Translations under genes and position numbers: made by a program
In this document: positions 1-64,000 of the stretch, one piece after another
Layout of the letters: each line of letters begins with the position of its first letter
Position numbering within the stretch: position 1 is the first letter of the stretch
Notes under the pieces: model-generated
Seen by the model: only the letters and a program-made list of their open reading frames with translations
Databases searched by the model: none
Told to the model about the DNA's origin: nothing
Origin: a virus
Lineage: Duplodnaviria > Caudoviricetes
Reading direction: 5' to 3' (one strand)
Length of the DNA stretch: 64,000 nucleotides
IMG/VR virus record: IMGVR_UViG_3300032245_001567
Span: 2,140-66,139 of that record

Positions 1-51
1 GATTCAAGTTATCAAACTACAACACAAGTAAAACTATTTTAAACCAACACG

Positions 52-282
52 ATGAAAAATTTTTTATTAGCATACGTTCAAGTGCTTTTTGTTTCATTGA
101 ACACAATTTTTTTAGCCAAAAATAACCCCACTATGGTTTTTTTATGTGCTTTTTTGATTTCTTACATTTGGTCACATAATGTAAAAAAAGTTGCCCTTGG
201 CTCAGAAGTAGATAAAATCATTTATGCTTTGGGGGCTTCATTGGGTAGTGTTTCGGGATTGCTAATTAGTAAATATTTATAA
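52..282 (+). CDS. small membrane protein
   Basis: 76 aa with 2-3 hydrophobic segments; AACACG abuts the ATG. Confidence 0.7.
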   Translation: MKNFLLAYVQVLFVSLNTIFLAKNNPTMVFLCAFLISYIWSHNVKKVALGSEVDKIIYALGASLGSVSGLLISKYL

Positions 283-284
283 AA

Positions 285-989
285 ATGATAAGCGAAGTTA
301 AAAACATGGATTGCATGGAATACATGGCTCAATTCCCCAATGATTATTTCGAGTTAGCCATTATTGACCCTCCGTATGGACTTGGGGCTGACAAACCAAG
401 CATTAAGCCTGAATTTGTTAAACAAAAAAATGGTAACTCATTATTTGTAAACTCAAATAAATATGAACATAAAAATTGGGATAATTCCATACCAAACCCT
501 GAATATTTCAAAGAATTATTTAGAGTTAGCAAAAAACAAATAATTTGGGGTGGCAATTATTTTGGATTGATGGGAGGTTATTTAGTTTGGGATAAACTAA
601 ACTCAAATAGCGACCAATTTGATTGTGAATTAGCATGGATTTCTTTTTCTCAAAGAACAGATATTGTTTATTATAGATGGCATGGTATGTTTCAAGGTGT
701 TACTTGTGGTAAAAATGTAACTAAGTCATTAATACAACAAGGTAACAAGAAACTAAATGAACGTAGAATTCACCCAACACAAAAACCCGTAGCACTTTAT
801 AGATGGTTACTGCAGAACTATGCAGAGCAGAGCGATAAAATACTTGATACGCATTTAGGTTCGGGAAGTTCAAGAATTGCAGCAGATATTGAGGGTTTTG
901 ATTTTTACGCTTGTGAACTCGATAAAGATTATTTTGAAGCAAGTTGTAAACGATTTGAAGAATATAAACTACAAACTAAACTATTTTAA
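285..989 (+). CDS. DNA adenine methyltransferase, N6/N4 family (beta class)
   Basis: DPPY catalytic motif, HPTQKP, LDTHLGSGSS SAM-binding motif; C-terminal QTKLF. Confidence 0.93.
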   Translation: MISEVKNMDCMEYMAQFPNDYFELAIIDPPYGLGADKPSIKPEFVKQKNGNSLFVNSNKYEHKNWDNSIPNPEYFKELFRVSKKQIIWGGNYFGLMGGYLVWDKLNSNSDQFDCELAWISFSQRTDIVYYRWHGMFQGVTCGKNVTKSLIQQGNKKLNERRIHPTQKPVALYRWLLQNYAEQSDKILDTHLGSGSSRIAADIEGFDFYACELDKDYFEASCKRFEEYKLQTKLF

Positions 990-992
990 AAA

Positions 993-1460
993 ATGATTAA
1001 GCCAATAATAATGTACACAATTATTTGCGACGGGTGTGGCAAAGATGTTTGTGAAGGAACTGAATATTCAGGATGGAATGACAAAGCCTATCTTGAAGAT
1101 GTAGCCTTAGAAGATTTATGGATAATTAGGGACGATGAAAACTATTGCCCCGATTGTTGGGAATGGGATGAAGAAGATACGGGCGAAGAGCGCGTGAAAA
1201 TTGGCAAGAAAGGCAATTTCAAATCCTCATTCAAAGATGGGCACGATATGATTTTAGAAAGTTTGGTTTCAAAGATGATTCGTGACCAACACATTACCAT
1301 TAATCAAGAGAAACTCTTATCTATCCTTTCTGATGCAAGGGAAATTGACATGGAAGTTAGGAGGCAAGATTTAAAGAAATATTTTAAACGTGGTGAAAAT
1401 AACTTTAAGAGAGGTTATCGCCCCGTAACATTTGAAGAATTTTATAAACAAGAAAAATGA
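993..1460 (+). CDS. zinc-finger phage hypothetical protein
   Basis: CDGC and CPDC pairs. Confidence 0.65.
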   Translation: MIKPIIMYTIICDGCGKDVCEGTEYSGWNDKAYLEDVALEDLWIIRDDENYCPDCWEWDEEDTGEERVKIGKKGNFKSSFKDGHDMILESLVSKMIRDQHITINQEKLLSILSDAREIDMEVRRQDLKKYFKRGENNFKRGYRPVTFEEFYKQEK

Positions 1461-1858
1461 AAAACAATACCCAACGTGAATGCCGATATTGCCAAAGCCC
1501 CATTCGTGGCAGAATTGACAAGAAGTTTTGTTGCGACTTATGTAGGGCAAGATATCATAACGAAAACGAAAGAGAATCAAGAATAACGAGAACGAATGCC
1601 GTTGTCAAGGAGGATTGCTCTTTTGAAATTTTGATGGAGAGATTGGAGAAAGAACAAAAATTCGCCATGAAGCAAAAAATGTTCACCAAATCCCATGCTT
1701 TAGGTCTTGCATTGGACTTTTGCAAAGAAATGATACCCGTTTACAAAAAAGAGATAGGTAAAGCATGGTACGCAGGACAAAATGATGGTATTTCGCACCA
1801 AACTCCAATAGGGAAATCCCCCGAAAAGAAGTACATAGAACAAAACTACAACATATAA
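1457..1858 (+). CDS. zinc-ribbon hypothetical protein
   Basis: CRYC...KKFCCDLC N-terminal motif; ATGA overlap with the upstream gene. Confidence 0.7.
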   Translation: MKNNTQRECRYCQSPIRGRIDKKFCCDLCRARYHNENERESRITRTNAVVKEDCSFEILMERLEKEQKFAMKQKMFTKSHALGLALDFCKEMIPVYKKEIGKAWYAGQNDGISHQTPIGKSPEKKYIEQNYNI

Positions 1859-1862
1859 CAAC

Positions 1863-2864
1863 ATGACCAACAAAGAACAAATTTCTTCGCTAATCGAGAG
1901 TAGCGGATTAAACGACGAACGTAAAGGCTTACTTTACAAATCCTTTGATGATTTTATTGCCACCGCCCAAGAATGGGAATCTAAAGCCAAGGAGATTGTG
2001 GTTACGGATATTTCCCAAGTGGAGATTATGAAAACTGCGCGTGAAGGTAGATTACTTCTTCGAGATAAAAGAACCGATATTGAGAGGTTAAGAAAACAAA
2101 TCAAGGAGCAACCATTAAGAGAGTGCCAAGCAATCGATTTGGTAGCCCGTACTTTGACCGAATTAATTACTCCTATTGAAGAGTACCTAAAGCACCAAGA
2201 AGAGTTCGCAAAACGCGAAAAAGATAAACTTGCCCAAGAGAGAAAATCCTTGTTAGAATCATTTGGTGCAACGTCCGATGGTCTTGATTTGGTAGAGATG
2301 ACTGAATCTATGTTTAATATGATTCTTGCAGGAGCGAAAAGTGAACACGAAGCACTTTTGAAAAAGCAAGAAGAGGAAAGGATAAAGAAAGAGGAAGAAA
2401 TGGAGAAAGAGAAAAAACGCTTAGAGGAGCAAGAGGCTGAGAATGAGCGTTTGAGAAAATTGGCGAAAGAACAAGCCGATAAATTAGCGGAAGAACAAAA
2501 TAAGTTGAAGGAGATTCAACGGAAAGCAGAAGAAGAGAAAGCGAAATTGAAAGCGCAACAAGATGCAAAGTTGAAAGCAGAGCAGGATAAGTTGAAAGCG
2601 GAAAAAGAAAGATTGAAGGAGATTCAAAGAAAAGCCGAAGAAGAAACCGCGAAATTGAAAGCAGAGCAAGATGCTAAAATCAAAGAAATGCAAGACGAAT
2701 TGGCTCAGTCTGAAAAAGAAAAAGAGGGCGTGGTTTTCTTTATCGTGAATAAAAACTCAATTAAACGCACTTATGAAAGCGTTGAACAAGCCAAAAACGC
2801 ATTAACTCAGGCAAGTGCAAGTATGTCCGTAGAGGATTTTGTCATTTGTCAAGTGATGAAATAA
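1863..2864 (+). CDS. long coiled-coil phage protein
   Basis: E/K/A/Q-rich helix with a duplicated LKEIQRKAEEExAKLKAxQDAK unit. Confidence 0.8.
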   Translation: MTNKEQISSLIESSGLNDERKGLLYKSFDDFIATAQEWESKAKEIVVTDISQVEIMKTAREGRLLLRDKRTDIERLRKQIKEQPLRECQAIDLVARTLTELITPIEEYLKHQEEFAKREKDKLAQERKSLLESFGATSDGLDLVEMTESMFNMILAGAKSEHEALLKKQEEERIKKEEEMEKEKKRLEEQEAENERLRKLAKEQADKLAEEQNKLKEIQRKAEEEKAKLKAQQDAKLKAEQDKLKAEKERLKEIQRKAEEETAKLKAEQDAKIKEMQDELAQSEKEKEGVVFFIVNKNSIKRTYESVEQAKNALTQASASMSVEDFVICQVMK

Positions 2865-2890
2865 CACTTTTTACATCCATTTACTCAAGA

Positions 2891-2927
2891 AATAGTGCTT
2901 TTCACAAAGATTAGCACTATTTTTTTT
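2891..2927 (+). terminator. intrinsic terminator
   Basis: ATAGTGCT...AGCACTAT stem followed by a T run. Confidence 0.75.
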
Positions 2928-2946
2928 ATTTTCAGAAATAAAAGAG

Positions 2947-2976
2947 TTGCACGAATGAAAACTTTTTGTACTTTTG
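2947..2976 (+). promoter_or_regulatory. Bacteroidota sigma70-type promoter
   Basis: TTG at 2947 and TACTTTTG (TAnnTTTG) at 2969-2976, followed by AACACGAC. Confidence 0.75.
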
Positions 2977-2998
2977 AATCAACAAACACGACAAAAAA

Positions 2999-3796
2999 AT
3001 GATTAACAAGATTAGCCAAGAAGAAATTCTTAGAAACGCACCTGCGGTGCTTGAAACAACTTTCAGAGCAAACTTATCTCACCGCTACACCCACATTCCA
3101 ACCTCAGAGTTGATTAAAGATATGGAAGATTTGGGATGGGTTGCCGTAAGAGCACAACAACAAAACTCAAGGGACGAGAACAAGCGTATCCACAAAAAGC
3201 ACCTTGTTACCTTTAGAAATCCCAAAATCAAAGTTGAGAGCAAAGAAGGTGATGACATCTTCCCACAAATTTTAATCATCAATAGCCATGATGGTTCTTC
3301 TTCTTTCCAATTTAGAGTAGGTATTTTTAGATTGGTTTGCTCAAATGGTTTGGTTATCGCCACCGAAGATTTCGGTAAAACTTCTCTTCGCCATAGCGGT
3401 TATTCTTTTGAAGAGTTAAAGAAAATCGTTTTCAACCTTACAAAGGATATCCCTAACACCATTCAAATGTTGAATAAGTTAAATAAGATTGAGTTGGACG
3501 AGGAAAAGCAAAAGGAATTTGTTGAACAAGCCATCAAAATTCGTTTTGGCGAGAAATCTATTGGGTACGATAGCGAAGAGTTATTGAGGACTATGAGAAG
3601 CCATGACGAGGGGAATACCATTTGGAAGATTTTGAACAAAGTTCAAGAGCACTTAACCCATGGTACTTTTAACTACACCAATAAAGGTGTTATGAAGCCA
3701 AAAAGACGTAAAGCAAGAGGTATCAAGAATTTCCATAAGGATATTGATATGAACGAAAGATTGTTCAGATTGGCTTATTCATTCGCAAAAAATTAA
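2999..3796 (+). CDS. DUF932/DUF945 family protein
   Basis: RYTHIPT, IINSHDGSSSFQFRVGIFRLVCSNGL signature. Confidence 0.88.
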   Translation: MINKISQEEILRNAPAVLETTFRANLSHRYTHIPTSELIKDMEDLGWVAVRAQQQNSRDENKRIHKKHLVTFRNPKIKVESKEGDDIFPQILIINSHDGSSSFQFRVGIFRLVCSNGLVIATEDFGKTSLRHSGYSFEELKKIVFNLTKDIPNTIQMLNKLNKIELDEEKQKEFVEQAIKIRFGEKSIGYDSEELLRTMRSHDEGNTIWKILNKVQEHLTHGTFNYTNKGVMKPKRRKARGIKNFHKDIDMNERLFRLAYSFAKN

Positions 3797-3807
3797 TTTT
3801 TATAAAT

Positions 3808-4572
3808 ATGAAATTAGAACTCATTTACACCAAAGACTACTTATTTGCTATAAATAAGAATGAACCAATTAAAAAAGATGATATAATCATTAATCTAAAT
3901 CACTTTAACACTTCAGTAGCAGAAACAAGTTTTAAAAATACTGCTTACTTTGATTGTGCAAAAATTATTGCGCATAGACCATTAGATAAAGAAGGTTGGC
4001 GTTATGATGTGCCATTGTTGCCCGAATTTAAAGAGATTACGGAAGAAGATAATGCATTTATTTTTTTAAGAAATTTAAGCAATCCCTATGCGGTTGGTGG
4101 CGAATTTTACAAATGCTTTGAACAAGGATTTTTAAAGGGTTATAATGAACGTAACCCAAAATCATCCAAATTTCCAAAATATTTTGATTGTAATGTAGAT
4201 TTAATAGTAACGGGGAATTTGGTAACGCCAATATTTATAACAAAAACTAATTTAGAAGGTCATGTTATATTGATGGGTGATTACATTTACGAAGAAAATG
4301 AAATTAATAGCCCTGAGCCTAATAATGAGCCATTACCAGACTCCAACGTAATAGAAGAGCCATTGGCGGTTCAAGCCTTGATGCAAAAGTTCGTTGAAAA
4401 ATCTTCTATGATTACCATGGAGGATTTGCAACAAGCCCTTGAATTGCAGAAAAAGCAAATGATAGAATTTGCCGACAACTACATTGACGCTTCACTAACC
4501 TACAAAAAAGGGCAAGGTCTTGTTTTTACCATTGATGCGGATGACTTTTTCAAACAAAAACACAACTTATGA
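3808..4572 (+). CDS. phage hypothetical protein
   Basis: Intact ORF in operon; KIIAH-PL-LP motif. Confidence 0.7.
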   Translation: MKLELIYTKDYLFAINKNEPIKKDDIIINLNHFNTSVAETSFKNTAYFDCAKIIAHRPLDKEGWRYDVPLLPEFKEITEEDNAFIFLRNLSNPYAVGGEFYKCFEQGFLKGYNERNPKSSKFPKYFDCNVDLIVTGNLVTPIFITKTNLEGHVILMGDYIYEENEINSPEPNNEPLPDSNVIEEPLAVQALMQKFVEKSSMITMEDLQQALELQKKQMIEFADNYIDASLTYKKGQGLVFTIDADDFFKQKHNL

Positions 4573-4937
4573 AAACCGATAATCCAATAATGATTGAAGA
4601 GGATTGGAAAGTTCTTTTCAAAACCAATAGAAAAATAAGTGATTTGTTGGCTACAAGAGTGCCACAAAACCTACATTCTTATTGGGGTTTAATCATACAA
4701 ATTTTTCAAAAATTTGATAGTGTTTCTTGCAAAATTGAAGGTAATCAATTTGTTTTTGAAAGATATTTACCAAAAGAAATGGTTTCATTGGGGATAGAAA
4801 AAGAATCTTTAACCATAAAGCCAAATGAGGTTTTAATGCTCATATTGTTTGATGGTATTACCTATCTAACAAAGATAACTGAAAAGGAAGAAGATAGTGC
4901 AATAGATTTTATTTACACAAAACTAATACAACAATGA
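4569..4937 (+). CDS. hypothetical protein
   Basis: ATGA-coupled ORF. Confidence 0.7.
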   Translation: MKTDNPIMIEEDWKVLFKTNRKISDLLATRVPQNLHSYWGLIIQIFQKFDSVSCKIEGNQFVFERYLPKEMVSLGIEKESLTIKPNEVLMLILFDGITYLTKITEKEEDSAIDFIYTKLIQQ

Positions 4938-5182
4938 ACCCTGAAGGAATTACTCCCGCCCAACAAGCAGAACAACTCTTTACCGAATGTGTACTTGCCG
5001 TTTCCAAGATTGAAAACTTGGAGGAGAGACAAGCCAAGTTTCAAGAGCAAAAGAACATGGCTACGGCTATAATTGATTTGAATTTAAACCATTGGCTATT
5101 AACAAAAGCAGAATGGGAAAACATTTTAAATGTAACTTCGCAAAAGAATGCTGAACACTTCAAGCAAGACTTGGATGAGTAG
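4934..5182 (+). CDS. hypothetical protein
   Basis: ATGA-coupled ORF ending before a terminator. Confidence 0.7.
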   Translation: MNPEGITPAQQAEQLFTECVLAVSKIENLEERQAKFQEQKNMATAIIDLNLNHWLLTKAEWENILNVTSQKNAEHFKQDLDE

Positions 5183-5202
5183 CAATGTTTTTGTTTTTCT
5201 AA

Positions 5203-5226
5203 GAGCCTCCGAAAGGGGGCTTTTTT
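5203..5226 (+). terminator. intrinsic terminator
   Basis: GCCTCC-GAAA-GGGGGC hairpin plus TTTTTT. Confidence 0.9.
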
Positions 5227-5331
5227 ATTTAACTCAATGCCGTAAATGATATACATAAAACTAATGCCGAGTACTTCGTAAATTGTTGATAATATTGGGG
5301 TTCAAATGGTTGTTGTTTAAAAACTTTTATT

Positions 5332-5353
5332 TACTTTTGTTCTACAACACGAC
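5332..5353 (+). promoter_or_regulatory. promoter -7 element plus AACACGAC leader motif
   Basis: TACTTTTG at 5332-5339; AACACGAC at 5346-5353; ATG at 5355. Confidence 0.7.
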
Positions 5354-5354
5354 A

Positions 5355-5720
5355 ATGAAAAACGTATCAGAAGCAAAAAAATTAGCCTACGTTGAGGCTA
5401 TTTCAAACGGCTATCGCAAAACGATAGCAACCGCAGTTTACTTGTTATTGAAAGACAAGCCAATGACAACTGAAGTTTTAAGAGATGCGGGAATTCCCCA
5501 TCAATCTCTTACCGCTTCACTTTCTTACCTTGAAGATTTAGGAATGATTTACAAATCTGAATTGGTGCAAGGTAGAAAAAGAAAATTCACCTTATGGAAA
5601 GCCGTTACCGACAAAGAAGAGATGTCCATTAGGAGAAGAGAGATTGAAGATGACAAATTTAACGCATGGGTTAAAAAAGGTAACGACATGGGTTATTTTG
5701 AGATGATTAAGCAGTCGTAG
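5355..5720 (+). CDS. winged-helix-like DNA-binding protein (start revised from 5283)
   Basis: MTTEVL...HQSLTASLSYLEDLGMI wHTH-like pattern; the promoter lies inside the longer ORF call. Confidence 0.6.
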   Translation: MKNVSEAKKLAYVEAISNGYRKTIATAVYLLLKDKPMTTEVLRDAGIPHQSLTASLSYLEDLGMIYKSELVQGRKRKFTLWKAVTDKEEMSIRRREIEDDKFNAWVKKGNDMGYFEMIKQS

Positions 5721-5721
5721 A

Positions 5722-6786
5722 ATGAAAAAAAGAGTACCCGATTACGTTAAAAAACGTACACAACGAATAAAACTTTACGCGAAGGTTGTAAAGGCTACCC
5801 GAAAGGAGTTAAAGAAACAAGGACGCGAGGTTAGTTACGAAGAAGCGAAAAAATATGCTTCCGCCAATGTTTATCCTTCCTTCAAAGGTCAAAAAGCCTA
5901 TAAAGTAAAAGTTAAAGATATTCGTGCCGTAGTGCGCGATAGCGTGGTCGGGTACACTATTCTTGCAAAGCCAATTCCCGAAAGTGATTTTATCGACCCA
6001 AGAGCAATTTCGGAAGATGAAGTTACGGGTATAAATTGGTTTGATATTGATGGTTTTTTGACGGGAGATTCTTACCCGTCTTTGCGTATGGCAAGAGCCC
6101 TACGCGACAATGACAAAGATATTAGAATTGAAGTTATCGCGGGGCAATATGGAAGAACGGGAGAGTTCAACTTTTCCGAATACGAATATACCTCGATGGG
6201 GCTTCAGGAAATTGTAGAAAATATTCGTGCTACAAATCCATGGGTAGGTCAAGAGCCATACCTTACATGGGAGGGTTATGTTGGTATCCGAGACGGGAAA
6301 ACCGATATGACCGACCCTAACACCTACATTCTTCAATTTATCTTAATTGAGAATGATAAACCGATTGTAGAGCCTTTCACCATTACTTCTTTACCGCCAC
6401 AAAAGATTGCTAACATCGAAGATTATCAGAGATTGAAAAAAGAGCAACAAGAGCGTTTGAAATTCAAAAAGGAACACGAGGCGCAACGTATTGAAGAAGA
6501 AAAAAAGAAAGTCCGAAAAGCGGTTGTACGCCCTACCAAAAAAGTAAGGGTAAAAGAACCACCAATAAAAGTTGAACCCGTTGCCCCTGAACCCAAAAAA
6601 GGGCGTGTCACCAAAGGTGATAGGGTAATTGAGTTGAACCGATTGAAGAATCGCGAGTTGGAATTGCTTCGCGCAGACTACAATGACCAATTGATTTCCA
6701 AGGTGAAATATAAAAAGGAAAGAGAGCGTATTGTTACCAACTACGAAGAAGCATTTAAGAAACTTCGCAAGGGTGGAATTATTTGA
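5722..6786 (+). CDS. hypothetical protein with very basic N- and C-termini
   Basis: K/R-rich ends, acidic core, ends LRKGGII. Confidence 0.75.
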   Translation: MKKRVPDYVKKRTQRIKLYAKVVKATRKELKKQGREVSYEEAKKYASANVYPSFKGQKAYKVKVKDIRAVVRDSVVGYTILAKPIPESDFIDPRAISEDEVTGINWFDIDGFLTGDSYPSLRMARALRDNDKDIRIEVIAGQYGRTGEFNFSEYEYTSMGLQEIVENIRATNPWVGQEPYLTWEGYVGIRDGKTDMTDPNTYILQFILIENDKPIVEPFTITSLPPQKIANIEDYQRLKKEQQERLKFKKEHEAQRIEEEKKKVRKAVVRPTKKVRVKEPPIKVEPVAPEPKKGRVTKGDRVIELNRLKNRELELLRADYNDQLISKVKYKKERERIVTNYEEAFKKLRKGGII

Positions 6787-6795
6787 TAAAATTTA

Positions 6796-6826
6796 TTTGC
6801 AGAAATAAAATATTATTGTATATTTG
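6796..6826 (+). promoter_or_regulatory. Bacteroidota promoter
   Basis: TTTG at 6796 and TATATTTG at 6819-6826. Confidence 0.8.
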
Positions 6827-6852
6827 AATTGAAAACCCAAATAATACAAAAA

Positions 6853-7089
6853 ATGGTACATTACACACACGAAGAAAAGGTGGGCTATGAAAAGCACCTT
6901 CGATTAATGTTATCCTCAAGCAAAGATGGAGACGTAGTAGATTTTCCCCAAGGGAACATCAAATTCATGAAAAAGGGCGAAAAGTTGTACGCAACCATTC
7001 CCGATATTGTGAAAATTCAAAACATGGTCTACGATAATTTCTTTGATGACCACATTGGAAACATTGATAATCTGAGCAATTTGAGTTAA
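6853..7089 (+). CDS. hypothetical protein (start revised to ATG 6853)
   Basis: First ATG after the promoter. Confidence 0.65.
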   Translation: MVHYTHEEKVGYEKHLRLMLSSSKDGDVVDFPQGNIKFMKKGEKLYATIPDIVKIQNMVYDNFFDDHIGNIDNLSNLS

Positions 7090-7100
7090 ATTTTGCGGTT

Positions 7101-7337
7101 ATGGGTACTTATCCAAAAATCAGCAAGAAACAGTGTTATTACTACTTGAATCAATTCCCTTACCAATCCCAAAAGGTTATTAAAGCAGTTAAAAAAGTTT
7201 TAGACCCTCTCAATGAGAAGAACTTTGATTTTAACGCTTTAATGAACTATTTGTTTTGGTCTAAGGATATTTTACTGAAGATGGGCTACTACCACTTCAA
7301 GGTTCAACTTGAAAAAGGCAATTTATTGAAATATTAG
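7101..7337 (+). CDS. hypothetical protein
   Basis: Intact ORF in operon. Confidence 0.65.
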   Translation: MGTYPKISKKQCYYYLNQFPYQSQKVIKAVKKVLDPLNEKNFDFNALMNYLFWSKDILLKMGYYHFKVQLEKGNLLKY

Positions 7338-7338
7338 T

Positions 7339-8118
7339 ATGAGCAAAAAAGAAACTTTGATGATTGTGGACAAAGAAGCGCGTATTCGCAAGAGTCCCAT
7401 CGCATTAGTTGACAAGTTATCGCGAAACAAACGTAATTTTCTCGTTAGAGAAACGCCATTTATGACCTCCCTCGTTTATGATGGCAAAGAAATCATTTAC
7501 ACAAAGAAGTCGATGATTTTCCCACCGAGCCAACTTTGGATTTTCCGAAATGTAAAGATGGATGCCGAGAAATTCGCAAAACGCGTAGATGACAAGGAGG
7601 TTAGATTCGTTATGCCCGAAAAACGTCAAACAAACGTAACCAATCCTAACTACGATGATAGTTACGGAGTAATCACGGGAACGGACGTAAACTCCGCCTA
7701 TTGGACGATTGCAATGCACTATGGTATAATCTCTCAAAGAACCTATGAAAAGGCGGGAGATGATTTCTATAAGGTAACGAGATTGGCTGCTTTGGCTATC
7801 CTTGGGCGAACTATGCTTTTCAAAGAATACAAAGAAGGCAAACTTCAAAAAGAGCCTAAGTTGTTAGAAGGGAGTAAAGTTATTCGGGATTTCTATCGCG
7901 CCATTCGTTTTAAATGCTATGAGCACATGAGCAACATTGCAGATTTACTTGGGAATGATTTCGATGCTTACCGAACCGATTGTATTTACTATCGCGACAC
8001 GCCCGAAAACCGCCAAATTGTTTACGATTACCTCGATGCGCATGGCTTTAATTACAAGCAATTGGTATTTGGTGAAGAAGAAGAAGGCAAAATGAAAATT
8101 GAACTCTCAGATTTATAA
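7339..8118 (+). CDS. minimal family-B-like DNA polymerase palm domain protein
   Basis: Motif A-like DVNSAY, motif B-like KVTRLAALAILG, motif C-like YRTDCIYY; only 259 aa, no exonuclease motifs. Confidence 0.6.
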   Translation: MSKKETLMIVDKEARIRKSPIALVDKLSRNKRNFLVRETPFMTSLVYDGKEIIYTKKSMIFPPSQLWIFRNVKMDAEKFAKRVDDKEVRFVMPEKRQTNVTNPNYDDSYGVITGTDVNSAYWTIAMHYGIISQRTYEKAGDDFYKVTRLAALAILGRTMLFKEYKEGKLQKEPKLLEGSKVIRDFYRAIRFKCYEHMSNIADLLGNDFDAYRTDCIYYRDTPENRQIVYDYLDAHGFNYKQLVFGEEEEGKMKIELSDL

Positions 8119-8125
8119 ACTTTTA

Positions 8126-8156
8126 TTTGCCAAAACAAAATATTTACTTAAATTTG
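8126..8156 (+). promoter_or_regulatory. Bacteroidota promoter
   Basis: TTTG at 8126 and TAAATTTG at 8149-8156. Confidence 0.75.
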
Positions 8157-8162
8157 CAGTAT

Positions 8163-8567
8163 ATGGAATTGTCTTTGATAGAAATTAATGTGCACGAGTT
8201 GGTTGACCAACCTACATTAGCCACCTACATGAGTGAAGGTGAAGAAGTAATTCTTGAAAAGAACCGACCCTTTTACCAAAATAGCAAAGAGATTTGTGTG
8301 CAAGGTATATACTTCGCTTTGACGGAGTTTAAAGAGGGGGAGGTTAACTTTCGAGTGCTTAGTCTTTACAAAAAATCACCACGCCAAAAGAAAACTTATC
8401 GTTACGCATTTGGATGCTATGACCAAAAGAAAAACAAAATCTATTGGTTCTTCAACCTTGATAGCGTAGCGTCGAGCAGGGATATAGCAGTTAAGACTAT
8501 GGGAGCATTAAACACTTGGTGCAAGACAAACGCTCCGAGTTGTACCGCATTTGCTTACAAGAAGTAA
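8163..8567 (+). CDS. hypothetical protein (start revised to 8163)
   Basis: ATG just downstream of the promoter. Confidence 0.65.
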   Translation: MELSLIEINVHELVDQPTLATYMSEGEEVILEKNRPFYQNSKEICVQGIYFALTEFKEGEVNFRVLSLYKKSPRQKKTYRYAFGCYDQKKNKIYWFFNLDSVASSRDIAVKTMGALNTWCKTNAPSCTAFAYKK

Positions 8568-8569
8568 TT

Positions 8570-9001
8570 ATGGCGAAAATCAGATGTATTTTGATTGACC
8601 CTTCCAAACAAAAAGTGGAAGAGATTTTCTTGGATTCTGAAAATATGCTCCAAGAATGGTACAAAACCATTGGGAATAACTGTAATCTCGTTACAAACGT
8701 AGTTTATATGCATTGGATGAACATCGCCAATGGTTTGTTAGCAGATGAAGAAATTCTTAACCGCCAAGAGGATATTGAGGGAATGTTTGAATTACTTGTG
8801 GGGAATCAAGTTTTCGTAATCGTAAACAAGGCTATCATTGTTGGTAACAACCAAGCAGATGGAAGTTGCGTTGATTGTACTTTCCCCGTAAGTTACATTG
8901 AGAACCAAATTTCATGGCGAACAAAGGAAGATGCATTAATTTATGCAAAACAAGTAACAACCCCTAATTCTGATGTAATTTGGTGGCAAGATAATTTGTA
9001 A
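8570..9001 (+). CDS. DUF3846-like phage protein (start revised to 8570)
   Basis: ILIDP...VEEI...LQEWYKTIG...LADEE pattern. Confidence 0.6.
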   Translation: MAKIRCILIDPSKQKVEEIFLDSENMLQEWYKTIGNNCNLVTNVVYMHWMNIANGLLADEEILNRQEDIEGMFELLVGNQVFVIVNKAIIVGNNQADGSCVDCTFPVSYIENQISWRTKEDALIYAKQVTTPNSDVIWWQDNL

Positions 9002-9006
9002 TTTTT

Positions 9007-9345
9007 ATGTCCAATAATTTTCACCACTATGAAATCGTCATCAACGAGAAAGACTACCACGTCACCTACTGCAAAAGCGACGATAAAATCACCCTCAGAG
9101 AATTCCCAAAAGGATATGACGGGGAAATCAGAAAGTTGCCAAAAATATTCGAGCACGAAGGATTTGAAGAATGGGTTGCCGAAGAAGGTTTACTTCGCGA
9201 ATCAATGCTCACTTTTAGCCCCGAAGAAGATACATGGATTGACCGAGAGTGGAATATACCCTTTTCAGTCTTTATTGATGACTACGAAAAAATGGTTGAA
9301 GCGTTGGTTGAATTTGTTCAAGAATTTTGTGAAATCGAACTTTAA
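9007..9345 (+). CDS. acidic hypothetical protein
   Basis: E/D-rich 112 aa ORF. Confidence 0.7.
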   Translation: MSNNFHHYEIVINEKDYHVTYCKSDDKITLREFPKGYDGEIRKLPKIFEHEGFEEWVAEEGLLRESMLTFSPEEDTWIDREWNIPFSVFIDDYEKMVEALVEFVQEFCEIEL

Positions 9346-9442
9346 CGAACAAAAAAAGGGTAGTAACGACCATTACTACCCCATTGCGAACAACACGACC
9401 AAATTTCCTTTAGCGAGAGAAAGATTCGGACAAAACAAATTT

Positions 9443-9901
9443 ATGGATAACTTGGAACAAGACTATTCATTATTCCTTGCCGATGTTGAGTTTATCCGCA
9501 ACACCATGCAAAACCCTCTCAACTTGCCTAAAGACGTAGCACCTATCACTACAATGGTGTTTTTGTTAAAACGTAAATATCAACATTTATCTCATTTATC
9601 TTGCTATAGACTTTTTGAATTTCAAATAAATCAACTTCAGGAGAAAGCCAAAGACATGACTATAAAGTTCTACAAATACTACTTTGAAGGCAAGGAAAAG
9701 CCCATCATAATTGAGGCTATTTCTAAAGAAAGTGCTCACTATGCACTTCAAAAAATAATCCCAACCCTTTCAGAAAAAGGATACGATTTAAGAGATTTAA
9801 CCAACATGAAAGTTGAAAGCCCAATCGTGGGTGTAAGCCGTAAGCAAAACCAAGGCAAAAACTTCATTTGGAGCGAAGAGGGTTGGATTGAAGAAAGATA
9901 A
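9443..9901 (+). CDS. hypothetical protein (start revised from 9029)
   Basis: The 5' extension overlaps the previous gene; ATG 9443 follows AACACGAC at 9392. Confidence 0.6.
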   Translation: MDNLEQDYSLFLADVEFIRNTMQNPLNLPKDVAPITTMVFLLKRKYQHLSHLSCYRLFEFQINQLQEKAKDMTIKFYKYYFEGKEKPIIIEAISKESAHYALQKIIPTLSEKGYDLRDLTNMKVESPIVGVSRKQNQGKNFIWSEEGWIEER

Positions 9902-9903
9902 TT

Positions 9904-10041
9904 ATGACAATTTTACTTATAACCATTATCGCAATACTGATTTTACTTTTATTGTGTGCTTTATCGTACATAAGAGTTCAGAACAAAATCATAAAATGCT
10001 TAACCAACATAGTTTTACCAAATAATGACACGACAAATTAA
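9904..10041 (+). CDS. 45-aa single-TM protein (not in ORF track)
   Basis: MTILLITIIAILILLLLCALSYIRVQNK...; fills the gap between genes. Confidence 0.5.
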   Translation: MTILLITIIAILILLLLCALSYIRVQNKIIKCLTNIVLPNNDTTN

Positions 10042-10804
10042 AATTTCACAATCCTTGTTGAAAGCCCTTAGCGAATACATACAAGGAATCGAATGTGGCA
10101 TATCTTTTAAAGTAAGATATATCACCAAAGAAGTAGAGTTTACCCCAACTGACTCAATGAAGTTGGGCAACTTTTTTGAATTCCATGCTACGGGAGCAAT
10201 GCCGAGAAGTGGTGAGCCCCAAGGCGAAAAAACTCAAAAAGGAGAATATACCGCAGACTACAAGAGAGCCTTAGCCTCCGCACAATTCTTCAAAGCACTT
10301 TCAACCCACTTTGGGATTAAGATTTTGGAGAAAAACTTTTTATTAGAAGGAGAGAAAGAAAAAGGATACCTCGATATTCTTGCAGAATGGGACGGCAGAG
10401 TCGTTATTATTGATTTAAAGTACTCAGGGCTACTTGATGACAAATGGAGTCCTTACGGGTGGCATACGGACTTTCTTTCAGAAAAAGAAAATATCATGAT
10501 TCAACCCGTTTCATACAAAGGTTTGGCGAGAGAAGTTTTGGGCGTAGAGAATATTCCATTCTTTTTTTGGGTGTTTGATTCAAAAAATCCCACTTCCGCC
10601 AAAATTATCGAAGTAGAAATTGATGAACGAAGATTTGAAAACCATAAAGAAGCGGTTGATATTGCTATCAACTACTTACAAACTCACATACAAAAAGATG
10701 ATTGGATTCCAAGACCCGAATTATTGCGTTGCCAATCATGTGCATACAAATCAAAGTGCCCTCATGGGGTAGATTATCCTATTATTGAAAAAGTTTATTT
10801 TTAA
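10025..10804 (+). CDS. PD-(D/E)XK exonuclease (RecE/Cas4-like partner of RecT)
   Basis: GYLDIL...IIDLKYS, Q..SY, C-terminal CQSCAYKSKC; next to recT. Confidence 0.85.
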   Translation: MTRQIKISQSLLKALSEYIQGIECGISFKVRYITKEVEFTPTDSMKLGNFFEFHATGAMPRSGEPQGEKTQKGEYTADYKRALASAQFFKALSTHFGIKILEKNFLLEGEKEKGYLDILAEWDGRVVIIDLKYSGLLDDKWSPYGWHTDFLSEKENIMIQPVSYKGLAREVLGVENIPFFFWVFDSKNPTSAKIIEVEIDERRFENHKEAVDIAINYLQTHIQKDDWIPRPELLRCQSCAYKSKCPHGVDYPIIEKVYF

Positions 10805-10806
10805 TC

Positions 10807-10992
10807 ATGACTATAGAAGAAAGAGCCGACAAATGGGCTAAAGAAGTGGGCTTAGAAAAAGCCATTGCAGATTTAAACAATGAAATCTTTGTAAAGGAGA
10901 ATTCATTCGGTAAAGTTGGTTATACCGCAGATGATTTGCGGTATGTCAAAGAGCGAAAAGCAATGGTGAAGTACCTATCCGAGAAAAAATGA
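10807..10992 (+). CDS. hypothetical protein
   Basis: Coupled small ORF. Confidence 0.6.
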   Translation: MTIEERADKWAKEVGLEKAIADLNNEIFVKENSFGKVGYTADDLRYVKERKAMVKYLSEKK

Positions 10993-11987
10993 GACGCACG
11001 ACCAATAACTCCCCCATTACGCAACAACAATCTCAATTTCTTATAACTCAAATTACTTCCATGATGGAAGAATATGAGAAGAAAGTTTTGGGCGAATTGC
11101 TAAAGCAACACAAGATGTCCCCTGCTCAATTTGTGCAGATTGTCTTGAGTGAAGTAAAACGAAATCCAATGATGCTTGAAGCGTTCAAAAAAGAGCCTTC
11201 ATCGTTATTCGCCTCAATCATTTATTGTGCTCAATTAGGGCTTTCCCCTTCGGCTATAGCGGGAGAATTTTATTTCCTTCCGTTCAAGGGAATAGTAGTG
11301 AAGCCAATTATCGGATATAAGGGCTTGGTTTCGCTTATGACAAGGAACAATGCCGTGATGCATATTTCCGCAGAAACAGTGCATGGTGCGGACGTATTTG
11401 AATACGAATTAGGTCTTGAGCCAAAATTGATTCATAAGCCCGTAGAATCGATAAGAACATCAAAAAATTTCTTGTACGTTTATGTGGTAGCAAAACTTAA
11501 TAATGGAGAGAAAGTTTTCAAGGTAATGAACCTAAATGAAATCAATTCCATATTGGCTACCATGGATGAGGTTAGTCCTTACTACTTCAACGATGCCAAA
11601 GACCCTATGATGTGGATGATTAAGAAAACTTGCTTAAAGCAGTTGGCTAAACTTCTTCCCAAAGACTATTTCGGGAGTGAAGCAATCTCCCTTGATGATA
11701 AAATGGAGGGCAATGGCTATATCGTATTGAATGATGAAGACAAAATCGAATTCAAAGAGGGCGTGAAATTTACCGCCAAATTACCATCCAAGAAAAACGT
11801 CTACGGGTCTTTAATGGCGGAAGGCAAAAAAGAACATGAAGAAAATGACCAAAAGTTATTAACTTCGCAACCGCATACGGAGGAAATACCAAGTGAAAAC
11901 GAAAGTAATTCAGCCGAGAATGACAAAGATTCCGAAATCACACCGAATGTTCGGTTCGTGAAAAAAAGAAAAAAGGGAGGTATTTAG
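10989..11987 (+). CDS. recT: RecT single-strand annealing protein
   Basis: CAQLGLSP..GEFYFLPF...IIGYKGL, FEYELGLEPKLIHKP, MIKKTCLKQLAKLLP. Confidence 0.92.
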   Translation: MRRTTNNSPITQQQSQFLITQITSMMEEYEKKVLGELLKQHKMSPAQFVQIVLSEVKRNPMMLEAFKKEPSSLFASIIYCAQLGLSPSAIAGEFYFLPFKGIVVKPIIGYKGLVSLMTRNNAVMHISAETVHGADVFEYELGLEPKLIHKPVESIRTSKNFLYVYVVAKLNNGEKVFKVMNLNEINSILATMDEVSPYYFNDAKDPMMWMIKKTCLKQLAKLLPKDYFGSEAISLDDKMEGNGYIVLNDEDKIEFKEGVKFTAKLPSKKNVYGSLMAEGKKEHEENDQKLLTSQPHTEEIPSENESNSAENDKDSEITPNVRFVKKRKKGGI

Positions 11988-12002
11988 CCTCCCCTTTTTT
12001 TT
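11969..12002. terminator. bidirectional terminator at the convergence of both arms
   Basis: A run, GGGAGG-loop-CCTCCC stem, T run. Confidence 0.85.
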
Positions 12003-12029
12003 GTGACAATAAAAGCGCAGAATCACAAA

Positions 12030-12902
12030 TTATAAAGTACCCGTGTAGGTCAGAGTAGAAAACACCAATTTATCATTGGTGGTCATCAAAATGGGTTGAT
12101 TGAGCGTATTATAGGAAACCCAAAATAATCCCAAACTTGAATTAAACGAAAGAGAATTTGCAATTGCTTGTGCACTTGTAAAATTCCCCGTTAAATTTTG
12201 CGTAGAAAACGATGGGTCTCCTACGTTTTTGTACTGCAAAGATATTTGAGTAATGTTAAATGGTTCATTATTGCCAAAAGCCCATTGCCACAAACCATTT
12301 GCGTTTGCACTTTGCTTAAAAGTATCGGGTGCACCGCCCAAAAGCGATACGATACCCGTAAATGCGATAGTTGAAGGACTACTATTGTTTTTAACCCGTA
12401 AAGGAATCAAAATATTCCTATCGGTATAACTATCCGCCTCTCTTTCAGGGAAATCGGATAAGAAGTCGTAATAATTCAGTTCTTCAAAAAGCGTAGGAGA
12501 ACTCAACAAATTACTTGTAGACTGCTCCATTACGCTAAATACTACCACAATATCTTCTTGTGATAAAATTGGGACGTTGAAATTCTGCATCCCGTTAAAA
12601 GTAAATTGCTCATCGGCTTGTTCGTTGATTACATCGCTTGTAATCGCAGAAACGAATTGATATGGGTCAATTGTAGGGGCAAGTACTTTTTGTTCAAATA
12701 TACCCCGTCTATTGTTCTTCTGAAGCGTTATAACTTGAAACAATTGGTCATAGGTTAATGATTTCATGTACATCCCATTGAGGCTATATTGATAACCTTG
12801 CCCTATGGCTTGTTGAATAACATCATAGGAAGTGCTTCCACCTCCCGTAATTTCCAACCAAGGAAAACCAAAATTATCATATCCTACCGCAATAGTTCCC
12901 AT
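12030..12902 (-). CDS. paralogue of the candidate major capsid protein (minor capsid/vertex protein)
   Basis: QKVLAPTIDPYQF matches QKVFVPTIDPYQY of 25115..25813; beta-rich; extra C-terminal domain. Confidence 0.6.
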   Translation of the reverse strand: MGTIAVGYDNFGFPWLEITGGGSTSYDVIQQAIGQGYQYSLNGMYMKSLTYDQLFQVITLQKNNRRGIFEQKVLAPTIDPYQFVSAITSDVINEQADEQFTFNGMQNFNVPILSQEDIVVVFSVMEQSTSNLLSSPTLFEELNYYDFLSDFPEREADSYTDRNILIPLRVKNNSSPSTIAFTGIVSLLGGAPDTFKQSANANGLWQWAFGNNEPFNITQISLQYKNVGDPSFSTQNLTGNFTSAQAIANSLSFNSSLGLFWVSYNTLNQPILMTTNDKLVFSTLTYTGTL

Positions 12903-13222
12903 TATTTAGCCATTAAAACGTCTTTACCTTCCAAATTCCTTGCAACAAACTGATTACCGCTCTTATAAACGCGTAAGCCATAAGTGTTGGCTAACTCATT
13001 GTTAAGTGCATTCAAGTTTTTAGCACTTTCGCGATTTTCTACTGCACTCATAAAAGCATCCAATGCAATCATAGCATTTTCTTTGTCTTTCAATTCTTGC
13101 TTAGGAGCAACATCAGGCTTAGGAATACCTCCTTTGCCTCGTGGTGTAGTAATAAAAACCACCGCGACAACAATGCCGAGTGTTATAAGGGCTTCTTTAA
13201 CTTGCGTATCAAACATCATCAT
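12902..13222 (-). CDS. N-terminal TM virion membrane protein
   Basis: ALITLGIVVAVVFI. Confidence 0.65.
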   Translation of the reverse strand: MMMFDTQVKEALITLGIVVAVVFITTPRGKGGIPKPDVAPKQELKDKENAMIALDAFMSAVENRESAKNLNALNNELANTYGLRVYKSGNQFVARNLEGKDVLMAK

Positions 13223-13779
13223 ATCTTAATATCCTTAGAACCAATTAGTGTGTATGTGAAGGAATTTGGGTAAAATTCGAGAGATTTTTTGACAATTTTC
13301 ATGAATTCCAAGAAATCTTTTTTGCGTTTGAATACTTGGCAACCTTCAGACCAATTATTAACGAAGTTAGAATCTTCACCCGCCATGTGGATATTTATTC
13401 CCTGAGCATCGGTGTAGATTTTACTTTCATCGTATGTTCCATCTTTTAAATTAAAATCGCGGTAAACACGAAGGGGTCTATATTGACAAAGAGCATCGTA
13501 TAAGCCACGATGTTTGCGAACCATAAAGCATGAAGTATATTGCCACTCTACTAAACGAGCACTACCTTCTCCATTATCGGTGGTGATTGCCCATGAGAAG
13601 TGTTTCCATTCTCCATTTTCTTTATAAGAAACGCAAATAGTATCGTCGAAACGATTGGTAACTTTTTTACCCGTAGATGAATTTCTAATCCCAACGATGT
13701 TAAGATTAAAATCACCTTTTTCATACCACTTGTAACCAAGTGATTTTACGGCTTGTTCTACTTGCTCTTTGGTGTACAT
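13219..13779 (-). CDS. putative endolysin, L,D-transpeptidase(YkuD)-like
   Basis: GINIH...NWSEGCQVF His/Ser-x-Gly-Cys motif. Confidence 0.7.
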   Translation of the reverse strand: MYTKEQVEQAVKSLGYKWYEKGDFNLNIVGIRNSSTGKKVTNRFDDTICVSYKENGEWKHFSWAITTDNGEGSARLVEWQYTSCFMVRKHRGLYDALCQYRPLRVYRDFNLKDGTYDESKIYTDAQGINIHMAGEDSNFVNNWSEGCQVFKRKKDFLEFMKIVKKSLEFYPNSFTYTLIGSKDIKI

Positions 13780-13781
13780 AG

Positions 13782-14141
13782 TTATTTTTTTACAACGTAA
13801 ACGATTACCCCAACCAAAGCCAAAGCACCAATACCTAAACCAACATAAAGCGCAGTATTGCCCTTAGAAGGTGCAGGTTGATTACCTTGATTGGCGAGGA
13901 TGGAAAGTTTTTGTAATTGCAATTGTTGGGCTGCCGTATCTTTTGCTATACCTAACTCAGCATTTAATCTTTGTTGGCTCATGTTGTAGTCCATCTTTCT
14001 ACGCTTAGAAGCGTCGACTCCACCAACTACAACTTTACCTATTGCTTCAATTATTTGCCCAACATTTCCACCACCTGAAGCGGTAGAACCTGCACTTGCG
14101 CCCGTTTCGGCAGCACTTCCTGCTATTTCTCCTAAATTCAT
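13782..14141 (-). CDS. C-terminal TM virion membrane protein
   Basis: G/A/S-rich N-terminus; ALYVGLGIGALALVGVIVYVVKK. Confidence 0.7.
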   Translation of the reverse strand: MNLGEIAGSAAETGASAGSTASGGGNVGQIIEAIGKVVVGGVDASKRRKMDYNMSQQRLNAELGIAKDTAAQQLQLQKLSILANQGNQPAPSKGNTALYVGLGIGALALVGVIVYVVKK

Positions 14142-14142
14142 A

Positions 14143-14478
14143 TTATTTGTTTTTTAAAATTGTATAAGTAAAAACACCAATTGATAACACCCCAAATCCG
14201 AGTGCTAAAAATTGGTCACGTTCCATTTTCTTATCCGCTATTTCATTGGCTTGTTGTTCGATTGTTTTTTGTTGGATTACATTTGAAGCATATTGAGTTG
14301 CAATTGCTTTTAATCCTTTTCTACGCTCTTCTTGATTACCCGATAATGCTTCAGCACTTTTTTTAATTAAATTGTTTTGCGCGTCAAGAAAATACTTTTC
14401 TCGTTCTTTCTTTTTGTCAACGGCATATTTAGAAACTGAATAAGTTGCCATTGCAACGGAAATAATCAAGCCTATCAT
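14143..14478 (-). CDS. membrane protein with a TM at each end
   Basis: Hydrophobic termini, coiled core. Confidence 0.65.
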   Translation of the reverse strand: MIGLIISVAMATYSVSKYAVDKKKEREKYFLDAQNNLIKKSAEALSGNQEERRKGLKAIATQYASNVIQQKTIEQQANEIADKKMERDQFLALGFGVLSIGVFTYTILKNK

Positions 14479-14479
14479 C

Positions 14480-15193
14480 TTAAAATACTTTAGAGCCTAC
14501 ATATTCACCCAATATTTTATAATTGGGCATTTTTAAGTGAATACCATCAGTCGAATTCGCCCTTGTAAAAGAAGGATAAGGAGGCACAATTGCGTATGCC
14601 CCCTTTAAGTTTTTTTGTAAGGAAGAATAGAAAGAAGATAGTCTTTTTGCAGATAACCTTAATGCATCTTGGGTTGCACCTTTGTACATTCGAGATAAAT
14701 CAAATGAAGTAGATACTTTCATAGGGTCATAACCCGTAACCACGATAACCTTGCTACCCTTTTTGTTTCCTGCATTAATCATCGCTTGGATGTTGCTAAT
14801 GCCATCTTGAGTACTTTTGGCTGCTTGGGCTTCGGTTAGATTCCCGTAAATATCGTTTGTGCCACCCCAAATAAAGATGTAATCGGGAGTGGGTTTTGTG
14901 GCAAGGTAAGTATTAAGATTGCTCAACATCCAAGATGTTGTTTTACCATTTCCCGCCACTTTTGCAAGTGATGCTAAACCATACTTATTTTTGATGGCTT
15001 CCCCCCAAGAGTTTGTAGCAAAAGTGTGGCTATCGCCAACTACGAGCATACTTTTCCCTTTGGTAGGTAATTTGTCACCACCCTTTGTGCCATAATCATC
15101 TTCGCCTGAAGAAGATTCGTCATACGCCTTTTGTGCTTGTTTAGCACCAACAAGCAATGACCATAAACCCGCTATCCAAAACATATTTATCAA
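14480..15193 (-). CDS. membrane-anchored SGNH/GDSL hydrolase
   Basis: VVGDSH block I, GGTND block III, DGIH block V; hydrophobic N-terminus. Confidence 0.85.
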   Translation of the reverse strand: MINMFWIAGLWSLLVGAKQAQKAYDESSSGEDDYGTKGGDKLPTKGKSMLVVGDSHTFATNSWGEAIKNKYGLASLAKVAGNGKTTSWMLSNLNTYLATKPTPDYIFIWGGTNDIYGNLTEAQAAKSTQDGISNIQAMINAGNKKGSKVIVVTGYDPMKVSTSFDLSRMYKGATQDALRLSAKRLSSFYSSLQKNLKGAYAIVPPYPSFTRANSTDGIHLKMPNYKILGEYVGSKVF

Positions 15194-15195
15194 AA

Positions 15196-15549
15196 TTATG
15201 AATTAGCCCATGGAAGTGGGGTAGGTTGTGGAGATGGCGCAGGATTTGCTTGTGCTTGAATCTGCGCACTTAAATTTGATTCAACATTTACAACTGCATC
15301 GATTCCCATTTGTGATTTAATCCAACCGATAACGATTTCGTTTGTCAATTGGTCATAAGGAATGAAATTTGTTTGAGATGAGTTCACATCAAAAAATGCA
15401 GCGTTATTTATTTGTGAAGTATAACTTACTCCATTGATTGTTTCATTAGCAATAACACTATAGTTTGCTTGAACTACATAGTCTTGTTCTCCACTTATGG
15501 GGTTAATAGTACTCATGCTATTAACTACCCAATTGTATGATGTTGCCAT
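15196..15549 (-). CDS. fibre-associated/chaperone protein 1
   Basis: FIPYDQLTNEIVIGWI and C-terminal PLPW; follows the fibre gene. Confidence 0.65.
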   Translation of the reverse strand: MATSYNWVVNSMSTINPISGEQDYVVQANYSVIANETINGVSYTSQINNAAFFDVNSSQTNFIPYDQLTNEIVIGWIKSQMGIDAVVNVESNLSAQIQAQANPAPSPQPTPLPWANS

Positions 15550-15557
15550 TTTTAATA

Positions 15558-16598
15558 TTATGATTTTAGTAAAACTTTATAAGGAATTCCATTGATGATT
15601 ACCGACCAACTTCTATCACTTGTAAGAGATTCAACTCTTATTGTTCCTGCATTGTAAGCAGCAGAACCAACAACAAATTGATTTGCTCCCGTAGAAGACG
15701 CGCCTCTACCAATAACAATAGATGCATCGTGTGCGACTACGTCTTGACCGATACCAATCACTGAAGAATGAGAAGAAGTATTTACTTGAGCATTACTTCC
15801 AATTAAAACATTCGACTGACCTGCTACAATAGTATTACCTGCGCTAAAGCCAATTCCCACGTTATTGTTGGATGTGTTATTTTGCAAAGAATATGTACCT
15901 ATCGCTACGTTGTTTTCACCAATAGAATTTGCAAATAATGAAGCAGCACCGATAGCCGTATTGTACGACCCCGTAGTATTATTTTCTGCGGAAGAACCTC
16001 CAACTGAAATATTGTATGTACCCGTGGTATTTAATCTACTTGCATAAGTACCGATAGCCGTATTATTTGAATATACGTTATTTTGCAAGGCTTGATATCC
16101 GATAGCAGTAACTCCCGTAGCGTTGGTTGCAGTTTCGTTTGCAAAACTTCCAATTGCTACGTTTTTAAATCCCGTATTGATAGAAAAACCACTTCTATAT
16201 CCAATCCCTACGTTGTCGTAACCCGTAGTATTAGAATTTAAAGCCAAATTACCTATCGCAGTATTTTCATATCCCGTAGTGTTATTTGTTAATGCTGAAG
16301 CACCAAATGCCGTATTTGTTCCAATCCCCCCCTTACCATAATTCGCAACTTGATTGGAAGCAATTCTCAATGCAGAAAAATTATTTTTATTATCTGAAAC
16401 CGCTTGAAGCGTAGTTGAGATATCGTTTGCAACTTTTAAATTACCACCACTTGAACTCGTAATATAGTCTGATAAATTTTGAACATTGCCATTAATGTCT
16501 TTGATTTTAATTACGCCATCTACGTCATCGACAAAAAGGGCAAGACTATTGCCATCGGGAGATTTTATAGTATTTTTAAGGGATTTGGTTACACTCAT
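15558..16598 (-). CDS. spike/fibre protein 1, beta-helical repeats
   Basis: About 14-aa NTAIGxxALxxNTTG repeats (Hep/Hag-like). Confidence 0.8.
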   Translation of the reverse strand: MSVTKSLKNTIKSPDGNSLALFVDDVDGVIKIKDINGNVQNLSDYITSSSGGNLKVANDISTTLQAVSDNKNNFSALRIASNQVANYGKGGIGTNTAFGASALTNNTTGYENTAIGNLALNSNTTGYDNVGIGYRSGFSINTGFKNVAIGSFANETATNATGVTAIGYQALQNNVYSNNTAIGTYASRLNTTGTYNISVGGSSAENNTTGSYNTAIGAASLFANSIGENNVAIGTYSLQNNTSNNNVGIGFSAGNTIVAGQSNVLIGSNAQVNTSSHSSVIGIGQDVVAHDASIVIGRGASSTGANQFVVGSAAYNAGTIRVESLTSDRSWSVIINGIPYKVLLKS

Positions 16599-16611
16599 TT
16601 TATTTTTTCTT

Positions 16612-17022
16612 TTATGTGAATAAGTCGCTCAATGGGCACATCTTTAAATAGTTATGTCCATCGTGGAATGCGATGTTGATAGTTTTGTTACGCTCGAATA
16701 AAAACGCGGAGAAATTTTGTGGTTCGATATTGTACTCACTAATCTTTCGGACGAGTAATTCGTGAATGACGGGTGATAAAGTGGCTTCTTTTTGAAGGAT
16801 ATCAATCTTAATACCAAGAATATCCTTGAACGTGGATTTTGGTCGAGCAACCTGCCACTTTCTGAAGATGGCGTAATCAAGACCATATTCAGCCGATTGG
16901 GATTGGCTGAGTTTGATTTGAATTTGTATGTCTTCGACCCCGACGTTTTCATTTTTTGCTAATTTACCTAAGCCTTTGCTAAAATCGTTTCTGATTTGTC
17001 CTAAAAAAAATTCTGCTAACAT
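16612..17022 (-). CDS. hypothetical protein
   Basis: Intact ORF behind its own promoter. Confidence 0.7.
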   Translation of the reverse strand: MLAEFFLGQIRNDFSKGLGKLAKNENVGVEDIQIQIKLSQSQSAEYGLDYAIFRKWQVARPKSTFKDILGIKIDILQKEATLSPVIHELLVRKISEYNIEPQNFSAFLFERNKTINIAFHDGHNYLKMCPLSDLFT

Positions 17023-17044
17023 TTTGATTTTGTATTGTTCAATA

Positions 17045-17052
17045 CAAAAATA
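17045..17052 (-). promoter_or_regulatory. promoter -7 element
   Basis: TATTTTTG on the - strand. Confidence 0.55.
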
Positions 17053-17057
17053 TAAAA

Positions 17058-17561
17058 TTACGGGTAATACTCCTTATACAAATTGTAAAGGTTTTTGCCC
17101 GTGTTGCTAAATTTAATAGGAATTGTTGTAAATCCGAATGGGGTTTTAACTTTCATGTTACCTACGAAATCCAAATCGATATCTTGCTTTTGGATTAATT
17201 GTACTACAATATCTCTCCAATTTTTGAAAATCTTTTCGGGGATTACTTCAATAGTAACGAAAATTTGGGTCTTTCCATCGGGCTTAATTGTATAAGCCTC
17301 TGATTGCTGAATCTTTGACAATAAAGCATTCTGAGAGAAAATACTCAAATCAATATCCTTGATTGTGGCTTCAAATGCACTCTTATTTATAATGGTGAAA
17401 TACAAATTGAATTTCAACGTAGGGCTAACACTTACCAATTGATAAGAATCAACGCTATAGTCCCATTGTTGGGCTAACATTACATTTTTGTAAACGTAAC
17501 GCAACAACGCAGAACCCATCAATACTGAGCCACCGATTAATAGTACTTTTTTCGCGTCCAT
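17058..17561 (-). CDS. LEA_2/WHy-like membrane protein
   Basis: N-terminal TM then beta-sandwich pattern IINKSAFEATIKDI...TIKPDGKTQI. Confidence 0.6.
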   Translation of the reverse strand: MDAKKVLLIGGSVLMGSALLRYVYKNVMLAQQWDYSVDSYQLVSVSPTLKFNLYFTIINKSAFEATIKDIDLSIFSQNALLSKIQQSEAYTIKPDGKTQIFVTIEVIPEKIFKNWRDIVVQLIQKQDIDLDFVGNMKVKTPFGFTTIPIKFSNTGKNLYNLYKEYYP

Positions 17562-18205
17562 TATCTTGATTTAAAATATAAAAATCCACCAATTGCAACA
17601 ACTACCAAACCACCTACGATTAAAGTAGATGATTTAATTTCTTTGCCAAATATTTTAACTCCTTGTCCACTTGAAGATGTTGAATCACTTGCGCTTGAAT
17701 CACCTCCGCTTGATGAAGCATCAGAAGTTGGATATTGAACACTTGGTGGTGCACTTGGAGGAGCACTTGAAGAAAGTGTAGGCTTATTTGAAGCGGTTGC
17801 CGTTGGGGCTTCTAAAGCACTCATAGAACGCTCAAGTTCAGCAATTTCATTATTTTTCAATGCAATTTGCTTATCCAATTCGCGAATAGCAGTTGATGCT
17901 TGTTCGATAGCCTTTTTTGCTTGACGAAGCATTAAGTCACCTTTTTTAAAAGCACCTCTTGCTATTTCCCTATTGGCTCTATCTTTCTTGTCATTTTCAC
18001 TATCAAGTTTAACTTGCTCATCTGCACGTTTCTTTTGTAAAGAACTGATTTCAGATTGTTTAGATTTAATCTTCTTTTGATAAGAAGCAACTTCCTTTTG
18101 ATAGTTATCAATAGAACCATCAGCAGAATAAAATCTATCGCCCCCCATGTAAGCAGGGATAGGCGTAATTTGAATTCCAAGTTGTTTGTTTAATGCTTTT
18201 TTCAT
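17561..18205 (-). CDS. coiled-coil, S-rich linker, C-terminal TM virion protein
   Basis: FYSADG motif, coiled coil, poly-S linker, TM plus KSR. Confidence 0.7.
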   Translation of the reverse strand: MKKALNKQLGIQITPIPAYMGGDRFYSADGSIDNYQKEVASYQKKIKSKQSEISSLQKKRADEQVKLDSENDKKDRANREIARGAFKKGDLMLRQAKKAIEQASTAIRELDKQIALKNNEIAELERSMSALEAPTATASNKPTLSSSAPPSAPPSVQYPTSDASSSGGDSSASDSTSSSGQGVKIFGKEIKSSTLIVGGLVVVAIGGFLYFKSR

Positions 18206-18206
18206 C

Positions 18207-18533
18207 TTATTTTTTCTTTACGAAATGGACAATGGTTGCCACCAATGCTATAGCGGTCAAACCAATTCCAATTGTAAAAATGGTTTTTCTACTAATTTTT
18301 GGAGCACTTTCAGTTCCCTCCCATTCAAAATCAACACCTTTTTGTAAGTTAATTGGTTGATATGTTTTTGCAAACGATGGTTCTAATACAATATTACCAC
18401 TTTTAGTTGAAACAAATGTTCCACCATTATCATCTACTATTAAAGTAGAGCCTTTAGTGATAGTAGTAGCCAATTCCCCCGCAGGTTGTTGTCTGAAAAT
18501 TTGAATATTTTTTAATGCGATTGCTTGTTTCAT
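18207..18533 (-). CDS. C-terminal TM virion protein
   Basis: TM followed by KKK. Confidence 0.7.
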   Translation of the reverse strand: MKQAIALKNIQIFRQQPAGELATTITKGSTLIVDDNGGTFVSTKSGNIVLEPSFAKTYQPINLQKGVDFEWEGTESAPKISRKTIFTIGIGLTAIALVATIVHFVKKK

Positions 18534-18534
18534 A

Positions 18535-19047
18535 TTATTTTTTCTTTATTATGTAAACGATAGTTCCAACTAAAGCCAAAACACCTATACCAATACCAAC
18601 GTAAAGCATGGTTTTTTTGCTTTCACTTGAAGCAGAAGTATTTGAAGCACCACTTGCCGTAGCACTTGAAACTGATTCCTTTAATTGGCTTAAAAATGCG
18701 GTATCTTCAGATTGTTGCTTATTGATTTTGCAATTCAATGTGCGATACTTGTCTTCAAGTTTTTTCTTTTGAGAACTCAAAACTTTTTGATAATCGTTCA
18801 AAACGCGTTTTTCGCCTCTTTTTGTACTTGGATTAGCAAGTTTCACCCCATTATTTGCAATTTCGGCATCAATACTTGCGATAGTATTGTCCAACTCCAT
18901 GCAATCTTCGGAAATAGGATACCATTTATCAACTTGGGTTGCACGAGAATCTCCGCCCGTAGCGTTGCTATACTCGTTTGCAAATGAGATACGTCCATCC
19001 ATACCGAATGACATATCATTGTCTTTATAAAAAGAATCTATTTCCAT
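18535..19047 (-). CDS. C-terminal TM virion protein
   Basis: YSNATG motif; TM LYVGIGIGVLALVGTIVYIIKKK nearly identical to that of 13782..14141. Confidence 0.7.
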   Translation of the reverse strand: MEIDSFYKDNDMSFGMDGRISFANEYSNATGGDSRATQVDKWYPISEDCMELDNTIASIDAEIANNGVKLANPSTKRGEKRVLNDYQKVLSSQKKKLEDKYRTLNCKINKQQSEDTAFLSQLKESVSSATASGASNTSASSESKKTMLYVGIGIGVLALVGTIVYIIKKK

Positions 19048-19049
19048 GA

Positions 19050-19442
19050 TTATTTTAGTGTTTTAATGAAGTAGTCAATTTGTGATTTATCTTTAATTGG
19101 CAATAATTGTTCGCCAAAAATATAAACTATGGCTTTTATACTATTGTCACCAATTAATCCATCAACATCTAAAGGCGCATTTGGGAATTCTTTCTCAGGA
19201 TGATTTACAAAATATAAGTTCATTTTGCTTTGAAGCAATCTTGCTTTATCCCTAAATGCAGAATCCTTCATTGCTTCTGCAATTAAATTCAACCCACCTT
19301 TTTTGTATGGTTTTAAATCCATATTAGGGTCAAGAGGTTCATCTGCACCTCCTTTTCCTCTTTGGTTTTTTATATGCAAAGCCAAACCTGCTATTAATAG
19401 CAAGAGACCTCCTAAAAACATATTTTTATCATTCTTTTTCAT
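19050..19442 (-). CDS. N-terminal TM protein with PG-binding-like motif
   Basis: LDVDGLIGDNSIKAI resembles PG_binding_1 DGxxG. Confidence 0.55.
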   Translation of the reverse strand: MKKNDKNMFLGGLLLLIAGLALHIKNQRGKGGADEPLDPNMDLKPYKKGGLNLIAEAMKDSAFRDKARLLQSKMNLYFVNHPEKEFPNAPLDVDGLIGDNSIKAIVYIFGEQLLPIKDKSQIDYFIKTLK

Positions 19443-19446
19443 ATAC

Positions 19447-19944
19447 TTATAATTTTATTACATCCTCTCTAATATAAAGAGTTTTAGGCTTATTTGCCCA
19501 AACATCTCTTGTAAGAAAATTCCTTTGATTGTCTTGAATTTCTTTATACACGGCATCAGTAATTGTAACACCAAGCCACTTCCATTTTTGTTGAGTGCTT
19601 TTATTGAAAGCACCGCCTTTATCTTCAATAGGAGCAGTAGTAACTAAACCTATTTTAGTTCCACTTTTAGGGATTTCACCATATAAATTATCAATAAAAC
19701 CATCATCTGCAAAAGGTTCAGTACGAAGTTTTGCTGAATCTACTTTTGATATAATAGTTAAACCTTTCGTTGATTTTTCACGAATTTTAACGTCAAGTTT
19801 AGGGTCGGGAATATTTTGAGCACTCGTTGATTCTTGAGAATTATCATCTCCTCCATCATCTTTCTTTTTACCCAAAACGATATACATCGCCAATAAAACT
19901 GCGAATAAAGCACCCGTTTTTATTATTGATTTTTCATTTATCAT
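19447..19944 (-). CDS. N-terminal TM protein, SH3b-like
   Basis: AKLRTEP...KWLGV...YIREDVI. Confidence 0.5.
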   Translation of the reverse strand: MINEKSIIKTGALFAVLLAMYIVLGKKKDDGGDDNSQESTSAQNIPDPKLDVKIREKSTKGLTIISKVDSAKLRTEPFADDGFIDNLYGEIPKSGTKIGLVTTAPIEDKGGAFNKSTQQKWKWLGVTITDAVYKEIQDNQRNFLTRDVWANKPKTLYIREDVIKL

Positions 19945-20114
19945 TTTGGTTCTTTTTTAATCTTTTCAATCAAATCCTTCATTTCATTATCCAACGTAGG
20001 ATTAGTATCACTCACTCCTCCTTTTTTACGGATATTCTTATATAAAGCATTGATAAGGATTGAGCCAACAATGCCAATTGAAACCCATAATACTATTTTC
20101 TTATTTCCTTCCAT
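19941..20114 (-). CDS. 57-aa N-terminal TM protein (not in ORF track)
   Basis: MEGNKKIVLWVSIGIVGSILINALYKNIRKKGG...; ATGA-coupled to the next gene. Confidence 0.75.
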   Translation of the reverse strand: MEGNKKIVLWVSIGIVGSILINALYKNIRKKGGVSDTNPTLDNEMKDLIEKIKKEPK

Positions 20115-20115
20115 G

Positions 20116-20571
20116 TTACCCTAACTTAGATTTATAATATACATACCCACGAAGACCAATGTAACCAATCCCCATGAATAACATTGAATAAAGAGCAACT
20201 TTGATAAATTTTCCGCCCCCTAAAGTATTTCCAATTTCACTTATAGAATTGGCTACGCCATTCACTAAATCAAAACCAGAGCCACTAATATCTAATAACT
20301 GAGGGATAAGAGGTATAGCCACACTTGCGTATGGGTCTAATCCTTCTTTTTTAACATACGCACGAAAATTTGTATTAAAAGTTCGGCAATCCCAATGAGA
20401 TGCGAACTCAGTTCCTTGAGCGTATGCATAATTCCAAATCAATTTAGCGCGTTCTTCGCCAAAATGATTCTTCAATTGTTTATGCCAAGTTACCCAATCA
20501 TCACAATTCCAAGCGGTATCTTTCCCCCACTTGTCGTAATCGGGCACTATGTTCCATGTTGTTACTGCCAT
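20116..20571 (-). CDS. Trp-rich protein with C-terminal TM
   Basis: WNCDDWVTWH; TM at end. Confidence 0.7.
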   Translation of the reverse strand: MAVTTWNIVPDYDKWGKDTAWNCDDWVTWHKQLKNHFGEERAKLIWNYAYAQGTEFASHWDCRTFNTNFRAYVKKEGLDPYASVAIPLIPQLLDISGSGFDLVNGVANSISEIGNTLGGGKFIKVALYSMLFMGIGYIGLRGYVYYKSKLG

Positions 20572-20575
20572 TTCT

Positions 20576-21358
20576 TTACTGAATTATCATGTTCATACTT
20601 TCAAAGTCGTTGATGAATTTGTTAATTACATCGTAACGCTCTTTGTTTTGTTGACTTGGTACACCTTTAAAGGTTTCCAAGAATGCTTGATAGGCTTCGA
20701 TACGAGGATATCCTAAACCCAAATAGATTAACAATCCATTCAAGTCTGCTTCGATTTCGTTGTCCATTTGTTCATTCAAATAGAAATGCGAAAACTCGTG
20801 CAAAAGGATAGCCAATCGCATGGGTACAGTCATTTCTTTGAATGCTTTTTTGCTCACTTGAATCACACCCGTTCTACGAGAAATTCTTGCGGGGGTGTTC
20901 ATCTCCTGCTTGTTCTTATTTAAAATAGTAGGCAATAGTTGAATATAGTATTCTCTATCGCTACTTGTATAAATTTGATTAGGCTCAAGTTCGTCCAAGT
21001 TGAATGAAAATCTTTGAGCAAAATCCACAAAACTACGCACCTTCGCGTCACGGATATCATTGATATCAATTCTACGCTCTAATGGCAATTTCTCAACGGA
21101 TAAAAACTCGAAGTTTTCCTTTTCGCCTTTTTTTACAATTCCTTTATCGGGAGTTACTTCTACAATAGCAACATCAGGGGTCAATGGCATCCTTACAAAT
21201 AAAGATTCCTCCCCTTTGATGGTCTTATAGCGATTGGTAAAAACTCGATTAGGGTTTGATGCATCGTAAACCTTCAAACGCAACTTTTGAGGCGTATCGG
21301 TTTTCACCTTCACCTTCAAGTTAAGTTCCTTAAAATTGGTAGTTACTTTGTACTTCAT
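20576..21358 (-). CDS. zincin metalloprotease (candidate maturation protease)
   Basis: ILLHEFSH (HExxH) and EIEAD third-ligand motif; located inside the structural operon. Confidence 0.75.
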   Translation of the reverse strand: MKYKVTTNFKELNLKVKVKTDTPQKLRLKVYDASNPNRVFTNRYKTIKGEESLFVRMPLTPDVAIVEVTPDKGIVKKGEKENFEFLSVEKLPLERRIDINDIRDAKVRSFVDFAQRFSFNLDELEPNQIYTSSDREYYIQLLPTILNKNKQEMNTPARISRRTGVIQVSKKAFKEMTVPMRLAILLHEFSHFYLNEQMDNEIEADLNGLLIYLGLGYPRIEAYQAFLETFKGVPSQQNKERYDVINKFINDFESMNMIIQ

Positions 21359-21573
21359 TATCCAATTGCGTTTTTAGTTTCGTCGGGTGTTTCATTAACT
21401 TTTACATCACCATTCTTTAGTTTGTCTAAAGCACGTTGGATGCTATCGGGTTCGATGTTTTCAGGCTCTAACCCTTTGTTTAATGACGTAGCAGTACTCG
21501 CAAAATAAATTGCTCTTGCTACTACGAAAATGCAACCTCCTATGGCGATTTTAATTAAAAGTTTTTTGTTCAT
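21358..21573 (-). CDS. N-terminal TM protein
   Basis: IAIGGCIFVVARAIYF. Confidence 0.65.
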   Translation of the reverse strand: MNKKLLIKIAIGGCIFVVARAIYFASTATSLNKGLEPENIEPDSIQRALDKLKNGDVKVNETPDETKNAIG

Positions 21574-21839
21574 GCATTTTTTGCTTTAATAAGCCTATAA
21601 CTGAGGTAGACTAAACTTAAAATGCCAATGCCAAACAAAACATTTCGCACCATTACATTTTTACCGCTACCACTTGGTTCTTTGCCCTCATCACCGAGCA
21701 TATTTAACATCTCTTTGTTGGCTTCAACATTCGGGATGTAAATACCCTTGGCTTTTTCTCTTTCAATCCATTCCTTGAAAGGGAGTGTAGTACCGCTTTC
21801 ACGATACAATTGATTCGCTGTTTTTGGTGTGTTGTTCAT
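21570..21839 (-). CDS. C-terminal TM protein
   Basis: MLNMLG motif; TM at end. Confidence 0.65.
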   Translation of the reverse strand: MNNTPKTANQLYRESGTTLPFKEWIEREKAKGIYIPNVEANKEMLNMLGDEGKEPSGSGKNVMVRNVLFGIGILSLVYLSYRLIKAKNA

Positions 21840-21840
21840 A

Positions 21841-22404
21841 TTAATGGAATAAATTATCCAAAGTTAAAGATTTCCCTTTACCACTAAAAGGAATAGTCGA
21901 AGATGGGTTGATGCCGCTACTATCATAACTTGACTTTCCGATTGGACTTGTGGTTTTAGGAATTAAAACAGTACCTCCCGTTGGCAACGTAGAAGTTGGC
22001 GCAGTTGGTAATGTAGAAGTTGGTGCAGTTGAAATTTCAGTTCCCGTATTTACTGAACCCACGGGCAATTGACCAACTTGTAAACCACCACCACTTTGAG
22101 TACCGCTTGAAGTACTCATTGGGATTGGACTTTGAGATTTAATTAAATTTTCCGCTTTCTGAATCGCAGAAACGGAAATTGGAGTTTTAGCCGAAGCCTG
22201 CATAGAAGCAAGGACGGGGGATGTACCTCCGCTACTTACTGAAGCCGAAGATGTTCCAAATGACGGCATTAAACCACCAAAGAAGCCACCGCCTCCGCTT
22301 GAATCTTCGGAAGCACTTGCACCTGCTTTAGGGCAAAAGAAAACATAGTAAACTATGCCAATTACTCCAATAGCACTTGCGATATGATGTTTTTTTAATT
22401 TCAT
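21841..22404 (-). CDS. N-terminal TM, S/T/G/P-rich protein
   Basis: Low-complexity stalk with TAPTSTLP x2. Confidence 0.7.
   Translation of the reverse strand: MKLKKHHIASAIGVIGIVYYVFFCPKAGASASEDSSGGGGFFGGLMPSFGTSSASVSSGGTSPVLASMQASAKTPISVSAIQKAENLIKSQSPIPMSTSSGTQSGGGLQVGQLPVGSVNTGTEISTAPTSTLPTAPTSTLPTGGTVLIPKTTSPIGKSSYDSSGINPSSTIPFSGKGKSLTLDNLFH
21980..22030 (-). repeat. 24-bp tandem duplication (TAPTSTLP x2)
   Basis: gttggYaaYgtagaagttggYgca repeated twice. Confidence 0.8.
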
Positions 22405-22727
22405 CCTAAAGCCCTCCTATTTCTACGATAAAATGGCATCGCAGATACGTCTACCATTTTTCTATTTCTGAAATTTTCGCCATAAGGATTATTCCTTTGA
22501 GCGATGATGTTTTCTTGCTTACCCGCAAAATTTGGGAATGCATTTTGTTCAACCTCCAACATCATGGCGTTGTCTTTGGTGATTTTATTGCAACCGCAAT
22601 CACCGCCAAAGTTTTTATTTTCATCCGCATCATCGGTATCAGACTTCTTGAAAAAATCCGAAGTGATAAATACCCCTACCCCTACAAGGATAACGGCTAT
22701 AGCGATATATTTTTGATTTTTTGTCAT
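22401..22727 (-). CDS. N-terminal TM protein (start revised)
   Basis: MTKNQKYIAIAVILVGVGVFI; KNFGG and FPNFAG motifs. Confidence 0.65.
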   Translation of the reverse strand: MTKNQKYIAIAVILVGVGVFITSDFFKKSDTDDADENKNFGGDCGCNKITKDNAMMLEVEQNAFPNFAGKQENIIAQRNNPYGENFRNRKMVDVSAMPFYRRNRRALG

Positions 22728-22808
22728 AATATTAGTGTTTTGATTTCCAACATTTGTAACCAAGGTATAAACCTAACGCGCCTAACGCGTAGTGAAGATA
22801 TTTCATTT

Positions 22809-23126
22809 TCATTTGATTCTTAATTTTTTAGCGGGTGATACATTAAAAGGGCGATATTTTTTAATTTTCAACCTTTCTCTATGTTGCCCTACTTCTTGGA
22901 AGGGCACAACATGAATTGATGGATTTCCGTCGATGTATTTGTCACCTTTAATCCCCAAAAAATCCTCATCACCCGTCCATGAAGAAAATCCATGGTCGGT
23001 ATTGGTTTCGATATTTGTCTTAGGCTTATTCATTCTTTTTCTGATTATATCCACAATAATTGGGGAAACAACCGCGACAACTACACCAATGATTATGGCT
23101 TTTGTGGTACGGATATCTAAATTCAT
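22809..23126 (-). CDS. N-terminal TM protein (start revised)
   Basis: AIIIGVVVAVVSPIIV; FSSWTGDEDFLG. Confidence 0.65.
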   Translation of the reverse strand: MNLDIRTTKAIIIGVVVAVVSPIIVDIIRKRMNKPKTNIETNTDHGFSSWTGDEDFLGIKGDKYIDGNPSIHVVPFQEVGQHRERLKIKKYRPFNVSPAKKLRIK

Positions 23127-23127
23127 G

Positions 23128-23529
23128 TTATTTAATAATGCTTGATAGAACAGTATCATTAGAAGCGTTCACTAACTTTTTAGTGTTGTGAGCAACTTTC
23201 TTCATGATTTTTTTGCTTTTTCTCATCAAACCACCACCACTTGCATTAGCGAAATTTGGTTCATCAGTGGCAATGGGAATAGCATTCCCTGCACCATTGA
23301 AGAAATCACCTTCACTACCTACATAGGAGAAAAAATCATCCTTAGCGGTGAAACTTGAGAAAAACTCATCTCTACCCGTGAACATTGAAGTTCTTTCAGG
23401 TTCAGAAGATGGAATTTGTGGGATTTTGCTTGAATTGGATGTTGCGTTTTGTTCAAAAATCTTGGACAAAGCAATAACACCCCCTAAAGCAACTCCGATT
23501 GTTAAAAATATTTTAGTATTCTTTTGCAT
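23128..23529 (-). CDS. N-terminal TM protein with repeated F-x-N/S-x-x-G motifs (start revised)
   Basis: FFSSFTA, FFSYVG, FFNGAG, FANASG; basic tail. Confidence 0.7.
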   Translation of the reverse strand: MQKNTKIFLTIGVALGGVIALSKIFEQNATSNSSKIPQIPSSEPERTSMFTGRDEFFSSFTAKDDFFSYVGSEGDFFNGAGNAIPIATDEPNFANASGGGLMRKSKKIMKKVAHNTKKLVNASNDTVLSSIIK

Positions 23530-23530
23530 A

Positions 23531-23836
23531 CTATGCGAACTTTTTAATGAGTTTGTATGAAACAAAACCAACCGCCAAAATACCGAATACGATAATTGCT
23601 ACGTTAGTTTTAGAAACGATTTTTTGCAAAGAAGTAAATGGAACAAATACCACTTTGATTTCTTGTGCATTCACATCATTGAAAGGATAAAAAATACCCT
23701 CTTCGTTCATGCGAAGATTGTCAACTTTTTCAGTGTCAATAATATCTCCCACTTTAAAAATGGGAGTTCTATCCGTTGAACCTACTTTTGAAGTTTCGGT
23801 ATTGTAAAAGTCTTCTTTAAATTTATATTGTGCCAT
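23531..23836 (-). CDS. C-terminal TM protein (start revised)
   Basis: MAQYKFK...; TM plus KKFA. Confidence 0.65.
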   Translation of the reverse strand: MAQYKFKEDFYNTETSKVGSTDRTPIFKVGDIIDTEKVDNLRMNEEGIFYPFNDVNAQEIKVVFVPFTSLQKIVSKTNVAIIVFGILAVGFVSYKLIKKFA

Positions 23837-24063
23837 TAGTTGTTTTCTTGAAATAAGTAATAATTGATTGTACCACCAACAAGTGTACCGATAAGCCCGT
23901 AAACGTAAAGATTCTTTTTGTAATACCAACCAATCATAAGCCCACCGCATAAACCTGCGAATGAACCTTTGGCAGTCTTACCAATCTTTTTTAAAAACTC
24001 ATCTTTGGGTTCAGAACCCTTGATGTTTCTTACGTTATCTAAAGCATCGGAAAAAACACTCAT
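23836..24063 (-). CDS. two-TM small protein
   Basis: Gly-rich hydrophobic hairpin. Confidence 0.65.
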   Translation of the reverse strand: MSVFSDALDNVRNIKGSEPKDEFLKKIGKTAKGSFAGLCGGLMIGWYYKKNLYVYGLIGTLVGGTINYYLFQENN

Positions 24064-24674
24064 TATCTTGTTGCTTTATAAATTGCAAAACCAATCAAAG
24101 ATACGGCAGCAATTGAAATTACTACAATACCCGTAGTTGTCAAACCGCTTTTAGCACCTTGAGCACCTTGGTCGGTTGGAGCAGGAGTAGTTGAAGTGTC
24201 AACTCTTGCGGTATCAAGAATAGTCGGTTGTAAACTTGAACCCGTCTTTTGATAAGACCAAACACCTAAACCCGTGTTAATGATGTTTTGAGTTGTACTC
24301 GCATCAAATACTTCAGACAACCAAGAACCAAATTTACTTGGAGTTTTGGTTTTTGTAGTGGTATCGGTAGTTTGAACATCGGTTAAAGACAAACTTTTGT
24401 TCGCTGGACCGCCAATATTATGATAACCCGACATATTAGAATGCTCTTTATGGAATTCTTTTGCAACGGGAGTGGCTAACTTAGAAAAATCTTTTCTAAA
24501 CGCTCTACTTCTTGGCAATAAAGCAAGGAATGCTCTATCAATTCTTTTCTTATCATCTGATTCTTTCACATTCATGCCATATTTCTGCATTAATGCTACT
24601 ACTTCAGGCTTTTTTTCGTCGATTGTCTTTGCGCTAACTGCAAAAACACCTTCTTTGGTGATTTTATCTTTCAT
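24063..24674 (-). CDS. C-terminal TM virion protein
   Basis: HSNMSG/YHNIGG, T-rich linker, TM. Confidence 0.7.
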   Translation of the reverse strand: MKDKITKEGVFAVSAKTIDEKKPEVVALMQKYGMNVKESDDKKRIDRAFLALLPRSRAFRKDFSKLATPVAKEFHKEHSNMSGYHNIGGPANKSLSLTDVQTTDTTTKTKTPSKFGSWLSEVFDASTTQNIINTGLGVWSYQKTGSSLQPTILDTARVDTSTTPAPTDQGAQGAKSGLTTTGIVVISIAAVSLIGFAIYKATR

Positions 24675-24675
24675 T

Positions 24676-25038
24676 TTAGTGTTTAAGTATAAGTGCGGTC
24701 AAAATGATAAAAGTTGATGCAATCAGAAACGTATTGGTTAATTGAGTTTCTTTTTGTGCTGCGGTCAATTGACTACCAACGGCATTAAGATAGTGTTCTC
24801 TTTCTTTATCAACTTTTTCAATACTTGTGGTATTGGCGGTATGCCCACAACATTCAAGAATAATTTCTTTGTCGGGGTGAATATCCACGATTGCCCTTAA
24901 AGCGGGTTCTCCCTCTTCTTTAACAAGCAATTTCAAGGCTTGTGGTAAGTCGTTTGTACGAATCTCGTAACCGAAATTCTTTATAACTCTTTTAGAGCCT
25001 TGTGGATTTGCTGAGGCAACTCTTTGATATAAATTCAT
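24676..25038 (-). CDS. C-terminal TM virion protein
   Basis: HPDK motif, YLNAVG, TM. Confidence 0.7.
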   Translation of the reverse strand: MNLYQRVASANPQGSKRVIKNFGYEIRTNDLPQALKLLVKEEGEPALRAIVDIHPDKEIILECCGHTANTTSIEKVDKEREHYLNAVGSQLTAAQKETQLTNTFLIASTFIILTALILKH

Positions 25039-25054
25039 AATGTTTAATGCTTAC

Positions 25055-25095
25055 AAAAAGAAAAGGGTGGGGTAAATCTCCCCACCCCTTTTTCT
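25055..25095 (-). terminator. intrinsic terminator after the candidate MCP
   Basis: GGGTGGGG/CCCCACCC stem flanked by A/T runs. Confidence 0.85.
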
Positions 25096-25114
25096 CTATT
25101 AATCACAAAAGTGA

Positions 25115-25813
25115 TTAACCAATTACTTTTACAGATTGAGCCTTCACGATTCCAGGGCTTCCGAATTCGCGAGAAACTGGGCGACCTGCTAAGCCACGAG
25201 CCAAATTGATATTGTCCGCAGGGTAGAAATACAACTTCACTGTAGAAGAAGCCAATACGTTTGCGATAATCAACTTGGTGTAACCATCAATTCTATAACC
25301 ATACTTCATAGCGATGATGGTTGATTGATACTGATATGGGTCGATTGTAGGAACAAACACCTTTTGAGCGATGTTACCATTCGCGTCTTTAGTGTTAACG
25401 CTGATTGTTTCCAATACTTGGTTAGCAGTAGCAGACTGAATGTAAGTCAAACCTACACTATAAGGGCTGTTCATGAACTGATACAACATCTCTTGGTAGT
25501 TTACGTTTGGAATCGCAGAAGCGATAGTAATGCTACCGATGGTCAAAGAACCATTAGAGAAACCAGCGTTGTTGATGTATTGGTAAGAACCTAATACGTC
25601 AAAGTTTGATACGTTGCTACCAGTGTTAGTGATAGTAATGATATAAGGCTGAGATGTTGGAGCAGATGGAGCACCCATTCCTGCACCGCCTTCAGCGTTG
25701 AAAAAATCTTCACCTGCGGTGAAAGACAAATCGTCATCGAAAAAGCCATCGGCATTTGCGAAAGACTCGTGAGCACGATTTTGAGCATCGCTCAAATAAT
25801 TCTTGATATTCAT
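25115..25813 (-). CDS. candidate major capsid protein (single jelly-roll-sized)
   Basis: Beta-rich, no TM, C-ending codon bias, own promoter and terminator, next to the packaging ATPase; acidic N-terminal propeptide-like leader. Confidence 0.65.
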   Translation of the reverse strand: MNIKNYLSDAQNRAHESFANADGFFDDDLSFTAGEDFFNAEGGAGMGAPSAPTSQPYIITITNTGSNVSNFDVLGSYQYINNAGFSNGSLTIGSITIASAIPNVNYQEMLYQFMNSPYSVGLTYIQSATANQVLETISVNTKDANGNIAQKVFVPTIDPYQYQSTIIAMKYGYRIDGYTKLIIANVLASSTVKLYFYPADNINLARGLAGRPVSREFGSPGIVKAQSVKVIG

Positions 25814-25844
25814 TGTTTTATTTTTGTTTTAGATTGTTTTTTTG

Positions 25845-25976
25845 TTAAACTTGAGTTGATGCGGGGGACGCTACTCTACTTTTGTCGATTGTTTTTTGGA
25901 CTTGGTTGGCAACTAATACACCTGCGGCAACGATTGCAACTTGACCAAGAATGACTTTGATTTGATTCCAATTCAT
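25845..25976 (-). CDS. 43-aa TM protein co-transcribed with the MCP (not in ORF track)
   Basis: MNWNQIKVILGQVAIVAAGVLVANQVQKTIDKSRVASPASTQV. Confidence 0.75.
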   Translation of the reverse strand: MNWNQIKVILGQVAIVAAGVLVANQVQKTIDKSRVASPASTQV

Positions 25977-26019
25977 AACTTAATGTTCGTCTATGAAATT
26001 CAGATTTCAGAAGACAACT

Positions 26020-26027
26020 CAAATTTA
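26020..26027 (-). promoter_or_regulatory. promoter -7 element of the capsid operon
   Basis: TAAATTTG on the - strand. Confidence 0.65.
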
Positions 26028-26094
26028 TTTTCAAGGATATGATTAAAAAACCCTTATCACTCGAAAAAACACAACTACAAAAGTTGCATATAAC

Positions 26095-26121
26095 AAAAAA
26101 GCCCTTGATTATAAGGGCTTT
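26095..26121 (-). terminator. terminator/palindrome after the ATPase
   Basis: AAAGCCCTT-GATTAT-AAGGGCTTT with T6 on the - strand. Confidence 0.7.
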
Positions 26122-26158
26122 CCATTGTTTGCGTATTGTTGTTGCAAAATAAACTTTT

Positions 26159-26968
26159 TTATGTATAAGTTTCGAGCAACTTCTTTTTTACCATTTTTAT
26201 CGCATTTTCTTGCGTGTACATGGGTCTATTCTTTGAATCTTTCATGGTCATATAAGGACGAATTAATTTCCGTTGATTCATAATGATGAATTCTTGAATA
26301 GCATGGTCCATTTTCTTTGGTTCTACTTGCCCCAAAAATTTCATTTCATCCAAATCAATGTATTGATAATATCGCTTATTGCCCGATTGGTATTCGTTGT
26401 TAACGATAATTTCAACCAACTTGAGGAATTCGTATTTGTCCTCAAACTTGTTTTGGTGTCTATCAACGGAGTCTAAGTTTTTATGGAAACGCATCCAATT
26501 AAGGTTTTGCCACAACTTTGTGGTGATACGTCCAATAGATTGGAAGTGCATTACAATATCCAAATCAACGTGTCGATTGGTACAAATCGCTCCTTCGATA
26601 TCTTTGGGCAAAGCATCAGAAACGTAGCGGTTAATATCCTCAATCAACAAAAGCCCCCCTCTATACTGCTCAAGTATTACAAATAAGGTTTCTGCAATCT
26701 TATCAAGAGTCATCCTTTTGCCATCGGGCATAAAAGGTCTTATTCTACGAATTTCAATTAGTGGGTGCACGGAAAAACGCACAATATCTTTAAGGGCGAT
26801 TGGTTTAAATTGGGTGTACTCGTCGTTTACATCCAAAATCAAAACTTTACGTCCTGCTGTACCCTTACTTGGATTTCCCATAGCATAGTGTTGCAACATA
26901 ATATTGGTGGTATAAGATTTACCTACACCTTTTTTACCTACTGCTACTCCTAATTGTGGTTCTCTCAT
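26159..26968 (-). CDS. genome-packaging ATPase, FtsK-HerA (A32/P9-like)
   Basis: Walker A GKKGVGKS, Walker B LLLIED, NRHVDLDIVMHFQS arginine-finger/Q motif. Confidence 0.8.
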   Translation of the reverse strand: MREPQLGVAVGKKGVGKSYTTNIMLQHYAMGNPSKGTAGRKVLILDVNDEYTQFKPIALKDIVRFSVHPLIEIRRIRPFMPDGKRMTLDKIAETLFVILEQYRGGLLLIEDINRYVSDALPKDIEGAICTNRHVDLDIVMHFQSIGRITTKLWQNLNWMRFHKNLDSVDRHQNKFEDKYEFLKLVEIIVNNEYQSGNKRYYQYIDLDEMKFLGQVEPKKMDHAIQEFIIMNQRKLIRPYMTMKDSKNRPMYTQENAIKMVKKKLLETYT

Positions 26969-28017
26969 TTTTTACGTCTTTTTGCATTACCGCCCGAAGC
27001 GATGTTCTCCATGTGGCTCAACAATTCTGCATCGCCAAATTCGGGCATTGGGGTTGATTTAACTACTCTTGATTTTCTTGTTTTCCTTACTTTTGGGGTT
27101 TCGGGTTGTAAGTCATCCAAAACCTCATATTGTGTAAATTCGTTTCCTTTGCTTGTTTTCTTCTCTTCGGGTTCTGAATACTCCCTTGTAGATTGTGGTG
27201 GTGCTTCGTAAACGGGTTCTTCTCTAACGGGTTCTTGTTGTCTTGCCTCTTGTCTTACTTCATTAGTAGTATGAGAAGTTTGCGGTTGTGCATACGCTCC
27301 CGCTTGTTTCATTTCTTTCAATTGTTCCAATATGGCATTGTTCTGAGAACGGATACCATAAATCTGAATTGAAGTGGTCAAAATATCGCTCACCGCATAG
27401 TATGCTAACAACTGCTCGTCGGTCATACCAATGTTACGCTTCATTAAGACGCGTAGCAATACGGGGGTTACTTTTTCCCTGAACTCCTCGCTCATCCCGA
27501 TTGTCTCGGATACCTCTTGGTTGTAAACTTCAACAAAATCCATTAAAGGAATCATCTTGCCGTTACCCATAGGAATCATCGTGTTCGGGTCAATCTCACC
27601 ATCATTGATTAATTTCTTCACCTTGCTTGGTGAAATCATCAATAACTTGTTTGAGAATTGCTTCAATTGTCCGTAACCATCCAAGATAGCATCAACCATA
27701 GCCATACTTGCTTGTTTCTGCTCTTTCTTATCAAGATTCTCGGTGTAAGGGTTAGCACTACTTGGTGCATCTTCCCTTCCCCATACTTGACGTGGGTCGG
27801 CTGAACCGCTTGGGTCTTCTTCGCCTAATTGGCTACGGAAATTATTATCAAGTTCTTCAAAACTTGGTACGGCAAAAGTTGGCTCTTCGATTGGTGAAAA
27901 ATCATTTAGAGTTACATTCGGTTTGGTGTAATCCCTTTGGACTACATTATCGTCTAATGGGCTAAATGGAATGGTATTGAATGTGCCGTCTTCAATTGGT
28001 GATTGTTGTTCGCTCAT
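26965..28017 (-). CDS. acidic hypothetical protein coupled to the ATPase
   Basis: ATGA overlap; weakly hydrophobic helix LLAYYAVSDIL. Confidence 0.7.
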   Translation of the reverse strand: MSEQQSPIEDGTFNTIPFSPLDDNVVQRDYTKPNVTLNDFSPIEEPTFAVPSFEELDNNFRSQLGEEDPSGSADPRQVWGREDAPSSANPYTENLDKKEQKQASMAMVDAILDGYGQLKQFSNKLLMISPSKVKKLINDGEIDPNTMIPMGNGKMIPLMDFVEVYNQEVSETIGMSEEFREKVTPVLLRVLMKRNIGMTDEQLLAYYAVSDILTTSIQIYGIRSQNNAILEQLKEMKQAGAYAQPQTSHTTNEVRQEARQQEPVREEPVYEAPPQSTREYSEPEEKKTSKGNEFTQYEVLDDLQPETPKVRKTRKSRVVKSTPMPEFGDAELLSHMENIASGGNAKRRKK

Positions 28018-28471
28018 AAGAAGTTGTATTAATGATGTATTGGTTTAATTTGGTTTTGCATTCTTCAAGTTTCGTTTTAATTAAAGCATCGAATTTGTTT
28101 TCTTCATCTCCGATTATGGTCTTAATTAATTTACTTGCCCTTGATAACCCACTTTTATCTTTATTCAGGTGCTCCCCTAATTCTTCGAGGGTGTATCCAA
28201 GTTCTTTATTGCAAAGGTAAACCCAAATTGCAAATGCATATTTCCTTGGATATTTCTTTTGAGTTCCATTTAGTAATTCACTCATGGTCATATTGAACGT
28301 GGTTATTACCGCTTTGGCACAAATATTTAATTTCTCGGAATCCTTTTTTTGTAAAGTTCTGCCCGAATTGAGCAAGGTTATCGTATTGGCATATCCTATG
28401 TCATCTACAGTTAAAGCAACTGCATTCAACAAACGATAGATTAGCCTTTGCGTTTGAGTTTTTTTAGTCAT
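27992..28471 (-). CDS. HTH protein, DnaA C-terminal-like
   Basis: RKYAFAIWVYLC...YTLEELGEHLNKDKSGLS. Confidence 0.6.
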   Translation of the reverse strand: MTKKTQTQRLIYRLLNAVALTVDDIGYANTITLLNSGRTLQKKDSEKLNICAKAVITTFNMTMSELLNGTQKKYPRKYAFAIWVYLCNKELGYTLEELGEHLNKDKSGLSRASKLIKTIIGDEENKFDALIKTKLEECKTKLNQYIINTTSYERTTITN

Positions 28472-28907
28472 TGGTGTAATCCGCTATTAAGATTGAGCCT
28501 TCATATCCCCATACTTTTCTAATGTGGTCGTACATATAGATATATGAATCATCGGTGCAAAGAGCATCTTTGAATGCTTTCACTAAGTTGTCCAAGTCGG
28601 GCTTTTGTTGATGTGGCGTGGAAGCCATCATTTCGCGCTTCTTGTTAGACCATGATGAAGGCATCGGCATTACAAATATAAGGGAAAGTGGGTTTGAAAC
28701 AATATATTTATCTCGTAAACTAAACAACTTCAACGCATCCTTGAAAGCGTAGTATTGTTGGACGGGTTTTCTCGGTGGGGAAAGCCACTTATCCCGTTGG
28801 GTCATACGAGGTTTTGGGACGGGAGTAATCTCCCATGTAAGTATTCTCTTATTTAGAGGTTGTATTTCTTGTTCCATTCTTTGCTCTGAATTATTTTCTT
28901 CGCACAA
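28464..28907 (-). CDS. rusA: RusA-like Holliday junction resolvase
   Basis: PVPKPRM, KPDLDNLVKAFKDAL..DDS. Confidence 0.88.
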   Translation of the reverse strand: MCEENNSEQRMEQEIQPLNKRILTWEITPVPKPRMTQRDKWLSPPRKPVQQYYAFKDALKLFSLRDKYIVSNPLSLIFVMPMPSSWSNKKREMMASTPHQQKPDLDNLVKAFKDALCTDDSYIYMYDHIRKVWGYEGSILIADYTND

Positions 28908-29509
28908 AGTTTGGCAAAATCTATATCTGAAGGATAGTGTAAGCCGTAGAATAATCTTTGCTCACTCACTTCATTCGCCATGGCTTGTAAATACTCATAG
29001 CGTTCAGGATACATCGCCCCTAAAGTTTCTTTAACCAATTCCATTTGGAAGGTATGCCCCGAAGGGAAAGAAGGCGTATCGGACGAAGCCGAAATCTTTG
29101 GGAATAATGAAACCTTATAATAGTTCGCTAAAACTTGTGGTCTTGGTCGGTTGTACTTAAATTTTATTTTCAGCAATAAAGGAAGTGTACTTTCAATAAT
29201 CTCATCTATGAGGTCATTGGTACTATCTCCATGGCTTTTAAATAATCTTTTGATTGCTTGTGATAGATTTGTATCATATAATTCATATCGCTTTTTCGTA
29301 TCCTCCGAAAGGCGGGTGAATTCTTTTTGATAGTCTACCAATGTATTCAATTCGTCTTTAACGAGTTCTGAATAGTTCTTGGGGCACTTTGTTTCAGTCA
29401 TCAAGGGAATTAGATGGTCAAACTCCGTTGCGGTCTGAACAATCGGAAGTTGGAGGTAATTTGGATTACCAAATACGACTACATCAATTGCTTGATTCAT
29501 ACTTTTCAC
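28853..29509 (-). CDS. PAP2/haloperoxidase-superfamily phosphatase
   Basis: KFKYNRPRP, PSFPSGH, RLFYGLHYPSD. Confidence 0.88.
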   Translation of the reverse strand: MKSMNQAIDVVVFGNPNYLQLPIVQTATEFDHLIPLMTETKCPKNYSELVKDELNTLVDYQKEFTRLSEDTKKRYELYDTNLSQAIKRLFKSHGDSTNDLIDEIIESTLPLLLKIKFKYNRPRPQVLANYYKVSLFPKISASSDTPSFPSGHTFQMELVKETLGAMYPERYEYLQAMANEVSEQRLFYGLHYPSDIDFAKLCAKKIIQSKEWNKKYNL

Positions 29510-29867
29510 CTCTAACTGCTCTTAAGTTTTTTTCGAGTTCAGCCAATTTGCTTGAGGTATCCGAATTGGTTTTGCCAATGTTCTTGATGGAGCGATTGTA
29601 ATAAATCGACTTGTATGCAAGACTAATCATGGTTAAGGCAAAAATACCAATTGCTAACCATTGGATTTTATCACCGCTCGATGTTTCGCCTCCGTCCCCA
29701 TAAGAATCACCGCCACTTGGAGCGGGTTCGGGCGCGGGTGTTGGCGCAGAAGCAGGTTCAGCAACGGGAGTTGGAGGAGGAACATTTGAAGGTTGTCCGT
29801 GAGGAAGTATATTCATAGCGTTTGACATCGAAGTTGTTTTTAATTTTGTGTTTTTGGTTTGTTCCAA
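29484..29867 (-). CDS. Pro-rich single-TM protein
   Basis: PAP repeats, YGDGG, TM. Confidence 0.65.
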   Translation of the reverse strand: MEQTKNTKLKTTSMSNAMNILPHGQPSNVPPPTPVAEPASAPTPAPEPAPSGGDSYGDGGETSSGDKIQWLAIGIFALTMISLAYKSIYYNRSIKNIGKTNSDTSSKLAELEKNLRAVRGEKYESSN

Positions 29868-30193
29868 GGCAAGACTTCAATTTCCATTAACTCATTCGGA
29901 TGATAAACGGAAACTTTAGCAAAATGGCTTTCAAGCATTTTGTGAAAAGCGTCTCGGTCTTTGTCGGATACTTTTTGTTCGTACCAATCGCAAACCTCTT
30001 GCTCGGTTAAATCGTCCAAAGGCTTGTAGGCGTGAGAGTAATATTTCTCAAAAGGGAAAGCACACTCCATATTCAACTTGATAATTACCTTATCTTTTTC
30101 TGCGGTTACAAGATAATTTACCCGCTCGACAAAAGATGGAAACTCACCAAAGTCCCTTACAAACATTTTCTCTACTCTAAATTCTATGTTCAT
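29840..30193 (-). CDS. fibre-associated/chaperone protein 2
   Basis: YKPLDDLTEQEVCDW...LPW, paralogue of 15196..15549. Confidence 0.6.
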   Translation of the reverse strand: MNIEFRVEKMFVRDFGEFPSFVERVNYLVTAEKDKVIIKLNMECAFPFEKYYSHAYKPLDDLTEQEVCDWYEQKVSDKDRDAFHKMLESHFAKVSVYHPNELMEIEVLPWNKPKTQN

Positions 30194-30220
30194 TTTGGTC
30201 GTGTTGTTGTTTATTTAAAA

Positions 30221-31876
30221 TTATGGGATAAGTGCAGACATCAATATTTTATACTTAGAGCCATTAATGGTAACTAACCAAGTATTTGCTTGAGCCACGG
30301 CTTCAGTAGTTACTGTGCCTACGTTTTTTCCCGCAGTAGAACTACCAACTACAAATTGATTTGAAGCAGTTGCGGTTGCACTATCGCCTAAAATAACAGA
30401 GTTGTTAAAGTTGCCAGTACTAACGTTATAACCTAAAGCAGAGTTATTTTGTCCTTGTCCATTTGCAGAAGCACCAACGATAGCATTAGTAGCAGATGTA
30501 GTACTTGAACTTATTTGATAGCCTATATAAGTGTTTCCTGCTCCTGTTGTTAAAGTGGTAGAGGAAATAGCACCTACAATTGTGTTAGTTGCACCTGTAG
30601 TTATACCAGAACCTGTGCCTGAACCAATTAACGTATTATTAGCAGCACTCGTTTGAGCAAATCCAGTGTTATATCCAATTGCAGTATTTCTACTTCCCGA
30701 ATTACTTGCACCACCAAGAGCGTTATAACCAATAGCCGTAGACTGACCAGTTGCGTTATTATTTGCAAGCAATGCTTGATAGCCAATAGCAGTATTTTGT
30801 GGTGACGTAGTTGCAGCACCTAAAGCGTCTTTACCAATAGCCACAACACCAATTGCAGTAGTAATCGAATCTCCTGCTTGATAACCAATGAAAACATTAT
30901 CTGAACCCGTAGAGACGTTAGTACCTGCTTGATAACCTAATGCAGTATTATTACCTCCAGTTGCTAATCGTAACGCTTGATAACCAAAAGCAGTTATTGC
31001 TCCACCATTACCTGTTAATCCAGCCTCAAATCCAAATGCGGTTAAACCAGTTCCATTTGTTGCGTTTTTACCCGCAAAAGCACCAAAAGCAGTATTATTA
31101 CTTCCACTTGTTATACCATACAATGATTGGTAACCAAATGAAGCGTTATAATCTCCGCTAATATTGGTAAGTAGAGATTGACTACCTACTGAAGTATTAA
31201 ATCTACCATTAATTAAATTTAATAAAGATCGATAACCTACCGAAGTATTATCGTTACTTGTGGCAACTAATAAAGATTGGTATCCAATTCCCGTGTTATT
31301 GTTTCCAGTCGATGCCCTTAGTGCTTGATATCCTAACGCAGTTAAACCTGTTCCAATAATATTTGTTAATGCCGATTCATATCCAACTGCTACGTTAGCA
31401 TCAGCCGTATTATTTTGAAGCGCAGTTCTTCCGATTGCGGTGTTGTTATTACCGATTAAGTTATTTTGAAGTGCTCTTCCCCCCAAGGAAATATTTCCCG
31501 TTCCCGTTGTGATAGAACTTCCTGATAAATATCCAACAGCCGTATTTGCTCCCGCAGTTGCGAGAGTCAATGCTTGATAACCGATAGCAGTGCTTTCAGT
31601 TCCAATTAGATTCGATTTTAATGCTTGATATCCGAATGCAGTTCCCCCCGTTCCCGTTGTATTTGAGGAAAGAGCGTCTGCACCAAAAGCGGTATTACCT
31701 ACTAACTTACCACCTCCACGATTTGTAATAGAAGTTGTTGATATTAAAAGAGGGCTATCATTACCCAAGCCATCAGAAACGGCTTTCAAAGTTGAAGTAA
31801 GATTAGCGTTATCAGAAAGTTTTAATAACGCTTGATATGTATTTGCGGGGGTTGTATTCGTTAAGGTATTTCCCAT
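30221..31876 (-). CDS. spike/fibre protein 2, beta-helical repeats
   Basis: Many NTAxGYQAL repeats; C-terminus NQFVVGS...WLVTINGSKYKIL shared with fibre 1. Confidence 0.82.
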   Translation of the reverse strand: MGNTLTNTTPANTYQALLKLSDNANLTSTLKAVSDGLGNDSPLLISTTSITNRGGGKLVGNTAFGADALSSNTTGTGGTAFGYQALKSNLIGTESTAIGYQALTLATAGANTAVGYLSGSSITTGTGNISLGGRALQNNLIGNNNTAIGRTALQNNTADANVAVGYESALTNIIGTGLTALGYQALRASTGNNNTGIGYQSLLVATSNDNTSVGYRSLLNLINGRFNTSVGSQSLLTNISGDYNASFGYQSLYGITSGSNNTAFGAFAGKNATNGTGLTAFGFEAGLTGNGGAITAFGYQALRLATGGNNTALGYQAGTNVSTGSDNVFIGYQAGDSITTAIGVVAIGKDALGAATTSPQNTAIGYQALLANNNATGQSTAIGYNALGGASNSGSRNTAIGYNTGFAQTSAANNTLIGSGTGSGITTGATNTIVGAISSTTLTTGAGNTYIGYQISSSTTSATNAIVGASANGQGQNNSALGYNVSTGNFNNSVILGDSATATASNQFVVGSSTAGKNVGTVTTEAVAQANTWLVTINGSKYKILMSALIP

Positions 31877-31878
31877 TG

Positions 31879-32028
31879 TTATCCAAAGTTACAATTGTTC
31901 CAAAATGTATTTATATCTTGCCAATACTCATAGTCGATGTATTGCCAAAAAGTCGTTGCAAAACAAGTGGGTGTTCCGCCCCCAAGGACGGAAAACCCAA
32001 TGATGTTTATGTTTGCTATTTCTAACAT
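31879..32028 (-). CDS. 49-aa spike adaptor-like protein (not in ORF track)
   Basis: MLEIANINIIGFSVLGGGTPTCFATTFWQYIDYEYWQDINTFWNNCNFG; exactly fills the gap. Confidence 0.7.
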   Translation of the reverse strand: MLEIANINIIGFSVLGGGTPTCFATTFWQYIDYEYWQDINTFWNNCNFG

Positions 32029-32297
32029 TAAGTTAAAGCGATTATTCCAGTAGCATTAGTGCCCGTTTGCCAAAGTTTTTTAACTTGGATAGGCAAAAAT
32101 GCTCCACTTGGTACGTTTTGAAAGGTCGCTATTTGACCTCCGATAGAAGTTACTTTTATATTCCCTCCAACACCTACATATAGGCAAACTCCGCTTTCGA
32201 TACTATCAGAGATGGGAATTCCACCAATGCTAATATTTGCGTTGTCGTTTGGGGTAATTTCTTGAAAATTATATGCTTGTAGTTGATAGACGGGCAT
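32028..32297 (-). CDS. vertex spike-base protein, RcGTA Rcc01079-like
   Basis: LYVGVGGNIKV...TFQNVPSGAFLPIQVKKLWQTGTNATGIIAL. Confidence 0.72.
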   Translation of the reverse strand: MPVYQLQAYNFQEITPNDNANISIGGIPISDSIESGVCLYVGVGGNIKVTSIGGQIATFQNVPSGAFLPIQVKKLWQTGTNATGIIALT

Positions 32298-32305
32298 AGT
32301 AGTAA

Positions 32306-32572
32306 TTATTTATTTTTTTCTTTGTTTGCAGGATTGTCGGGTGATTCCTCCAATGCCTTAATTAGAGTTTCCTCCGTGATTTGTTGTCCTATTGTTTGCG
32401 AAGCATTAAAATTTTCTACCAAACCTTGAATATGTTGGGCTAAAATATCGGTAGCAATAGTAATATGAATACTATCTGCTTGTCCGAATGCCCCTTTACG
32501 ATAACCTTGGTCAATGGTTTGAATAATAGTTGCTTTTGCATTCAATAACATTTCTAATTCTTCTCTTGTCAT
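32306..32572 (-). CDS. hypothetical protein
   Basis: Intact ORF behind a promoter. Confidence 0.65.
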   Translation of the reverse strand: MTREELEMLLNAKATIIQTIDQGYRKGAFGQADSIHITIATDILAQHIQGLVENFNASQTIGQQITEETLIKALEESPDNPANKEKNK

Positions 32573-32601
32573 AATTATAAATTTTATAGTGTTGTTTTTT
32601 T

Positions 32602-32609
32602 CAAATATA
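32602..32609 (-). promoter_or_regulatory. promoter -7 element
   Basis: TATATTTG. Confidence 0.6.
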
Positions 32610-32610
32610 C

Positions 32611-33006
32611 TTAGTTTTTCTTGTAAATCATCGAATCTAACATAGTAGAGTCCTTAGCCTTTTTGTAAGCCAAAAATTCAGCAAACAAAGTATCATTTTT
32701 CACTTGTATTGCATTTGTAACTTGCTCGAATAAACTCATCTTCTTTGCTAAGAAGTGGGTTTTTAGTTTCAAGATTTTCGCAGTACTATCCGCCATTTGA
32801 AATTTCTCCATCGCCATATCAATGTTTTTGTTGGTGATTTTTTGAGATTCTGCAATGGCAGATTGATTTTGCTTGTGTTCGTGTTTAGCAAGATTGATTT
32901 GCATTCTCAATTCATCTCTTACCTTCAATTCTTCTTTGGGAGTTGAAGTTGGAGCAGCGATAAGCCCCCCCAATAAAACGATGTACAATACAATGTGTGT
33001 TTTCAT
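32611..33006 (-). CDS. signal-anchored coiled-coil protein (possible lysis accessory)
   Basis: N-terminal hydrophobic segment, coiled coil. Confidence 0.55.
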   Translation of the reverse strand: MKTHIVLYIVLLGGLIAAPTSTPKEELKVRDELRMQINLAKHEHKQNQSAIAESQKITNKNIDMAMEKFQMADSTAKILKLKTHFLAKKMSLFEQVTNAIQVKNDTLFAEFLAYKKAKDSTMLDSMIYKKN

Positions 33007-33007
33007 G

Positions 33008-33316
33008 TTATTTGAATTTGCTGAGTTCTTTTCTTGTATTCAATTCGGCTCTCAAAGCACCTACATCTTCACGCAATGTTTTTATTTCCTCGATAGCAGC
33101 CTTCATATCAACGCGCATCATTTCAATCTGCTCGTCTTTTTTATTTAGGTCTTGCTTCATATCATATACAAAATAGCCCAATGCAGAAATAGCCATGAAT
33201 AACATAGCCGTAATTGGGTTCTTTACGAATTCCTTGTAAGTAACACCGCCAACTTTTGAAAAATCAACGGGTGTTGCTTGTTCTTGTTCATTTTTAATCG
33301 CTCTTGCCATTTTCAA
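33008..33316 (-). CDS. holin-like single-TM coiled-coil protein
   Basis: EFVKNPITAMLFMAISALGYFVY then coiled coil. Confidence 0.5.
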   Translation of the reverse strand: MKMARAIKNEQEQATPVDFSKVGGVTYKEFVKNPITAMLFMAISALGYFVYDMKQDLNKKDEQIEMMRVDMKAAIEEIKTLREDVGALRAELNTRKELSKFK

Positions 33317-33848
33317 TAGTTACTTTCTTGCCTTTTGTTGAAGTACGTTTTGTACTCTTCACAATAGCGGGTTTTTCGCTTGAAATTTGCGTTTCATTAA
33401 GCAAATTTAACACCTCTTGTGGAAGTTGCACATTCGATACTTCGCTCACCTCATTGGCTTCAATGTAATTATCATGGATAGGCTCGTTTTCTTCAATGAT
33501 GTTTGCTTCTTCAATAGTTTCTTGAACTATATCATTTAGCATTTCATCTTTCTTGGCAATTTCCGCCTGAATAGCATTCAAACGCTCTTGCTCTTTTGCT
33601 TTTCTCTTTTCGATGGCTTTCTTTTCGTTGATAACGAAGTTGATACCATTGTAAAGGATAGTACAAATTCCTACTCCAATCAAAGACCATTTCACAAATG
33701 GGTGAAATTTGCCCTTAATCCCTCCATAAATCATCACTGGTCCGACATAGACTACATCAAGTAATCTTACGGGTTGTGGGTCATACAAGAAATAAACTTG
33801 GTCTGCCACGTGGATGTTTTCGCCATTTTGTTCGGTTGTGTTGTTCAT
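33294..33848 (-). CDS. two-TM membrane protein with acidic tail
   Basis: VRLLDVVYVGPVMIYGG...TILYNG. Confidence 0.65.
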   Translation of the reverse strand: MNNTTEQNGENIHVADQVYFLYDPQPVRLLDVVYVGPVMIYGGIKGKFHPFVKWSLIGVGICTILYNGINFVINEKKAIEKRKAKEQERLNAIQAEIAKKDEMLNDIVQETIEEANIIEENEPIHDNYIEANEVSEVSNVQLPQEVLNLLNETQISSEKPAIVKSTKRTSTKGKKVTIENGKSD

Positions 33849-34234
33849 TATAATTTTGGTAAGTTTTTCAGATACGTTTTATAAACCGAGCCAATAATTG
33901 CTCCTCCCGAAACAAGAACCAATGCAAATTTCGCTTTTTCGTTGAAATTTCCTTTATGGAAATGAACCATAGCAAATACAAGCATCCACCACGTGGGTAA
34001 TGCGGTATAGTAGGCTCTTCCAATTTTTTGTTCTGCCTCTTTGGAAGTAATCAGACCACTCTGCTCTTGCTCTTTGAATTTGCGCATTTGGTAATACGCC
34101 CATGCACTTGCGGGGGTAGCAATAACATCGCTCACGATTGCTCCCGCCAATGCCGAGTACAACAAAGCGGTCTGATGATTACCTTGAGATAATGCGATTA
34201 CCTCTTTGGCTACTTTTTCGGTTAATGTTTGCAT
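33848..34234 (-). CDS. multi-TM membrane protein (start revised)
   Basis: Three hydrophobic segments. Confidence 0.65.
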   Translation of the reverse strand: MQTLTEKVAKEVIALSQGNHQTALLYSALAGAIVSDVIATPASAWAYYQMRKFKEQEQSGLITSKEAEQKIGRAYYTALPTWWMLVFAMVHFHKGNFNEKAKFALVLVSGGAIIGSVYKTYLKNLPKL

Positions 34235-34235
34235 T

Positions 34236-34346
34236 TTACTTTTGAGATTTTTCCCAAGCCTTTCCCGCAACGTAAACAGTTACAAAAAGACCTGCAAGTC
34301 CTAAAGCATAGCCAACTAAAGCGGGGAATAATTTTTCTTTTGCCAT
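34236..34346 (-). CDS. 36-aa TM protein (not in ORF track)
   Basis: MAKEKLFPALVGYALGLAGLFVTVYVAGKAWEKSQK, first gene after a promoter. Confidence 0.75.
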   Translation of the reverse strand: MAKEKLFPALVGYALGLAGLFVTVYVAGKAWEKSQK

Positions 34347-34381
34347 AATATTAAGTTTTAAAAAGTTTTGTTAAAGTAATT

Positions 34382-34389
34382 CAAATATA
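34382..34389 (-). promoter_or_regulatory. promoter -7 element
   Basis: TATATTTG. Confidence 0.6.
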
Positions 34390-34392
34390 AAA

Positions 34393-35235
34393 TTAGAAAG
34401 TGAATTTACGCAATTTTATTAATTCAAGGTATCCGCCCACGCCACAAATGCGTTTCACATAAGTTTTTGTAACGGGAGCAACTAATTCAGTCGGAAGCGT
34501 TAAATATTCGTCGGGAGTATATTTTGCCATTGAACTAACTCTCCATGGATTACCATTTTTATAAAAACCTCCGTTATATCCATTGATTACCCAATCAACA
34601 CGAATTCTATTGATTGAGCCTTCAGCAACTACGCTTAGGGATATAAGTTGAGATAAATACATCATACCAATATGCAAACCGAATAATTTATCGGTCATCA
34701 TTAACTGATTGTATTTGTTTTCGGGTTTTGCCGAATCATTTTTTTTCGGGAATTTTGGGTCATAAACAAGATAAATACCTCCTTCAACTGCACCTTTATA
34801 GGTCATCAAATCCTTTACTGATTTTTGTCTAAATTGAAGATTATCCCTATCCCAAAGGTCTGCCATTTTAGGGATTTTTACACCCTTCTTTAAAGTGAAA
34901 GCATTTGGGCATTTGTAGTAAATGTAGAAAAATTTGTTAAATGGGAATTCTTCGTCAAAGGCAAATTTGATTACCCCGTCCAAGGTTGCAGCATTTGTTT
35001 GCATTGCCCCATAAGATAAACCATCTTGACTTCTTCCCGTATTACCGCCATTTTCAACTACGGCTACGGAAAACGCCAACGCCAAATTAACATCATGAAT
35101 ATCCGCTACATCACGAATTTCTTTACCACTTTTATTAAAAGTAGATTGCATATCCGCTAATCCTTGGGCTTCAGTTCTATCAGAAGCATAAGAAACAAGC
35201 GGAGTTTTAATCTTTACATTGGTGATATTTGCCAT
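34393..35235 (-). CDS. lytic transglycosylase (SLT-like)
   Basis: AVVENGG catalytic Glu, GAMQ, GMMYL, GYNGG, TKTYVKRI. Confidence 0.78.
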   Translation of the reverse strand: MANITNVKIKTPLVSYASDRTEAQGLADMQSTFNKSGKEIRDVADIHDVNLALAFSVAVVENGGNTGRSQDGLSYGAMQTNAATLDGVIKFAFDEEFPFNKFFYIYYKCPNAFTLKKGVKIPKMADLWDRDNLQFRQKSVKDLMTYKGAVEGGIYLVYDPKFPKKNDSAKPENKYNQLMMTDKLFGLHIGMMYLSQLISLSVVAEGSINRIRVDWVINGYNGGFYKNGNPWRVSSMAKYTPDEYLTLPTELVAPVTKTYVKRICGVGGYLELIKLRKFTF

Positions 35236-35396
35236 TAGTCTAATTCAGCCTCCTCTAAAGCCTTACGATTTTCTCGATTTAGTTTAACTTCAATTCTCCT
35301 TGGAGTATTTCTCCAATATAAAAATCCTATCCCCGTTGCTACTAACAAAGCACCAAGTACAATAAGGACTTGTTTTTGATTACTTGTGATTACCAT
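35235..35396 (-). CDS. 53-aa TM protein (not in ORF track)
   Basis: MVITSNQKQVLIVLGALLVATGIGFLYWRNTPRR... Confidence 0.75.
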   Translation of the reverse strand: MVITSNQKQVLIVLGALLVATGIGFLYWRNTPRRIEVKLNRENRKALEEAELD

Positions 35397-35731
35397 AAAA
35401 TTTTATCTGCAAAGTACCCTTTTGTACCACGTTTATGTCTATCCTTTTCATGGCGTGTTTTATAGGCTTTTCTCCGCTTTTCAGCAGTACCTTTAGCAAC
35501 CTTGCCTTTATTTTCTAAAACCTTGAATGTTGGATAGTCGTTGTAGCCTAATGCGCCAACGGAAGCGAGTTTTTCGCCCTTTTTATTAAACACATCAATC
35601 TTCTTGCCCTTCGTATTTGAAGGCTTGATAGTAACGCCAAGTTTAGTGGCTTGAGAATAAGAATATGGGGTAATGCGATAAGAGGATTTCTTACCGCTAT
35701 TAGACCCAACAAGTTTTTTAAATATGCTCAT
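35390..35731 (-). CDS. basic protein, DUF5754-like
   Basis: KKIDV...VGALGYNDY...RRKAYKTRH...KILW. Confidence 0.7.
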   Translation of the reverse strand: MSIFKKLVGSNSGKKSSYRITPYSYSQATKLGVTIKPSNTKGKKIDVFNKKGEKLASVGALGYNDYPTFKVLENKGKVAKGTAEKRRKAYKTRHEKDRHKRGTKGYFADKILW

Positions 35732-35736
35732 TAATA

Positions 35737-36204
35737 TTACTCTCGATTAAGGGTGTTTACCGCACCCAAAGTCAAGAGTAAAGCAGTTATACCAAAAATC
35801 CATTTGATAGCCCCACCTTTTTTCTTGGGCTTATCATCATGGTTATTAGGTACGGGAGGCGTAGGAGGAGTTGGGTTATCAACCTTATCAGTTGGTGGTG
35901 TAGGAGGCTCATCAATAGGAGCGGGAGGTGTTGGAGGTTCATTTAACTTATCCAATTTTTCTTTCAAAATTTGGATTGAGTTTAGAATGCCTTTTTCCAA
36001 TTCCTTCAAATATTCTTCAGCCTCTTCAATCTTTTCCCCAATTTCACTCTTTACGTCTTCGTCTTCTTCTTCTTCAAATTCAGTGCGAGATTCCTCAAGC
36101 GTTTCAGCCAAACCTTCATAGTGAAGAATTTTATTCTGAACTGCCTTTGGTAATTCTTCTTGTTTAAACCCGTTCTTTTCTAACGCTAATTCGATGTTGT
36201 TCAT
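35737..36204 (-). CDS. acidic coiled-coil, Pro-rich, C-terminal TM protein
   Basis: EPPTPP repeats, TM at end. Confidence 0.7.
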   Translation of the reverse strand: MNNIELALEKNGFKQEELPKAVQNKILHYEGLAETLEESRTEFEEEEDEDVKSEIGEKIEEAEEYLKELEKGILNSIQILKEKLDKLNEPPTPPAPIDEPPTPPTDKVDNPTPPTPPVPNNHDDKPKKKGGAIKWIFGITALLLTLGAVNTLNRE

Positions 36205-36230
36205 GTGTTTTCAATTTTGGTGCTAATATA

Positions 36231-36238
36231 CAAAATTA
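36231..36238 (-). promoter_or_regulatory. promoter -7 element
   Basis: TAATTTTG. Confidence 0.55.
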
Positions 36239-36249
36239 CGATAAATAAA

Positions 36250-36645
36250 TTATTTTCGGTACTTTGCTACTTTATTAGCGACTTTTTTAGGTTGGGCAAC
36301 AAATTGTTCCCCCTTTTTTGTGCCAATTCTTTTAGCCCTTGTGGTCTGAGCATATTCACTTGGTGTAAGTGCATTTATTGCTTTTAAGGGTAAATACCTT
36401 TCGCCCGTCTCTTTACTTGGCTTACCGCTTTTGGTAGTCCAATTTTGTTTTGTCCATTTAACAAGGGAGTTGGAGGGAGATTTCTTCCCTTTGTATCCAC
36501 CCCCTTGTTCTTTGTACATTGCAACCGCCAATTGTGCTTTTCGAGCAGACCATTGGTTTGCCTTTCCACCCTTAGTACCAAGTTTGACTTTTTTGACAAT
36601 CTTTTCCCAAAGGGCTTGGTTGGTTCTTGTTGCAGTTATGGACAT
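36250..36645 (-). CDS. basic protein, DUF5872-like
   Basis: QWSARKAQL...YKEQGGGY...LVKWTKQNW...RYLP. Confidence 0.8.
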   Translation of the reverse strand: MSITATRTNQALWEKIVKKVKLGTKGGKANQWSARKAQLAVAMYKEQGGGYKGKKSPSNSLVKWTKQNWTTKSGKPSKETGERYLPLKAINALTPSEYAQTTRAKRIGTKKGEQFVAQPKKVANKVAKYRK

Positions 36646-36661
36646 TTTTTGGCGAAAATTA

Positions 36662-38473
36662 TTATTTTTTGGCTAATTGCAATCGGTACACTTTTGCAGC
36701 AACTTTATCGCCTACTTCCCTTGCCTCGTCTGCATCATAGCGTTTCCCATATTCAACTTGATATTCGCGTTTTACGGCTTTACCTTCATAGTTTTTGGCA
36801 ACTTTTTGGCTAAGTTTATCAAATCCAATATGACCACCTTCACCATATTTATGAGTTTTCATACCAACTTCAAAATATTTATCTTCATCCCACAATTGGT
36901 TCATCAAATTCTTTGCTTGTGATTTAGATAAATTTTCTTTATAGACCTCTTCATCATCACTTACGCCTTTTCTAACCCAAACATAATAACTTGATTCAGT
37001 TTCTCCACCTTTTGCAAACATAGATGATTTTGAAAACTCGATATAATTTTCAGCAGCCTCCATTGCATCACCTTCAGCCATAGTTCTCTTTCCACTCATT
37101 TTAGAATCATCTAACATTGGATTTACTCTTACGCCTTTTTCGATGTTTACAACTTGGATTTCGCCATTCTTGTCTTCGATAATCAAAAACGAGCCATCAG
37201 TCTTTAGGATTTTATCGCCTTGGAAAATTCCATGCTCTAACCATCCACCTTGAGCCATATAGCCACCTTTAGCCATTTTGTCAAAATCATCTTCCCTTAA
37301 AACTGTTCTTAATGTGTCTCCATTTGGGTGGTAATTTTCAATTTCTACAAAATACATTAGGTTGCCTTGAAAATCTTTCTTTTTAGAAATTATTTTAGCC
37401 ATTTTGCCATTGTATTTAATCATACCACCTTTAGCCATATATCCACCTTGAGCGAGATATTCTTTACCAATAACTTTTTTGTGTTCTTTTGCTTCTTCCA
37501 AAGTAACTACTTTACCTATTTCACCTCTTGGTATTCCTAAATCAATCATTTCCTGAGCCTTCTCTTTTGTCGTAGGTCTTGTAATGATATACCAATATCC
37601 ATCTTTTTCAGAAACTGCTACATAATTTTTTTCGGAAACATTACCACCTTTAGCCATTTTGCTTGGAGCAACTTCGATTTCATAAGTGATATCTTCACCA
37701 TGTTTCTTAGTCATTTTTGTCAAATGGTAATCTTCAAACATCTCTCTTGCTTCGCCTTTGTTTCTTGCTCTTACGATTTGTTCGTCGACCATCTCCCCGT
37801 CTTTATAAATTTCTACTAAATAAGCATCGTCTGAGGAGTAAACATTACCACCTTTAGCCATTTTGCTTACTTCTTTTACGCCCCAAATAGCCATATCACC
37901 AATAGCAAAACCAACATACCCATCTTTCATTGATTTGTATGCATAGTATTTTACGCCTTGGGGATTTGCTACGTTGATAAAAGTAACTTTTTCTTTTTCA
38001 TTACTCTTACCCTTATTTACAAGATTTTTACTGCGAACTTCCAATTCAACTTCTTTGCTATTGGAAATTCCACTTGAATAAGTGATTTTGATTTTATCTC
38101 CTTTTTTAAGAGAATCTATATCAACTGAATCAAGTTCACCTCCTCTTGCAAATCTTTTGCCTTCACGAACACCTTCAAGAACTTCTTCGGCATTCATTGG
38201 GGTAAAGTACAAGTCACGCTCTAAAGGAAGTCTGAACTTACCAACTCTCAAGTTTTCCAACTCTTTCCTTGAAACGCTTCCAACTTCTACTTCATCCAAA
38301 CTTACAATAGCCCAAAGATAATCAGGGTCATTAGGGTCACTATTGATAATGAACCATAAACCCTTACCATAGGGATTGAAAATCTTGGCGATAACTTTTT
38401 GATTTTTTAAATCACTACCTTTTGCATATTGGGCGAACAACTTTTTGTCTATGCCACTTGTAAATAATTTCAT
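36662..38473 (-). CDS. modular polyprotein: DUF2958-like domain plus small modules joined by nine xAxGG linkers
   Basis: KIFNPYG..W...EVGSVSRKEL...LERDLYF; FARGG, MAKGG x4, LAQGG, MAQGG, FAKGG, YGEGG. Confidence 0.8.
   Translation of the reverse strand: MKLFTSGIDKKLFAQYAKGSDLKNQKVIAKIFNPYGKGLWFIINSDPNDPDYLWAIVSLDEVEVGSVSRKELENLRVGKFRLPLERDLYFTPMNAEEVLEGVREGKRFARGGELDSVDIDSLKKGDKIKITYSSGISNSKEVELEVRSKNLVNKGKSNEKEKVTFINVANPQGVKYYAYKSMKDGYVGFAIGDMAIWGVKEVSKMAKGGNVYSSDDAYLVEIYKDGEMVDEQIVRARNKGEAREMFEDYHLTKMTKKHGEDITYEIEVAPSKMAKGGNVSEKNYVAVSEKDGYWYIITRPTTKEKAQEMIDLGIPRGEIGKVVTLEEAKEHKKVIGKEYLAQGGYMAKGGMIKYNGKMAKIISKKKDFQGNLMYFVEIENYHPNGDTLRTVLREDDFDKMAKGGYMAQGGWLEHGIFQGDKILKTDGSFLIIEDKNGEIQVVNIEKGVRVNPMLDDSKMSGKRTMAEGDAMEAAENYIEFSKSSMFAKGGETESSYYVWVRKGVSDDEEVYKENLSKSQAKNLMNQLWDEDKYFEVGMKTHKYGEGGHIGFDKLSQKVAKNYEGKAVKREYQVEYGKRYDADEAREVGDKVAAKVYRLQLAKK
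37636..37868. repeat. 29-bp exact direct repeat encoding SKMAKGGNV
   Basis: aaacattaccacctttagccattttgctt at 37636-37664 and 37840-37868. Confidence 0.9.
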
Positions 38474-38474
38474 A

Positions 38475-39197
38475 TTAATCGTTTCTATGTTTTTTTGATT
38501 GAACTATTACTCCTTTGGAGAATTGACCTGCACCCGCCAATTTCTTCGCTTGTGCAATTTTACCGCCCAACTCAAGGTATGGGAATCCTTTGCCTTGTCT
38601 TACATCGCTCCTATTGGCTCTACTTTCATAATAGGGCTTATTGGTTTTTTTACTTATCCTGCGCCCTGGAGGTAATGCTTTTCTTGGAGCATCTCTTTCA
38701 ACATCAGTCCCTTTTTTGTATTGAGGCATCAACTTCAAGAAACTACTTAGTTTTTGATATTGCTTTTGAGCAGCACTCTGAACTTTTGCTCTTTGAGCAC
38801 GGAAGATTTCTCCCGCTCTCTTTAAAGCATCTCCCCATGGTTCACCTTCTTTACGAATTTCTTTTGCCAATTTGGCTATTTCACCCTTGTTAATTTTGGT
38901 GATTGAAGGTTTACCCTTAGCGGTTTTGGGTTGTTTAACGTGTTTCTGAAGCACCTGCTTCGCTTTCGCTTGAGGAGTTACGGGAGTAGGCTCTTTTTTT
39001 TGAAGAGATTTGAATGCTTCATCATAACCGCTTTGCTTTAATTTGCTTAACACGGCATCAAACTTAGCACCAATAACTTCAAGGGCTTCTTCGTCCGTAA
39101 AATTATCGGTGTCCTCTCTCATCGCGTCGATGATGGAAAGGGCTTTTTCTGGTAATTTCGACCTATCGAGGTCTTCGTATTTCTCTTTGTAAGTCAT
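38475..39197 (-). CDS. basic putative DNA-condensing/core protein
   Basis: K-rich; WGDALKRA; RKALPPGRRISK..YYESRANRSD; LELGG. Confidence 0.6.
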   Translation of the reverse strand: MTYKEKYEDLDRSKLPEKALSIIDAMREDTDNFTDEEALEVIGAKFDAVLSKLKQSGYDEAFKSLQKKEPTPVTPQAKAKQVLQKHVKQPKTAKGKPSITKINKGEIAKLAKEIRKEGEPWGDALKRAGEIFRAQRAKVQSAAQKQYQKLSSFLKLMPQYKKGTDVERDAPRKALPPGRRISKKTNKPYYESRANRSDVRQGKGFPYLELGGKIAQAKKLAGAGQFSKGVIVQSKKHRND

Positions 39198-39207
39198 AAT
39201 TTATGTT

Positions 39208-40209
39208 TTAAAAATCCAAATCCAATTCCTCGTATTTGGAGGCTAATTTTTCTTTCTTTTGTTTTTTCTCAGTTGGTAATTCAACTTTGGTTTTGATTTC
39301 GGTGATTTTAACAGAAGTCTCTTTTGCTTTTTTAGGCTCTTTTATACTTGGCGATGGTGCTAACCCTTTTTCCGCCCTATACTCATCATAAATAGCCTTT
39401 AAAGAAGATTTGAACAACTCAAACGCTTCGGGAGACTTATCTTTCAACTTGTGAATTTTATCCCATGGCAAATTGCTCAAATATTTCATGAACTCATCGT
39501 CTATTTCATCATCTAAAAGGAAATTCAAGTAAGAAAATATGTTTTGTACATCCTTCCTATCTAAAAGAGGATTTTGATTGATTAATCTTGGCTCTCTCTT
39601 TTGTTTAGTAATGATAACATTTGCAGGGGTTTCTTCTTCCACCGACCAATACGTCAAATCAGATAATTTATCCAAGAGTTTGAAAAATATACTCGAATAG
39701 ATTATTGAATTCATTTCATATTCGGGAACAATATCCTTAATGGTTTTACCATTAGATTCATTATGTTTTATAATAAAAACTAATCCCTCAATATTTAACC
39801 CTAATGCATGAAAAACTATCTTTTGTTCACCCAAATACTTCAAAAGGCTTTGAGTAAACATCACTATCTTGTAGGTTTTTTTATCGTTTTTGTATTGATA
39901 ATTATCGCCAATGCTTATACCTCCCGACTTTTCTATGTTGGCTGGATTCTCCAATTCTAAAAAAGTTGGGTCATCATCATTCATGACTTGCAAGAACAAT
40001 TTTTTCTCACTTATCATATTTTCAATCATAAACGTTTTATTCAAGAAGCCTTCGGGATTTTTAGAATTAAAAAATGGATAATATGAGCCGTTAATATTGC
40101 CTATTGTATTTGGACTTAGCCTTAAATAAAGCCTATCCCCATACAAATCAGCCTCCGTTAAAGGGATAAAAATCCCCATGCTACTTAGATATAAGTTTCC
40201 TACAATCAT
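39208..40209 (-). CDS. hypothetical protein
   Basis: Ends KYEELDLDF. Confidence 0.7.
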   Translation of the reverse strand: MIVGNLYLSSMGIFIPLTEADLYGDRLYLRLSPNTIGNINGSYYPFFNSKNPEGFLNKTFMIENMISEKKLFLQVMNDDDPTFLELENPANIEKSGGISIGDNYQYKNDKKTYKIVMFTQSLLKYLGEQKIVFHALGLNIEGLVFIIKHNESNGKTIKDIVPEYEMNSIIYSSIFFKLLDKLSDLTYWSVEEETPANVIITKQKREPRLINQNPLLDRKDVQNIFSYLNFLLDDEIDDEFMKYLSNLPWDKIHKLKDKSPEAFELFKSSLKAIYDEYRAEKGLAPSPSIKEPKKAKETSVKITEIKTKVELPTEKKQKKEKLASKYEELDLDF

Positions 40210-40500
40210 TTAGTTTAAAATTTTTAAATTCTGAAGATATTTTAATTGCTCTTCAATGTTTGCAATGTTCCATGAAAGAGGGGACATTGTACCCTTTTTA
40301 TCAATCACATGAACTTCTATTTTCCCATCGACAACATTTACCAAAGTACGAGAATATTCAACTTTCATGATAACGCATTCTTTTTCGTCATCCATATAAA
40401 AGTTGATTGATTTCAAATCAAACCCATGAGTTTTGTTAGCCATGCTAAAAGCCTCTAACAACTCATTCATTTTTTTCTTTTGTCTATTTGTTATCATCAT
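40210..40500 (-). CDS. hypothetical protein
   Basis: Coupled ORF. Confidence 0.65.
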   Translation of the reverse strand: MMITNRQKKKMNELLEAFSMANKTHGFDLKSINFYMDDEKECVIMKVEYSRTLVNVVDGKIEVHVIDKKGTMSPLSWNIANIEEQLKYLQNLKILN

Positions 40501-41963
40501 CCTAATACTCTATTAATCGCGTCTATTATTTTATCCCTACGCTCATCAATTTTTGGAATATCCGAAGCAGGAGTATTGTAAATTTCTGGGGAAGCATCAC
40601 TAACAATTACAAACGCGTTATTAATTGAATCAATCAATTTAGAACGCAATCTCCAATCGGAAGTACCCTTGGCTCTTTCTCTATCTACAATTCTACGAAT
40701 TGCTTTTTCGATATCTTTTGCAAGAAGCATCTCTCCCAAATCGCCAATGCGATAAAATTCATCCTCAATGGCTTTTTCATTCGATTTGAAATTATTTGAA
40801 GGATTACTCAAACCACCAATAATCATCAAAGATTTGTCGTTTACTTTAGTTTGAAATAAGCCTTTATTTTTTAAATCCCAAAGGTAATTTCTATATTGAT
40901 TGAACAAAAGATTCATTTCAGATTTGTCGTATATAGTCCGACCATACCCCGTCAATTCTTTACCATACATTTTTCTTATAACTCCTTCGGTATTTTGCCA
41001 AAGACCATAACGGAAAAATCTTGGGTCTGCACCTGCAACGGCAATTGCATCTCTATCAAGTGGAGCACCATATTCTTTCAAAACCCATGAAATTAAAACC
41101 TCATTTTTACTTTGTTCGTAAATACGAGCACCATAAATTCTAACTTTTACTCCTGCTTGTTCCATTTGCTCTGCAAACATCATAATAGGAGTAATTTTAG
41201 CCAACATACCTTGGCTATTTAAACTTGAAGAAGCATTTATAGGTACAAAAACATCTAAGTATTGAGGCGCACCGCCTTTTTTAGGTCTAATCAAATAGAT
41301 TTTCTTGGTCTTGGTAGCAAATTTTAATCTATATATTTTACCATCCATTCCTTTCCCACTCACGGGGGAAGTAGCGTACATATTATCGCTTACCAAAATC
41401 AACTTGGCATTGGGCACATTTTTCAAAATTTCAAACGTCCCCGTTTGTTGCCTTCTTACACGATATTGCTTTCCATCAATATAAGTATAGAAATTTGATT
41501 GTCCTTTACCTAACTCGATTTTCTCAACAAAGTTGCCATCTACTAACTCATCCAATTCCTCAACATACCACTCCACCATGCGATAAAGCGTAGGAGCAGC
41601 CAACGAAAAATCAAAAGTACCACTTGGGTCTTCAGTAGGTTTTAACCTATCTTTTTCTAAAACCCCACCTAAATCAATCTTTTGAATTAAATCCTCGGTT
41701 AATTCTTGATATTCTTGTAAGGCTTTTTGATTGACGTATCGGGTGATATTTTTTAAGTCTAATTGCTCTCTTGCGGATTTACCCTTTTCAATTTCATAAA
41801 AATCATATTCCGAGTTATTTAAAAAATCTACATTATAAGCCCTTGGTTCTACATAGATAGGGTCATCAACTTTTTCTTTGGTAATTGGGTTAATACGCAA
41901 TCCATCTTGTCCTTCTCGGACAAAGTCACTATAACTCTCAAAAATACCAAAATACTTTGTCAT
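40497..41963 (-). CDS. VWA/CobT-like partner of the AAA+ ATPase
   Basis: G.FDF, YLDVFVPINASSS degenerate MIDAS, EQAGVKVRIYG, LKEYGAPLD; directly follows the AAA gene. Confidence 0.55.
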   Translation of the reverse strand: MTKYFGIFESYSDFVREGQDGLRINPITKEKVDDPIYVEPRAYNVDFLNNSEYDFYEIEKGKSAREQLDLKNITRYVNQKALQEYQELTEDLIQKIDLGGVLEKDRLKPTEDPSGTFDFSLAAPTLYRMVEWYVEELDELVDGNFVEKIELGKGQSNFYTYIDGKQYRVRRQQTGTFEILKNVPNAKLILVSDNMYATSPVSGKGMDGKIYRLKFATKTKKIYLIRPKKGGAPQYLDVFVPINASSSLNSQGMLAKITPIMMFAEQMEQAGVKVRIYGARIYEQSKNEVLISWVLKEYGAPLDRDAIAVAGADPRFFRYGLWQNTEGVIRKMYGKELTGYGRTIYDKSEMNLLFNQYRNYLWDLKNKGLFQTKVNDKSLMIIGGLSNPSNNFKSNEKAIEDEFYRIGDLGEMLLAKDIEKAIRRIVDRERAKGTSDWRLRSKLIDSINNAFVIVSDASPEIYNTPASDIPKIDERRDKIIDAINRVLG

Positions 41964-41966
41964 AGA

Positions 41967-43358
41967 TTAGAATATTTTACCCCCGTAAGTCTTGTTGAAA
42001 TTCTTAACCATCTTTTCTGCTTCTGCTCTTTGAGCCTCGGTAGAAAGATTATCTAATGGTCTTGAATTTACTTCGGGAATTACTGAATCAATGAAAGTTT
42101 GAATTGGAACTTCTGAGTACAAATTGGTTTGCTGAATTTCGGTGAACAACTTAACAAATGACAATACACCATCTTGCAAGGTTTTTGGTCTTGGATTTGG
42201 GTTGCCATTCATTTCATTGATACGATATGCCAAATAAGTATCTTTAAAGTTGTTCATGATACGAGCAGAAATAAACGCTTCGTTTCCATATCCCAACCTT
42301 TCAATTGCTTCACGCATCTGAATCAAGAATACGAATAAGAAAGCCATATTGATTTCTTCGTAAAGAACGCCATTTACATACTTATTTTTGATTGTAAGTA
42401 CTTTATTGTATTCCATTTCATAATCGTAAAATACACGATAAGTACTACCCGCAAATCTATCTTGCAAAGAAGCATCTTGTGCAAAGTTTGCAGTATAGTT
42501 AGGGTCGGGTCTTAACAACAAAGTGTTACCCGTACCAATTGCGAAGAAGTTTTTCAACGCAATACGCTCGTTTCTACCATTGTAGATGTATTTGTCCATT
42601 ACCTTGCCATTAACCACTCTTGGGGGGTCTTTTAAGGTAGACAAAGCATCGTTCATGATACCCGCAGTATTAGGGTCTAATTTTGGCAACTCGTCAATCA
42701 AAAGCAAAGCACCTTCATAGGGCTTGTTTGTTTCAGGATTAATATCCAACTCTAAGTTACCCCATGCACGAACCAATTTACCTTCTTGATAACCATCGAT
42801 AGTTTGACCACCGATAATTTCCAAAGGAGATGTGAATTGGTTACAATTGATTGTGATAACTTGATAGCCTATGGCATTGGCAACTTCTTTCGCGATGAAA
42901 GTTTTACCCGTACCAGCAGAACCATAAAGATACACATTGTTGTTGGCAGCGAAATCACTCATGATAACCCAAAACAATGCTCTTTGTTGAGATGCTTGGC
43001 TTACATTCATGGTTTGCGAACCACCCGCAGTAACATTTACTACGGAAATAGTTACGCCCTTTAACTTATCGATATAGTCTTTTACTTCGGGGGACAATTG
43101 ACTCAAGGAAATTTGCTTAGAAGAAAAAACCTCTTCTGCAATTCTTTTCACCTCTTCGTCATCCACTCCACCCGCAGTGCTAATCATATTTGACAATGCT
43201 TGAAGTTGAGCCAAGGCATTGCTTGAAGCCATACTTGATGAAACTGAAACGGATTTAAGGGTCTCCAACCTTCTTTGAAGAATTTCCCTCGTGCTATCAT
43301 CCAATTGACCTGCTAATGCTTTCTCAATAGATTGTATTTTATCTTGTTTGTTATCCAT
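41967..43358 (-). CDS. MoxR/CobS-like AAA+ ATPase
   Basis: GSAGTGKT, LLLIDE, GTGNT, QDASLQDRF, ISAR. Confidence 0.88.
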   Translation of the reverse strand: MDNKQDKIQSIEKALAGQLDDSTREILQRRLETLKSVSVSSSMASSNALAQLQALSNMISTAGGVDDEEVKRIAEEVFSSKQISLSQLSPEVKDYIDKLKGVTISVVNVTAGGSQTMNVSQASQQRALFWVIMSDFAANNNVYLYGSAGTGKTFIAKEVANAIGYQVITINCNQFTSPLEIIGGQTIDGYQEGKLVRAWGNLELDINPETNKPYEGALLLIDELPKLDPNTAGIMNDALSTLKDPPRVVNGKVMDKYIYNGRNERIALKNFFAIGTGNTLLLRPDPNYTANFAQDASLQDRFAGSTYRVFYDYEMEYNKVLTIKNKYVNGVLYEEINMAFLFVFLIQMREAIERLGYGNEAFISARIMNNFKDTYLAYRINEMNGNPNPRPKTLQDGVLSFVKLFTEIQQTNLYSEVPIQTFIDSVIPEVNSRPLDNLSTEAQRAEAEKMVKNFNKTYGGKIF

Positions 43359-44343
43359 ATACTTGTGTTAGTGCGTTTTGTATGTTTGTTAGTAATTCCA
43401 TATTACTCATTTCGGGTAAACCCGCTTTTTTGCCAATGGCTTTAAGTTGATTAGCCCCAAAAATATTTATCGTTTTAAATGCTTTTTGTTTTGTATCAAT
43501 CACTTCTTTCATTTCACCACGAGGAATCCCCATTGCATCTTCAAGTGCATCTATAAGCCCTTGTGGATTACCCGATTTATGGGATTTGCTTTTTGTGGTA
43601 GGTAAATGTTGATTAGGGTCTTCGCCATCACCTTCACCATCGCCTTCTCCTTCTCCTTTTTCTTTTCCTTCGCCATCACCATCGCCTTCACCATCGCCTT
43701 CGCCTTCGCCATCACCTTCGCCATCACCATCGCCATCACCTTGTTCTTCACCTTCTCCTTCTTCTTCTCCATCATCTCCACCTTCGCCATCGCCTTCGCC
43801 TTCACCATCGCCTTCGCCTTCGCCATCGCCTTCGCCTTCGCCATCGCCTTCGCCTTCGCCATCGCCTTGTTCTTCTCCTTCTCCTTCTTCTTCTCCATCA
43901 TCTCCACCTTGACCATTTCCTTCATCTTGGCTTGGTTCGGTTTTTTCTTCGGCTTTATCAAAGTTTTCAAGGTCTTCTTCGTCAAGTTCTCCTTTTTCCA
44001 ATGCATCAATAATATCTTCAAGAGAAACTTTCTTCTCTTTTTCTTGTTTTTGCGGTGGAGGAGTTTCTTCTTTGGATTGATTATCAATTAATTCATCAAA
44101 GTATTTTTTGGCATCAAGGACATCCTGATAAGAAGAAATTTGAAACTCTTTAAAATCCAAACTATCTCCATCAGTGTTAACCTTGTCTACAATAATTATA
44201 TCATTTAGAGCCTCGAAACGAACTAAAACGCCCGTTTTTGGAAAAGTTTTCTTCCAAAGTCGCATCTTATTTCCTTCGTTTTTCTTGGTAAATGACATAG
44301 TTGTGCCATCTCCAAGTTCAAGGTATTGAATATCTTCACTCAT
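43351..44343 (-). CDS. protein with long acidic G/D/E linker
   Basis: (GDGEGE)n tract, as in CobT-like linkers. Confidence 0.75.
   Translation of the reverse strand: MSEDIQYLELGDGTTMSFTKKNEGNKMRLWKKTFPKTGVLVRFEALNDIIIVDKVNTDGDSLDFKEFQISSYQDVLDAKKYFDELIDNQSKEETPPPQKQEKEKKVSLEDIIDALEKGELDEEDLENFDKAEEKTEPSQDEGNGQGGDDGEEEGEGEEQGDGEGEGDGEGEGDGEGEGDGEGEGDGEGGDDGEEEGEGEEQGDGDGDGEGDGEGEGDGEGDGDGEGKEKGEGEGDGEGDGEDPNQHLPTTKSKSHKSGNPQGLIDALEDAMGIPRGEMKEVIDTKQKAFKTINIFGANQLKAIGKKAGLPEMSNMELLTNIQNALTQVYG
43620..43920. repeat. coding low-complexity tandem repeat (GDGEGE units)
   Basis: tcgccttcgccatc arrays; GGDDGEEEGEGEEQGDG unit occurs twice. Confidence 0.9.
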
Positions 44344-44372
44344 GATTTAGGTGTAAAAGTACAAAGTTTATT

Positions 44373-46805
44373 TTAGAACACAAAATCAAGGTCGTTATAC
44401 TTGGCTTTAAGATTCTCAATCTTTCCGCCCTTCTCGAACCTACTATCTTGAACTTTTGAATTAAATTCAATAGCGTTTGCCCACTTGATTTGATGAGGGT
44501 AAAAAACAACAAAACTTCCTGTTGTATTGATTTCTCCATTGACCAAATCGTCGGGATTGTCCTCAAACATCAAAATTCCATCGTATTGAGTATTCCCTTT
44601 CACAAATTCTAAAAATGGCACACCTCTACGAACAAATTGCCAAATTTTCATTTTCATGTTCATTATTTGGTCAAGTTTTTCTTGAGATAAACCTCTTAAA
44701 GAGGGGACAATATCCAAAGAATTTAATCCATATTCATCGCTCAAAACATTCAAAATTTCGTTCATTGGAACTTCTTGAAGCCCATATCTTCTAAGGTCGA
44801 TAGGGTTTTTCATGTTAACGAAAACTTCGTACATATAACCTTCACTTCCTCTTGCTTGAGCAAACCATTCTGAATAAGAGCGATTATCACCAAAATAGGC
44901 TACGGGGAATCTATCGAATTTCCAAGCGTAGAAGTCGGCATCACTACCATGAAATAAAACCAAAGGCTCTTCCGTAATTGGGTTGATAATTTTGCTCACG
45001 CCCGAATAATCGTTGGTGTAAAATGCAGAAACCCAATCGCCAAACCAATCGATAAATTGAGGTGTTCTTACTCGTTGAAATTGAGATTTCGTTAATTGAC
45101 TTTTAACTCCGTTAATGGCAGTTTCATTGCTCAATCCACTATCATCTACCTTTTTTGCAAAATAGGTGTTCTCTAACTTATCAATCAGTTCTATAGGGTC
45201 AAGAACTTCAAGTTCATAACGCATTTTCAAATCAAAAATTCGATTCAATTCCCTATCGATTTGTATCAATTTAGGATTCTTATTGTCATCAATCAAAGAA
45301 CGCATAACCTGAAGTTGTACCTCTTGCTCTTTTAGGGCTTGGATGATGGTTTTTATACGCTCAACTCTTCCTTCATCAACTTGTTTTGGTTCTGCAACTT
45401 GCTTAGGTTGAATATCCTCAAATGCTAAATCACTTACATCGGCATTTAACTTAGCCGAAAACATAAAAGAATATTTTGGTAAATTGATTTTTTCAGAATA
45501 ATACTCATCTAAGGTTCTTTCGTAAGGATTAAAATCCCCGTGATTTTTACTTATGTCTAACCTATCTTCAATTTCTGAGCCATCTTGCCAAACAAATTTA
45601 ACCTTAACCTTGTCATAAGTCCCATCACCTCTAAGTTCTTCTTTTGGATAACTAAATTTTAACCAATCTTCAAACTCTTTAAACGTAGTGAAAGTTTTGT
45701 TAACCCATACATCTTCAATGTATTTGATAGGTACTTTATTGCTTTCAGGCAAAGTTACTATCGGGGATTGTGGTGTTTGTTCATCATTGAGAGATAAATT
45801 TCGAATATTAGATTGTAATGAAATTTTATAAAAAGGATTAGAGCCTTGTATATAATTATTTATAAAGATGCGTAAAAAAGTTTCAATATTTACGTTACTT
45901 TCATTCCAATTGAACCCATCCCCAACTTTCATTTTTAATGAAATAGTTGAATCGTCTTCCCAAACAAATTTAATAGTTATTTCCTCTGATTTCGGAGGCG
46001 ATAAACTTGCCAATTTTTGACTATATTCTTGTATGAATTCTAATGCACTATCAAAACTATTCCTGATTGTTGAATCTGAATCTTCAAAGAAAAATTGAAT
46101 ATAATCTATTGGAACTATTTTTTGAATTTTAGAAGCAACATTATCATCAATTCCAAGTTCTTCTATCTCGCTTTTTAAAGCGACTTCGTCAAAAAGGAGA
46201 TTGCCACGTTGTAATTGATTAAAGTAATTTTTTAAGAAATTAGGAATTAGAGATGGGTAAAATTCACTATCTTTATTCAAAAGTAAATTGAATTTAACTT
46301 TTGAACCATCTTCCCATTTAAAATCAAAGAAAAATTTAATAGGTTCTTTTAAAGAAGCATTTTTTATTTTAAGGATTTGTTTTTTTAAATACTCATTTGC
46401 ATCATTAAAAGAAAATAAGAATTTATTAGAACCATCGTCAGTGTTTGTTATTTTAATTATTGAAATACCAATTAATTTTTTAGCGTTATTAGAATCATTG
46501 TCTACAACCCCACCATCAGCCATTTTAGGCGTTTTATTAACAATTTCACCACCGCTTTCAAATGCGACTCCTCCATGGTCTGAGTTTAAAGTTGAAAGGA
46601 TTTCTTTTGGGGTCATCAATTTCCCTTCAAACTCGTATTTTTCCTTGGATTGTACGGCAGGTTTTGTAATTACAACCTCGCCACCTTCTACCTCAATTGG
46701 TTCATTAGTATCCACGTTGATACCCTTTATTCCACCTTCTGAATGTGGTTTACCTACAAGATATCCACCTTTCTTAGCGTCTTTTGTTTTGATTTGTTTT
46801 GCCAT
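44373..46805 (-). CDS. polyvalent protein: HxxGG/EGGE domain, three LPD25-like repeats, ADP-ribosyltransferase-like (ART-PolyVal) domain
   Basis: GKPHSEGG..EVEGGE; KWEDGS/VWEDDS/VWQDGS with YDKVK; FIDWFGDW, PLVLFHGS, YF, VNMKNP, YDG, VVFYPHQIK. Confidence 0.75.
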   Translation of the reverse strand: MAKQIKTKDAKKGGYLVGKPHSEGGIKGINVDTNEPIEVEGGEVVITKPAVQSKEKYEFEGKLMTPKEILSTLNSDHGGVAFESGGEIVNKTPKMADGGVVDNDSNNAKKLIGISIIKITNTDDGSNKFLFSFNDANEYLKKQILKIKNASLKEPIKFFFDFKWEDGSKVKFNLLLNKDSEFYPSLIPNFLKNYFNQLQRGNLLFDEVALKSEIEELGIDDNVASKIQKIVPIDYIQFFFEDSDSTIRNSFDSALEFIQEYSQKLASLSPPKSEEITIKFVWEDDSTISLKMKVGDGFNWNESNVNIETFLRIFINNYIQGSNPFYKISLQSNIRNLSLNDEQTPQSPIVTLPESNKVPIKYIEDVWVNKTFTTFKEFEDWLKFSYPKEELRGDGTYDKVKVKFVWQDGSEIEDRLDISKNHGDFNPYERTLDEYYSEKINLPKYSFMFSAKLNADVSDLAFEDIQPKQVAEPKQVDEGRVERIKTIIQALKEQEVQLQVMRSLIDDNKNPKLIQIDRELNRIFDLKMRYELEVLDPIELIDKLENTYFAKKVDDSGLSNETAINGVKSQLTKSQFQRVRTPQFIDWFGDWVSAFYTNDYSGVSKIINPITEEPLVLFHGSDADFYAWKFDRFPVAYFGDNRSYSEWFAQARGSEGYMYEVFVNMKNPIDLRRYGLQEVPMNEILNVLSDEYGLNSLDIVPSLRGLSQEKLDQIMNMKMKIWQFVRRGVPFLEFVKGNTQYDGILMFEDNPDDLVNGEINTTGSFVVFYPHQIKWANAIEFNSKVQDSRFEKGGKIENLKAKYNDLDFVF

Positions 46806-46816
46806 TTTTTTAAAGT

Positions 46817-47794
46817 TTATAAACTACCACCTTTTTCGTATTTTCTTATATCATTGCTTCCCGTTAATTCATCTCTGAATAATAATTTCTCATCAGTTAA
46901 ATCAATCAACAAATAGGAAACTACTTTTTTAACTTGAGAATCAAAGGTATGTATTTCAACATATCCGCCAAGAATTTCGGCTATTTCTTCAGCCTCAGTT
47001 TCATTGTGGGTTTCGTGCAAATTTTCGCTATCATCATTTACTACGCGATAAACAACTTCATCTTCGGTAATAGTTGATGCATAAATAAGTACAATTGAAT
47101 CTGCTTTATCGTCTTCTCCTACGTATAAGATTTTACGAGAGACGTTCAATTTACGTCCTCTTTGTAAGTAAGAATAATCTTCATTAAGTTCAATCCCAAT
47201 TTTGTAAAATTGAGTTGAAATTCTTTCATAGAAGTAATTTAACAAACTATTTAAATTGAAGCCCTTAATTTCTTCCTTATTTGATTCAAAATCGCCAAGG
47301 TCATACAATGGTTTAAAATTTAAGATGTAATCCAACTTACTTTCCAAATCATCATCAGTTTGCCCCCCTTTAGCCATGATTTTCATTAAATTCCCCTTGG
47401 CTAATTTTAAATCTTTTAACCTCTTGTAGTAATTTGGATTTTCATATAAATGTGATGAAGCGATGTGTTGAGCCATCAAGTAATCATCCGTATGTTCAAG
47501 TTCATGGTCTGCACCCTCGTTTAAAAGTTTTTCAACTTCTTTTTTTGTGAGATTGTGTTTTTCTTGAATCTCTTTTGGGGTGAAATAAATTACACCATTG
47601 TAGGTTTTATTGCTATTAGGCGTATTATTTTCGGGGTTTCTCATTTCTATGCAATTTTCAGAAAGTGTGATATTTTTTGTTGTTAAATGATTATTTGCAA
47701 CAACATTAAAAGCATCTTGTAAATCCATAGAATCCCCAATTACAAAGGACTTTTCAACTCCTTCAGCCGTTTCAAATGTTGCAATAAACTTCAT
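46817..47794 (-). CDS. modular protein with DUF5661-like domain
   Basis: GADHELEHTDD...IASSHLYENPNYYKRL; MAKGG and YEKGG. Confidence 0.72.
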   Translation of the reverse strand: MKFIATFETAEGVEKSFVIGDSMDLQDAFNVVANNHLTTKNITLSENCIEMRNPENNTPNSNKTYNGVIYFTPKEIQEKHNLTKKEVEKLLNEGADHELEHTDDYLMAQHIASSHLYENPNYYKRLKDLKLAKGNLMKIMAKGGQTDDDLESKLDYILNFKPLYDLGDFESNKEEIKGFNLNSLLNYFYERISTQFYKIGIELNEDYSYLQRGRKLNVSRKILYVGEDDKADSIVLIYASTITEDEVVYRVVNDDSENLHETHNETEAEEIAEILGGYVEIHTFDSQVKKVVSYLLIDLTDEKLLFRDELTGSNDIRKYEKGGSL

Positions 47795-47829
47795 TGTTCA
47801 ATCTTTGCTCGTTAATCGGTTCTATCAAT

Positions 47830-47851
47830 TAACTTTGTTATGTCAAATATA
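47830..47851. promoter_or_regulatory. overlapping divergent promoters
   Basis: TAACTTTG (+, 47830-47837) and TATATTTG (-, 47844-47851). Confidence 0.6.
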
Positions 47852-47858
47852 GACAATT

Positions 47859-47966
47859 ATGAAAGATTTTTTCAACATCAACAGCGACAAGTGGTTGGGT
47901 GGCGTGAATGTTCACAACACTATCACCATTGCTCTACTCGCCTACTTAGTTTACAAATTGAAGTAA
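47859..47966 (+). CDS. 35-aa membrane microprotein, counter-oriented (not in ORF track)
   Basis: MKDFFNINSDKWLGGVNVHNTITIALLAYLVYKLK; C-ending codons; own promoter and terminator. Confidence 0.75.
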   Translation: MKDFFNINSDKWLGGVNVHNTITIALLAYLVYKLK

Positions 47967-48012
47967 TTCAATTTAAACAAGTTGGTCGTGCCTGAGCAAT
48001 GACATTCGTGAG

Positions 48013-48050
48013 TAGGGCTATCAACGGAATGTGGTTAGCCCTATTTTTTT
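48013..48050 (+). terminator. intrinsic terminator
   Basis: TAGGGCTA...TAGCCCTA plus T run. Confidence 0.8.
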
Positions 48051-49288
48051 TAAATGATGTTTTGAAATAGTTTTTTCCAACCCTCTGCAATCTTATCCCA
48101 ATCATAGACCATTAGCCCGTCTAAGTAGCAATCCAAATCAATTTTATCGCCTCTCTTATTAGCGTGGTAAACGCGTTTTAACACGTTGGCAACTGATATG
48201 GGGTTAGGTATTCTTCGGATATTTTCGCCATCAATTGGTTCGATATGGTCGAATAAGTCGTAAACTCCATACGGCAAATTAACTTCTTCGGCAATTTCGG
48301 CAAGGCTTGTATGGGAAGGAAATATGATTGGCAATTCTACCGCCATTGCTTCGGTGATGGTTAAACCCCATCCTTCTGCTCCCGTTGTGGTGATAAAACA
48401 ATCCAAGCAATTGTAGACTTCATTCATTTCTTCAATGGTATATCCTTTTCCTTCCTTGTAGGATTGTTTTGACGGGAAATACACATAATCCTCCAACTCC
48501 AAGTTTTGAATTACTTTAATGAGATTTACACCGCTCGAATCGGTTGGTGAGCAATGAAGATACAAGGCTACTTTATCTTCTTCTTGTAGAATCTTCAAGT
48601 AATCAACGAAATACTTGAACGCTATAATTGTACCCGCGATATTTTTACGGGGATTGTTCTTATTTATGTTCCCAAAAATCATCTTGTTTTTGGGCAGGTG
48701 ATATTTATCGCGAAGTGCTGATTTATCAACGCTTCCCAACGGATAAAAATCATTTCTATTTGCTCCATGGGGCAAAACTTGAATCTCTTGTTTTTCGCCA
48801 AGATATTTTTCAAGTTCTCCTTTCCCATAGTTGGTGTAAGTAACTAACAAATCCCAAAACCCCATGTCATTTAAGTACACGGGGTTGGGTTTGCTATCAA
48901 TCGCACAATAGAGAATGCTCTTGAATTTTTTCTTTTTGGCTTTCTGAATACTTTTTAGAACTCCCATCATTGGGCTAAACACGGGGATGTCGTTAACCGC
49001 CCAAACATAATCGTAATCAAAATCATTCAACTTTTTCAAAAAACCATCGCGAAACCATAAGTCATTTAGGTTCTTGGCGTATTTCTTGGCACTATAAACA
49101 AGTGTTTCGATTCCGCCAATATTCATTTTCTTATCTTCTCCGAAATAGTTCAAAGCATGAATGTGTACTTCGATATTATTTTCCGCGAAAAACGGCATCA
49201 AACGCTCCATAAGGTTCTCAGCAACGGAGGCTAATCCCGTATGGGTCGCATAATCCATGTACGCTAATAAGTATTTCCTCTTTGCCAT
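48050..49288 (-). CDS. glycosyltransferase, GT4 (GT-B)
   Basis: TGLASV, PHG, NKNNPRKN, EGWGLTITEAMA. Confidence 0.9.
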   Translation of the reverse strand: MAKRKYLLAYMDYATHTGLASVAENLMERLMPFFAENNIEVHIHALNYFGEDKKMNIGGIETLVYSAKKYAKNLNDLWFRDGFLKKLNDFDYDYVWAVNDIPVFSPMMGVLKSIQKAKKKKFKSILYCAIDSKPNPVYLNDMGFWDLLVTYTNYGKGELEKYLGEKQEIQVLPHGANRNDFYPLGSVDKSALRDKYHLPKNKMIFGNINKNNPRKNIAGTIIAFKYFVDYLKILQEEDKVALYLHCSPTDSSGVNLIKVIQNLELEDYVYFPSKQSYKEGKGYTIEEMNEVYNCLDCFITTTGAEGWGLTITEAMAVELPIIFPSHTSLAEIAEEVNLPYGVYDLFDHIEPIDGENIRRIPNPISVANVLKRVYHANKRGDKIDLDCYLDGLMVYDWDKIAEGWKKLFQNII

Positions 49289-49289
49289 T

Positions 49290-49616
49290 TTACTTCAATA
49301 ATTCCAATTTTGGTTTCGCAGGTTCAATTTGAACATTAGAAACGGCAAATTTGATGTTGTTTGCTTCGCAATTTTGGCAATAAAACAAATTGCCATCTTG
49401 TACACCGATAATTGCTCTTGAACAATGCGTAGAGCACAATTCGTATTCTTTCGCATATTGCCCCTCAATTTGAGTAGGCACTAATTGAGAAGGCACTTTG
49501 TGGCACTTAACTGCTTGTCCATCTTTTAACAAGATTTTTACCTCTTTAAATTGCTTCAACGGGTGGTTAGTGATTTCATACTTGTGGATGAATTCAATTG
49601 GTTTATTTTCAGACAT
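49290..49616 (-). CDS. Cys-rich hypothetical protein
   Basis: CH...CSTHC...CQNC. Confidence 0.65.
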   Translation of the reverse strand: MSENKPIEFIHKYEITNHPLKQFKEVKILLKDGQAVKCHKVPSQLVPTQIEGQYAKEYELCSTHCSRAIIGVQDGNLFYCQNCEANNIKFAVSNVQIEPAKPKLELLK

Positions 49617-49622
49617 AAGATT

Positions 49623-49979
49623 TTATTTTAAAAGGTTAATTACTTCTACGAAATGTTTGCATTTCTTCTTTTCTAATTCATACAATTGCCAAAAAGGAAC
49701 AAGTAATGGGTGTCTCTTTGTTTCTATGTTTTTAGTTTCACCATAAATCCACCCATTATGACTTTTCTCATTAAGCCAATAATTGTGAGAATTTTCGGGA
49801 GTTGGATTTGATTCTAAACAATAAAATACTTGTTTAAAAATGTAATGCTTTTCAACTTTATCTAATTCATCCCATGGTGACTGCGCTAAATTATCGTTTG
49901 TTTCTCCCCATATCCTCGTTGATTCGTAGGCGATTTTTGCAATAAAACCGACCAAAAGACCATTTTCAACTTGACTCAT
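49623..49979 (-). CDS. RyR-domain protein
   Basis: PENSHNYWL..K...GWIYG..KN...KRHPLLVPF.QL. Confidence 0.8.
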   Translation of the reverse strand: MSQVENGLLVGFIAKIAYESTRIWGETNDNLAQSPWDELDKVEKHYIFKQVFYCLESNPTPENSHNYWLNEKSHNGWIYGETKNIETKRHPLLVPFWQLYELEKKKCKHFVEVINLLK

Positions 49980-50227
49980 TTCAATCCTTTAGCGATTCCT
50001 TTTACCGCATACATTTGTGCCGTCTCTAACTCAGTCATGGCGATTGAAAAACATCTTTTTGCTTCTCCGTCTTCTGTTGCCACAAGTTCGTTATTACAAT
50101 AGTCAATAGCGTCAGCCATCATACGTTTGAATGTTCCAATCTTATCATCGCTTGATGGATTGAAATTAATGTGACATCTCTTTTCTCCGAGTGTCATCGG
50201 TCTTTGTGGTGGTGTTTGGTCTTCCAT
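49976..50227 (-). CDS. Acb2/Tad1-like helical hairpin protein (candidate nucleotide sponge)
   Basis: FNPS...KRCFSIAMTELETAQMYAVKGIA. Confidence 0.65.
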   Translation of the reverse strand: MEDQTPPQRPMTLGEKRCHINFNPSSDDKIGTFKRMMADAIDYCNNELVATEDGEAKRCFSIAMTELETAQMYAVKGIAKGLK

Positions 50228-50238
50228 ATTTTTTAAAA

Positions 50239-50877
50239 TTAGTCTATGTTTTCTTCTCTTTTAAAAGGGGTGGACATAACATTATATGTCCAATCGGGGT
50301 TAGTTGCTTTTTTGTATAATGAAGTCATCGCCATCATTTCTTTAATCATCTCGAAATCATGCCCATACGAACCCGTTTGTGGGGGTAATTCTTTAAAAAA
50401 ATCGGTTTTTATGCATAATTCTGCGTGACCAATTAATCCTTGAGAAAGTTGTGAATCCCTTATTAAACCTAAAGCACTATTGAATACATTGTAGTAAACA
50501 AAATCAAAATCAGTATTCTCGATTTCGCTTAAATAATGTTGAAAGTGATAGTTCTTGATACAATCATCGTTATCAATGAAGCATAGGTATTTCCCATTGG
50601 CTAAAATCTTCATCAGATTTCTAACGTAATAGCCGAACCCACCGCGATTTGAATAAAGATTCCAAGCATGGAAATAATTGCCTTTTTGGCGTTCCTGCTC
50701 GATTAAATTCATCATCTTGCCACTATCCAATAACTCTTGAAAATATGCGCAATGGTCTCCAATAAGAAATACTTCAAAATCATTGATTGTTTGATTGCAC
50801 AATTGCTCAATCAATCGTTGCGTTCTTTGCGGTCTGCCATAAATGGGGACAACCGCAGTAATCCTTGGGGTTATCAT
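50239..50877 (-). CDS. glycosyltransferase, GT2
   Basis: VVPIYGR, IGD, FIDNDD, HD. Confidence 0.85.
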   Translation of the reverse strand: MITPRITAVVPIYGRPQRTQRLIEQLCNQTINDFEVFLIGDHCAYFQELLDSGKMMNLIEQERQKGNYFHAWNLYSNRGGFGYYVRNLMKILANGKYLCFIDNDDCIKNYHFQHYLSEIENTDFDFVYYNVFNSALGLIRDSQLSQGLIGHAELCIKTDFFKELPPQTGSYGHDFEMIKEMMAMTSLYKKATNPDWTYNVMSTPFKREENID

Positions 50878-51500
50878 CTTATGAAAATTAAATTTTCAGC
50901 ATTTTTTTGATGAAATTTCATTCCAAAAGAAAGAACGTATTTGAACATTTTTGCTTGTAGCAACAAATCGCTATTGTACTCAACACATAAGCATTGGCAA
51001 TTTACTTCGTTCAAGTCAATCATGTTCAGAATAATCCAATCCATACCCTCGGCATCGATTGAGATAAATTCATAATTTTGATTCTTTCTTGTGGCTCTAA
51101 AATCGCTCCAAGTAATGAAGTCTGCACTAATCTCTTTGAACTTAACATCATCACCCCATTTTTTGGTTTCTTCTTCATCCAAAGAGGAATACAAACACAC
51201 ATCTTCGCCATTTTTGTAACCACCACTCTCGTAAAATCTCTTTTCACCATTGAATAACGCTAATCCATAATTCAAGCATTCAACTTTTTCGTTGTCTTTG
51301 TGCAATTCCTGAAGCAATGCAAACGCTTTAGGGCTTGGTTCAAACAATACGCCATTCCATCCATTTTCAATCAAATGCAAGGAATTGGAGAAAGTCTTGC
51401 CATCATTAGCCCCAATGTCCAATAATGTGAAATTTGTGGTGTCCTTGCCTTGAAAATATTGGGCAACTATTTGGTCTTCGTTGTTCTGCGAATAAAACAT
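50874..51500 (-). CDS. FkbM-family methyltransferase
   Basis: YSQNNED, LDIGANDG, FEP, SIDAEG. Confidence 0.9.
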   Translation of the reverse strand: MFYSQNNEDQIVAQYFQGKDTTNFTLLDIGANDGKTFSNSLHLIENGWNGVLFEPSPKAFALLQELHKDNEKVECLNYGLALFNGEKRFYESGGYKNGEDVCLYSSLDEEETKKWGDDVKFKEISADFITWSDFRATRKNQNYEFISIDAEGMDWIILNMIDLNEVNCQCLCVEYNSDLLLQAKMFKYVLSFGMKFHQKNAENLIFIR

Positions 51501-51502
51501 AA

Positions 51503-52084
51503 TTAACTTCTAAAAACGTCAAACTTTGAGAAAATTTCCTCGCTTACAAATTCCGTGTCTTCTCTCTTACGAAGAACACAACTCACATTGCCACCATCGG
51601 TAATATTACCCATCGCATATTCGGTAACAAGTTCAAGGATTTCATATCCCATAGCATCTGCTAATTGGCGATAAAAGTTTTCATTGAGGTAATTGCACCC
51701 GTGACCAATCCAATGACCCGTCATAGGGTTCTCGTGAATCATAATACCACCAACCTTACAAGCATCGTGGATGTTTTTTCTTGCTTGATAGTAATTACCA
51801 TCAACGTGCTCGGTTGTACCGAAATCAGTTACAACATCAAAAGCATTGTGATAAGCCTCGTCAATAGGCTCTCTCAAGTCTACAATTTTTGAATTTTGGC
51901 AACCAAGGATATCCCAAGTTTCCATATTTACGCCAAATCTCTTTGGCAATTCATTCAATGAAATTGACATTTCATCATAACCCTGAACGTAGATGTTTTG
52001 ACATCCCAATTCAAGCATTCTCTTTGAAGGATGAAGGCATTCAAAACGCTTCATTCTATCTAAACTTAAATGTGTTATTCCCAT
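51503..52084 (-). CDS. SAM-dependent methyltransferase (start revised)
   Basis: MLELGCQ, FDVVTDFGTTEHV, KVGG. Confidence 0.8.
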   Translation of the reverse strand: MGITHLSLDRMKRFECLHPSKRMLELGCQNIYVQGYDEMSISLNELPKRFGVNMETWDILGCQNSKIVDLREPIDEAYHNAFDVVTDFGTTEHVDGNYYQARKNIHDACKVGGIMIHENPMTGHWIGHGCNYLNENFYRQLADAMGYEILELVTEYAMGNITDGGNVSCVLRKREDTEFVSEEIFSKFDVFRS

Positions 52085-52089
52085 AATAT

Positions 52090-52785
52090 TTATGCTAATC
52101 CTTGTGCGAAAAAACATACCGAATCATTGTTCGGTACTTTATTATCATCGGTAACGTATTGCAAGTAATCTTGACCACTCTGCAATTTCATACCTAATTG
52201 GTGGCGAATAATGCTACCACAACTCATATCGTGTCTATGACCCATACAACGCTCATCTTGGCTCTCGGTCTTATCATTATTTGACCATTCACCTTTGAAC
52301 ATCCCATCCATCATAGATTGCTTCCATTTATTGAAAAATTCATTGGCAATTTCAGTCGTGAAATCTAAGCCAAGGAATCCCGCATTGCCATACATCATGA
52401 TATTCATGGCTTCATCTCGTGAAACACCAAAATAATCCAATGCTCTATCGTTTGTCCATGTACCAACCATGTGACCCGCTTCTTGGCAGATATACCCATC
52501 GGCATCCATTACCTCAAATACTTTCATCACATTTTTGATAGCCCAAACGCTACAATCTACCCATAAGATTTGCTCAAAACCATGTCTTTTGATTTCCTCG
52601 AATGCACACACCTTGAACGCATAAGGGTTTTCTTTGTGTGAAGGAGCGTGTACTTCATGCTCAAAACCATAAAGATAAACGCTTCCAACAAAGTTATTGT
52701 TAATTTCTAAACTTGAACGTAATCTTTCTCTTCCCCTCATGTAACTTTCAGTACCCAAGGAGATTATCGCTCTCTTCTTGCTCAT
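52090..52785 (-). CDS. GT-A-fold glycosyltransferase-like protein
   Basis: PYAFK, ILWVDCS, HRHDMS. Confidence 0.7.
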   Translation of the reverse strand: MSKKRAIISLGTESYMRGRERLRSSLEINNNFVGSVYLYGFEHEVHAPSHKENPYAFKVCAFEEIKRHGFEQILWVDCSVWAIKNVMKVFEVMDADGYICQEAGHMVGTWTNDRALDYFGVSRDEAMNIMMYGNAGFLGLDFTTEIANEFFNKWKQSMMDGMFKGEWSNNDKTESQDERCMGHRHDMSCGSIIRHQLGMKLQSGQDYLQYVTDDNKVPNNDSVCFFAQGLA

Positions 52786-53342
52786 TTGTCGTTGATGAAT
52801 TTATAGTGATAAATCGGCTTTTCTATTTTAGCCTCTTTTTTCAGGTGTTTCTTAATTCTTTCTGAGTATTCTTTGTCCTCTGCATAGGTGATGTTCGGAA
52901 ATCTACAAACTTTCGCTATAGAAGCCAAAACGGGCGAAATATGGTTAGGAGTTCTGAAATACTTTTCGGTTGTTTCATACCACTCTTTGTTATCAATAGA
53001 AATATTCCATGGCTTCTCCCTAAGCCCGTCAAAAGTGATAATTCCATTGATACCTATACAATCTACGTCTGAGTTGTTTTTAATCGCATCATTGATGAGG
53101 AAAACGTATTCTGAATCAATTTCATCATCATCATCAATGAATACTACAAATTTTCCCGTAGATTCATCTAATAGCAAATTTCTCTTGTATCCCGTAGTTA
53201 TATCCGTTCTCCAATTCCAAAGTACTTCAACCTCTTCTTCAAGATTATTTGTTTTGATTTGAGAAAACAAATTTTCCAATAATACATCAAACATCGCCTT
53301 TCGTTTAGGCAACGTGCAAATCAATATGGATAGGTTTTTCAT
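52782..53342 (-). CDS. glycosyltransferase, GT2
   Basis: LSILICT, GYKRN, FIDDDD, ED. Confidence 0.88.
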   Translation of the reverse strand: MKNLSILICTLPKRKAMFDVLLENLFSQIKTNNLEEEVEVLWNWRTDITTGYKRNLLLDESTGKFVVFIDDDDEIDSEYVFLINDAIKNNSDVDCIGINGIITFDGLREKPWNISIDNKEWYETTEKYFRTPNHISPVLASIAKVCRFPNITYAEDKEYSERIKKHLKKEAKIEKPIYHYKFINDK

Positions 53343-54058
53343 ATATAAAACATTTCTCTTGGTAAACGAGATTGGATTTCTTCGGCTTTCAAATCAAAGT
53401 CCTTTTCAAACCTTGTCCTGAAGCAATCTTTACCTTGATTCCATGTGCCATCATTCTTTGAGGAAATGCTATCCTTTGGAGTTAAATTAATCGAATGATG
53501 TAAGTGCTTAAAAACACAATCATCACCTTGTAAATCAACAATCTTGCCCAACATCTCTCCTACGGCAGTCATTTCGGTATCACACCACAAATGAATGTAA
53601 TCGGGATGGTAGATGTAGCCAAATCGATTATAGTAGGCTCTATCCATGATTGGAAGTGTAACTAACCAATTTCGGTTGCTATTATTGTATCCATCGCTTG
53701 TGCGAACTAAGTAATCTTCTTTGCCCTCTAAAGATTTGAGCAAATAATCATCCCATCCTTCAAAACAATCAAAATCATCGCTAACTACTACCAACAAATT
53801 ACCACGGCAACTTTTAGCACAATTGTTTATGGCTTCGATTGCAGATTTGTTATTGTTGTAATCGATAATAACTGATTCATCTCCTCTGAAGATAGAATTA
53901 TATTCGGAAGTCATTGGGTCATCGTTGTCCAAAGACAAACGATATTCAATATTTTCTTTGTGGATAGCACTTGACATCCACTTCTTTTGAGTTTTAAACG
54001 CAAGTTCAGGTCTTTGCCTACTTGGGTGAATAATGGAAATTAAAATCTTGTCGTTCAT
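53339..54058 (-). CDS. glycosyltransferase, GT2-like
   Basis: HPSRQRP, LDNDD, VSDD, WCDTE. Confidence 0.8.
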   Translation of the reverse strand: MNDKILISIIHPSRQRPELAFKTQKKWMSSAIHKENIEYRLSLDNDDPMTSEYNSIFRGDESVIIDYNNNKSAIEAINNCAKSCRGNLLVVVSDDFDCFEGWDDYLLKSLEGKEDYLVRTSDGYNNSNRNWLVTLPIMDRAYYNRFGYIYHPDYIHLWCDTEMTAVGEMLGKIVDLQGDDCVFKHLHHSINLTPKDSISSKNDGTWNQGKDCFRTRFEKDFDLKAEEIQSRLPREMFYI

Positions 54059-54062
54059 TGTT

Positions 54063-54752
54063 CTATTTGAAAATTATAAAAAACGGCAAAAGGAAACCTA
54101 TGCCAAAAGCCAATCCCCTTGATTTGTACCATGGGGTTTTAGGTTCAAATTGCGTATTTTTTAGTTTTGTTATTTTTGAATGTGGGTTATCACTAACTAC
54201 CTCAACCTCATACTTATCTCGTTTAAAAAAACCGCCCTTTGTTACGCCCGTGGTGATAGTAAGTGTATTTGGGATGCTCAAAGAGTCAATAACTAAGTTT
54301 TTAAGCCCTACCTTGCCCTTAATTGAAAAAAATGTATCGTTTTTGGAGAATGGCAGAGGTACTTTCACAAAATATGCTCGATTTAAGGTATCGATATATT
54401 GAATTACTTGAACTTCGTATGGAACTTTTACTTCTTTAATGATAGTATTTGTGCCAACTTGAGTTTGATTTTTGATTGTTTTGAAATCTTTGATTGTTTT
54501 TACCAACTTCATGTTCTCATCATTTAACTCAAGAATTCGTTGCTCTTGAATGGCGAATTGTTGATTGGATTTGTCCTTGTGAATTTTGAAGGTTTGGTCT
54601 TTCAATTCAACTTGGGCAAGAACTTCTTCCACCTGAGATTTTGTGTGGCAATATGCGAATAACAAACAAATGATAATAAATGATATTATCACGTTCTTGA
54701 CAAGCAATAATGGATTAGTTTCAGGCGATTTCGTCGATGGTGCAGATTTCAT
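54063..54752 (-). CDS. membrane-anchored coiled-coil protein, possible spanin-like lysis protein
   Basis: N-terminal TM, coiled coil, beta region with DNP, C-terminal KTPWY plus hydrophobic tail. Confidence 0.5.
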   Translation of the reverse strand: MKSAPSTKSPETNPLLLVKNVIISFIIICLLFAYCHTKSQVEEVLAQVELKDQTFKIHKDKSNQQFAIQEQRILELNDENMKLVKTIKDFKTIKNQTQVGTNTIIKEVKVPYEVQVIQYIDTLNRAYFVKVPLPFSKNDTFFSIKGKVGLKNLVIDSLSIPNTLTITTGVTKGGFFKRDKYEVEVVSDNPHSKITKLKNTQFEPKTPWYKSRGLAFGIGFLLPFFIIFK

Positions 54753-54963
54753 AAAATAGCATATTAAGTTTGTTTAACTTGGCAACGGCTAATGCGCAAT
54801 CATCTAAGTTAAATGTATGTGCTTCAAAGATACTTTTCGTAAGTTTATAAACAAGCGTATGCTCATCAAAATCACTCAAATATCCTATGAAAAACGCCCC
54901 TTTGTCATGCGATTGAAAAGGGTCTACTTTGTTTTTCTTGATGACGTACTTCTTATCTTCCAT
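54721..54963 (-). CDS. hypothetical protein
   Basis: Coupled ORF. Confidence 0.6.
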   Translation of the reverse strand: MEDKKYVIKKNKVDPFQSHDKGAFFIGYLSDFDEHTLVYKLTKSIFEAHTFNLDDCALAVAKLNKLNMLFYEICTIDEIA

Positions 54964-55189
54964 GAAAAGGGAAAATGATATAAATCAAAAACGCTATTTC
55001 CAACGTAAACATAAACATCAACACGGCATTTGATTTGTCTAAATACAAATCATACTCATCGTCATTATAATCAAAATTGCCGTTTTTGAACAAGTGGTTC
55101 AGAAAAAAAGGAATTGAAACGATAACATAGATTGGAAATACCAATATGTAAAAAAACAATTGTTCAAGTAATTCTAAAAAATTTCTCAT
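54953..55189 (-). CDS. two-TM small protein
   Basis: Two hydrophobic segments. Confidence 0.6.
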   Translation of the reverse strand: MRNFLELLEQLFFYILVFPIYVIVSIPFFLNHLFKNGNFDYNDDEYDLYLDKSNAVLMFMFTLEIAFLIYIIFPFHGR

Positions 55190-55192
55190 GGT

Positions 55193-55852
55193 TTATAAAT
55201 TGGGTACGATTCTTTCAAAAGGGGTTGTAAATAATTCTTCGCCAGGAGCACCACCCCATTTTTGGATGTAGTACCTTCTGCACTTGTAAACATTGTCGTA
55301 AAGTGTGCTATCTTTTTCGCCACTTTGAGATAGCCTCAAAACTTCGGGCTTCAAAAAATCTGAATCTAACTTCCTCATGCCCATTAGTTGTAAACGATAG
55401 GTATAGTCGTTGTCTTCGTAGTATGCAGGAAAAAAGTTTGAATCAAATTCGCCAACTTTTAGAAAAGTTTCAATTGGCAAAATGAAAGAATAATACCCAC
55501 CGCCCGTGTAAAAGTCTGCGGGGTTTTCCATCATCCAATCTTCAATTTCGTATGGGTCTTTCTTTACAATCACATCATCATTTAAAATCATAATATGAGA
55601 ATAACCCAAACGCATTAAGTAGGTAGCAATTTTATTCCAAGAGGCAGCAACACCAATATTGCTATGGCGATTGAAAACTCTGAAATAAGGGTAATCTTGT
55701 TCAATCCCTTGATTGCCATTGTCCACGATGTACATATGGCGATGCCTCCATGTTTTACGATAGACGGCAAGGGCTTCTTCTAACAAGTCCTTTCTATTAA
55801 TGGTCGGTATTCCTAAAGCAAGTGTTGGTCGCGTTGTCATTTTATGATTCAA
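55193..55852 (-). CDS. glycosyltransferase, GT2
   Basis: VDNG, NIGVAASWN, LNDD, FDSNFFPAYYEDND. Confidence 0.9.
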   Translation of the reverse strand: MNHKMTTRPTLALGIPTINRKDLLEEALAVYRKTWRHRHMYIVDNGNQGIEQDYPYFRVFNRHSNIGVAASWNKIATYLMRLGYSHIMILNDDVIVKKDPYEIEDWMMENPADFYTGGGYYSFILPIETFLKVGEFDSNFFPAYYEDNDYTYRLQLMGMRKLDSDFLKPEVLRLSQSGEKDSTLYDNVYKCRRYYIQKWGGAPGEELFTTPFERIVPNL

Positions 55853-56192
55853 TTAATTCGCCCGTATCGGTGTCAATCATACCATCATCTGATTCTATGG
55901 TATTTTGCCCGAATAAGTTATTTTGGTTTTTCTCAAGGATTTCCATCTTTTCGATAACCAAATTTGTAAAGTATCGGTTGTTGCTCTTTTTACAAATGGG
56001 GACAAACCAAATACGGACTTTATCGCCTTCTTGGTAAATCTTAGTATCACAACATCCACGTCTCCATTCCCCCCTTAAACTAAAAACTACGGGCATAATC
56101 ATCCCTCTCACCTTTTTCTTCATGATGAGAGTTGCGAAATATTCGTTATCGCAAATAATTTCTGAGATTTTGCCTTCCGCTTTAATTATCAT
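55842..56192 (-). CDS. OB-fold protein, DUF3127/SSB-like
   Basis: GKI...EGDKVRIWF...RYFTNL; acidic tail. Confidence 0.55.
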   Translation of the reverse strand: MIIKAEGKISEIICDNEYFATLIMKKKVRGMIMPVVFSLRGEWRRGCCDTKIYQEGDKVRIWFVPICKKSNNRYFTNLVIEKMEILEKNQNNLFGQNTIESDDGMIDTDTGELIES

Positions 56193-56202
56193 ACTTTATT
56201 CA

Positions 56203-56210
56203 CAAAAATA
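56203..56210 (-). promoter_or_regulatory. promoter -7 element
   Basis: TATTTTTG. Confidence 0.55.
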
Positions 56211-56235
56211 AACATTTCACACCATTAATCCAATT

Positions 56236-56550
56236 TTACAAATATTCTTTATCCACTTCAATATGTTCATTCTCAACAAATTCAGTCTCTACGAAATCGT
56301 CTGAATTCATTTTGCTTTGCTTCTTAATTGTTTTTGGGATAAGTGCTACTCGAATCGCTTGGGCAATAAACTCACCTAACGAATCTTGCATACGAGTAGC
56401 ATCTTCAATGGTTTCTGAATTTTCTACAATCTGAGACCATCCGCGAACATTCGCCAAAGGGACTTCTGATTTATCCTTGGTGATTACATAAATAGTTTGA
56501 GATTGAGGCTCGTAAAACACCTCTCCATCGAGAAATTTCTTAATTGTCAT
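56236..56550 (-). CDS. phage hypothetical protein
   Basis: VRGW...QDSLGEFIAQAI. Confidence 0.65.
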   Translation of the reverse strand: MTIKKFLDGEVFYEPQSQTIYVITKDKSEVPLANVRGWSQIVENSETIEDATRMQDSLGEFIAQAIRVALIPKTIKKQSKMNSDDFVETEFVENEHIEVDKEYL

Positions 56551-56785
56551 GTGGGTATATTTTTTTGTTGTTGTAATCTATTCTAACAATATCGCTTGGC
56601 TTTGGCAAAATATTAAGCAATTCGACATTGGTGTAAACTTCCAACACGACATGAGACTTGGGCTTGTTTTTAAAATTCCAAATAGACCTTGGGATAATTG
56701 GATACTGCTTTGAACCCAACTCAAAACCAAAATGGGTGCTATTGTGAAAATTGCAATAAAAAATGTAAATGAATTTGGATATCAT
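56540..56785 (-). CDS. hypothetical protein
   Basis: Behind a promoter and AACACGAC. Confidence 0.55.
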   Translation of the reverse strand: MISKFIYIFYCNFHNSTHFGFELGSKQYPIIPRSIWNFKNKPKSHVVLEVYTNVELLNILPKPSDIVRIDYNNKKIYPHDN

Positions 56786-56787
56786 TC

Positions 56788-56810
56788 GTCGTGTTTGTAA
56801 AACAAAGATA
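56788..56810 (-). promoter_or_regulatory. promoter -7 element plus AACACGAC
   Basis: TATCTTTG 56803-56810; AACACGAC 56788-56795. Confidence 0.75.
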
Positions 56811-56845
56811 TGTGGATTTTTTTATTTTCCAAAACAAATACAAAC

Positions 56846-56871
56846 AAAAAACCACCCATTTTATTGGGTGG
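56846..56871 (-). terminator. intrinsic terminator
   Basis: CCACCCA/TGGGTGG stem with T run on the - strand. Confidence 0.8.
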
Positions 56872-56898
56872 CTCTTTTTCTTAGTAGGATAACAAAAA

Positions 56899-57711
56899 TT
56901 ACTTAATGTTTTTCATAAAGAATGGCTCATTACCATAAATTGTACCATTCCATTTGCTAATGGCTTGTTGTTGCAATAACTGAGGCGTAATACCACTTGA
57001 GATGATTTTATTCTCTTCTGCTTTTAATTTCGCCAATTCGTTTCTCTTACGTTGCTCTACGATTTGTTGGTCGATAACTGATACGTTGGTATTTACTTCG
57101 TTACGGGAATCAATTTTTGCTTTTACCTTGGCACTAAAATCTAAGTTTGAACTGAAGTTAAGCAATAGTAAGCCTTTTTCTTCAAATGCTTTTTTAACCT
57201 TTGCTTCCACAATGCGTTCAAATCTTAAAGAACCACCATTAGCCATTAAAGTATCAGTAGAATGAGAACGAGATTCTTCCTTTATAATATCGTAAATCAT
57301 AGGCTCTAACACATTATCTTCCAAAGCCCTCATAAAATTATCACCCGAACCTAAACGAGAATTCAAGAATACTAAATCAACTACGCTACTTTCAATTACC
57401 TTATATGTGTATAATGGGCTTGAAGTAAACTCCGTATTATCGGCAGCCTTCAAGTGCAATGCTTTTTTGGTTTCATTGCCATCTTTTGATTCGGTGAACT
57501 CGGCACGTTGCTCCCAAGCAGGTACTTGGAATAGTTCTACGCCAGGGCTTGAGGTATTTACTCTACCTTGTTGGCGAGTGTAATCCGACTTACCATTCTT
57601 ACCATAATTTTCCATAAGTACGCCAAAATAATTTGGGGCAACTCTTTCGCATGAGATGAATGTCATTACTGCAACGAATAAGACCATTCCGATTAATTTG
57701 TATTTTTTCAT
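56899..57711 (-). CDS. SPFH/band 7 lipoprotein
   Basis: Lipobox FISC, ERVAPNYFGVL, coiled coil, ITPQLLQQQAISKWNG. Confidence 0.85.
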   Translation of the reverse strand: MKKYKLIGMVLFVAVMTFISCERVAPNYFGVLMENYGKNGKSDYTRQQGRVNTSSPGVELFQVPAWEQRAEFTESKDGNETKKALHLKAADNTEFTSSPLYTYKVIESSVVDLVFLNSRLGSGDNFMRALEDNVLEPMIYDIIKEESRSHSTDTLMANGGSLRFERIVEAKVKKAFEEKGLLLLNFSSNLDFSAKVKAKIDSRNEVNTNVSVIDQQIVEQRKRNELAKLKAEENKIISSGITPQLLQQQAISKWNGTIYGNEPFFMKNIK

Positions 57712-57905
57712 TTTTTTGGTTTCTTTTTAGACGATTTAAGCCACTTAATTATCGAGTGACGTTGTTGGATAGCAATTAATGGGATTAAAATCATGACAAC
57801 TATCCCAATGAAAGGATTAACATGATTGAACACCCAAGGATAGATTACAAAAAATGCAATAACGCATAGTAGCAATAATCCGATTTTGATAAAATTTATT
57901 TTCAT
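57708..57905 (-). CDS. two-TM protein coupled to SPFH
   Basis: FNHVNPFIG between TMs. Confidence 0.7.
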   Translation of the reverse strand: MKINFIKIGLLLLCVIAFFVIYPWVFNHVNPFIGIVVMILIPLIAIQQRHSIIKWLKSSKKKPKK

Positions 57906-57908
57906 GAT

Positions 57909-58385
57909 TTATGATAAAAGATGTTTAGCCTTCTCAATTAGGTCTTTGAAATTATTTAAGAACTTTTCTGCAATTTTTTGCGATTTAAAAGACAAAAAAT
58001 ACTCACGACTAATCCCCCAATCAACTATAAAATTCCCATTTTCCTTAAAAATGCAATACTTTTTAGATTTAGTATTATCCCAATCAGGAATCCATCCTTG
58101 GCGATATACTTCTCTTAATTGAGAAAGTTGGGCAAGAGCAATAGATGCTTCGGCTTGTTCTTTTGTGAAAAATACATTCCTATGATGGTCGAATGTTTTT
58201 AAACCAAATCCTGTCTCTTCGATTTTGCAATCAGATTCAACAAAATATCCGTTAATTGTTTTTAACTCTTCCCAAGTTTTAGGTAATTGTGGTTCAATTA
58301 GTTCAATCACAATTATTTCAGAATTGCTTTTCTCTTTGTTTAGTTGATACCCTTTAGGCATTCTAATATGTTGTTCTTTTTCCAT
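57909..58385 (-). CDS. phage hypothetical protein
   Basis: LPKTWEE, ALAQLSQLR, WIPDW, FKS..IAEKF. Confidence 0.75.
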   Translation of the reverse strand: MEKEQHIRMPKGYQLNKEKSNSEIIVIELIEPQLPKTWEELKTINGYFVESDCKIEETGFGLKTFDHHRNVFFTKEQAEASIALAQLSQLREVYRQGWIPDWDNTKSKKYCIFKENGNFIVDWGISREYFLSFKSQKIAEKFLNNFKDLIEKAKHLLS

Positions 58386-58386
58386 T

Positions 58387-58605
58387 TTATGGTCGTGTTG
58401 TTTGTTTGTAAATTAATAAATCAAGGGTCTTGTCGTTATCTCTGCTTGTACCATCAGTGTTGTGTAACGTAATGTTATCATCGAAGTCTTTTGCGATTAG
58501 GATTTGAAAATCTTTCGTCTTAAAGTGGATGCATCTTTTAACTGCTTGACCATTTCTTTTGTACATTTTATCGTTCACCCCGATTGCTCTTATAACGGCA
58601 TTCAC
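58387..58605 (-). CDS. hypothetical protein
   Basis: Coupled ORF. Confidence 0.55.
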   Translation of the reverse strand: MNAVIRAIGVNDKMYKRNGQAVKRCIHFKTKDFQILIAKDFDDNITLHNTDGTSRDNDKTLDLLIYKQTTRP

Positions 58606-58784
58606 TTTGATGTTTTTATTGATTTGATTAGTGTTTTTAAATTGGTTTCTCTTAACGACTTACTTTCCTCATTTTGAAAACCCACATAATAAGTTTTCGT
58701 GCCACCCTTCAAAGTAGGAAGTTGTATTTTTTCTATCTCCCAAAATTTATCGTTTGAATCTTTTACGCGTTTTGGGGCTTTCAT
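58602..58784 (-). CDS. hypothetical protein
   Basis: Coupled ORF. Confidence 0.55.
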   Translation of the reverse strand: MKAPKRVKDSNDKFWEIEKIQLPTLKGGTKTYYVGFQNEESKSLRETNLKTLIKSIKTSK

Positions 58785-59344
58785 AAACCATTCAAAGTTG
58801 ATTGCTCAATTTCGGTAGCGCGAATCTTTACGTTTTCCAAATTTTCGTAAATAATCATAACTTGCAAGAACTCGGTTATTTGAATCAATTTTGGGAAATT
58901 GGTTTCATTATCCCATGTAGCCAATCGAATGTAGTTTTCAGTTTTAACGGCTTGAAGTTCATACCCGTCCCCATTGTAATATGGGCTTTTAAAATAATCG
59001 ATATTGTGTTGTGGTTCGCCAAATTTAGTAATTAGTATTTGTAACTTACTTTCATAATCACTCACCAAATCGCTAAAAGAGTATTGCTTATTGAAATAAA
59101 CTTTAACCTTAGTGACGTATCGATTCTTTGTAGTATGGAAAACATAAACCTCAACTTCGTCTACGCCAATCCTACCTTTGTAGGTATAGCCATTTTCAAA
59201 TTTGTTGAAATAGGTAAAACCTTTCTCAGTTAATTTTTGCCTGAATACATCTACGCTTCCACTTAATGGGATACCCGAAAATGTTTGTGCAGTTGCTACA
59301 ATTGTCATCAACAATGATGCAACGATTGAAAAGAATTTTTTCAT
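58781..59344 (-). CDS. exported protein with signal peptide
   Basis: MKKFF...ATAQ signal, FSGIPLSG. Confidence 0.75.
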   Translation of the reverse strand: MKKFFSIVASLLMTIVATAQTFSGIPLSGSVDVFRQKLTEKGFTYFNKFENGYTYKGRIGVDEVEVYVFHTTKNRYVTKVKVYFNKQYSFSDLVSDYESKLQILITKFGEPQHNIDYFKSPYYNGDGYELQAVKTENYIRLATWDNETNFPKLIQITEFLQVMIIYENLENVKIRATEIEQSTLNGL

Positions 59345-59359
59345 AATGTGTGTTTTAAT

Positions 59360-59406
59360 ATCGTGTTTGATATTTCAAAGATACACTTTTGTTTTATTCT
59401 TGCAAA
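59360..59406 (-). promoter_or_regulatory. Bacteroidota promoter plus AACACGAT
   Basis: TTTG near 59406, TATCTTTG 59376-59383, AACACGAT 59360-59367. Confidence 0.8.
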
Positions 59407-59426
59407 TAAATTTTAAAATTATTTTT

Positions 59427-59636
59427 TTATTTGACTTGCACATCAGGCTTCAGCGCATATTGAACCGATATGTTAAAAGCATTCTTACCCAACGTAGTGT
59501 CCTTAAATGCTTTCTTCATAGATTTTACCCAATTCGTTTCGGGCTTGGATATCCCCTCAATGAACTCTTGGATTTCTTGAGATTCAAAAGATTTGTCCGT
59601 ATGCTCAATCTCAATCGTTATGATAAATGTTTTCAT
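59427..59636 (-). CDS. hypothetical protein
   Basis: Coupled ORF. Confidence 0.6.
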   Translation of the reverse strand: MKTFIITIEIEHTDKSFESQEIQEFIEGISKPETNWVKSMKKAFKDTTLGKNAFNISVQYALKPDVQVK

Positions 59637-59902
59637 TAGTAGTAATAATGGATTTCGGGTTTACGATGACGGCAGATAAAATTTTCAGCCTCATGCAATG
59701 TTGGATAAATGGCAGGTTTTTGATATAATTTGTCATACGCATCTTCCCAATATAAATCACCAATCATAGTAGGCAATAAAAACTGCACTATGTGTGCTCC
59801 ATTCATTCTAACCACACGATATTTTAAATCAATTGTTAGTATTTCTTCAATTAAGTTTGGTTCAATTTCTCGCTTGTGTGGGTTTGGTAGTTTGTTGTCC
59901 AT
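59636..59902 (-). CDS. hypothetical protein
   Basis: Coupled ORF. Confidence 0.6.
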   Translation of the reverse strand: MDNKLPNPHKREIEPNLIEEILTIDLKYRVVRMNGAHIVQFLLPTMIGDLYWEDAYDKLYQKPAIYPTLHEAENFICRHRKPEIHYYY

Positions 59903-59913
59903 AAGTTTCGTTT

Positions 59914-60531
59914 TTATAGTTTAATTAGTCTTTCTATTACATCTTGGGTGTTATGCCCGTCAAATTCAAAAAGTGCTTTTTTAGTTTCGGGTATTTTAAA
60001 TAAATCCCAATCTTCTATCGGGTAGTGATTGGATATTTGCCCCGTTGGCAACAAAGCGCATACGATAAACCAATTGTCTTTACCGAATGGGGATTGCCCA
60101 TCATGATGCTTACGGCTTTTGTGAACATGATATTTTATCGATTTTATTGTCGCACCGCCTAATTTTTTCTCATAGATAATTTGAGAACCCCACTCGTTAA
60201 ATAAAGCCACATTATAAGCCTTTCTAATCGCATATAAATCCCTAAAGGTGTGAAACCCATCTGAGGTATCTTCCGTTATTTCGGTCTGCTCGGCATACAT
60301 TTCTTTTGCCTTTTCGCGTATGTCAATAATTGATTGGTCAAAAATTTGACCCGAAAAAAGTTGCTCGAAAGCCCAATCTATGGGATTAATATTTTTGTTG
60401 TTCATATTTTCCGTTTTTTTAATATTCAAATTGGTTTGTTGTTCATTAGTTACATTCAACAACTCTTCTATAAGTGTTGAATGATATTCTCTCATGGGAG
60501 AGCCATCCTTATTTAAAAGTTCTCTTGCCAT
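59914..60531 (-). CDS. conserved phage protein with WDGH-like domain
   Basis: SDGFHTF.DLY, KSRKHHDG, WFIV...LPTGQISNHY, FDGH. Confidence 0.65.
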   Translation of the reverse strand: MARELLNKDGSPMREYHSTLIEELLNVTNEQQTNLNIKKTENMNNKNINPIDWAFEQLFSGQIFDQSIIDIREKAKEMYAEQTEITEDTSDGFHTFRDLYAIRKAYNVALFNEWGSQIIYEKKLGGATIKSIKYHVHKSRKHHDGQSPFGKDNWFIVCALLPTGQISNHYPIEDWDLFKIPETKKALFEFDGHNTQDVIERLIKL

Positions 60532-60848
60532 TATTTGTCTTTATCATGAGATTCTTGTAATTCACTTTTCTTTTTGATGACCTCGTTATGAATGAGAAGT
60601 TTTGCAATTTGACCATAATTTAAGTGTAAGGCTACTCCATTTTTGTTGATTGTGATTTTATTTTCAACAATGTATATCAAAAATTCGTGGTAGATTATTT
60701 GATGTTTAGTATAATCATAAATAATTTCTAAATCGCCATTTTGATTAGCAACTTGATTCAAAGCAAAATTTTTCGAGATGTTTAGTTCTAACTCTAATAA
60801 TTCTACTAATGTTAGTTTTTCAATTGGATTATTCATTTTCATTTCCAT
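60531..60848 (-). CDS. hypothetical protein
   Basis: Coupled ORF. Confidence 0.55.
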   Translation of the reverse strand: MEMKMNNPIEKLTLVELLELELNISKNFALNQVANQNGDLEIIYDYTKHQIIYHEFLIYIVENKITINKNGVALHLNYGQIAKLLIHNEVIKKKSELQESHDKDK

Positions 60849-61173
60849 TTTCTTGTTTGTCTTTTTCTATTAATTCTTGTAATTTTCTTTTCCATTCGGC
60901 TCGTAAGGCTTCACGATTTTTTATGCGCCATTGAATGCGTTCAATCGCATCGGTTTTATAGGCATTGTTAATCAAAATATCTATTCTTTCTCTTGCATCA
61001 ATGTAATTGTACCCCAACTCGTTTTGTATGTCAAATAAATAATTGGCGTGGTTTTCATCTGAAATCACTAATCCATTGTTAAAAACATCTACACATACTT
61101 GGCAATTACACTTGTTCGTATCGCGAAAAACTTTTTTACCTATATGTTCAATGAACCATTGTTTATCTTTCAT
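60829..61173 (-). CDS. hypothetical protein with CxCxxC
   Basis: CNCQVC. Confidence 0.6.
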   Translation of the reverse strand: MKDKQWFIEHIGKKVFRDTNKCNCQVCVDVFNNGLVISDENHANYLFDIQNELGYNYIDARERIDILINNAYKTDAIERIQWRIKNREALRAEWKRKLQELIEKDKQENGNENE

Positions 61174-61320
61174 TTGTCCCTCCGTGTATTAATTTAATTC
61201 AACAAAAAAATTCTTGGTAGTAAATATGCCTATTAATTGTACGAGTCCTAAATACCCAACTATGTAGGCTGAAGCAAAGTGCAAAACCAAAAAAACAAGC
61301 AAGTTGTATCCTATCGTTAC

Positions 61321-61590
61321 TCATTTATTGCCTACGCATGTTAAATTATAAAACCTTTCAACTTCTTCATCAGTGTTTATGCTCGTTGTATGATTATTCC
61401 ACCAAAAGAAAAAATCAGTAGCAAATTTTAATTTTTCTGCCTTCTCCATTTCTTTGGCTCTATCTCTAATTTCTAAGTTATTTTTAAGATACTCATCAAA
61501 TGTGTATTCGCCATTGTTGAACTTTTCAAAGGAGTTAAACAATTGTTCAAATTGCCATTCGACTGCCAATTGTTGTGTTTCGTTTGTCAT
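61321..61590 (-). CDS. phage hypothetical protein
   Basis: AVEW...AKEMEK motif. Confidence 0.6.
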   Translation of the reverse strand: MTNETQQLAVEWQFEQLFNSFEKFNNGEYTFDEYLKNNLEIRDRAKEMEKAEKLKFATDFFFWWNNHTTSINTDEEVERFYNLTCVGNK

Positions 61591-61895
61591 TTGTTGGTGA
61601 TTAAAAGAGTCATTAAAAATATCCCTATAGAAATTCCCAATAGGAATCCTACAAAAATGCCAATATTAAGTTGGCTCATTTTTTTTGTTTCGATTTTCAT
61701 ATACCTAAATTTATTACTTTACATTTATTGACTCAATCCTGAATTTAATTTTATTTCCTTCATATTTTTTTGGATTTTGAGTAATAAATTTTTCAATGGG
61801 AATTAAATCTCTATCGTATTCTTCAAATATTGTAATTAGATACCATCTTGATTTAGATGTTTTGCGTATTGGTGGTTTATTACTTTTTTTGATTA

Positions 61896-62114
61896 TCATA
61901 TTTTTTCCTTCCATTCAGTTGTATTTTTTGTTAAAACATCAATATCATTGATAACGCTTTTTAGCATTTCTTTAAATTCAATTGAATCATCTTCCCAAAT
62001 GTCAAATCTCATCTTTTCATCGCCATTTTGAATAGTCAATTCAACGCAACTTATTTTTACTTTTGATGTAATCACCATTGCAAGTGACGTTTCGTTTGTT
62101 TGGTCGTTACTCAT
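61896..62114 (-). CDS. hypothetical protein
   Basis: Coupled ORF. Confidence 0.55.
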   Translation of the reverse strand: MSNDQTNETSLAMVITSKVKISCVELTIQNGDEKMRFDIWEDDSIEFKEMLKSVINDIDVLTKNTTEWKEKI

Positions 62115-62371
62115 TTTCTTTGCATCTTTTTTTGATGAATTTCTTTTAAAAAATCTTTGTATTGCTTCTTATCCCCGTACTTTATATGGCATTGCCTACA
62201 ACAAGCCATTAAATTTTCAATGGTATCTTTATCTCCTTTGGGATTTCCACCCATGCCCCTTGCGTTAACGTGATGAATATCGATACTTTGCGCCCCACAA
62301 ACTTCACAAGGAATAAATGAATTTTCATCATACCCGAAATAATCCATGTAAATCTTTGTGTGATTTTTCAT
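62111..62371 (-). CDS. HNH endonuclease
   Basis: CEVC...DIHH...ENLMACCRQCH. Confidence 0.85.
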   Translation of the reverse strand: MKNHTKIYMDYFGYDENSFIPCEVCGAQSIDIHHVNARGMGGNPKGDKDTIENLMACCRQCHIKYGDKKQYKDFLKEIHQKKMQRK

Positions 62372-62385
62372 CTTGTTATCTTTTG

Positions 62386-62456
62386 TTGCCCCGTTTGGAC
62401 TCGAACCAAAACGCCCTCGGTCAAAGCGAGGTGAACTGCCATTATTCTACAGGGCA
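62386..62456 (-). tRNA. trnQ: tRNA-Gln (TTG), CCA not encoded
   Basis: Acceptor TGCCCTG/CGGGGCA, D arm GAAT..TGG..GTTC, anticodon arm CCTCG-CTTTGAC-CGAGG, T arm TTTGG-TTCGAGT-CCAAA. Confidence 0.92.
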
Positions 62457-62519
62457 AGGTTGCTCGTCTATTCCGAGCAGTCAAACTATACTTAATAGGC
62501 GTTACCCTTTTTTGAGTTT

Positions 62520-62936
62520 TTAAATGGTCGCAGCACCTATGTGTATAGCCCTATGTGCTTCTGTACCCGTTGCCGTTGAAACTTTAAGCGTATTGGTGGT
62601 TTTTGGTTTCCAATGTTCATCGATTTTTTTCTCAAATCTAATCAACTCAAATGTTTTGCCCGATTCAGACATGATGTAGTAATTCACATCTTCTTCTAAC
62701 AATTTAAAACATTCATCGCTTAATAAACACCCTTGGTATTTACACTTGTTTAAATCTTTAATGGTTAAATCACCAAAGGTTTTAACGTAAGAATTAGGGT
62801 TGTAACTATTTACTTGTCGTAAAAATTCTTCATCCCCCATTTTTTCTCTGTTAAGTAGTGTGTAACTCTTTCCGAGTTGTTCGTTGTGTTCGATTCCATA
62901 GCCTGCTTTGAAATCGATTGTTCTTAATGTGTACAT
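62520..62936 (-). CDS. phage hypothetical protein
   Basis: MYTLR...LGKSY...YYIMSESGKTFE. Confidence 0.7.
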   Translation of the reverse strand: MYTLRTIDFKAGYGIEHNEQLGKSYTLLNREKMGDEEFLRQVNSYNPNSYVKTFGDLTIKDLNKCKYQGCLLSDECFKLLEEDVNYYIMSESGKTFELIRFEKKIDEHWKPKTTNTLKVSTATGTEAHRAIHIGAATI

Positions 62937-62958
62937 ATATTTATAAATTGGTTTTATG

Positions 62959-63177
62959 TTAAGCGAATCTATACCCCTTATAATCGCATTTAGCGCAATG
63001 GGTACTTTTTTTGGTAGGTAAAGAAGTTAAAGTGATGGAAGGATTACTATCAACTAACTCTTCGCCACATTTTGGACAAGCAATTCCATTTGGAATTGGG
63101 TTATCCCTAAGTTGAGATGATGAAATAGCCATAGCATCTGCGTTGTGTTGTTCTAAGGTTTTTAATTTTTTAGTCAT
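62959..63177 (-). CDS. zinc-ribbon protein
   Basis: CPKC...CAKC. Confidence 0.65.
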   Translation of the reverse strand: MTKKLKTLEQHNADAMAISSSQLRDNPIPNGIACPKCGEELVDSNPSITLTSLPTKKSTHCAKCDYKGYRFA

Positions 63178-63201
63178 ATATTTATTAATTTTTTTGTTTG
63201 T

Positions 63202-63402
63202 TTAATCTCTTGCTCGGCATTCGCAATGTGGTGCATGAATCCAATCTGAACTTCTACGATAATATTGAACATACAAGTGACCTTTATTACGAGATTCATG
63301 ATAGGAATCAAATTCATTGTTTGTTGTCATATCTTCTTTAATTTCACTACTACATGAATAAAGAGAAAGGGCTATTATTGCTATTAAAGTAATTTTTTTC
63401 AT
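63202..63402 (-). CDS. small lipoprotein
   Basis: Lipobox LYSC. Confidence 0.6.
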   Translation of the reverse strand: MKKITLIAIIALSLYSCSSEIKEDMTTNNEFDSYHESRNKGHLYVQYYRRSSDWIHAPHCECRARD

Positions 63403-63854
63403 ATTTTCTTTTCTTTAATTATTTCGATAAGTTTTTTGATAGCAGTAAGTTCTGCTTCTTCATAAGTGTAAAAGTGATTAATAGCAAGTCCATTATCTGT
63501 GTTAATAAACTCCTTAATATCACTTTGACATACTTGAGCAATCCATACTTCTTCAGGGTACTCTTCTTCAGGGTTCTTGAATGGTCTAATTATATACATT
63601 GTATAGTATAATCCGTACTTTTCTCTAAACCATCTAAATGCTTGTGAGTAGGTTGGTGATGCTGTGTAATGATTAGGAATTTCAGAATTTTTACAAGTCC
63701 TGAAGCCTGAAATGCGGTATTGGTCATCATCATCTACCATTATAGGTGAATCTTCGTTATATTCTGTTTGGTAAAAAGCAAAACAAGGTTCATTAAATCC
63801 AAGTTGTTTTAACTCTAAAGCAAGTTCGTATGCGATAAAATCTTTATTTGTCAT
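63399..63854 (-). CDS. phage hypothetical protein
   Basis: YELALELKQLGF.EPC, PTYSQAFRWFREK, TYEEAE. Confidence 0.75.
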   Translation of the reverse strand: MTNKDFIAYELALELKQLGFNEPCFAFYQTEYNEDSPIMVDDDDQYRISGFRTCKNSEIPNHYTASPTYSQAFRWFREKYGLYYTMYIIRPFKNPEEEYPEEVWIAQVCQSDIKEFINTDNGLAINHFYTYEEAELTAIKKLIEIIKEKKI

Positions 63855-64000
63855 TTGTTACCTCCGTAGGTTAAAAATTTTCAATTTCTTGTTTTACTTT
63901 TTCCCAAAATCTATGTTCAGAATCTAAGTTTTGAACTTCCATCCAATCAAAATCAATTGCTTCGTCTATTTCATCAACACATTTAGTTGCACAATTTTTC

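What the first reader, a model, noticed from the sequence alone, without database searches (positions are those of the whole stretch)
12030..36204. Virion module of a large tailless, internal-membrane (jelly-roll type) Bacteroidota phage
Seen: an A32/P9-like packaging ATPase (GKKGVGKS, LLLIED, RH...Q) sits next to a beta-rich, codon-biased 232-aa gene with its own promoter and terminator. Around it are about 30 small single-TM proteins, spikes and an SLT, and no terminase, portal, HK97 capsid or tail gene is recognisable in 64 kb. Known: this gene logic marks PRD1/PM2/sphaerolipovirus-type viruses, whose bacterial members are mostly well under 50 kb. Inference: this is a much larger lineage that has taken on caudoviral-style accessory genes (RecT, RusA, tRNA, MoxR, glycosyltransferases).
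Basis: partly seen in the sequence, partly recalled or inferred. Interest (0 to 1): 0.9.

Follow-up and report, generated by a model that had tools for sequence, protein, structure and literature searches.

The report
Large tailless-type jelly-roll membrane phage
This stretch is the particle-building gene block of an uncultured 66-kb bacterial virus that has the DNA-packaging motor, a small jelly-roll coat-type protein and the many small membrane proteins of tailless, membrane-lined viruses, has no detectable tailed-phage genes, and is larger than any such phage I could check.

Summary
The window is 64 kb of a 66,139-bp virus record.

- **ATPase:** the 269-aa ATPase (26159-26968) folds most like B204, the genome-packaging NTPase of STIV/STIV2 (Z 17.0; Foldseek E 1e-9).
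- **Capsid candidate:** a terminator follows the ATPase gene. Then come a conserved 43-aa membrane peptide, the 232-aa capsid candidate and a second terminator. PRD1 and PM2 have the same local order.
- **Fold:** the candidate models as one beta-sandwich of jelly-roll class, but only at generic level (best Z 6.0).
- **Paralogue:** a homologous protein lies at 12030-12902 (hhalign 98.6%).
- **Membrane proteins:** 24 of 48 ORFs in the block have one predicted membrane helix, against 9 of 70 elsewhere.
- **Tailed-phage genes:** no TerL, portal, HK97 capsid or tail-body gene appeared in this genome or in collinear 100-132-kb relatives.

Particle shape, membrane and capsid role remain inferred. This scan met the same lineage before on at least 18 other genomes. 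Three full-text searches found no description. I rate it a new variant of a known kind, interest 0.8.

The parts
26159..26968 (-). [quoted passage not shown]
   Evidence: Walker A and B residues invariant in 40 homologues. Pfam DUF87 25.4 bits, cut-off 23.2. AF2 model pLDDT 91. The top 12 Foldseek rows are all STIV/STIV2 B204, best E 1e-9. VIA gives Z 17.0, rmsd 2.8, 184 of 204 residues, followed by DndH-C, HerA, VirB4 and TrwB.
26096..26123 (-). Intrinsic-terminator-like hairpin right after the ATPase stop
   Evidence: 11-pair stem plus T run. 8 terminator-like sites in 3 kb against 2.2 expected.
25845..25976 (-). 43-aa single-pass membrane peptide gene directly upstream of the capsid candidate
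   Evidence: ORF. A 35-57-aa hydrophobic peptide ORF stands in the same place in 21 of 21 related loci examined, out of 45 held. PRD1 (gpi and P20) and PM2 (P7) have tiny genes in the same position.
25115..25813 (-). 232-aa major-capsid-protein candidate: N-terminal helix plus disordered acidic/Gly leader (1-50), then one jelly-roll-class beta-sandwich (about 50-205)
   Evidence: AF2 pLDDT 81.7 overall and above 90 for residues 50-200. Fold searches give jelly-roll-class matches only, Z 6.0 or less. 1,723 homologous 90%-identity clusters and 576 50%-identity clusters, all unnamed. Best-conserved protein against relatives: 67-71% identity, ATPase 47-57%.
25061..25091 (-). Strong terminator-like hairpin after the capsid candidate
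   Evidence: 12-pair stem, 7 G-C pairs, T run.
12030..12902 (-). 290-aa paralogue of the capsid candidate. The N-terminal 130-145 aa is the conserved jelly-roll part. The C-terminal 150 aa is an extension absent from relatives. Candidate vertex (penton) or second shell protein.
   Evidence: BLASTP: 39% identity over 51 aa, E 7e-10. Family-to-family hhalign: 98.6%, E 7.9e-16, 107 columns. Relatives are 147-154 aa.
26965..28017 (-). 350-aa conserved protein whose stop overlaps the ATPase start; acidic disordered N-part, basic C-end. Candidate assembly, scaffold or packaging accessory protein (inferred).
   Evidence: 32-39% identity to relatives' proteins in the same position. No Pfam or PHROG hit.
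17561..25038 (-). Run of small single-pass membrane-protein genes, many C-terminally anchored; candidate virion membrane proteins
   Evidence: Hydropathy scan: 24 of 48 ORFs in 12030-36645 have one TM segment, against 9 of 70 elsewhere. Same skew in relatives: 36/66 vs 7/74 and 38/81 vs 5/54.
20576..21358 (-). 260-aa soluble protein with an HEFSH motif; zincin-like candidate maturation or wall peptidase
   Evidence: 51-52% identity to relatives. No Pfam or PHROG hit. Motif read.
15558..16598 (-). Spike or fibre protein with repeats
   Evidence: phrog_6002 1.6e-25, phrog_4636 3e-23.
30221..31876 (-). 551-aa spike or fibre protein with repeats
   Evidence: phrog_6002 4.8e-48, phrog_4636 2.6e-40.
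32028..32297 (-). 89-aa fibre-associated protein
   Evidence: phrog_12296 'tail fiber protein' 1.5e-11.
13219..13779 (-). Endolysin-like wall enzyme candidate
   Evidence: phrog_3000 2.4e-21; phrog_33083 'endolysin' 4.7e-4.
14480..15193 (-). GDSL/SGNH esterase
   Evidence: PF13472 6.7e-9, PF00657 2.2e-8.
34393..35235 (-).
   Evidence: No Pfam or PHROG hit at E 0.01 or better. Only short lytic-transglycosylase-like motifs can be read.
28853..29509 (-). PAP2-superfamily lipid phosphatase, conserved in relatives
   Evidence: PF01569 1.2e-7. 36-44% identity to relatives.

Best explanation
The block is the morphogenesis module of a large (66 kb here, 100-132 kb in relatives) uncultured phage that builds tailless, membrane-lined, jelly-roll-type particles.

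The proposed mechanism is inferred from the anatomy:
- A separately promoted and terminated two-gene unit makes large amounts of a 43-aa membrane peptide and the 232-aa jelly-roll protein. Together they form the shell over a lipid vesicle.
- About 25 phage-encoded single-pass proteins sit in that vesicle.
- The shorter paralogue (12030-12902) is a vertex or second shell protein. Here it carries an added C-terminal domain.
- The repeat-rich spikes bind the host.
- The small B204-like FtsK-HerA ATPase docks at one vertex and pumps dsDNA into the preformed particle.
- The wall enzymes, the esterase and the zincin-like protein serve entry, exit or maturation.

The host is probably a member of Bacteroidota.
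For: **Shown**
- ATPase fold nearest to B204: Z 17.0, Foldseek E 1e-9, next family E 7.5e-6.
- No nuclease domain, and only 269 aa.
- The capsid candidate is a confident single beta-sandwich. Its match list is dominated by jelly-roll proteins, including capsid and penton proteins of PR772, FLiP, PBCV-1, phiCjT23 and PM2.
- It is the best-conserved protein of the lineage and a very large unnamed family.
- It is flanked by terminators.
- It has a homologous paralogue.
- The local order ATPase, tiny membrane gene, capsid gene, membrane genes matches the annotated PRD1 and PM2 records.
- Membrane-protein enrichment: 24/48 vs 9/70, repeated in two relatives.
- PF05065, PF04860 and PF03354 each found 0 of 4 in G000-G003. 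PF03237 found 0 of 5 relatives; G000 was not in that call.
- 50 proteins of this genome and 10 of a relative scanned against PHROGs gave no portal, HK97 capsid, tube, sheath, tape-measure or baseplate family.
- Only six ORFs reach 400 aa or more. Five are a spike, two polyvalent proteins, a MoxR-type ATPase and a glycosyltransferase. The sixth is a DUF7192 protein whose family occurs in viruses labelled as tailed.

**Host hints**
- SD-like cores before 9 of 116 ORFs.
- TAnnTTTG at 4.4 per kb in sense intergenic spacers, against 0.8 per kb overall.
- The full -33/-7 pattern occurs 4 times against 0.86 expected.
- One relative contig is binned with a Sediminibacterium MAG.
Against: - No particle, lipid or proteome data exist for this lineage.
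- The capsid candidate's best structural Z is 6.0, to a carbohydrate-binding module of AlgX. That is below the level the tool itself calls meaningful. TNF/C1q knobs and CBMs score like the capsid proteins, so a fibre-knob or other role is not excluded.
- Solved single-jelly-roll capsid proteins of P23-77 or the haloarchaeal viruses did not appear among the 50 rows shown.
- Profile HMMs of the ATPase and capsid families find nothing in PRD1, PM2, P23-77 or SSIP-1, and tblastn finds nothing in 50,697 phage records.
- The paralogue lies 12 kb away, not beside the capsid gene as in Halopanivirales.
- All records are 'linear' without end repeats. This one is rated 88% complete.
- The Sediminibacterium link is binning only: that contig is phage-like end to end. 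Short relatives sit in MAGs labelled Bathyarchaeia and Planktophila.
Confidence: 0.65

Rival explanations
1. It is a virus that packages DNA with a B204-like ATPase, but the 232-aa protein is not the shell protein, or the particle is not a PRD1-like icosahedron. The true capsid protein could be another unrecognised gene. The jelly-roll protein could be a knob, decoration or membrane-associated protein. The particle could have another architecture altogether.
For: Structural matches of the candidate are generic (Z 6 or less) and include TNF/C1q knobs, CBMs and phage tail parts. There is no sequence link to any known capsid protein.
Against: It is the most conserved protein of the lineage and has its own terminator-bounded unit next to the ATPase, in the same order as in PRD1 and PM2. 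No other conserved, soluble, beta-rich protein of capsid size is shared by this genome and its three long relatives.
Confidence: 0.2
2. It is a tailed phage (Caudoviricetes) whose terminase, portal, HK97 capsid and tail genes are too divergent to detect.
For: - Other phage groups once lacked recognisable structural genes (recalled, no call).
- Spikes carry 'tail spike' and 'tail fiber' PHROG labels.
- phrog_2666 'terminase large subunit' weakly hits the ATPase.
- Accessory genes (RecT, RusA, MoxR, DUF7192, polyvalent proteins) are typical of tailed phages.
Against: - The ATPase is 269 aa with a B204/HerA fold and no nuclease domain.
- No unassigned ORF of portal or TerL size exists.
- PF03354, PF04860 and PF05065 are silent in six frames in 4 of 4 records. 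They ring on an ordinary prophage in the control MAG.
- No conserved protein of HK97-capsid size is left unexplained.
Confidence: 0.08
3. It is not a virus but a conjugative or other mobile element. In this reading the HerA/VirB4-like ATPase, the many small membrane proteins, the transglycosylase-like protein and the polyvalent proteins serve DNA transfer.
For: VirB4, TrwB and HerA are among the ATPase's structural neighbours (Z 12-15). Polyvalent proteins (ART-PolyVal, DUF2958) occur on conjugative elements as well as phages (Pfam names; the occurrence is recalled).
Against: - B204 is the best match by both aligners, and the protein is a third the size of VirB4.
- No relaxase, coupling-protein or VirB4 family hit in 40 proteins scanned against Pfam.
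- Spikes, fibres and an endolysin-like gene are present.
- The contigs are free-standing at 66-132 kb.
Confidence: 0.04

Closest known systems
STIV / STIV2 (Turriviridae) genome-packaging NTPase B204
   Same: Best structural match of the ATPase by two aligners: Z 17.0, rmsd 2.8 over 184 of 204 residues; Foldseek E 1e-9. Both are small stand-alone FtsK-HerA-type ATPases without a nuclease domain.
   Different: 13-17% identity over the aligned structures, and no sequence-level hit to any PDB chain. This protein has about 55 extra C-terminal helical residues. STIV infects archaea and has a double jelly-roll capsid protein and a small genome (recalled).
PRD1 (Tectiviridae) and PM2 (Corticoviridae)
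   Same: Local gene order: packaging ATPase, tiny membrane gene(s), capsid gene, then small membrane-protein genes. Spikes, wall enzymes and a penton-type small jelly-roll protein are present. PR772 P31 and PM2 P1 are among the structural neighbours of the capsid candidate (Z 5.5 and 4.9).
   Different: PRD1 is 14,927 bp and PM2 10,079 bp, against 66,139 bp here. Their capsid proteins are double jelly rolls of 269-395 aa, while this one has a single sandwich in 232 aa. No profile similarity. No terminal protein, PolB or inverted terminal repeat was seen here.
Halopanivirales (P23-77, IN93, SH1 and kin; single jelly-roll capsid proteins)
   Same: The shell candidate is a single jelly-roll-class protein, a second paralogous one exists, and an ATPase gene lies just upstream.
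   Different: In P23-77 the two capsid genes are adjacent and the genome is 17,036 bp. Here the paralogue is 12 kb away (31 kb in a relative) and only about 150 aa in relatives. No profile similarity. Their solved capsid proteins were not among the 50 best rows.
[quoted passage not shown]
   Same: A tailless membrane-containing phage with a comparatively large genome. Its host genus Salisaeta was classed in Bacteroidetes (classification recalled). It is described as having two capsid protein types and a PRD1-type architecture (PMC6356626, passages).
   Different: 43,788 bp circular against 66-132 kb here. No detectable similarity of the ATPase, capsid or paralogue profiles to any SSIP-1 ORF. 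One weak, low-complexity match (E 5.9e-5) between the 350-aa protein and SSIP-1 ORF 29 is not convincing.

Membership tests
FtsK-HerA superfamily viral packaging ATPases (A32 / P9 / B204 type) | P-loop ASCE core with Walker A and Walker B | tested here: met
   GKKGVGKS and LLLIED. G11, K13, G16, K17, E110 and D111 are invariant in 40 homologues.
FtsK-HerA superfamily viral packaging ATPases (A32 / P9 / B204 type) | Fold closest to a solved viral packaging NTPase and to HerA/FtsK/VirB4 rather than to TerL | tested here: met
   B204 Z 17.0; then DndH-C 15.2, HerA 15.1, VirB4 14.7, TrwB 12.3, FtsK 10.3. No terminase in the 50 rows shown. Pfam DUF87 is above its cut-off, on residues 11-69 only.
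FtsK-HerA superfamily viral packaging ATPases (A32 / P9 / B204 type) | Sequence-level similarity to known members (PRD1 P9, PM2 P9, P23-77 ORF13) | tested here: not met
   The family profile run with all filters off finds nothing at E below 1 in PRD1, PM2, P23-77 or SSIP-1 ORFs. tblastn against 50,697 phage records gives no match.
FtsK-HerA superfamily viral packaging ATPases (A32 / P9 / B204 type) | DNA packaging activity at a unique vertex | not testable with these tools
   Needs biochemistry or cryo-EM.
Varidnaviria-type capsid (vertical jelly-roll major capsid protein) | Jelly-roll beta-sandwich fold of the capsid protein | tested here: inconclusive
   Confident single beta-sandwich. Nearest folds are of jelly-roll class, including capsid and penton proteins, but Z is 6.0 or less and mixed with CBMs and TNF/C1q domains.
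Varidnaviria-type capsid (vertical jelly-roll major capsid protein) | Double jelly roll in one chain (Bamfordvirae) | tested here: not met
   One sandwich of about 150 residues in a 232-aa protein.
Varidnaviria-type capsid (vertical jelly-roll major capsid protein) | Two adjacent single-jelly-roll capsid genes (Helvetiavirae / Halopanivirales) | tested here: not met
   A homologous second protein exists, but it lies 12 kb away here and 31 kb away in a relative. In P23-77 VP16 and VP17 are adjacent.
Varidnaviria-type capsid (vertical jelly-roll major capsid protein) | Vertical orientation and pseudo-hexameric capsomers | not testable with these tools
   Needs a particle structure.
Internal-membrane tailless phages (Tectiviridae / Corticoviridae build) | ATPase, small membrane gene, capsid gene, then a cluster of small membrane-protein genes | tested here: met
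   compared with the annotated PRD1 and PM2 records.
Internal-membrane tailless phages (Tectiviridae / Corticoviridae build) | Lipid membrane inside an icosahedral shell, no tail | not testable with these tools
   Needs particles.
Caudoviricetes (tailed phages) | Large terminase with ATPase and nuclease domains | tested here: not met
   PF03354 found 0 of 4 records. PF03237 found 0 of 5 relatives. Among 50 proteins scanned against PHROGs, the only hit is a weak phrog_2666 match to the B204-like ATPase. Absence of matches is not proof.
Caudoviricetes (tailed phages) | Portal protein and HK97-fold capsid protein | tested here: not met
   PF04860 and PF05065 each found 0 of 4 records, while both ring on a prophage in the control MAG. 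No PHROG of these kinds. No unexplained conserved ORF of suitable size. Only one Pfam family per function was searched in six frames.
Caudoviricetes (tailed phages) | Tail tube, sheath, tape measure, baseplate | tested here: not met
   None among the PHROG hits; only fibre and spike labels. The largest proteins are polyvalent proteins and a spike.
Conjugative elements (type IV secretion) | Relaxase, coupling protein, VirB4-size ATPase | tested here: not met
   No such Pfam family among 40 proteins scanned. The ATPase is 269 aa.

The most novel reading that the evidence does not exclude
This is one member of a widespread, undescribed lineage of bacterial viruses, family rank or higher. They build membrane-lined, tailless particles from one small single-jelly-roll protein plus a short paralogue, and they carry genomes of 66-132 kb. 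That is several times larger than any described bacterial jelly-roll virus. Such particles would probably be 100 nm or more across, with a high triangulation number. If the shell is made of homo-oligomers of a single jelly roll, it would be a living example of the postulated ancestral state before the double jelly roll.
Probability: 0.4. Interest if true: 0.9.

Novelty: new variant of a known kind. Interest (0 to 1): 0.8.

Why it matters
**Size gap.** Prokaryotic jelly-roll, membrane-containing viruses are regarded as small.
- A metagenomic survey of double jelly-roll viruses put them at roughly 7-18 kb (PMC5894146, Discussion passage).
- The records I fetched were 10,079 bp (PM2), 14,927 bp (PRD1), 17,036 bp (P23-77) and 43,788 bp (SSIP-1).
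- A common aquatic lineage of 66-132 kb would break the assumed link between this build and small genomes in bacteria. It has this build's motor and gene order, yet carries recombination genes, a tRNA, glycosyltransferases and giant polyvalent proteins.

**Detection.** Virus-classification pipelines may be filing a large group of non-tailed phages wrongly.

**Testability.** The lineage gives a concrete target for asking how a small single jelly-roll protein tiles a very large shell.

Tried and rejected
- **Phage records:** megablast of 20 kb, and tblastn of the capsid candidate and the ATPase against 50,697 phage records, gave no match.
- **PDB by sequence:** searches with the ATPase alone, the ATPase profile and the capsid profile gave nothing meaningful. 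The best hit was a ClpB Walker-A stretch at E 0.016.
- **ESM Atlas, capsid candidate:** the Atlas's own model is poor (pLDDT 0.36) and the hits are uninformative.
- **BFVD Foldseek, capsid model:** weak mixed hits only, best E 3.9e-4 to an unnamed protein.
- **Complex prediction:** three copies of the capsid candidate (residues 48-232) returned 'no answer' (score 0.00, controls not run). This counts neither for nor against self-assembly.
- **Solved single-jelly-roll capsid proteins:** those of P23-77 or the haloarchaeal viruses did not appear among the 50 rows shown by the wide structural search. This does not exclude them.
- **SSIP-1:** profile and phmmer searches found nothing, apart from one low-complexity, coiled-coil-like match of the 350-aa protein to ORF 29 (E 5.9e-5 among 286 queries). 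I set it aside.
- **SLT label:** not confirmed for 34393-35235.
- **Host by binning:** the 132-kb contig in a Sediminibacterium MAG is phage-like from end to end, so it is not an integrated prophage.
- **Genome ends:** no direct or inverted terminal repeats in this record, two 100-kb relatives or the 132-kb contig.
- **Literature:** three full-text searches listed no paper on a large tailless Bacteroidota phage lineage. I saw only titles and abstract starts of the listed papers, plus passages of PMC5894146 and PMC6356626. The SSIP-1 paper (PMC3344969) is not held. No supplements were opened.

Full report
**What the window is.** The window is bases 2140-66139 of a single-contig virus record of 66,139 bp. 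The record has no direct or inverted terminal repeats. It is rated 'linear' and 88% complete by CheckV. Genes form two convergent blocks. A plus-strand block ends at 11987 and holds a DNA methyltransferase, DUF932, a PD-(D/E)XK nuclease and RecT. A minus-strand block runs from 64000 down to 12030. One tRNA-Gln lies at 62385-62456. GC is 31-40% in 2-kb windows across the window, and 36% for the whole record.

**The observation.** Its Walker A and B residues, R132, H133 and Q143 are invariant in a 40-sequence alignment. Pfam DUF87 (HerA central domain) passes its cut-off, but only over residues 11-69.

A strong terminator-like hairpin follows the gene (26123-26096). The 232-aa gene 25115-25813 is followed by another (25091-25061).

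Between them lies a 43-aa ORF (25845-25976) with one hydrophobic helix. A similar peptide ORF stands directly upstream of the capsid-candidate gene in 21 of 21 related loci examined. I picked those 21 by hand from the 45 loci held (41 IMG/VR loci and 4 genome-contig loci), before seeing the outcome.

The 232-aa gene has a moderate codon bias: Nc 41.0, rank 6 of 55, median 47.2, GC3 0.41.

By a 19-residue hydropathy rule, 24 of 48 ORFs in 12030-36645 have one membrane helix, against 9 of 70 elsewhere in the genome. The same skew holds in two relatives: 36/66 vs 7/74 and 38/81 vs 5/54.

Two repeat-rich spike proteins are confirmed, and so are RusA, PAP2, a GDSL esterase, a MoxR-type ATPase and glycosyltransferases. 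The 'SLT' label is not confirmed by any library.

**The ATPase.** With a family alignment the AlphaFold2 model is confident: pLDDT 91.1, pTM 0.87.
- In Foldseek against the PDB, the first 12 rows shown are all B204, the genome-packaging NTPase of STIV and STIV2. The best E is 1e-9. The next family, Zot, is at 7.5e-6.
- The Foldseek-independent aligner gives B204 Z 17.0 (rmsd 2.8, 184 of 204 residues). After it come DndH-C 15.2, HerA 15.1, VirB4 14.7, TrwB 12.3 and FtsK 10.3.

So the protein belongs to the FtsK-HerA superfamily and looks most like the one solved packaging enzyme of a membrane-containing jelly-roll virus. It has no nuclease domain.

At sequence level the link is absent. There is no PDB hit. 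There is no tblastn hit in 50,697 phage records. There is no profile hit in PRD1, PM2, P23-77 or SSIP-1.

**The capsid candidate.** The family is very large and unnamed. There are 1,723 clusters at 90% identity with E of 0.001 or better among 1,919 candidates. There are 576 clusters at 50% identity.

With 100 diverse sequences the model has pLDDT above 90 for residues 50-200. It shows one beta-sandwich preceded by a helix and a disordered acidic, glycine-rich leader.

Fold searches return jelly-roll-class proteins only, and none stands out.
- Foldseek's best row is the cowpea mosaic virus small subunit at E 6.9e-4.
- The wide search gives, in order of Z: the AlgX CBM 6.0, grapevine fanleaf virus 5.7, PR772 penton P31 5.5, PBCV-1 5.1, FLiP MCP 5.1, phiCjT23 5.1 and PM2 P1 4.9. 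Many CBMs, TNF/C1q domains and picornavirus proteins are mixed among them.
- The tool warns that Z under 8 may reflect only a common arrangement.

Homology to a capsid family is not shown.

Indirect support for a shell role:
- It is the best-conserved protein against three long relatives (67-71% identity; ATPase 47-57%).
- It sits in a terminator-bounded unit.
- The order ATPase, tiny membrane gene, capsid gene, then membrane genes is the same as in the annotated PRD1 record (P9, gpi/P20, P3, P22...) and PM2 record (P9, P7, P2, P3...).

**The paralogue.** The protein of 12030-12902 shares 39% identity over 51 residues with the candidate (E 7e-10). Its relatives are 147-154 aa. Family-to-family hhalign gives 98.6% probability and E 7.9e-16 over 107 columns. 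So the lineage has two homologous jelly-roll-type proteins. The copy in this genome has an extra C-terminal 150 residues. I read it as a vertex (penton) or second shell protein with an added outer domain. That is inference.

**Are tailed-phage genes elsewhere?** Only 2,139 bp lie outside the window, and they hold small ORFs.

The capsid gene occurs on 41 IMG/VR contigs, of up to 102 kb. Three of them, 100-102 kb, are rated 100% complete. A 132,486-bp contig binned with a Sediminibacterium MAG also carries it.

Two of the 100-kb records and the 132-kb contig are collinear with this genome over their whole length. They are larger mainly through bigger spike and polyvalent proteins and more membrane genes.

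Six-frame Pfam searches:
- Terminase_6N (PF03237): 0 of 5 relatives.
- Phage_capsid (PF05065), Phage_portal (PF04860) and TerL_ATPase (PF03354): each 0 of 4 records, namely this one and three relatives.
- Capsid and portal models did ring on an ordinary prophage on another contig of the MAG.

PHROG scans covered 50 proteins of this genome, including 26 of its 30 ORFs of 230 aa or more. The other four were scanned against Pfam only. Ten large proteins of a relative were also scanned. No portal, HK97 capsid, tube, sheath, tape-measure or baseplate family appeared. Only fibre and spike labels turned up, plus one weak 'terminase' label on the B204-like ATPase itself.

The six ORFs of 400 aa or more are a spike, two polyvalent proteins, a MoxR-type ATPase, a glycosyltransferase and a DUF7192 protein. 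That last family is found in viruses labelled as tailed, which have portals of their own.

The second refutation test is also not triggered. The usual caveat applies: silence of profile models is not proof.

**Host.**
- Shine-Dalgarno-like cores precede only 9 of 116 ORFs, and leaders are A-rich.
- TAnnTTTG is 5.5-fold enriched in sense-strand intergenic spacers: 11 in 2.5 kb.
- The full -33/-7 pattern occurs 4 times against 0.86 expected, and 1 of 100 shuffles reaches 4.

These are traits of Bacteroidota gene expression, from my own knowledge rather than from a call. The Sediminibacterium link is binning only. Short relative contigs are binned with an archaeon and an actinobacterium. The host is probable, not shown.

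**Comparison with what is known.** The closest solved protein is B204. The closest gene logic is PRD1 and PM2. The closest capsid concept is the single jelly-roll Halopanivirales. The closest in size is SSIP-1, at 43,788 bp. None is related at sequence level.

Prokaryotic double jelly-roll viruses were summarised as roughly 7-18 kb (PMC5894146, passage). SSIP-1 is described as having two capsid protein types and a PRD1-type architecture (PMC6356626, passage).

Three full-text searches listed no paper on a large tailless Bacteroidota phage lineage.

This scan has met the same lineage before on at least 18 other genomes, and the follow-up reports reached the same reading. Those are unchecked notes and not independent evidence. 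I re-tested the points I reuse.

**Verdict.** The ATPase assignment is strong. The absence of the tailed-phage module is well supported. The capsid role, the inner membrane and the tailless particle are inferred. I put 0.65 on the full reading, with 0.2 on 'a virus with this motor but another shell protein or architecture'. It is a new variant of a known kind, and of high interest because of its genome size and abundance.

Noticed in passing
window 36662-47794: Block of 'polyvalent' proteins (DUF2958, ART-PolyVal ADP-ribosyltransferase, DUF5661) around a MoxR-type AAA ATPase and a DUF7192 protein. In relatives the pieces are fused. Genes 36662-38473 and 38475-39197 both match one 2,575-aa ORF, and 44373-46805 and 46817-47794 both match one 1,933-aa ORF.
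   Followed up: partly
L062-L068 (G006:C9, 132,486 bp): A contig binned with a Sediminibacterium MAG is phage-like and collinear with this genome from about 3 kb to 123 kb, with GC 0.30-0.36 throughout. The lineage therefore spans at least 66-132 kb. The same MAG carries an ordinary HK97/portal prophage on another contig.
   Followed up: partly
window 43351-44343: 330-aa protein with a long, very acidic Gly-Glu/Gly-Asp repeat region. No family hit.
   Followed up: no
window 48050-55852: Cluster of one GT1-type and three GT2-type glycosyltransferases, one FkbM-type methyltransferase, and one weaker methyltransferase-domain hit below its Pfam cut-off. Several virion membrane proteins have Ser/Thr-rich stretches.
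   Followed up: no
window 28853-29509 and 14480-15193: A PAP2-type lipid phosphatase, conserved in relatives, and a GDSL/SGNH esterase sit inside the virion block. A role in the lipids of a membrane-lined particle is possible but untested.
   Followed up: no
window 7339-8118, 5722-6786, 1863-2864, 9029-9901: Conserved early-block proteins with no Pfam or PHROG hit. No recognisable replicative polymerase, primase or helicase was found in the scanned proteins, so the replication mode is unknown.
   Followed up: partly
window 59914-60531 and 2999-3796: A WDGH-domain protein (E 1.3e-30) and a DUF932 protein (E 2.5e-34). Both are accessory families of unknown role.
   Followed up: no
window 1-2864 versus G001: A few plus-strand early genes of this genome (52-282, 285-989 methyltransferase, 1863-2864) match genes at the opposite end and strand of the 101-kb relative. 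This suggests rearrangement or a different cut point of a circular or permuted genome.
   Followed up: no

Follow-up and report, generated by a model that had tools for sequence, protein, structure and literature searches.

Two proteins encoded 12 kb apart by an uncultured, apparently tailless bacterial virus from lake water, P0001 and P0002, are homologous over a jelly-roll-type beta sandwich. P0002 is a candidate major capsid protein (MCP) of a virus lineage with genomes of 66 to 102 kb, its capsid role being putative, and P0001 may be a vertex or spike-base protein that descends from the capsid protein, a proposal to which we give an even chance and for which we infer both the vertex location and the low copy number. 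The proposal draws on the homology of the two proteins, the presence of the pair throughout the lineage, a phylogenetic tree, the unequal divergence of the two copies, and the modularity of the second one. It also draws on the layout of the genes, in which P0002 lies between two terminator-like hairpins and P0001 comes last, at a distance of 12 kb downstream, and is coupled to the gene of a membrane protein. The putative HerA-type ATPase gene beside the MCP gene, the intervening block rich in transmembrane (TM) segments, and the failure to find tailed-phage families point the same way. The window, meaning the whole stretch of DNA analyzed, is 64,000 nucleotides long, and the features discussed here are listed in Table 1.

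Table 1. Positions of the paralogues and neighboring features in the window
Feature	Position	Strand	Basis or remark
P0001, 290 aa, capsid-protein paralogue with extra domains fused to it; ends the late block	12030..12902	-	
P0001 residues 13-123, homologue of the P0002 core	12534..12866	-	hhalign, hmmsearch, hmmalign
P0001 residues 200-290, C-terminal alpha/beta domain	12033..12305	-	pLDDT about 90
P0002, 232 aa, candidate major capsid protein	25115..25813	-	ORF confirmed as originally predicted
P0002 residues 92-197, part homologous to P0001	25223..25540	-	hhalign, hmmsearch, hmmalign
106-aa protein with one N-terminal TM helix	12902..13222	-	TM prediction
P-loop ATPase, 269 aa, candidate genome-packaging ATPase	26159..26968	-	Walker A, residues 11-18; Walker B, about residues 106-111
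Strong terminator-like hairpin directly after the P0002 stop	25061..25091	-	12 pairs, 7 GC, T run
Terminator-like hairpin between the ATPase gene and P0002	26096..26123	-	
Terminator-like hairpin after P0001, end of the late block	11969..11999	-	Bidirectional with convergent RecT gene
Block between the paralogues, mostly small single-pass membrane proteins	13782..25038	-	
HEFSH zincin, within the block	20576-21358		HEFSH motif
Beta-helix "tail-spike-like" protein, within the block	15558-16598		Pfam/PHROGs

Homology of P0001 and P0002

In its AlphaFold model, P0002 consists of a helix (residues 3 to 18), a disordered acidic arm (residues 19 to 50), a confidently predicted jelly-roll core (residues 55 to 203, approximately), and a C-terminal tail. 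The acidic arm carries two [FY]xN[AFV]xG motifs, and the same motif is present in four membrane proteins. P0002 is the best conserved among the genes of its block. Neither P0001 nor P0002 matched a Pfam family above threshold or gave a convincing PHROG, and a tblastn search of 50,697 phage records with both proteins returned no match. A search of PDB sequences with P0002 and its profile returned chance-level rows only (best profile E value, 0.77) and matched no solved chain; the VP4/VP7 and VP16/VP17 chains were absent both from the profile search and from the 50 fold matches listed. For P0001, Foldseek with the whole model found no match at an E value of ≤0.001, and the Atlas held no usable feature match and a poor model of its own (pLDDT, 0.36). 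Two other conserved proteins were considered as the true capsid protein and set aside: judging from their sequences, neither the 260-aa protein, which carries the HEFSH zincin motif, nor the 350-aa protein, which is of low complexity and acidic and then basic, appears to resemble a jelly-roll MCP. A hidden double jelly-roll (DJR) or HK97 protein may lie elsewhere in the genome.

The original prediction held that the two proteins align as capsid-like paralogues and proposed an HHalign comparison of the pair, and both BLASTP and that comparison bear it out. BLASTP aligned residues 39 to 89 of P0001 with residues 118 to 168 of P0002 without gaps (20/51 identities; E value, 7e-10). With family profiles of 24 and 75 sequences as inputs, hhalign aligned P0001 residues 13 to 123 with P0002 residues 92 to 197 over 103 columns (probability, 96.2%; E value, 2.6e-9), so that the similarity is wider than the PTIDPYQ peptide. 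Of the P0002 beta core, roughly two thirds lies within the homologous stretch. When P0002 was searched against its own 66-kb record, the only matches were itself and the same stretch of P0001 (E value, 9.7e-8). The order of strands and helices is identical over the shared region in two independent AlphaFold models, and in both proteins that region forms a beta sandwich of the jelly-roll type; a peptide-sized similarity between different folds is therefore not what was found.

P0001 has no counterpart of P0002 residues 1 to about 85, which comprise the helix, the acidic arm, and the first two strands. The acidic arm falls in this absent part, as the observation that P0001 lacks the acidic leader had anticipated. 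Relative to P0002, P0001 has a C-terminal extension of about 165 residues that includes a well-modeled domain at residues 200 to 290. This domain is modeled as alpha/beta, and the extra C-terminal beta domain of the original prediction had thus been foreseen correctly in substance. Residues 1 to about 154 of P0001 correspond to a standalone gene of 147 to 154 aa in relatives, referred to here as the mini gene, and 75 clusters share the fused 290-aa form with the present virus. Because strands one and two of the MCP core are missing from the mini domain, it may fall short of a full eight-stranded jelly roll.

That the likeness of the pair reflects chance or a shared motif, or recent patchwise recombination of unrelated genes, seems to us extremely improbable. 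The highest identity does cluster at the PTIDPYQ peptide, but the 103 profile columns and the common order of secondary structure argue against these readings, as do the mini orthologues of three relatives (G002, G003, and G005), which align to positions 86/89 to 200/201 of the MCP profile with E values of 2e-14 to 4e-17. P0001 is also no closer to the MCP of its own genome (39% identity) than to foreign MCPs (36 to 42%). The profile alignments, the matches of the MCP profile in relatives, and the tree described below already contradict such readings.

Gene neighborhood and virus lineage

The P0002 gene follows that of a small, putatively HerA/FtsK-type ATPase and has a terminator-like hairpin on each side. 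A hairpin lies no more than 90 nucleotides past the stop codon of the capsid gene in all of the relatives' loci (42/42), with energies of -15 to -27.5 kcal/mol and stems that differ in sequence. The ATPase itself was found in 43 of 45 loci at a median identity of 56%. It matches PF01935 (DUF87/HerA) at 25.4 bits against a cutoff of 23.2 (E value, 1.8e-5), its match to phrog_2666 is weak, and among its feature neighbors in the Atlas, a minority of the members carry Zot or DUF87. Searches of PDB with a 20-sequence profile of the ATPase gave P-loop-level matches only (ClpB E value, 0.014; HerA E value, 0.042), and the single-sequence search of PDB sequences gave nothing beyond chance or P-loop level.

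At the other end of the late block, the gene for the 106-aa membrane protein shares one base with P0001, the TAA stop codon of the former running into the ATG of the latter (TAATG). This pairing of a membrane-protein gene with the mini gene is kept in relatives, where tblastn placed the former directly upstream in L009, L010, L049, L050, and L048/L062. P0001 also comes shortly after lysis-like genes (phrog_3000, with a weak endolysin match) and lies away from the MCP gene. Between P0001 and P0002 (positions 12902 to 25038), 19 of 26 ORFs have one Kyte-Doolittle TM segment, a count that takes in two ORFs just below the block listed in Table 1. Pfam and PHROGs assign to that block an LEA_2 protein, a DUF7936 protein, and a GDSL/SGNH esterase as well.

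Families of the HK97 capsid, portal, large terminase, and tail were not found with PHROGs and Pfam among the 110 ORFs of the window, although very divergent genes could escape such searches, nor with PHROGs among the 138 ORFs of G001, a relative of 101 kb rated 100% complete. The sole "terminase" row in the hallmark search was a weak match of the small ATPase. Contigs that carry relatives of P0002 have been binned as Bathyarchaeia, Planktophila, and Sediminibacterium. In the 132-kb "Sediminibacterium" contig, the 16-kb ends have 31% G+C and short ORFs and therefore give no sign of integration. The lineage, with 576 family clusters, appears to be a large, abundant, and undescribed group of freshwater viruses; our literature search found no paper on it or on MCP-penton sequence homology of this kind.

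Conservation and divergence of the pair in relatives

The A1 profile detected both genes in all five relatives (G001 to G005), and the MCP profile detected the second gene in all five records searched, with E values of 1.3e-15 to 5.5e-5. In each of the five relatives, the second gene is a standalone ORF of 147 to 154 aa that covers P0001 residues 10 to 154, approximately. In these five it invariably closes the late block, usually preceded by the gene for a small membrane protein. The two paralogues are separated by 12 kb here and by 17 to 38 kb in the relatives.

The two copies have diverged to very different extents. Across the same five relatives, the mini protein is 24 to 33% identical, versus 67 to 72% for the MCP, and in a close subclade P0001 is 51 to 62% identical where the MCP is 86 to 90% identical, for presumed gene pairs; the divergence of mini/P0001 is about four times that of P0002. 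In a maximum-likelihood tree built from 112 core columns of 10 mini/P0001 sequences, 11 MCPs, and 3 extra domains from G002, all 10 mini/P0001 sequences formed one clade (support, 0.98) apart from the MCPs and the G002 extras, and branches were several-fold longer within it. This separate clade indicates that the duplication is old and has not been followed by gene conversion.

The distal part of the second copy is variable and may be fused or unfused. In G004, the counterpart of P0001 residues 181 to 285 is a separate, adjoining ORF of 120 aa, and in G001 a 397-aa ORF follows an in-frame stop codon. G002 encodes three further paralogues beyond the late block, at 6.6, 14.6, and 17.4 kb, which indicates that the domain can serve other roles. 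It also encodes one polypeptide in which two full copies are fused in tandem.

A possible vertex role for the second copy

We propose that P0002 would be the MCP, a single jelly roll (SJR) with an N-terminal arm, of a large and probably tailless internal-membrane virus of bacteria, and that P0001 would have arisen long ago by duplication of the C-terminal two thirds of this jelly roll. P0001 would now serve as a minor component of the virion, most likely as the base of a fivefold-vertex or spike complex. Docking into the capsid lattice would fall to its MCP-like N-terminal domain, while the small membrane protein translated just ahead of it could anchor it to the inner membrane. The C-terminal domain, fused here and encoded separately in one relative or more, would face outward.

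Known vertex systems offer a parallel. In PRD1 (Tectiviridae), P31 is the penton base, P5 is the spike protein whose N-terminal domain resembles P31, and the membrane protein P16 ties the vertex to the membrane. By analogy, the present lineage would likewise have a small jelly-roll vertex protein whose base domain is reused N-terminally in a longer spike protein. It also shares with PRD1 an associated single-pass membrane protein and, among the late genes, a candidate packaging ATPase and numerous small membrane proteins; the mini gene product resembles small penton-base proteins such as P31 in size. In PM2, the spike protein P1 joins an N-terminal jelly-roll penton base to distal domains, and the MCP, P2, is a DJR protein. 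PM2 differs in its 10-kb genome and DJR MCP, and its proteins have no sequence relation to the present ones. The arrangement seen in P31/P5 and P1, a small SJR protein that stands alone or at the N terminus of a longer protein, recurs here in the mini gene of all five relatives and in the fused P0001.

Other roles in the particle or the cell have to be weighed against a vertex role. P0001 could be a minor virion protein other than a penton base, for example one that cements or decorates the shell, or an adaptor for receptor binding that docks on capsomers by an MCP-like sandwich, a role that we consider unlikely. The mini gene is small, universal, and coupled to a membrane-protein gene, and nothing else separates these roles from that of a vertex protein; for an outer decoration protein in particular, the link to the inner membrane suits a vertex better. 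We judge it improbable that the capsid-derived domain has been put to nonstructural use, for instance in an assembly chaperone or in a superinfection-exclusion or other host-directed protein. The placement of P0001 after lysis-like genes and the G002 paralogues distant from the late block would fit such a use. Against it, the second copy shares the strand of the structural block and ends that block in every record examined, and its translation is coupled to that of a membrane-protein gene in the block. The vertex proposal itself has observations that weigh against it, namely the position of P0001 after lysis-like genes rather than beside the MCP gene, the extra paralogues of G002, and the two core strands that the mini domain lacks.

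The original prediction had left the choice between a two-SJR capsid and an MCP-derived penton. In the former case, P0002 and P0001/mini would coassemble as homo- and heterodimers into pseudo-hexameric capsomers, like VP4/VP7 and VP16/VP17, a possibility that we regard as distinctly unlikely. This would account for SJR paralogues of unequal size, an ATPase, and many membrane proteins in one virus, and for the presence of the pair in all five relatives; a lone SJR protein must, moreover, somehow occupy six capsomer positions. The sizes of about 150 and 232 aa are near those of the small and large Halopanivirales MCPs. The present virus, putatively tailless and with an internal membrane, a candidate packaging ATPase, and paralogous SJR proteins of unequal size, can be likened to Halopanivirales (Sphaerolipoviridae with VP4/VP7, Simuloviridae, and Thermus phage P23-77 with VP16/VP17), in which tailless virions enclose a membrane, an ATPase serves in packaging, and the paralogous jelly rolls, each single and vertical, differ in size (PMC12643093, PMC12642351, PMC6356626). 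The ICTV profile describes pseudo-hexamers built by two vertical SJR MCPs and ranks sphaerolipovirus MCPs among the most conserved proteins (PMC12643093). Here, only one copy is among the best conserved, at the identities given above, and the second is about four times more diverged. The two genes lie 12 to 38 kb apart, and a conserved terminator cuts P0002 off from everything downstream. The second copy has variable distal parts, fused or unfused, and it lacks the arm with the motif common to P0002 and four membrane proteins. Genomes of the Halopanivirales families are also smaller, at 16 to 31 kb according to the ICTV profiles (PMC12643093, PMC12642351), so that those of the present lineage are 2 to 6 times larger. 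Distance, terminator, divergence, and variable distal part thus incline the choice toward a penton or vertex protein, with a Halopanivirales-style second MCP being the less likely.

We suggest, tentatively, that this lineage preserves in plain sequence similarity the duplication of an SJR capsid protein into a vertex protein. Together with the tandem fusion in G002, it would then form a living series from single jelly roll to diverged paralogue to fused double jelly roll, in tailless membrane phages of 66 to 102 kb or more. To our knowledge, the capsid and penton proteins of known tailless jelly-roll viruses are related by fold only, and their common origin is therefore inferred and not seen. 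The capsid and vertex candidates described here can still be aligned by sequence, and this across an abundant freshwater group with genomes of 66 to 102 kb. If the suggestion is true, the debated origin of pentons and of DJR capsid proteins would become directly testable. Should particle data confirm the roles proposed here, the pair would point to a gene that likely governs host recognition in this abundant group of uncultured phages and would offer a tractable model for the diversification of the jelly roll into shell and vertex parts, for the fusion and splitting of base and distal spike modules, and for the building of a very large capsid from a 232-aa subunit.

Extent of the similarity between P0001 and P0002

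The two open reading frames (ORFs) of the original prediction, which encode P0002, the candidate major capsid protein (MCP), and its paralogue P0001, are both real and lie where it had placed them (see the table). By BLASTP, residues 39-89 of P0001 align without gaps to residues 118-168 of P0002 (20 of 51 identical; E = 7e-10). When P0002 was searched against its own source record (IMG/VR; 66,139 bases, linear, CheckV estimate 88%), the only matches were P0002 itself and this stretch of P0001. Neither protein fell into any Pfam family above threshold or had a convincing match in PHROGs, and tblastn against 50,697 phage records returned zero matches for either. The P0002 family comprises 1,723 clusters at 90% identity (E ≤ 1e-3) and 576 at 50% identity, 288 of these with E ≤ 1e-10. 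Several family members of 320-411 aa in the 50% identity library have two matched stretches each. For P0001 the relatives number 75, almost all of them 286-294 aa in length.

HHalign comparison of the pair, which had been proposed as a check, matched the profile of the 24-sequence P0001 alignment (A1) to that of the 75-sequence P0002 alignment (A2) over 103 columns, pairing P0001 residues 13-123 with P0002 residues 92-197 (probability, 96.2%; E = 2.6e-9). P0001-type proteins of relatives aligned to the A2 HMM from profile positions 86/89 to 200/201 (E = 2e-14 to 4e-17), and in the printed alignment the positions common to both proteins extend to the last strand. Since the profile, HMM, and printed alignments all reach far past the PTIDPYQ peptide, the similarity is not confined to it, and the proposed paralogy holds. 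P0001 lacks the N-terminal arm of P0002, as anticipated from its missing acidic leader.

The P0002 model, folded on A2 (mean pLDDT, 86.9), contains a helix (residues 3-18), a disordered acidic stretch (residues 19-50), and a beta core (residues ~55 to 203; pLDDT >90). Its top PDB match by Foldseek was the cowpea mosaic virus small coat protein (E = 1.8e-3; probability, 0.96), and the other best rows were Ena2A, TNF/C1q heads, and the coat proteins of STMV and tomato aspermy virus; these matches are generic. The two independent models, of P0001 and of P0002, agree over the region aligned by HHalign in how their elements are ordered: strand, helix, strand, short helix, and five further strands.

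Organization and conservation of the late block

A set of 110 ORFs from the window was scanned against PHROGs and Pfam, and no HK97-type capsid, portal, large terminase, tail tube, sheath, or tape-measure family was found among them. The sole "terminase" row was a weak one (E = 3.8e-5) for the P-loop protein encoded next to P0002, which Pfam places in DUF87/HerA with a score narrowly exceeding the cut-off (25.4 bits versus a gathering score of 23.2), with Walker A at residues 11-18 and Walker B shortly past residue 100. Between P0002 and P0001, 19 of 26 ORFs have exactly one predicted transmembrane (TM) segment, located at one end. On the upstream side of P0002 (26159-38473), this holds for 5 of 19 ORFs examined, and those five all score weaker. 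The block also encodes an LEA_2 protein and a GDSL/SGNH esterase (Pfam/PHROGs), and its HEFSH zincin is a possible maturation protease.

When 49 window proteins were compared across 45 related loci, P0002 was the most conserved (median identity, 70%), followed among widely found genes by the ATPase (56%; 43 of 45 loci). Also widespread were the 350-aa protein encoded upstream of the ATPase, a PAP2 protein (40 of 45), and the zincin (36 of 45; median identity, 52%). The 350-aa protein has an acidic N terminus and a strongly basic C terminus; it could be a scaffold or DNA-associated protein.

Records of relatives reach 84-102 kb, with a CheckV rating of 100% complete. One of these, G001, was taken whole (101,210 bases; 138 ORFs against PHROGs at E ≤ 1e-5). 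The small ATPase was the only ORF with a match to any family for heads or packaging; capsid, portal, and tail-tube families were absent from the matches, which did include collagen-like "tail fiber" and endolysin rows. The first 8 kb of G001 also encode six DNA methyltransferases (locus L058; G001:C1:1943-7910), and two more are encoded near the opposite end. Because of the lack of capsid, portal, and tail-tube matches in these scans, the ATPase beside P0002, the one-TM proteins, and the pattern of conservation, we interpret this block as an assembly module, that of a tailless virus with an internal membrane, and P0002 as the MCP, a capsid role that we ourselves infer.

The hairpin directly after the P0002 stop is the strongest terminator-like site in 11500-28500, a region with 33 such sites compared with 12.8 ± 3.9 in shuffles. 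All 42 related loci with enough downstream sequence have a hairpin of -15 to -27.5 kcal/mol no more than 90 nt past the capsid-gene stop, with at least three different stem sequences among them. A strict terminator flag marked 8 of these hairpins; the remaining 34 have their T run within the folded window, where it forms the 3' arm and pairs with a 5' A run. Such insulation would be expected of a capsid gene whose product must greatly outnumber those of the genes that follow. The 345 bases separating the ATPase terminator from the P0002 start hold a 43-aa ORF that has a hydrophobic core. P0002 has two copies of the motif [FY]xN[AFV]xG, both within its disordered arm, and four small membrane proteins encoded in the block have one copy each; P0001 has none.

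Features of the window and of the 102-kb relative G002
Feature	Coordinates	Strand	Remarks
P0001 ORF	12030-12902	minus	290 aa
P0002 ORF	25115-25813	minus	232 aa
P0002 N-terminal part, including the disordered arm	25664-25813		residues 1-50
106-aa protein	12902-13222	minus	one N-terminal TM helix; just upstream of P0001
Beta-helix "tail-spike / virion structural" protein (phrog_6002/4636), then DUF7936 protein	15196-16598	minus	within late block
Second beta-helix (phrog_6002/4636) and DUF7936 pair	29840-31876	minus	upstream of late block
Zincin	20576-21358	minus	260 aa; HEFSH motif; mid structural block
Membrane-protein ORFs with [FY]xN[AFV]xG	18535-19047, 22401-22763, 23128-23571, 24676-25038
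43-aa ORF	25845-25976	minus
P-loop protein (ATPase)	26159-26968	minus	269 aa; directly upstream of P0002
350-aa low-complexity protein	26965-28017	minus	upstream of ATPase; 42/45 loci
Hairpin after P0002 stop	25091-25061		12 pairs, 7 G-C, T run
Hairpin after ATPase gene	26123-26096		terminator-like
Hairpin after P0001	11999-11969		terminator-like
"Polyvalent protein"-type domains	36662-47794	minus	DUF2958, DUF7192, AAA_5/MoxR-like ATPase, ART-PolyVal, DUF5661, DUF932 (both stretches)
"Polyvalent protein"-type domains	2999-3796	plus
RyR-domain protein and at least five glycosyltransferases	48050-55852
Acb2/Tad1 hairpin-domain protein	49976-50227
Extra G002 paralogues (record of L034/L067)	G002:C1:17384-18406, 6650-7150, 14618-15106		outside late block; proteins named with this observation: P0212, P0247, P0313, P0294

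The second gene in relatives

The A1 profile found two places per record, the capsid gene and a second gene, in five of five relatives (G001-G005; E = 2e-23 to 3e-12 for the second), and the A2 profile found the same second place in all five records searched (G000-G004; E = 1.3e-15 to 5.5e-5). In relatives, this "mini" gene stands alone as an ORF of 147-154 aa that covers P0001 residues ~10-154, and 17-38 kb separate it from the capsid gene. In records that extend far enough, it ends the late block and adjoins convergent RecT and PD-(D/E)XK genes, as in the window. The gene for the 106-aa TM protein shares one base with the start of P0001 (TAATG), and in L009, L010, G004, G003, and G001 it immediately precedes the mini gene. 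The ORF after the mini gene in G004 (120 aa) resembles P0001 residues 181-285 (32%; E = 4.7e-6), a 397-aa ORF follows in G001 in the same frame past one TAA, and the C-terminal part lies close behind the mini gene in L009 and L010. With the distal part thus a separate or following ORF, P0001 is a fused protein whose base and distal domains are encoded by separate genes elsewhere.

One relative (L005/L068/L069) lies on a 132,486-base contig binned as Sediminibacterium (G005 contig C9). Since both of its 16-kb ends are ~31% G+C with short ORFs, all of the contig may be viral, as opposed to harboring an integrated prophage. Further matches lie on small contigs binned as Bathyarchaeia and Planktophila, which are probably mis-binned.

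A maximum-likelihood tree was built from 112 core columns of 10 mini/P0001 sequences, 11 capsid proteins (some just ~30% identical to P0002), and three extra domains from G002. All 10 mini/P0001 sequences formed one clade (support, 0.98) apart from the others, and the branches in that clade are several-fold longer. P0001 is 24-33% identical to mini proteins, compared with 67-71% for capsid proteins of the same records; in the close subclade, where proteins were paired on the inference that contigs of equal length are the same genome, the values are 51-62% versus 86-90%. P0001 is 39% identical to its own-genome capsid protein, which is not above the 36-42% seen with foreign capsid proteins, and this comparison therefore gives no indication of gene conversion. 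Small, fast-evolving, and C-terminally modular, the second copy is also old, and it is universal among the records examined.

Possible role of P0001

The second copy closes the late block, behind the conserved terminator, and is coupled to a membrane protein. Together with its age, universality, small size, rapid evolution, modularity, and lack of the arm and motif, these features fit a low-copy vertex or spike-base protein, a reading to which we give roughly an even chance. Analogous vertex or spike-base proteins are PRD1 P31/P5, with the membrane protein P16, and PM2 P1. Against the vertex reading, G002 has three further paralogous genes outside the late block. One of these encodes a tandem of two full jelly-roll copies within one 406-aa reading frame (protein, 397 aa), with domain E-values of 7.9e-45 and 1.6e-41 against the MCP profile. 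Another minor virion role is unlikely, and a nonstructural one is very unlikely.

The original prediction had offered either a capsid of two single jelly-roll (SJR) proteins or an MCP-derived penton. Divergence, position, and modularity favor a penton or vertex protein, and a second, co-equal MCP is unlikely. In sphaerolipoviruses, both SJR MCPs are among the most conserved proteins (PMC12643093), whereas P0001/mini is fast-evolving. Genomes of this lineage are 66-102 kb, versus the 16-31 kb given for Simuloviridae and Sphaerolipoviridae (PMC12642351, PMC12643093). A full-text literature search, judged mostly from abstracts, found no published description of the lineage. The combination of a jelly-roll capsid protein with a jelly-roll vertex protein, or of two jelly-roll capsid paralogues, is already known. 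Two things differ here: the capsid protein and the second protein can still be aligned by sequence, and the base and distal parts, fused in some genomes, are split in others.

Follow-up and report, generated by a model that had tools for sequence, protein, structure and literature searches.

Along the minus strand of the window, a stretch of 64,000 nucleotides of viral DNA, a putative capsid gene precedes a run of genes for membrane proteins, and the capsid leader and many of these proteins carry the same short motif. The question raised by this locus is what the motif is for. The initial annotation had proposed a common maturation cleavage site, comparable to poxvirus AG-X processing, or a docking peptide linking membrane proteins to the capsid lattice.

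The virus is an uncultured, apparently tailless and membrane-containing phage with a genome of 66 kb. No portal, terminase or HK97-type protein was found among 30 proteins scanned, and in the same set, scanned against family libraries, no protease other than a zincin was detected. A candidate jelly-roll protein is encoded near an FtsK/HerA-type ATPase gene, an arrangement that may correspond to that of membrane-containing tailless viruses with single jelly-roll capsid proteins. The only clue to the host comes from a 132-kb contig that was binned with a Sediminibacterium MAG.

Table 1. Genes and motif sites of the block, with the context genes cited in the text (positions in the window; proteins are referred to by their first coordinate)
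Feature	Position	Strand	Description
HerA/FtsK-type packaging ATPase	26159..26968	-	Upstream of capsid gene; Pfam DUF87/HerA, E = 1.8e-5, 25.4 bits versus cut-off 23.2
Putative major capsid protein, 232 aa	25115..25813	-	N-terminal helix 3-16; disordered leader with two motifs; single jelly-roll from ~55
Motif copy 1, FANADG	25745-25762	-	Capsid leader, residues 18-23; E at -2
Motif copy 2, FFNAEG	25688-25705	-	Capsid leader, residues 37-42; E at -2
Tail-anchored membrane protein, 120 aa	24676..25038	-	YLNAVG 24775-24792 (residues 83-88) in linker ahead of C-terminal transmembrane segment 100-118
Tail-anchored membrane protein, 203 aa	24063..24674	-	HSNMSG 24426-24443 and YHNIGG 24408-24425 (residues 78-89); transmembrane 180-198
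N-terminally anchored membrane protein	23128..23571	-	FFNGAG 23287-23304; FANASG 23236-23253; FSYVG
Membrane protein	22809..23159	-	FSSWTG 22971-22988
Membrane protein	22401..22763	-	FPNFAG 22521-22538
Tail-anchored membrane protein, 89 aa	21570..21839	-	MLNMLG 21693-21710 (residues 44-49)
HExxH zincin, 260 aa	20576..21358	-	N-terminal beta-sandwich 1-94; C-terminal metallopeptidase domain 108-254
Tail-anchored membrane protein	18535..19047	-	FGMDG and YSNATG (18955-18972) close to N-terminus
Tail-anchored coiled-coil membrane protein	17561..18205	-	FYSADG 18116-18133 (residues 25-30)
Glycosyltransferase gene	48050-49288

A motif shared by the capsid leader and virion membrane proteins

Every string listed in the initial annotation was present in minus-strand open reading frames, and the position numbers given there proved to be the ends of those frames. 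When the annotated pattern was formalised as [FYWH]-x-[NSG]-[AFM]-x-G, it matched eight sites in 7 of the 20 proteins of the module (2921 amino acids); the remaining strings, YHNIGG, FFNGAG, FSSWTG, MLNMLG and the five-residue FSYVG and FGMDG, fit a looser pattern only. The eight sites compared with a mean of 0.65 in shuffled sequences, and 0 of 5000 shuffles reached eight. Similar enrichment was observed with the strict pattern [FYW]-x-N-[AFM]-x-G (6 sites versus 0.19 in shuffles; 0 of 5000) and with the loose pattern (13 versus 1.80; 0 of 5000). Across the rest of the genome (100 further open reading frames, 18,313 amino acids), the strict pattern was absent and the formalised pattern occurred four times (Fisher p = 3e-5). 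An unbiased Gibbs motif sampler applied to the 20 proteins of this genome did not recover the motif but locked on transmembrane segments, and after these were masked its score was no better than that of shuffles. Thus, the within-genome case rests on the pre-stated pattern, and the main weight falls on the out-of-sample tests in relatives. The carriers had been described as otherwise unrelated, which was mostly right: all-against-all BLASTP of the 20 proteins gave weak local matches only, the best of them in transmembrane tails (18207 versus 18535, E = 9e-8) or in motif-bearing stretches.

The assignment of the leader-bearing protein as a capsid protein is putative and is based on fold, synteny and abundance. 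No match to Pfam or PHROG was obtained, and structural matches to its jelly-roll were weak (Z ≤6.5; GFLV 6.5, PR772 P31 6.0, FLiP MCP 5.3), as was a Foldseek match to the CPMV small subunit (E 8e-4). Its AlphaFold2 model had a mean pLDDT of 84.5, with a jelly-roll core beginning at about residue 55; pLDDT fell below 50 at residues 19-35 and 38-40, and both motif copies lie within such stretches. The residues A, N, D, G and F are abundant in capsid leaders.

Homologues of the capsid protein numbered 1723, with 576 representatives at 50% identity. In 96 of them, clustered at ≤50% identity, 5101 leader residues contained 72 sites distributed over 54 sequences, as compared with 4.0 (maximum 10) in shuffled leaders and 8 in 17,465 residues of the protein bodies. 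The motif is therefore conserved in the disordered leaders of homologues, down to an identity of about 30%, and this was one of the two points on which the initial annotation had made its proposal depend. Leaders carry from one to more than five copies. In an alignment of 107 rows the motif columns are conserved down to 26% identity; copy 1 has F/Y in 82 rows, N/S/G in 91, A/F in 75, D/N in 78 and G in 83, and copy 2 has A in 90 and G in 81.

Within the orthologous membrane proteins, the motif forms an island of conservation in hypervariable linkers. All 34 orthologues of the 24676 protein retain Y/F at the aligned first position and A/V/F/M at the fourth, with N (26) or G (8) between them and G (31) or A (3) at the end, in an otherwise gap-rich linker. 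Among its best 120 wider homologues, 104 match [FYW]x[NSG][AFMV]x[GA], and at least 12 of the 16 others read YLNITG, FLNITG or YLNLSG; most of this family has S or T at position 5 (YMNASG in 47 of 120, FMNASG in 12 of 120). The place aligned with the 24063 sites is occupied in orthologues by YSNAxG, YANAGG, YFRASG or FMEFLG. The ectodomain of the 23128 protein resembles the capsid leader itself (residues 64-105 versus leader residues 18-56, 43% identity, BLASTP E = 0.014), and its two orthologues retain FMNASG, FFNAGG and FFNMHG. Two orthologues each were available for the 22809 protein (FTNWVG and FSSWIG) and the 22401 protein (FPNFDG and FPNFAG). Of 31 aligned sequences of the 21570 family, 20 have F at position 1 of the motif and 18 have G at position 6; FxNADG, YNNADG or FQNFDG occurs in ten orthologues, and the segment is absent in about six. 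Orthologues of the 18535 protein retain FGMDG, FGFDG, YSNATG, YSYADG and YLNAYG, and the one orthologue of the 17561 protein has YANASG at the equivalent place.

In the gene blocks of relatives, where counts are phylogenetically non-independent, the capsid protein contained 7.6 sites per 1000 amino acids, with all 33 of its sequences carrying the motif. Among proteins encoded downstream, the density was 1.88 for those with transmembrane segments (97 of 419 with a site, 322 without) and 0.68 for the others; upstream of the capsid gene, the corresponding values were 0.74 for transmembrane and 0.14 for non-transmembrane proteins. Position -2, which was not used in selecting sites, was acidic (D or E) in 64 of the 132 distinct sites versus a background of 9.8%. 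Refinement of the consensus gives [ED]-x-[FY]-x-N-[AFM]-x-G, a short linear signal that the putative capsid protein and many single-pass virion membrane proteins carry where their chains are disordered. As expected of short linear motifs, it lies in disordered and variable surroundings (capsid pLDDT below 50; gap-rich flanks in orthologue alignments) and is a conserved island recurring in unrelated proteins. The signal linking the capsid leader with the membrane proteins is real and conserved. No paper on the motif was found in the literature.

The zincin of the block and its predicted contact with the leader

The zincin encoded among the membrane-protein genes has no transmembrane segment, and its residues H187, E188, H191, E201 and E203 do not vary among the 30 orthologues. 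The AlphaFold2 model (pLDDT 89) is nearest to M48 peptidases, the best match being BepA/YfgC (6sar_A; Z 8.6, rmsd 3.9, 120 residues aligned, 15% identity), a value close to the best Z of 7-8 that is typical for models without clear relatives. Further matches to residues 108-254 were Ste24 (4il3) and 3c37, both at Z 6.8, and 6bh8 at Z 6.4; selecase and abylysin also appeared in the Foldseek list. For the beta-sandwich, the best matches include GOLD and carbohydrate-binding modules at Z ~8, a generic likeness of fold. No Pfam threshold was reached by the family, the best matches being to SprT-like (7 of 30 members, E = 0.013) and to M48 PF01435 (1 of 30, E = 0.015); the protein of this genome had no zincin-family match in the Pfam scan, and its sequence matched nothing in the PDB.

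Of the close loci in which at least 2.5 kb of DNA follows the capsid gene, 35 of 35 encode the zincin, at a distance of 2.5-7.4 kb downstream, and so do 16 of 16 additional motif-bearing loci whose flank is long enough. These include locus L099, whose capsid protein shares only ~30% identity and whose leader is non-acidic yet carries FSNSAG, YRNSMG and WSNAGG. Co-occurrence of motif and zincin is strict among loci with enough flank.

Prediction of a complex between the zincin and capsid leader residues 1-56 gave a score of 0.71 versus 0.01 for the best of three controls; this mark is attained by 58 of 80 complexes of known structure and by 2 of 110 pairs that were mismatched, a calibration that is only rough here since the runs used our own alignments. 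The runs shared at least 52% of contacts, with a partner pLDDT of at least 47. Confident contacts involve leader residues 3-16 (the helix), 17-19 and 21-23, and zincin residues 28, 43-56 and 219-246, and do not include the catalytic residues 187-191. The model therefore favours binding of the leader at an exosite rather than placement of the motif in the active site. The peptide-protease prediction called for by the initial annotation thus supports binding of the leader to the zincin, as modelled, with contacts away from the catalytic cleft.

A candidate maturation signal and its alternatives

The reading that we tentatively favour, at just under an even chance, is that a metalloprotease of virion maturation recognises the motif and probably cuts there. 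The capsid leader would recruit the zincin with its amphipathic N-terminal helix, through an exosite between the beta-sandwich and the C-terminal helices of the enzyme. During or after particle assembly the enzyme would recognise, and most likely cut at, the motif copies, so that the membrane proteins would be trimmed and the capsid protein would lose its leader, its mature form beginning somewhere from residue 43 to residue 55. The initial annotation had predicted a start near residue 43. The cleavage site proposed there acquires a candidate enzyme, the conserved HExxH zincin of the same block, together with a model of leader binding; we infer both that the motif itself is what the zincin reads and that reading amounts to cutting. 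Two features expected of maturation at consensus sites were found, a virus-encoded protease gene in the morphogenesis module and one short consensus in several unrelated virion proteins. Against cleavage, the membrane proteins lack the N-terminal helix of the leader, a cut at the motif in tail-anchored proteins would part a conserved soluble domain from its anchor, and about three quarters of the downstream membrane proteins of relatives have no site. The variable number of copies per leader suits multivalent binding as well as multiple cutting.

That copy number, as in multivalent linear motifs, is equally what would be seen if the motif were a docking peptide bound by a hub without cutting, an assembly or targeting signal that would gather coat protein and membrane cargo at an assembly patch or tie the membrane to the capsid. 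We consider this unlikely, though a serious candidate. The motif lies in disordered linkers at varying distances from the membrane anchor, and in the complex model the leader sits off the catalytic cleft, on an exosite to which the beta-sandwich, with its generic likeness to GOLD and carbohydrate-binding modules, contributes. The hub might be the capsid lattice on its underside, the zincin by way of its beta-sandwich domain, or some other conserved protein of the virion. However, the only conserved soluble globular protein of the block keeps its HExxH intact in all 30 orthologues, which implies catalysis on some substrate, and the AlphaFold2 monomer model of the capsid protein (107 rows) leaves the leader, at pLDDT below 50, undocked from its own jelly-roll. 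A host membrane protease, chaperone or insertase, with no viral protein involved, is an improbable reader: the somewhat raised density in upstream transmembrane proteins is at most indirectly in its favour, but the strict co-occurrence with the zincin and the complex model point to a viral one.

Enzyme-free chemistry at the Asn is more improbable still. Asn-Ala self-cleavage occurs in coat proteins of nodaviruses, tetraviruses and picornaviruses, and A, F or M follows the Asn here; N-glycosylation at N-x-S/T would suit the S/T at position 5 of the 24676 family and the presence of a glycosyltransferase gene in the genome. Yet G or S takes the place of Asn at 40 of the 132 membrane-protein sites, as does G in eight of the 34 orthologues of the 24676 protein and S or G in 42 of the 107 capsid rows, so that the invariant scissile Asn of nodavirus-type N|A self-cleavage is lacking. 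Moreover, NADG and NAEG in the capsid form no sequon, and known self-cleavage requires a folded capsid environment, unlike the disordered setting of the motif sites. Scarcely credible is an origin by chance in low-complexity linkers rich in N, A, G, D and F. The composition of the leaders, the 6 of 14 annotated strings that needed a loosened pattern and the failure of the Gibbs sampler on this genome alone agree with it, but composition-preserving shuffles never attained the counts observed in the module or in the leaders, ordered columns are kept across orthologues while their flanks vary, and the unselected -2 position is biased. Together with the site densities in relatives, these results largely refute chance.

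Comparison with known systems

Parallels to the candidate maturation signal exist among the proteases of eukaryotic viruses. Adenain processes several precursors of capsid and core proteins at (M/I/L)-x-G-G|x and (M/I/L)-x-G-x|G, whereas poxvirus I7 cuts at A-G|x and ASFV pS273R at G-G|x; vaccinia A17 is a membrane protein among the processed virion proteins. As here, a short consensus with a hydrophobic residue a few positions ahead of a small or Gly core recurs across many unrelated virion proteins, and the protease, in our case a candidate beside a putative jelly-roll protein, belongs to a morphogenetic module with a jelly-roll coat protein and an FtsK/HerA-type ATPase. Passages in one paper group the maturation protease with Polintons and mention an evolutionary model in which it descends from a eukaryotic transposable element (PMC6260650), and the main text of a paper on prokaryotic double jelly-roll viruses contains no occurrence of 'protease' (PMC5894146). 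Adenain, I7 and pS273R are cysteine proteases of the Ulp1-like type from eukaryotic viruses, with proven cleavage, whereas the present candidate, known from sequence and models, is an HExxH zinc metallopeptidase in a bacterial-type gene organisation. The poxvirus comparison made in the initial annotation consequently stands as an analogy only. Membership of the zincin in clan CE, with a His-Asp/Glu-Cys triad, was ruled out by its HExxH metallopeptidase character.

The zincin shares with M48 enzymes (BepA/YfgC, HtpX, Ste24) and minigluzincins an HExxH helix followed by a Glu-bearing helix; the substrates of M48 enzymes are membrane-associated or unfolded. It differs from M48 in having an N-terminal beta-sandwich, no transmembrane helices and no threshold Pfam M48 match.

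Two further systems invite comparison. The prohead proteases of tailed phages are serine proteases of the herpesvirus-assemblin type that act on HK97-fold capsids without membranes, unlike the enzyme and virus considered here; T4 gp21 cuts after L/I-x-E, and the HK97 protease works with the capsid delta domain. In both, a scaffold-like N-terminal capsid extension brings the protease into the particle and is then cut at several short consensus sites, a pattern matched here by the modelled helix-exosite contact and the multiple motif copies. The vesicle-coat motifs NPF, DPF/DPW and FxDxF, in disordered regions of endocytic adaptors, belong to a eukaryotic cellular system without homology to this one; by analogy of logic only, they share with the present signal the use of aromatic-acidic motifs of six residues, whose copy number varies and which lie in disordered parts of proteins of both kinds, coat-associated and membrane cargo.

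Genome setting and the putative capsid protein

The window, bases 2140-66139 of a single contig of 66,139 bp, has a G+C content of about 36%, tightly packed genes and one tRNA-Gln, and reads as a virus genome. A block of 20 ORFs runs from 25813 down to 17058 on the (-) strand, and a single predicted transmembrane segment, N- or C-terminal, is found in 16 of the 20 products. Among 30 proteins scanned against Pfam and PHROGs, there was no match to portal, terminase or HK97-type capsid families. Two repeat-rich proteins bracket this assembly block in a virus with no detected tail genes, and are candidate host-recognition proteins. The 186-aa product encoded downstream of the block is a possible lysis enzyme. 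Genes like those of the large-gene run are commoner in plasmids or among polyvalent phage proteins, and the 810-aa polyvalent protein in this run carries an ART-PolyVal ADP-ribosyltransferase domain.

Principal features of the window
Feature	Coordinates	Strand	Match or description
RecT	10989-11987	opposite to the 36662-49288 run	
186-aa protein	13219-13779	(-)	PHROG 3000, E = 2.4e-21; endolysin family weakly; downstream of the assembly block
Repeat-rich fibre/spike-like protein	15558-16598	(-)	PHROG 6002, E = 1.6e-25
Last gene of the block	17058-17561	(-)	LEA_2 domain, PF03168, E = 4.2e-9
Zincin, 260 aa	20576-21358	(-)	HExxH protein
Membrane protein 23128	23128-23571	(-)	
Membrane protein 24676	24676-25038	(-)	
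Putative capsid protein, 232 aa	25115-25813	(-)	
HerA/FtsK-type ATPase	26159-26968	(-)	Pfam DUF87, E = 1.8e-5; precedes the capsid protein
Repeat-rich fibre/spike-like protein	30221-31876	(-)	PHROG 4636, E = 4.8e-48
Large-gene run	36662-49288	(-)	DUF2958 (603 aa), DUF7192 (sub-threshold), MoxR-type AAA, 810-aa protein, GT1 glycosyltransferase

Related loci, which also served as the source of membrane protein orthologues, were collected from IMG/VR (41 loci on contigs of up to 102 kb, with 62-93% identity in the capsid protein). The LEA_2 gene, whose domain is unusual in phage, was present in 15 of them. Close relatives of the capsid gene (L042-L045) were found on short contigs in MAGs labelled Bathyarchaeia and Planktophila, assignments that look like binning errors, and on a 132-kb contig in a Sediminibacterium MAG, the sole hint of a host (Bacteroidota). 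Searches by tblastn of a phage collection that may lack near-identical records, with the capsid protein and with the ATPase, gave no match, nor did the ATPase against PDB sequences.

The 232-aa protein has 1723 homologues at E <= 0.001 (576 representatives at 50% identity). An AlphaFold2 model built on a 107-row alignment (mean pLDDT 84.5) contained a helix at residues 3-16, stretches with pLDDT below 50 at 19-35 and 38-40, and a beta-sandwich at 57-216. Fold searches returned weak matches to jelly-roll domains of many viruses, including the CPMV small subunit (E = 8e-4), GFLV (Z 6.5), PR772 P31 (Z 6.0), FLiP MCP (Z 5.3) and PM2 (Z 5.2). Because these matches are weak and no Pfam or PHROG family was matched, the likely assignment as the capsid protein is based on its fold class, its place next to the ATPase and its abundance. 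The start of the mature protein near residue 43 predicted in the initial annotation is compatible with the model, since the modelled core begins at about residue 55. Seemingly leaderless homologues were dropped as a sign that the leader is dispensable, because the one traced case (P0126, starting MRTSQPYI) looks like a truncated gene call; its nearest locus, L101, has an in-frame leader upstream of the internal Met.

A six-residue motif in the block and in related genomes

The initial annotation had proposed that a short motif is shared by the capsid leader and otherwise unrelated membrane proteins, as either a maturation cleavage site or a docking peptide. All of the strings it listed are present in ORFs. 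Its pattern, [FYWH]-x-[NSG]-[AFM]-x-G, fits 8 sites in 7 proteins, although YHNIGG, FFNGAG, FSSWTG, MLNMLG, FSYVG and FGMDG need a looser one. When the enrichment test it had called for was run on the 20 block proteins, using 5000 composition-preserving shuffles and patterns set after seeing the data, the observed counts exceeded those of every shuffle: 8 against a mean of 0.65 for the initial pattern, 6 against 0.19 for a strict form, [FYW]-x-N-[AFM]-x-G, and 13 against 1.80 for a wider variant (0/5000 shuffles reaching the observed count in each case). The remaining 18,313 aa of the genome held no strict site and four sites of the initial pattern (Fisher p = 6e-6 and 3e-5, respectively, for patterns likewise chosen post hoc). 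An unbiased Gibbs sampler run on the 20 block proteins converged on transmembrane segments and did not recover the motif; with these segments masked, it returned a beta-strand-like pattern whose score of 96.3 lay inside the range for shuffles (74.8-131.6), again without the motif. Given the post hoc pattern and this null result in one genome, independent confirmation was sought in other genomes.

In 96 capsid sequences (95 representatives at <= 50% identity plus the query), the leaders, 5101 residues in all, held 72 sites of the initial pattern, spread over 54 of the 96, bearing out the expectation of conservation in homologues. Shuffled leaders gave 4.0 sites (maximum 10); the bodies had 8 in 17,465 residues. 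The leaders vary widely in length and sequence and carry from one to more than five copies. In the 107-row alignment, the first motif was conserved at F/Y 82, N/S/G 91, A/F 75, D/N 78 and G 83, and the second at A 90 and G 81.

The membrane proteins, named here by ORF end, behaved similarly. Across 34 members of the 24676 family, the motif columns held Y/F in 34, N in 26 or G in 8, A/V/F/M in 34, and G in 31 or A in 3, and lie in a linker whose other columns are largely gaps. The pattern was present in 104 of the best 120 wider homologues; of the 16 lacking it, 12 were inspected and read YLNITG, FLNITG or YLNLSG. Orthologues of 21570, 24063, 18535, 22401, 22809, 23128 and 17561 mostly kept a motif at the corresponding position, although it is missing in some, including about 6 of 31 members of the 21570 family. 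Over all loci, motif density per 1000 aa was 7.6 in the capsid protein, 1.88 in downstream transmembrane proteins (97 of 419 with a site), 0.68 in downstream non-transmembrane proteins, 0.74 in upstream transmembrane proteins and 0.14 in upstream non-transmembrane proteins; since counts over relatives are not phylogenetically independent, p-values are only indicative. Position -2, which lies outside the pattern, was D or E at 64 of the 132 distinct sites (background 9.8%). These sequences refine the consensus to [ED]-x-[FY]-x-N-[AFM]-x-G. Comparison of N with G at position 3 between the capsid and membrane proteins of one genome gave no clean pattern of co-variation.

Several features of the membrane proteins were observed alongside the motif. 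The N-terminal helical domain of the 24676 family is conserved, with GEPAL...HPDK..ILE invariant, and most relatives have a C-G-C-x-S-C cysteine cluster right before the motif, where this genome has only C-C-G-H. The ectodomain of 23128 resembles the capsid leader at residues 64-105, with S-F-T-A-x-[ED]-D-F-F-x-x-x-G common to both (BLASTP, E = 0.014, 43% over 46 aa), and may reflect passage of a leader module between the coat protein and this membrane protein. Both flanks of most membrane anchors are basic, and the positive-inside rule gave no call on a common side for the motif copies. Most C-terminal anchors encoded between 17561 and 24674 (-) are followed at the very end by a few highly basic residues (KKK, KSR, KATR, KAKNA or KKFA), which might face the packaged DNA.

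The zincin and its predicted contact with the leader

The zincin is the one conserved soluble globular protein of the block. Residues H187, E188, H191, E201 and E203 were invariant in 30 of 30 orthologues. In its model (pLDDT 89), a beta-sandwich at residues 1-94 matched GOLD and carbohydrate-binding modules (Z about 8), and a helical domain at 108-254 best matched M48 metallopeptidases: BepA (Z 8.6, rmsd 3.9, 120 aligned), Ste24 and 3c37 (both Z 6.8) and ZMPSTE24 (Z 6.4). Matches to sequence family models fall below threshold; we term the modelled protein nearest to M48 by fold rather than a member. Its profile gave one chance match among PDB sequences (E = 0.73). With 2221 proteins, the zincin family matches the capsid family in size, and no member has a Pfam domain or a name.

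A zincin gene was present in 35 of the 41 close loci. In each of the other six, the contig extends less than 2.1 kb past the capsid gene on the downstream side, which is short of the 2.5 kb minimum distance to the zincin gene. It was also found in 16 of 18 further loci, the exceptions being one truncated locus and L098. At L099, where capsid identity is about 30% and the leader is non-acidic, three leader motif copies, motif-bearing membrane proteins and the zincin are all still present. L098, a 17-kb IMG/VR contig, is the only motif-less locus found and encodes a distant jelly-roll homologue whose N-terminus is basic. Neither a membrane-protein block nor, within 10 kb, a zincin accompanies it, and its neighbours are unrelated proteins of 811, 1661 and 586 aa; the fold apparently serves in a different kind of element there. 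With both block and zincin absent, L098 is unable to separate the hypotheses as a motif-less contrast. No locus was found in viral or metagenome contigs for P0143, a capsid homologue with a variant basic N-terminus, nor was one found for two further candidate contrasts, P0149 and P0260. The odd N-terminus of P0128 is probably a miscall, as matches to the usual contigs do not begin before residue 31 (31-33 in most rows), apart from one row that begins at 7.

Complex prediction for the zincin with capsid leader residues 1-56 gave a score of 0.71, compared with 0.01 for the best of three controls; 58 of 80 solved complexes attained this mark, as did 2 of 110 mismatched pairs, a calibration that is only rough because custom alignments were used. 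The runs shared at least 52% of contacts, with a partner pLDDT of at least 47. Confident contacts involved leader residues 3-4, 6-8, 10-11, 14-19 and 21-23 and zincin residues 28, 43-46, 51-56 and 219-246, placing the N-terminal helix and first motif of the leader on a surface between the zincin beta-sandwich and last helices. The catalytic residues were absent from the confident contact list. The predicted complex thus supports a physical link between leader and zincin; it lends support to leader binding alone and none to entry of the motif into the active site.

Readings of the motif and related maturation systems

Collectively, these data suggest that the motif could well be the signal by which the zincin of the block recognises virion proteins, probably to cut them, a reading that is better supported than its rivals and that we hold tentatively. 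The confident contacts in the predicted complex, which do not include the catalytic residues, would also fit a docking or targeting signal with no proteolysis, which we consider rather unlikely beside the invariant HExxH residues of a protein encoded with the motif. Reading of the motif by a host factor is improbable; the zincin and the motif-bearing proteins recur together even at L099. Asparagine chemistry or glycosylation is very improbable, and is weakened by the frequent replacement of the N at position 3 by G or S. That the strings recur by chance, as the sampler result might be taken to hint, seems scarcely credible given their recurrence in aligned places across relatives.

Under recognition by the zincin, the docking helix of the capsid leader would bring the zincin into particles as they assemble, and the zincin would then cut the coat protein and membrane proteins at the motif copies. 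It is possible, though doubtful, that a large and abundant tailless-type lineage of membrane-containing bacterial viruses (genomes of about 60-100 kb) evolved its own consensus-site maturation in this way, with a leader helix loading a zinc metallopeptidase whose cleavage sites, [ED]-x-[FY]-x-N-A-x-G, lie in the coat protein and a dozen membrane proteins.

Tailless phages that contain a membrane are presumed to be abundant in water and have hardly been cultured. To our knowledge, how coat, membrane and membrane proteins are joined in such phages is poorly understood. A literature search, exclusive of supplementary files, turned up no account of the virus group, the motif or the zincin. A six-residue code in the coat and many membrane proteins, with the zincin always alongside, yields predictions of virion membership, of possible cleavage positions and of the enzyme that may be responsible, and these predictions are open to test with recombinant proteins without growing the virus. 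If true, one such code would specify which proteins undergo maturation in the virion. The motif could also be a marker with which to annotate virion proteins from the sequences of thousands of uncultured relatives.

The proposed pairing of a docking leader with consensus sites follows the logic of the HK97 delta domain, T4 gp21, and adenovirus and poxvirus consensus sites. In part of the published text of one paper, the maturation protease is tied to Polintons and an evolutionary model derives it from a eukaryotic transposable element (PMC6260650); in the main text of a survey of prokaryotic double jelly-roll viruses, the word 'protease' has 0 occurrences (PMC5894146). Virus proteases that recognise consensus sites in virion proteins are known; the putative one here would differ from them in enzyme class and host domain. 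The proposed system would be analogous to the consensus-site maturation of adenoviruses and poxviruses, with a zinc metallopeptidase as its enzyme.
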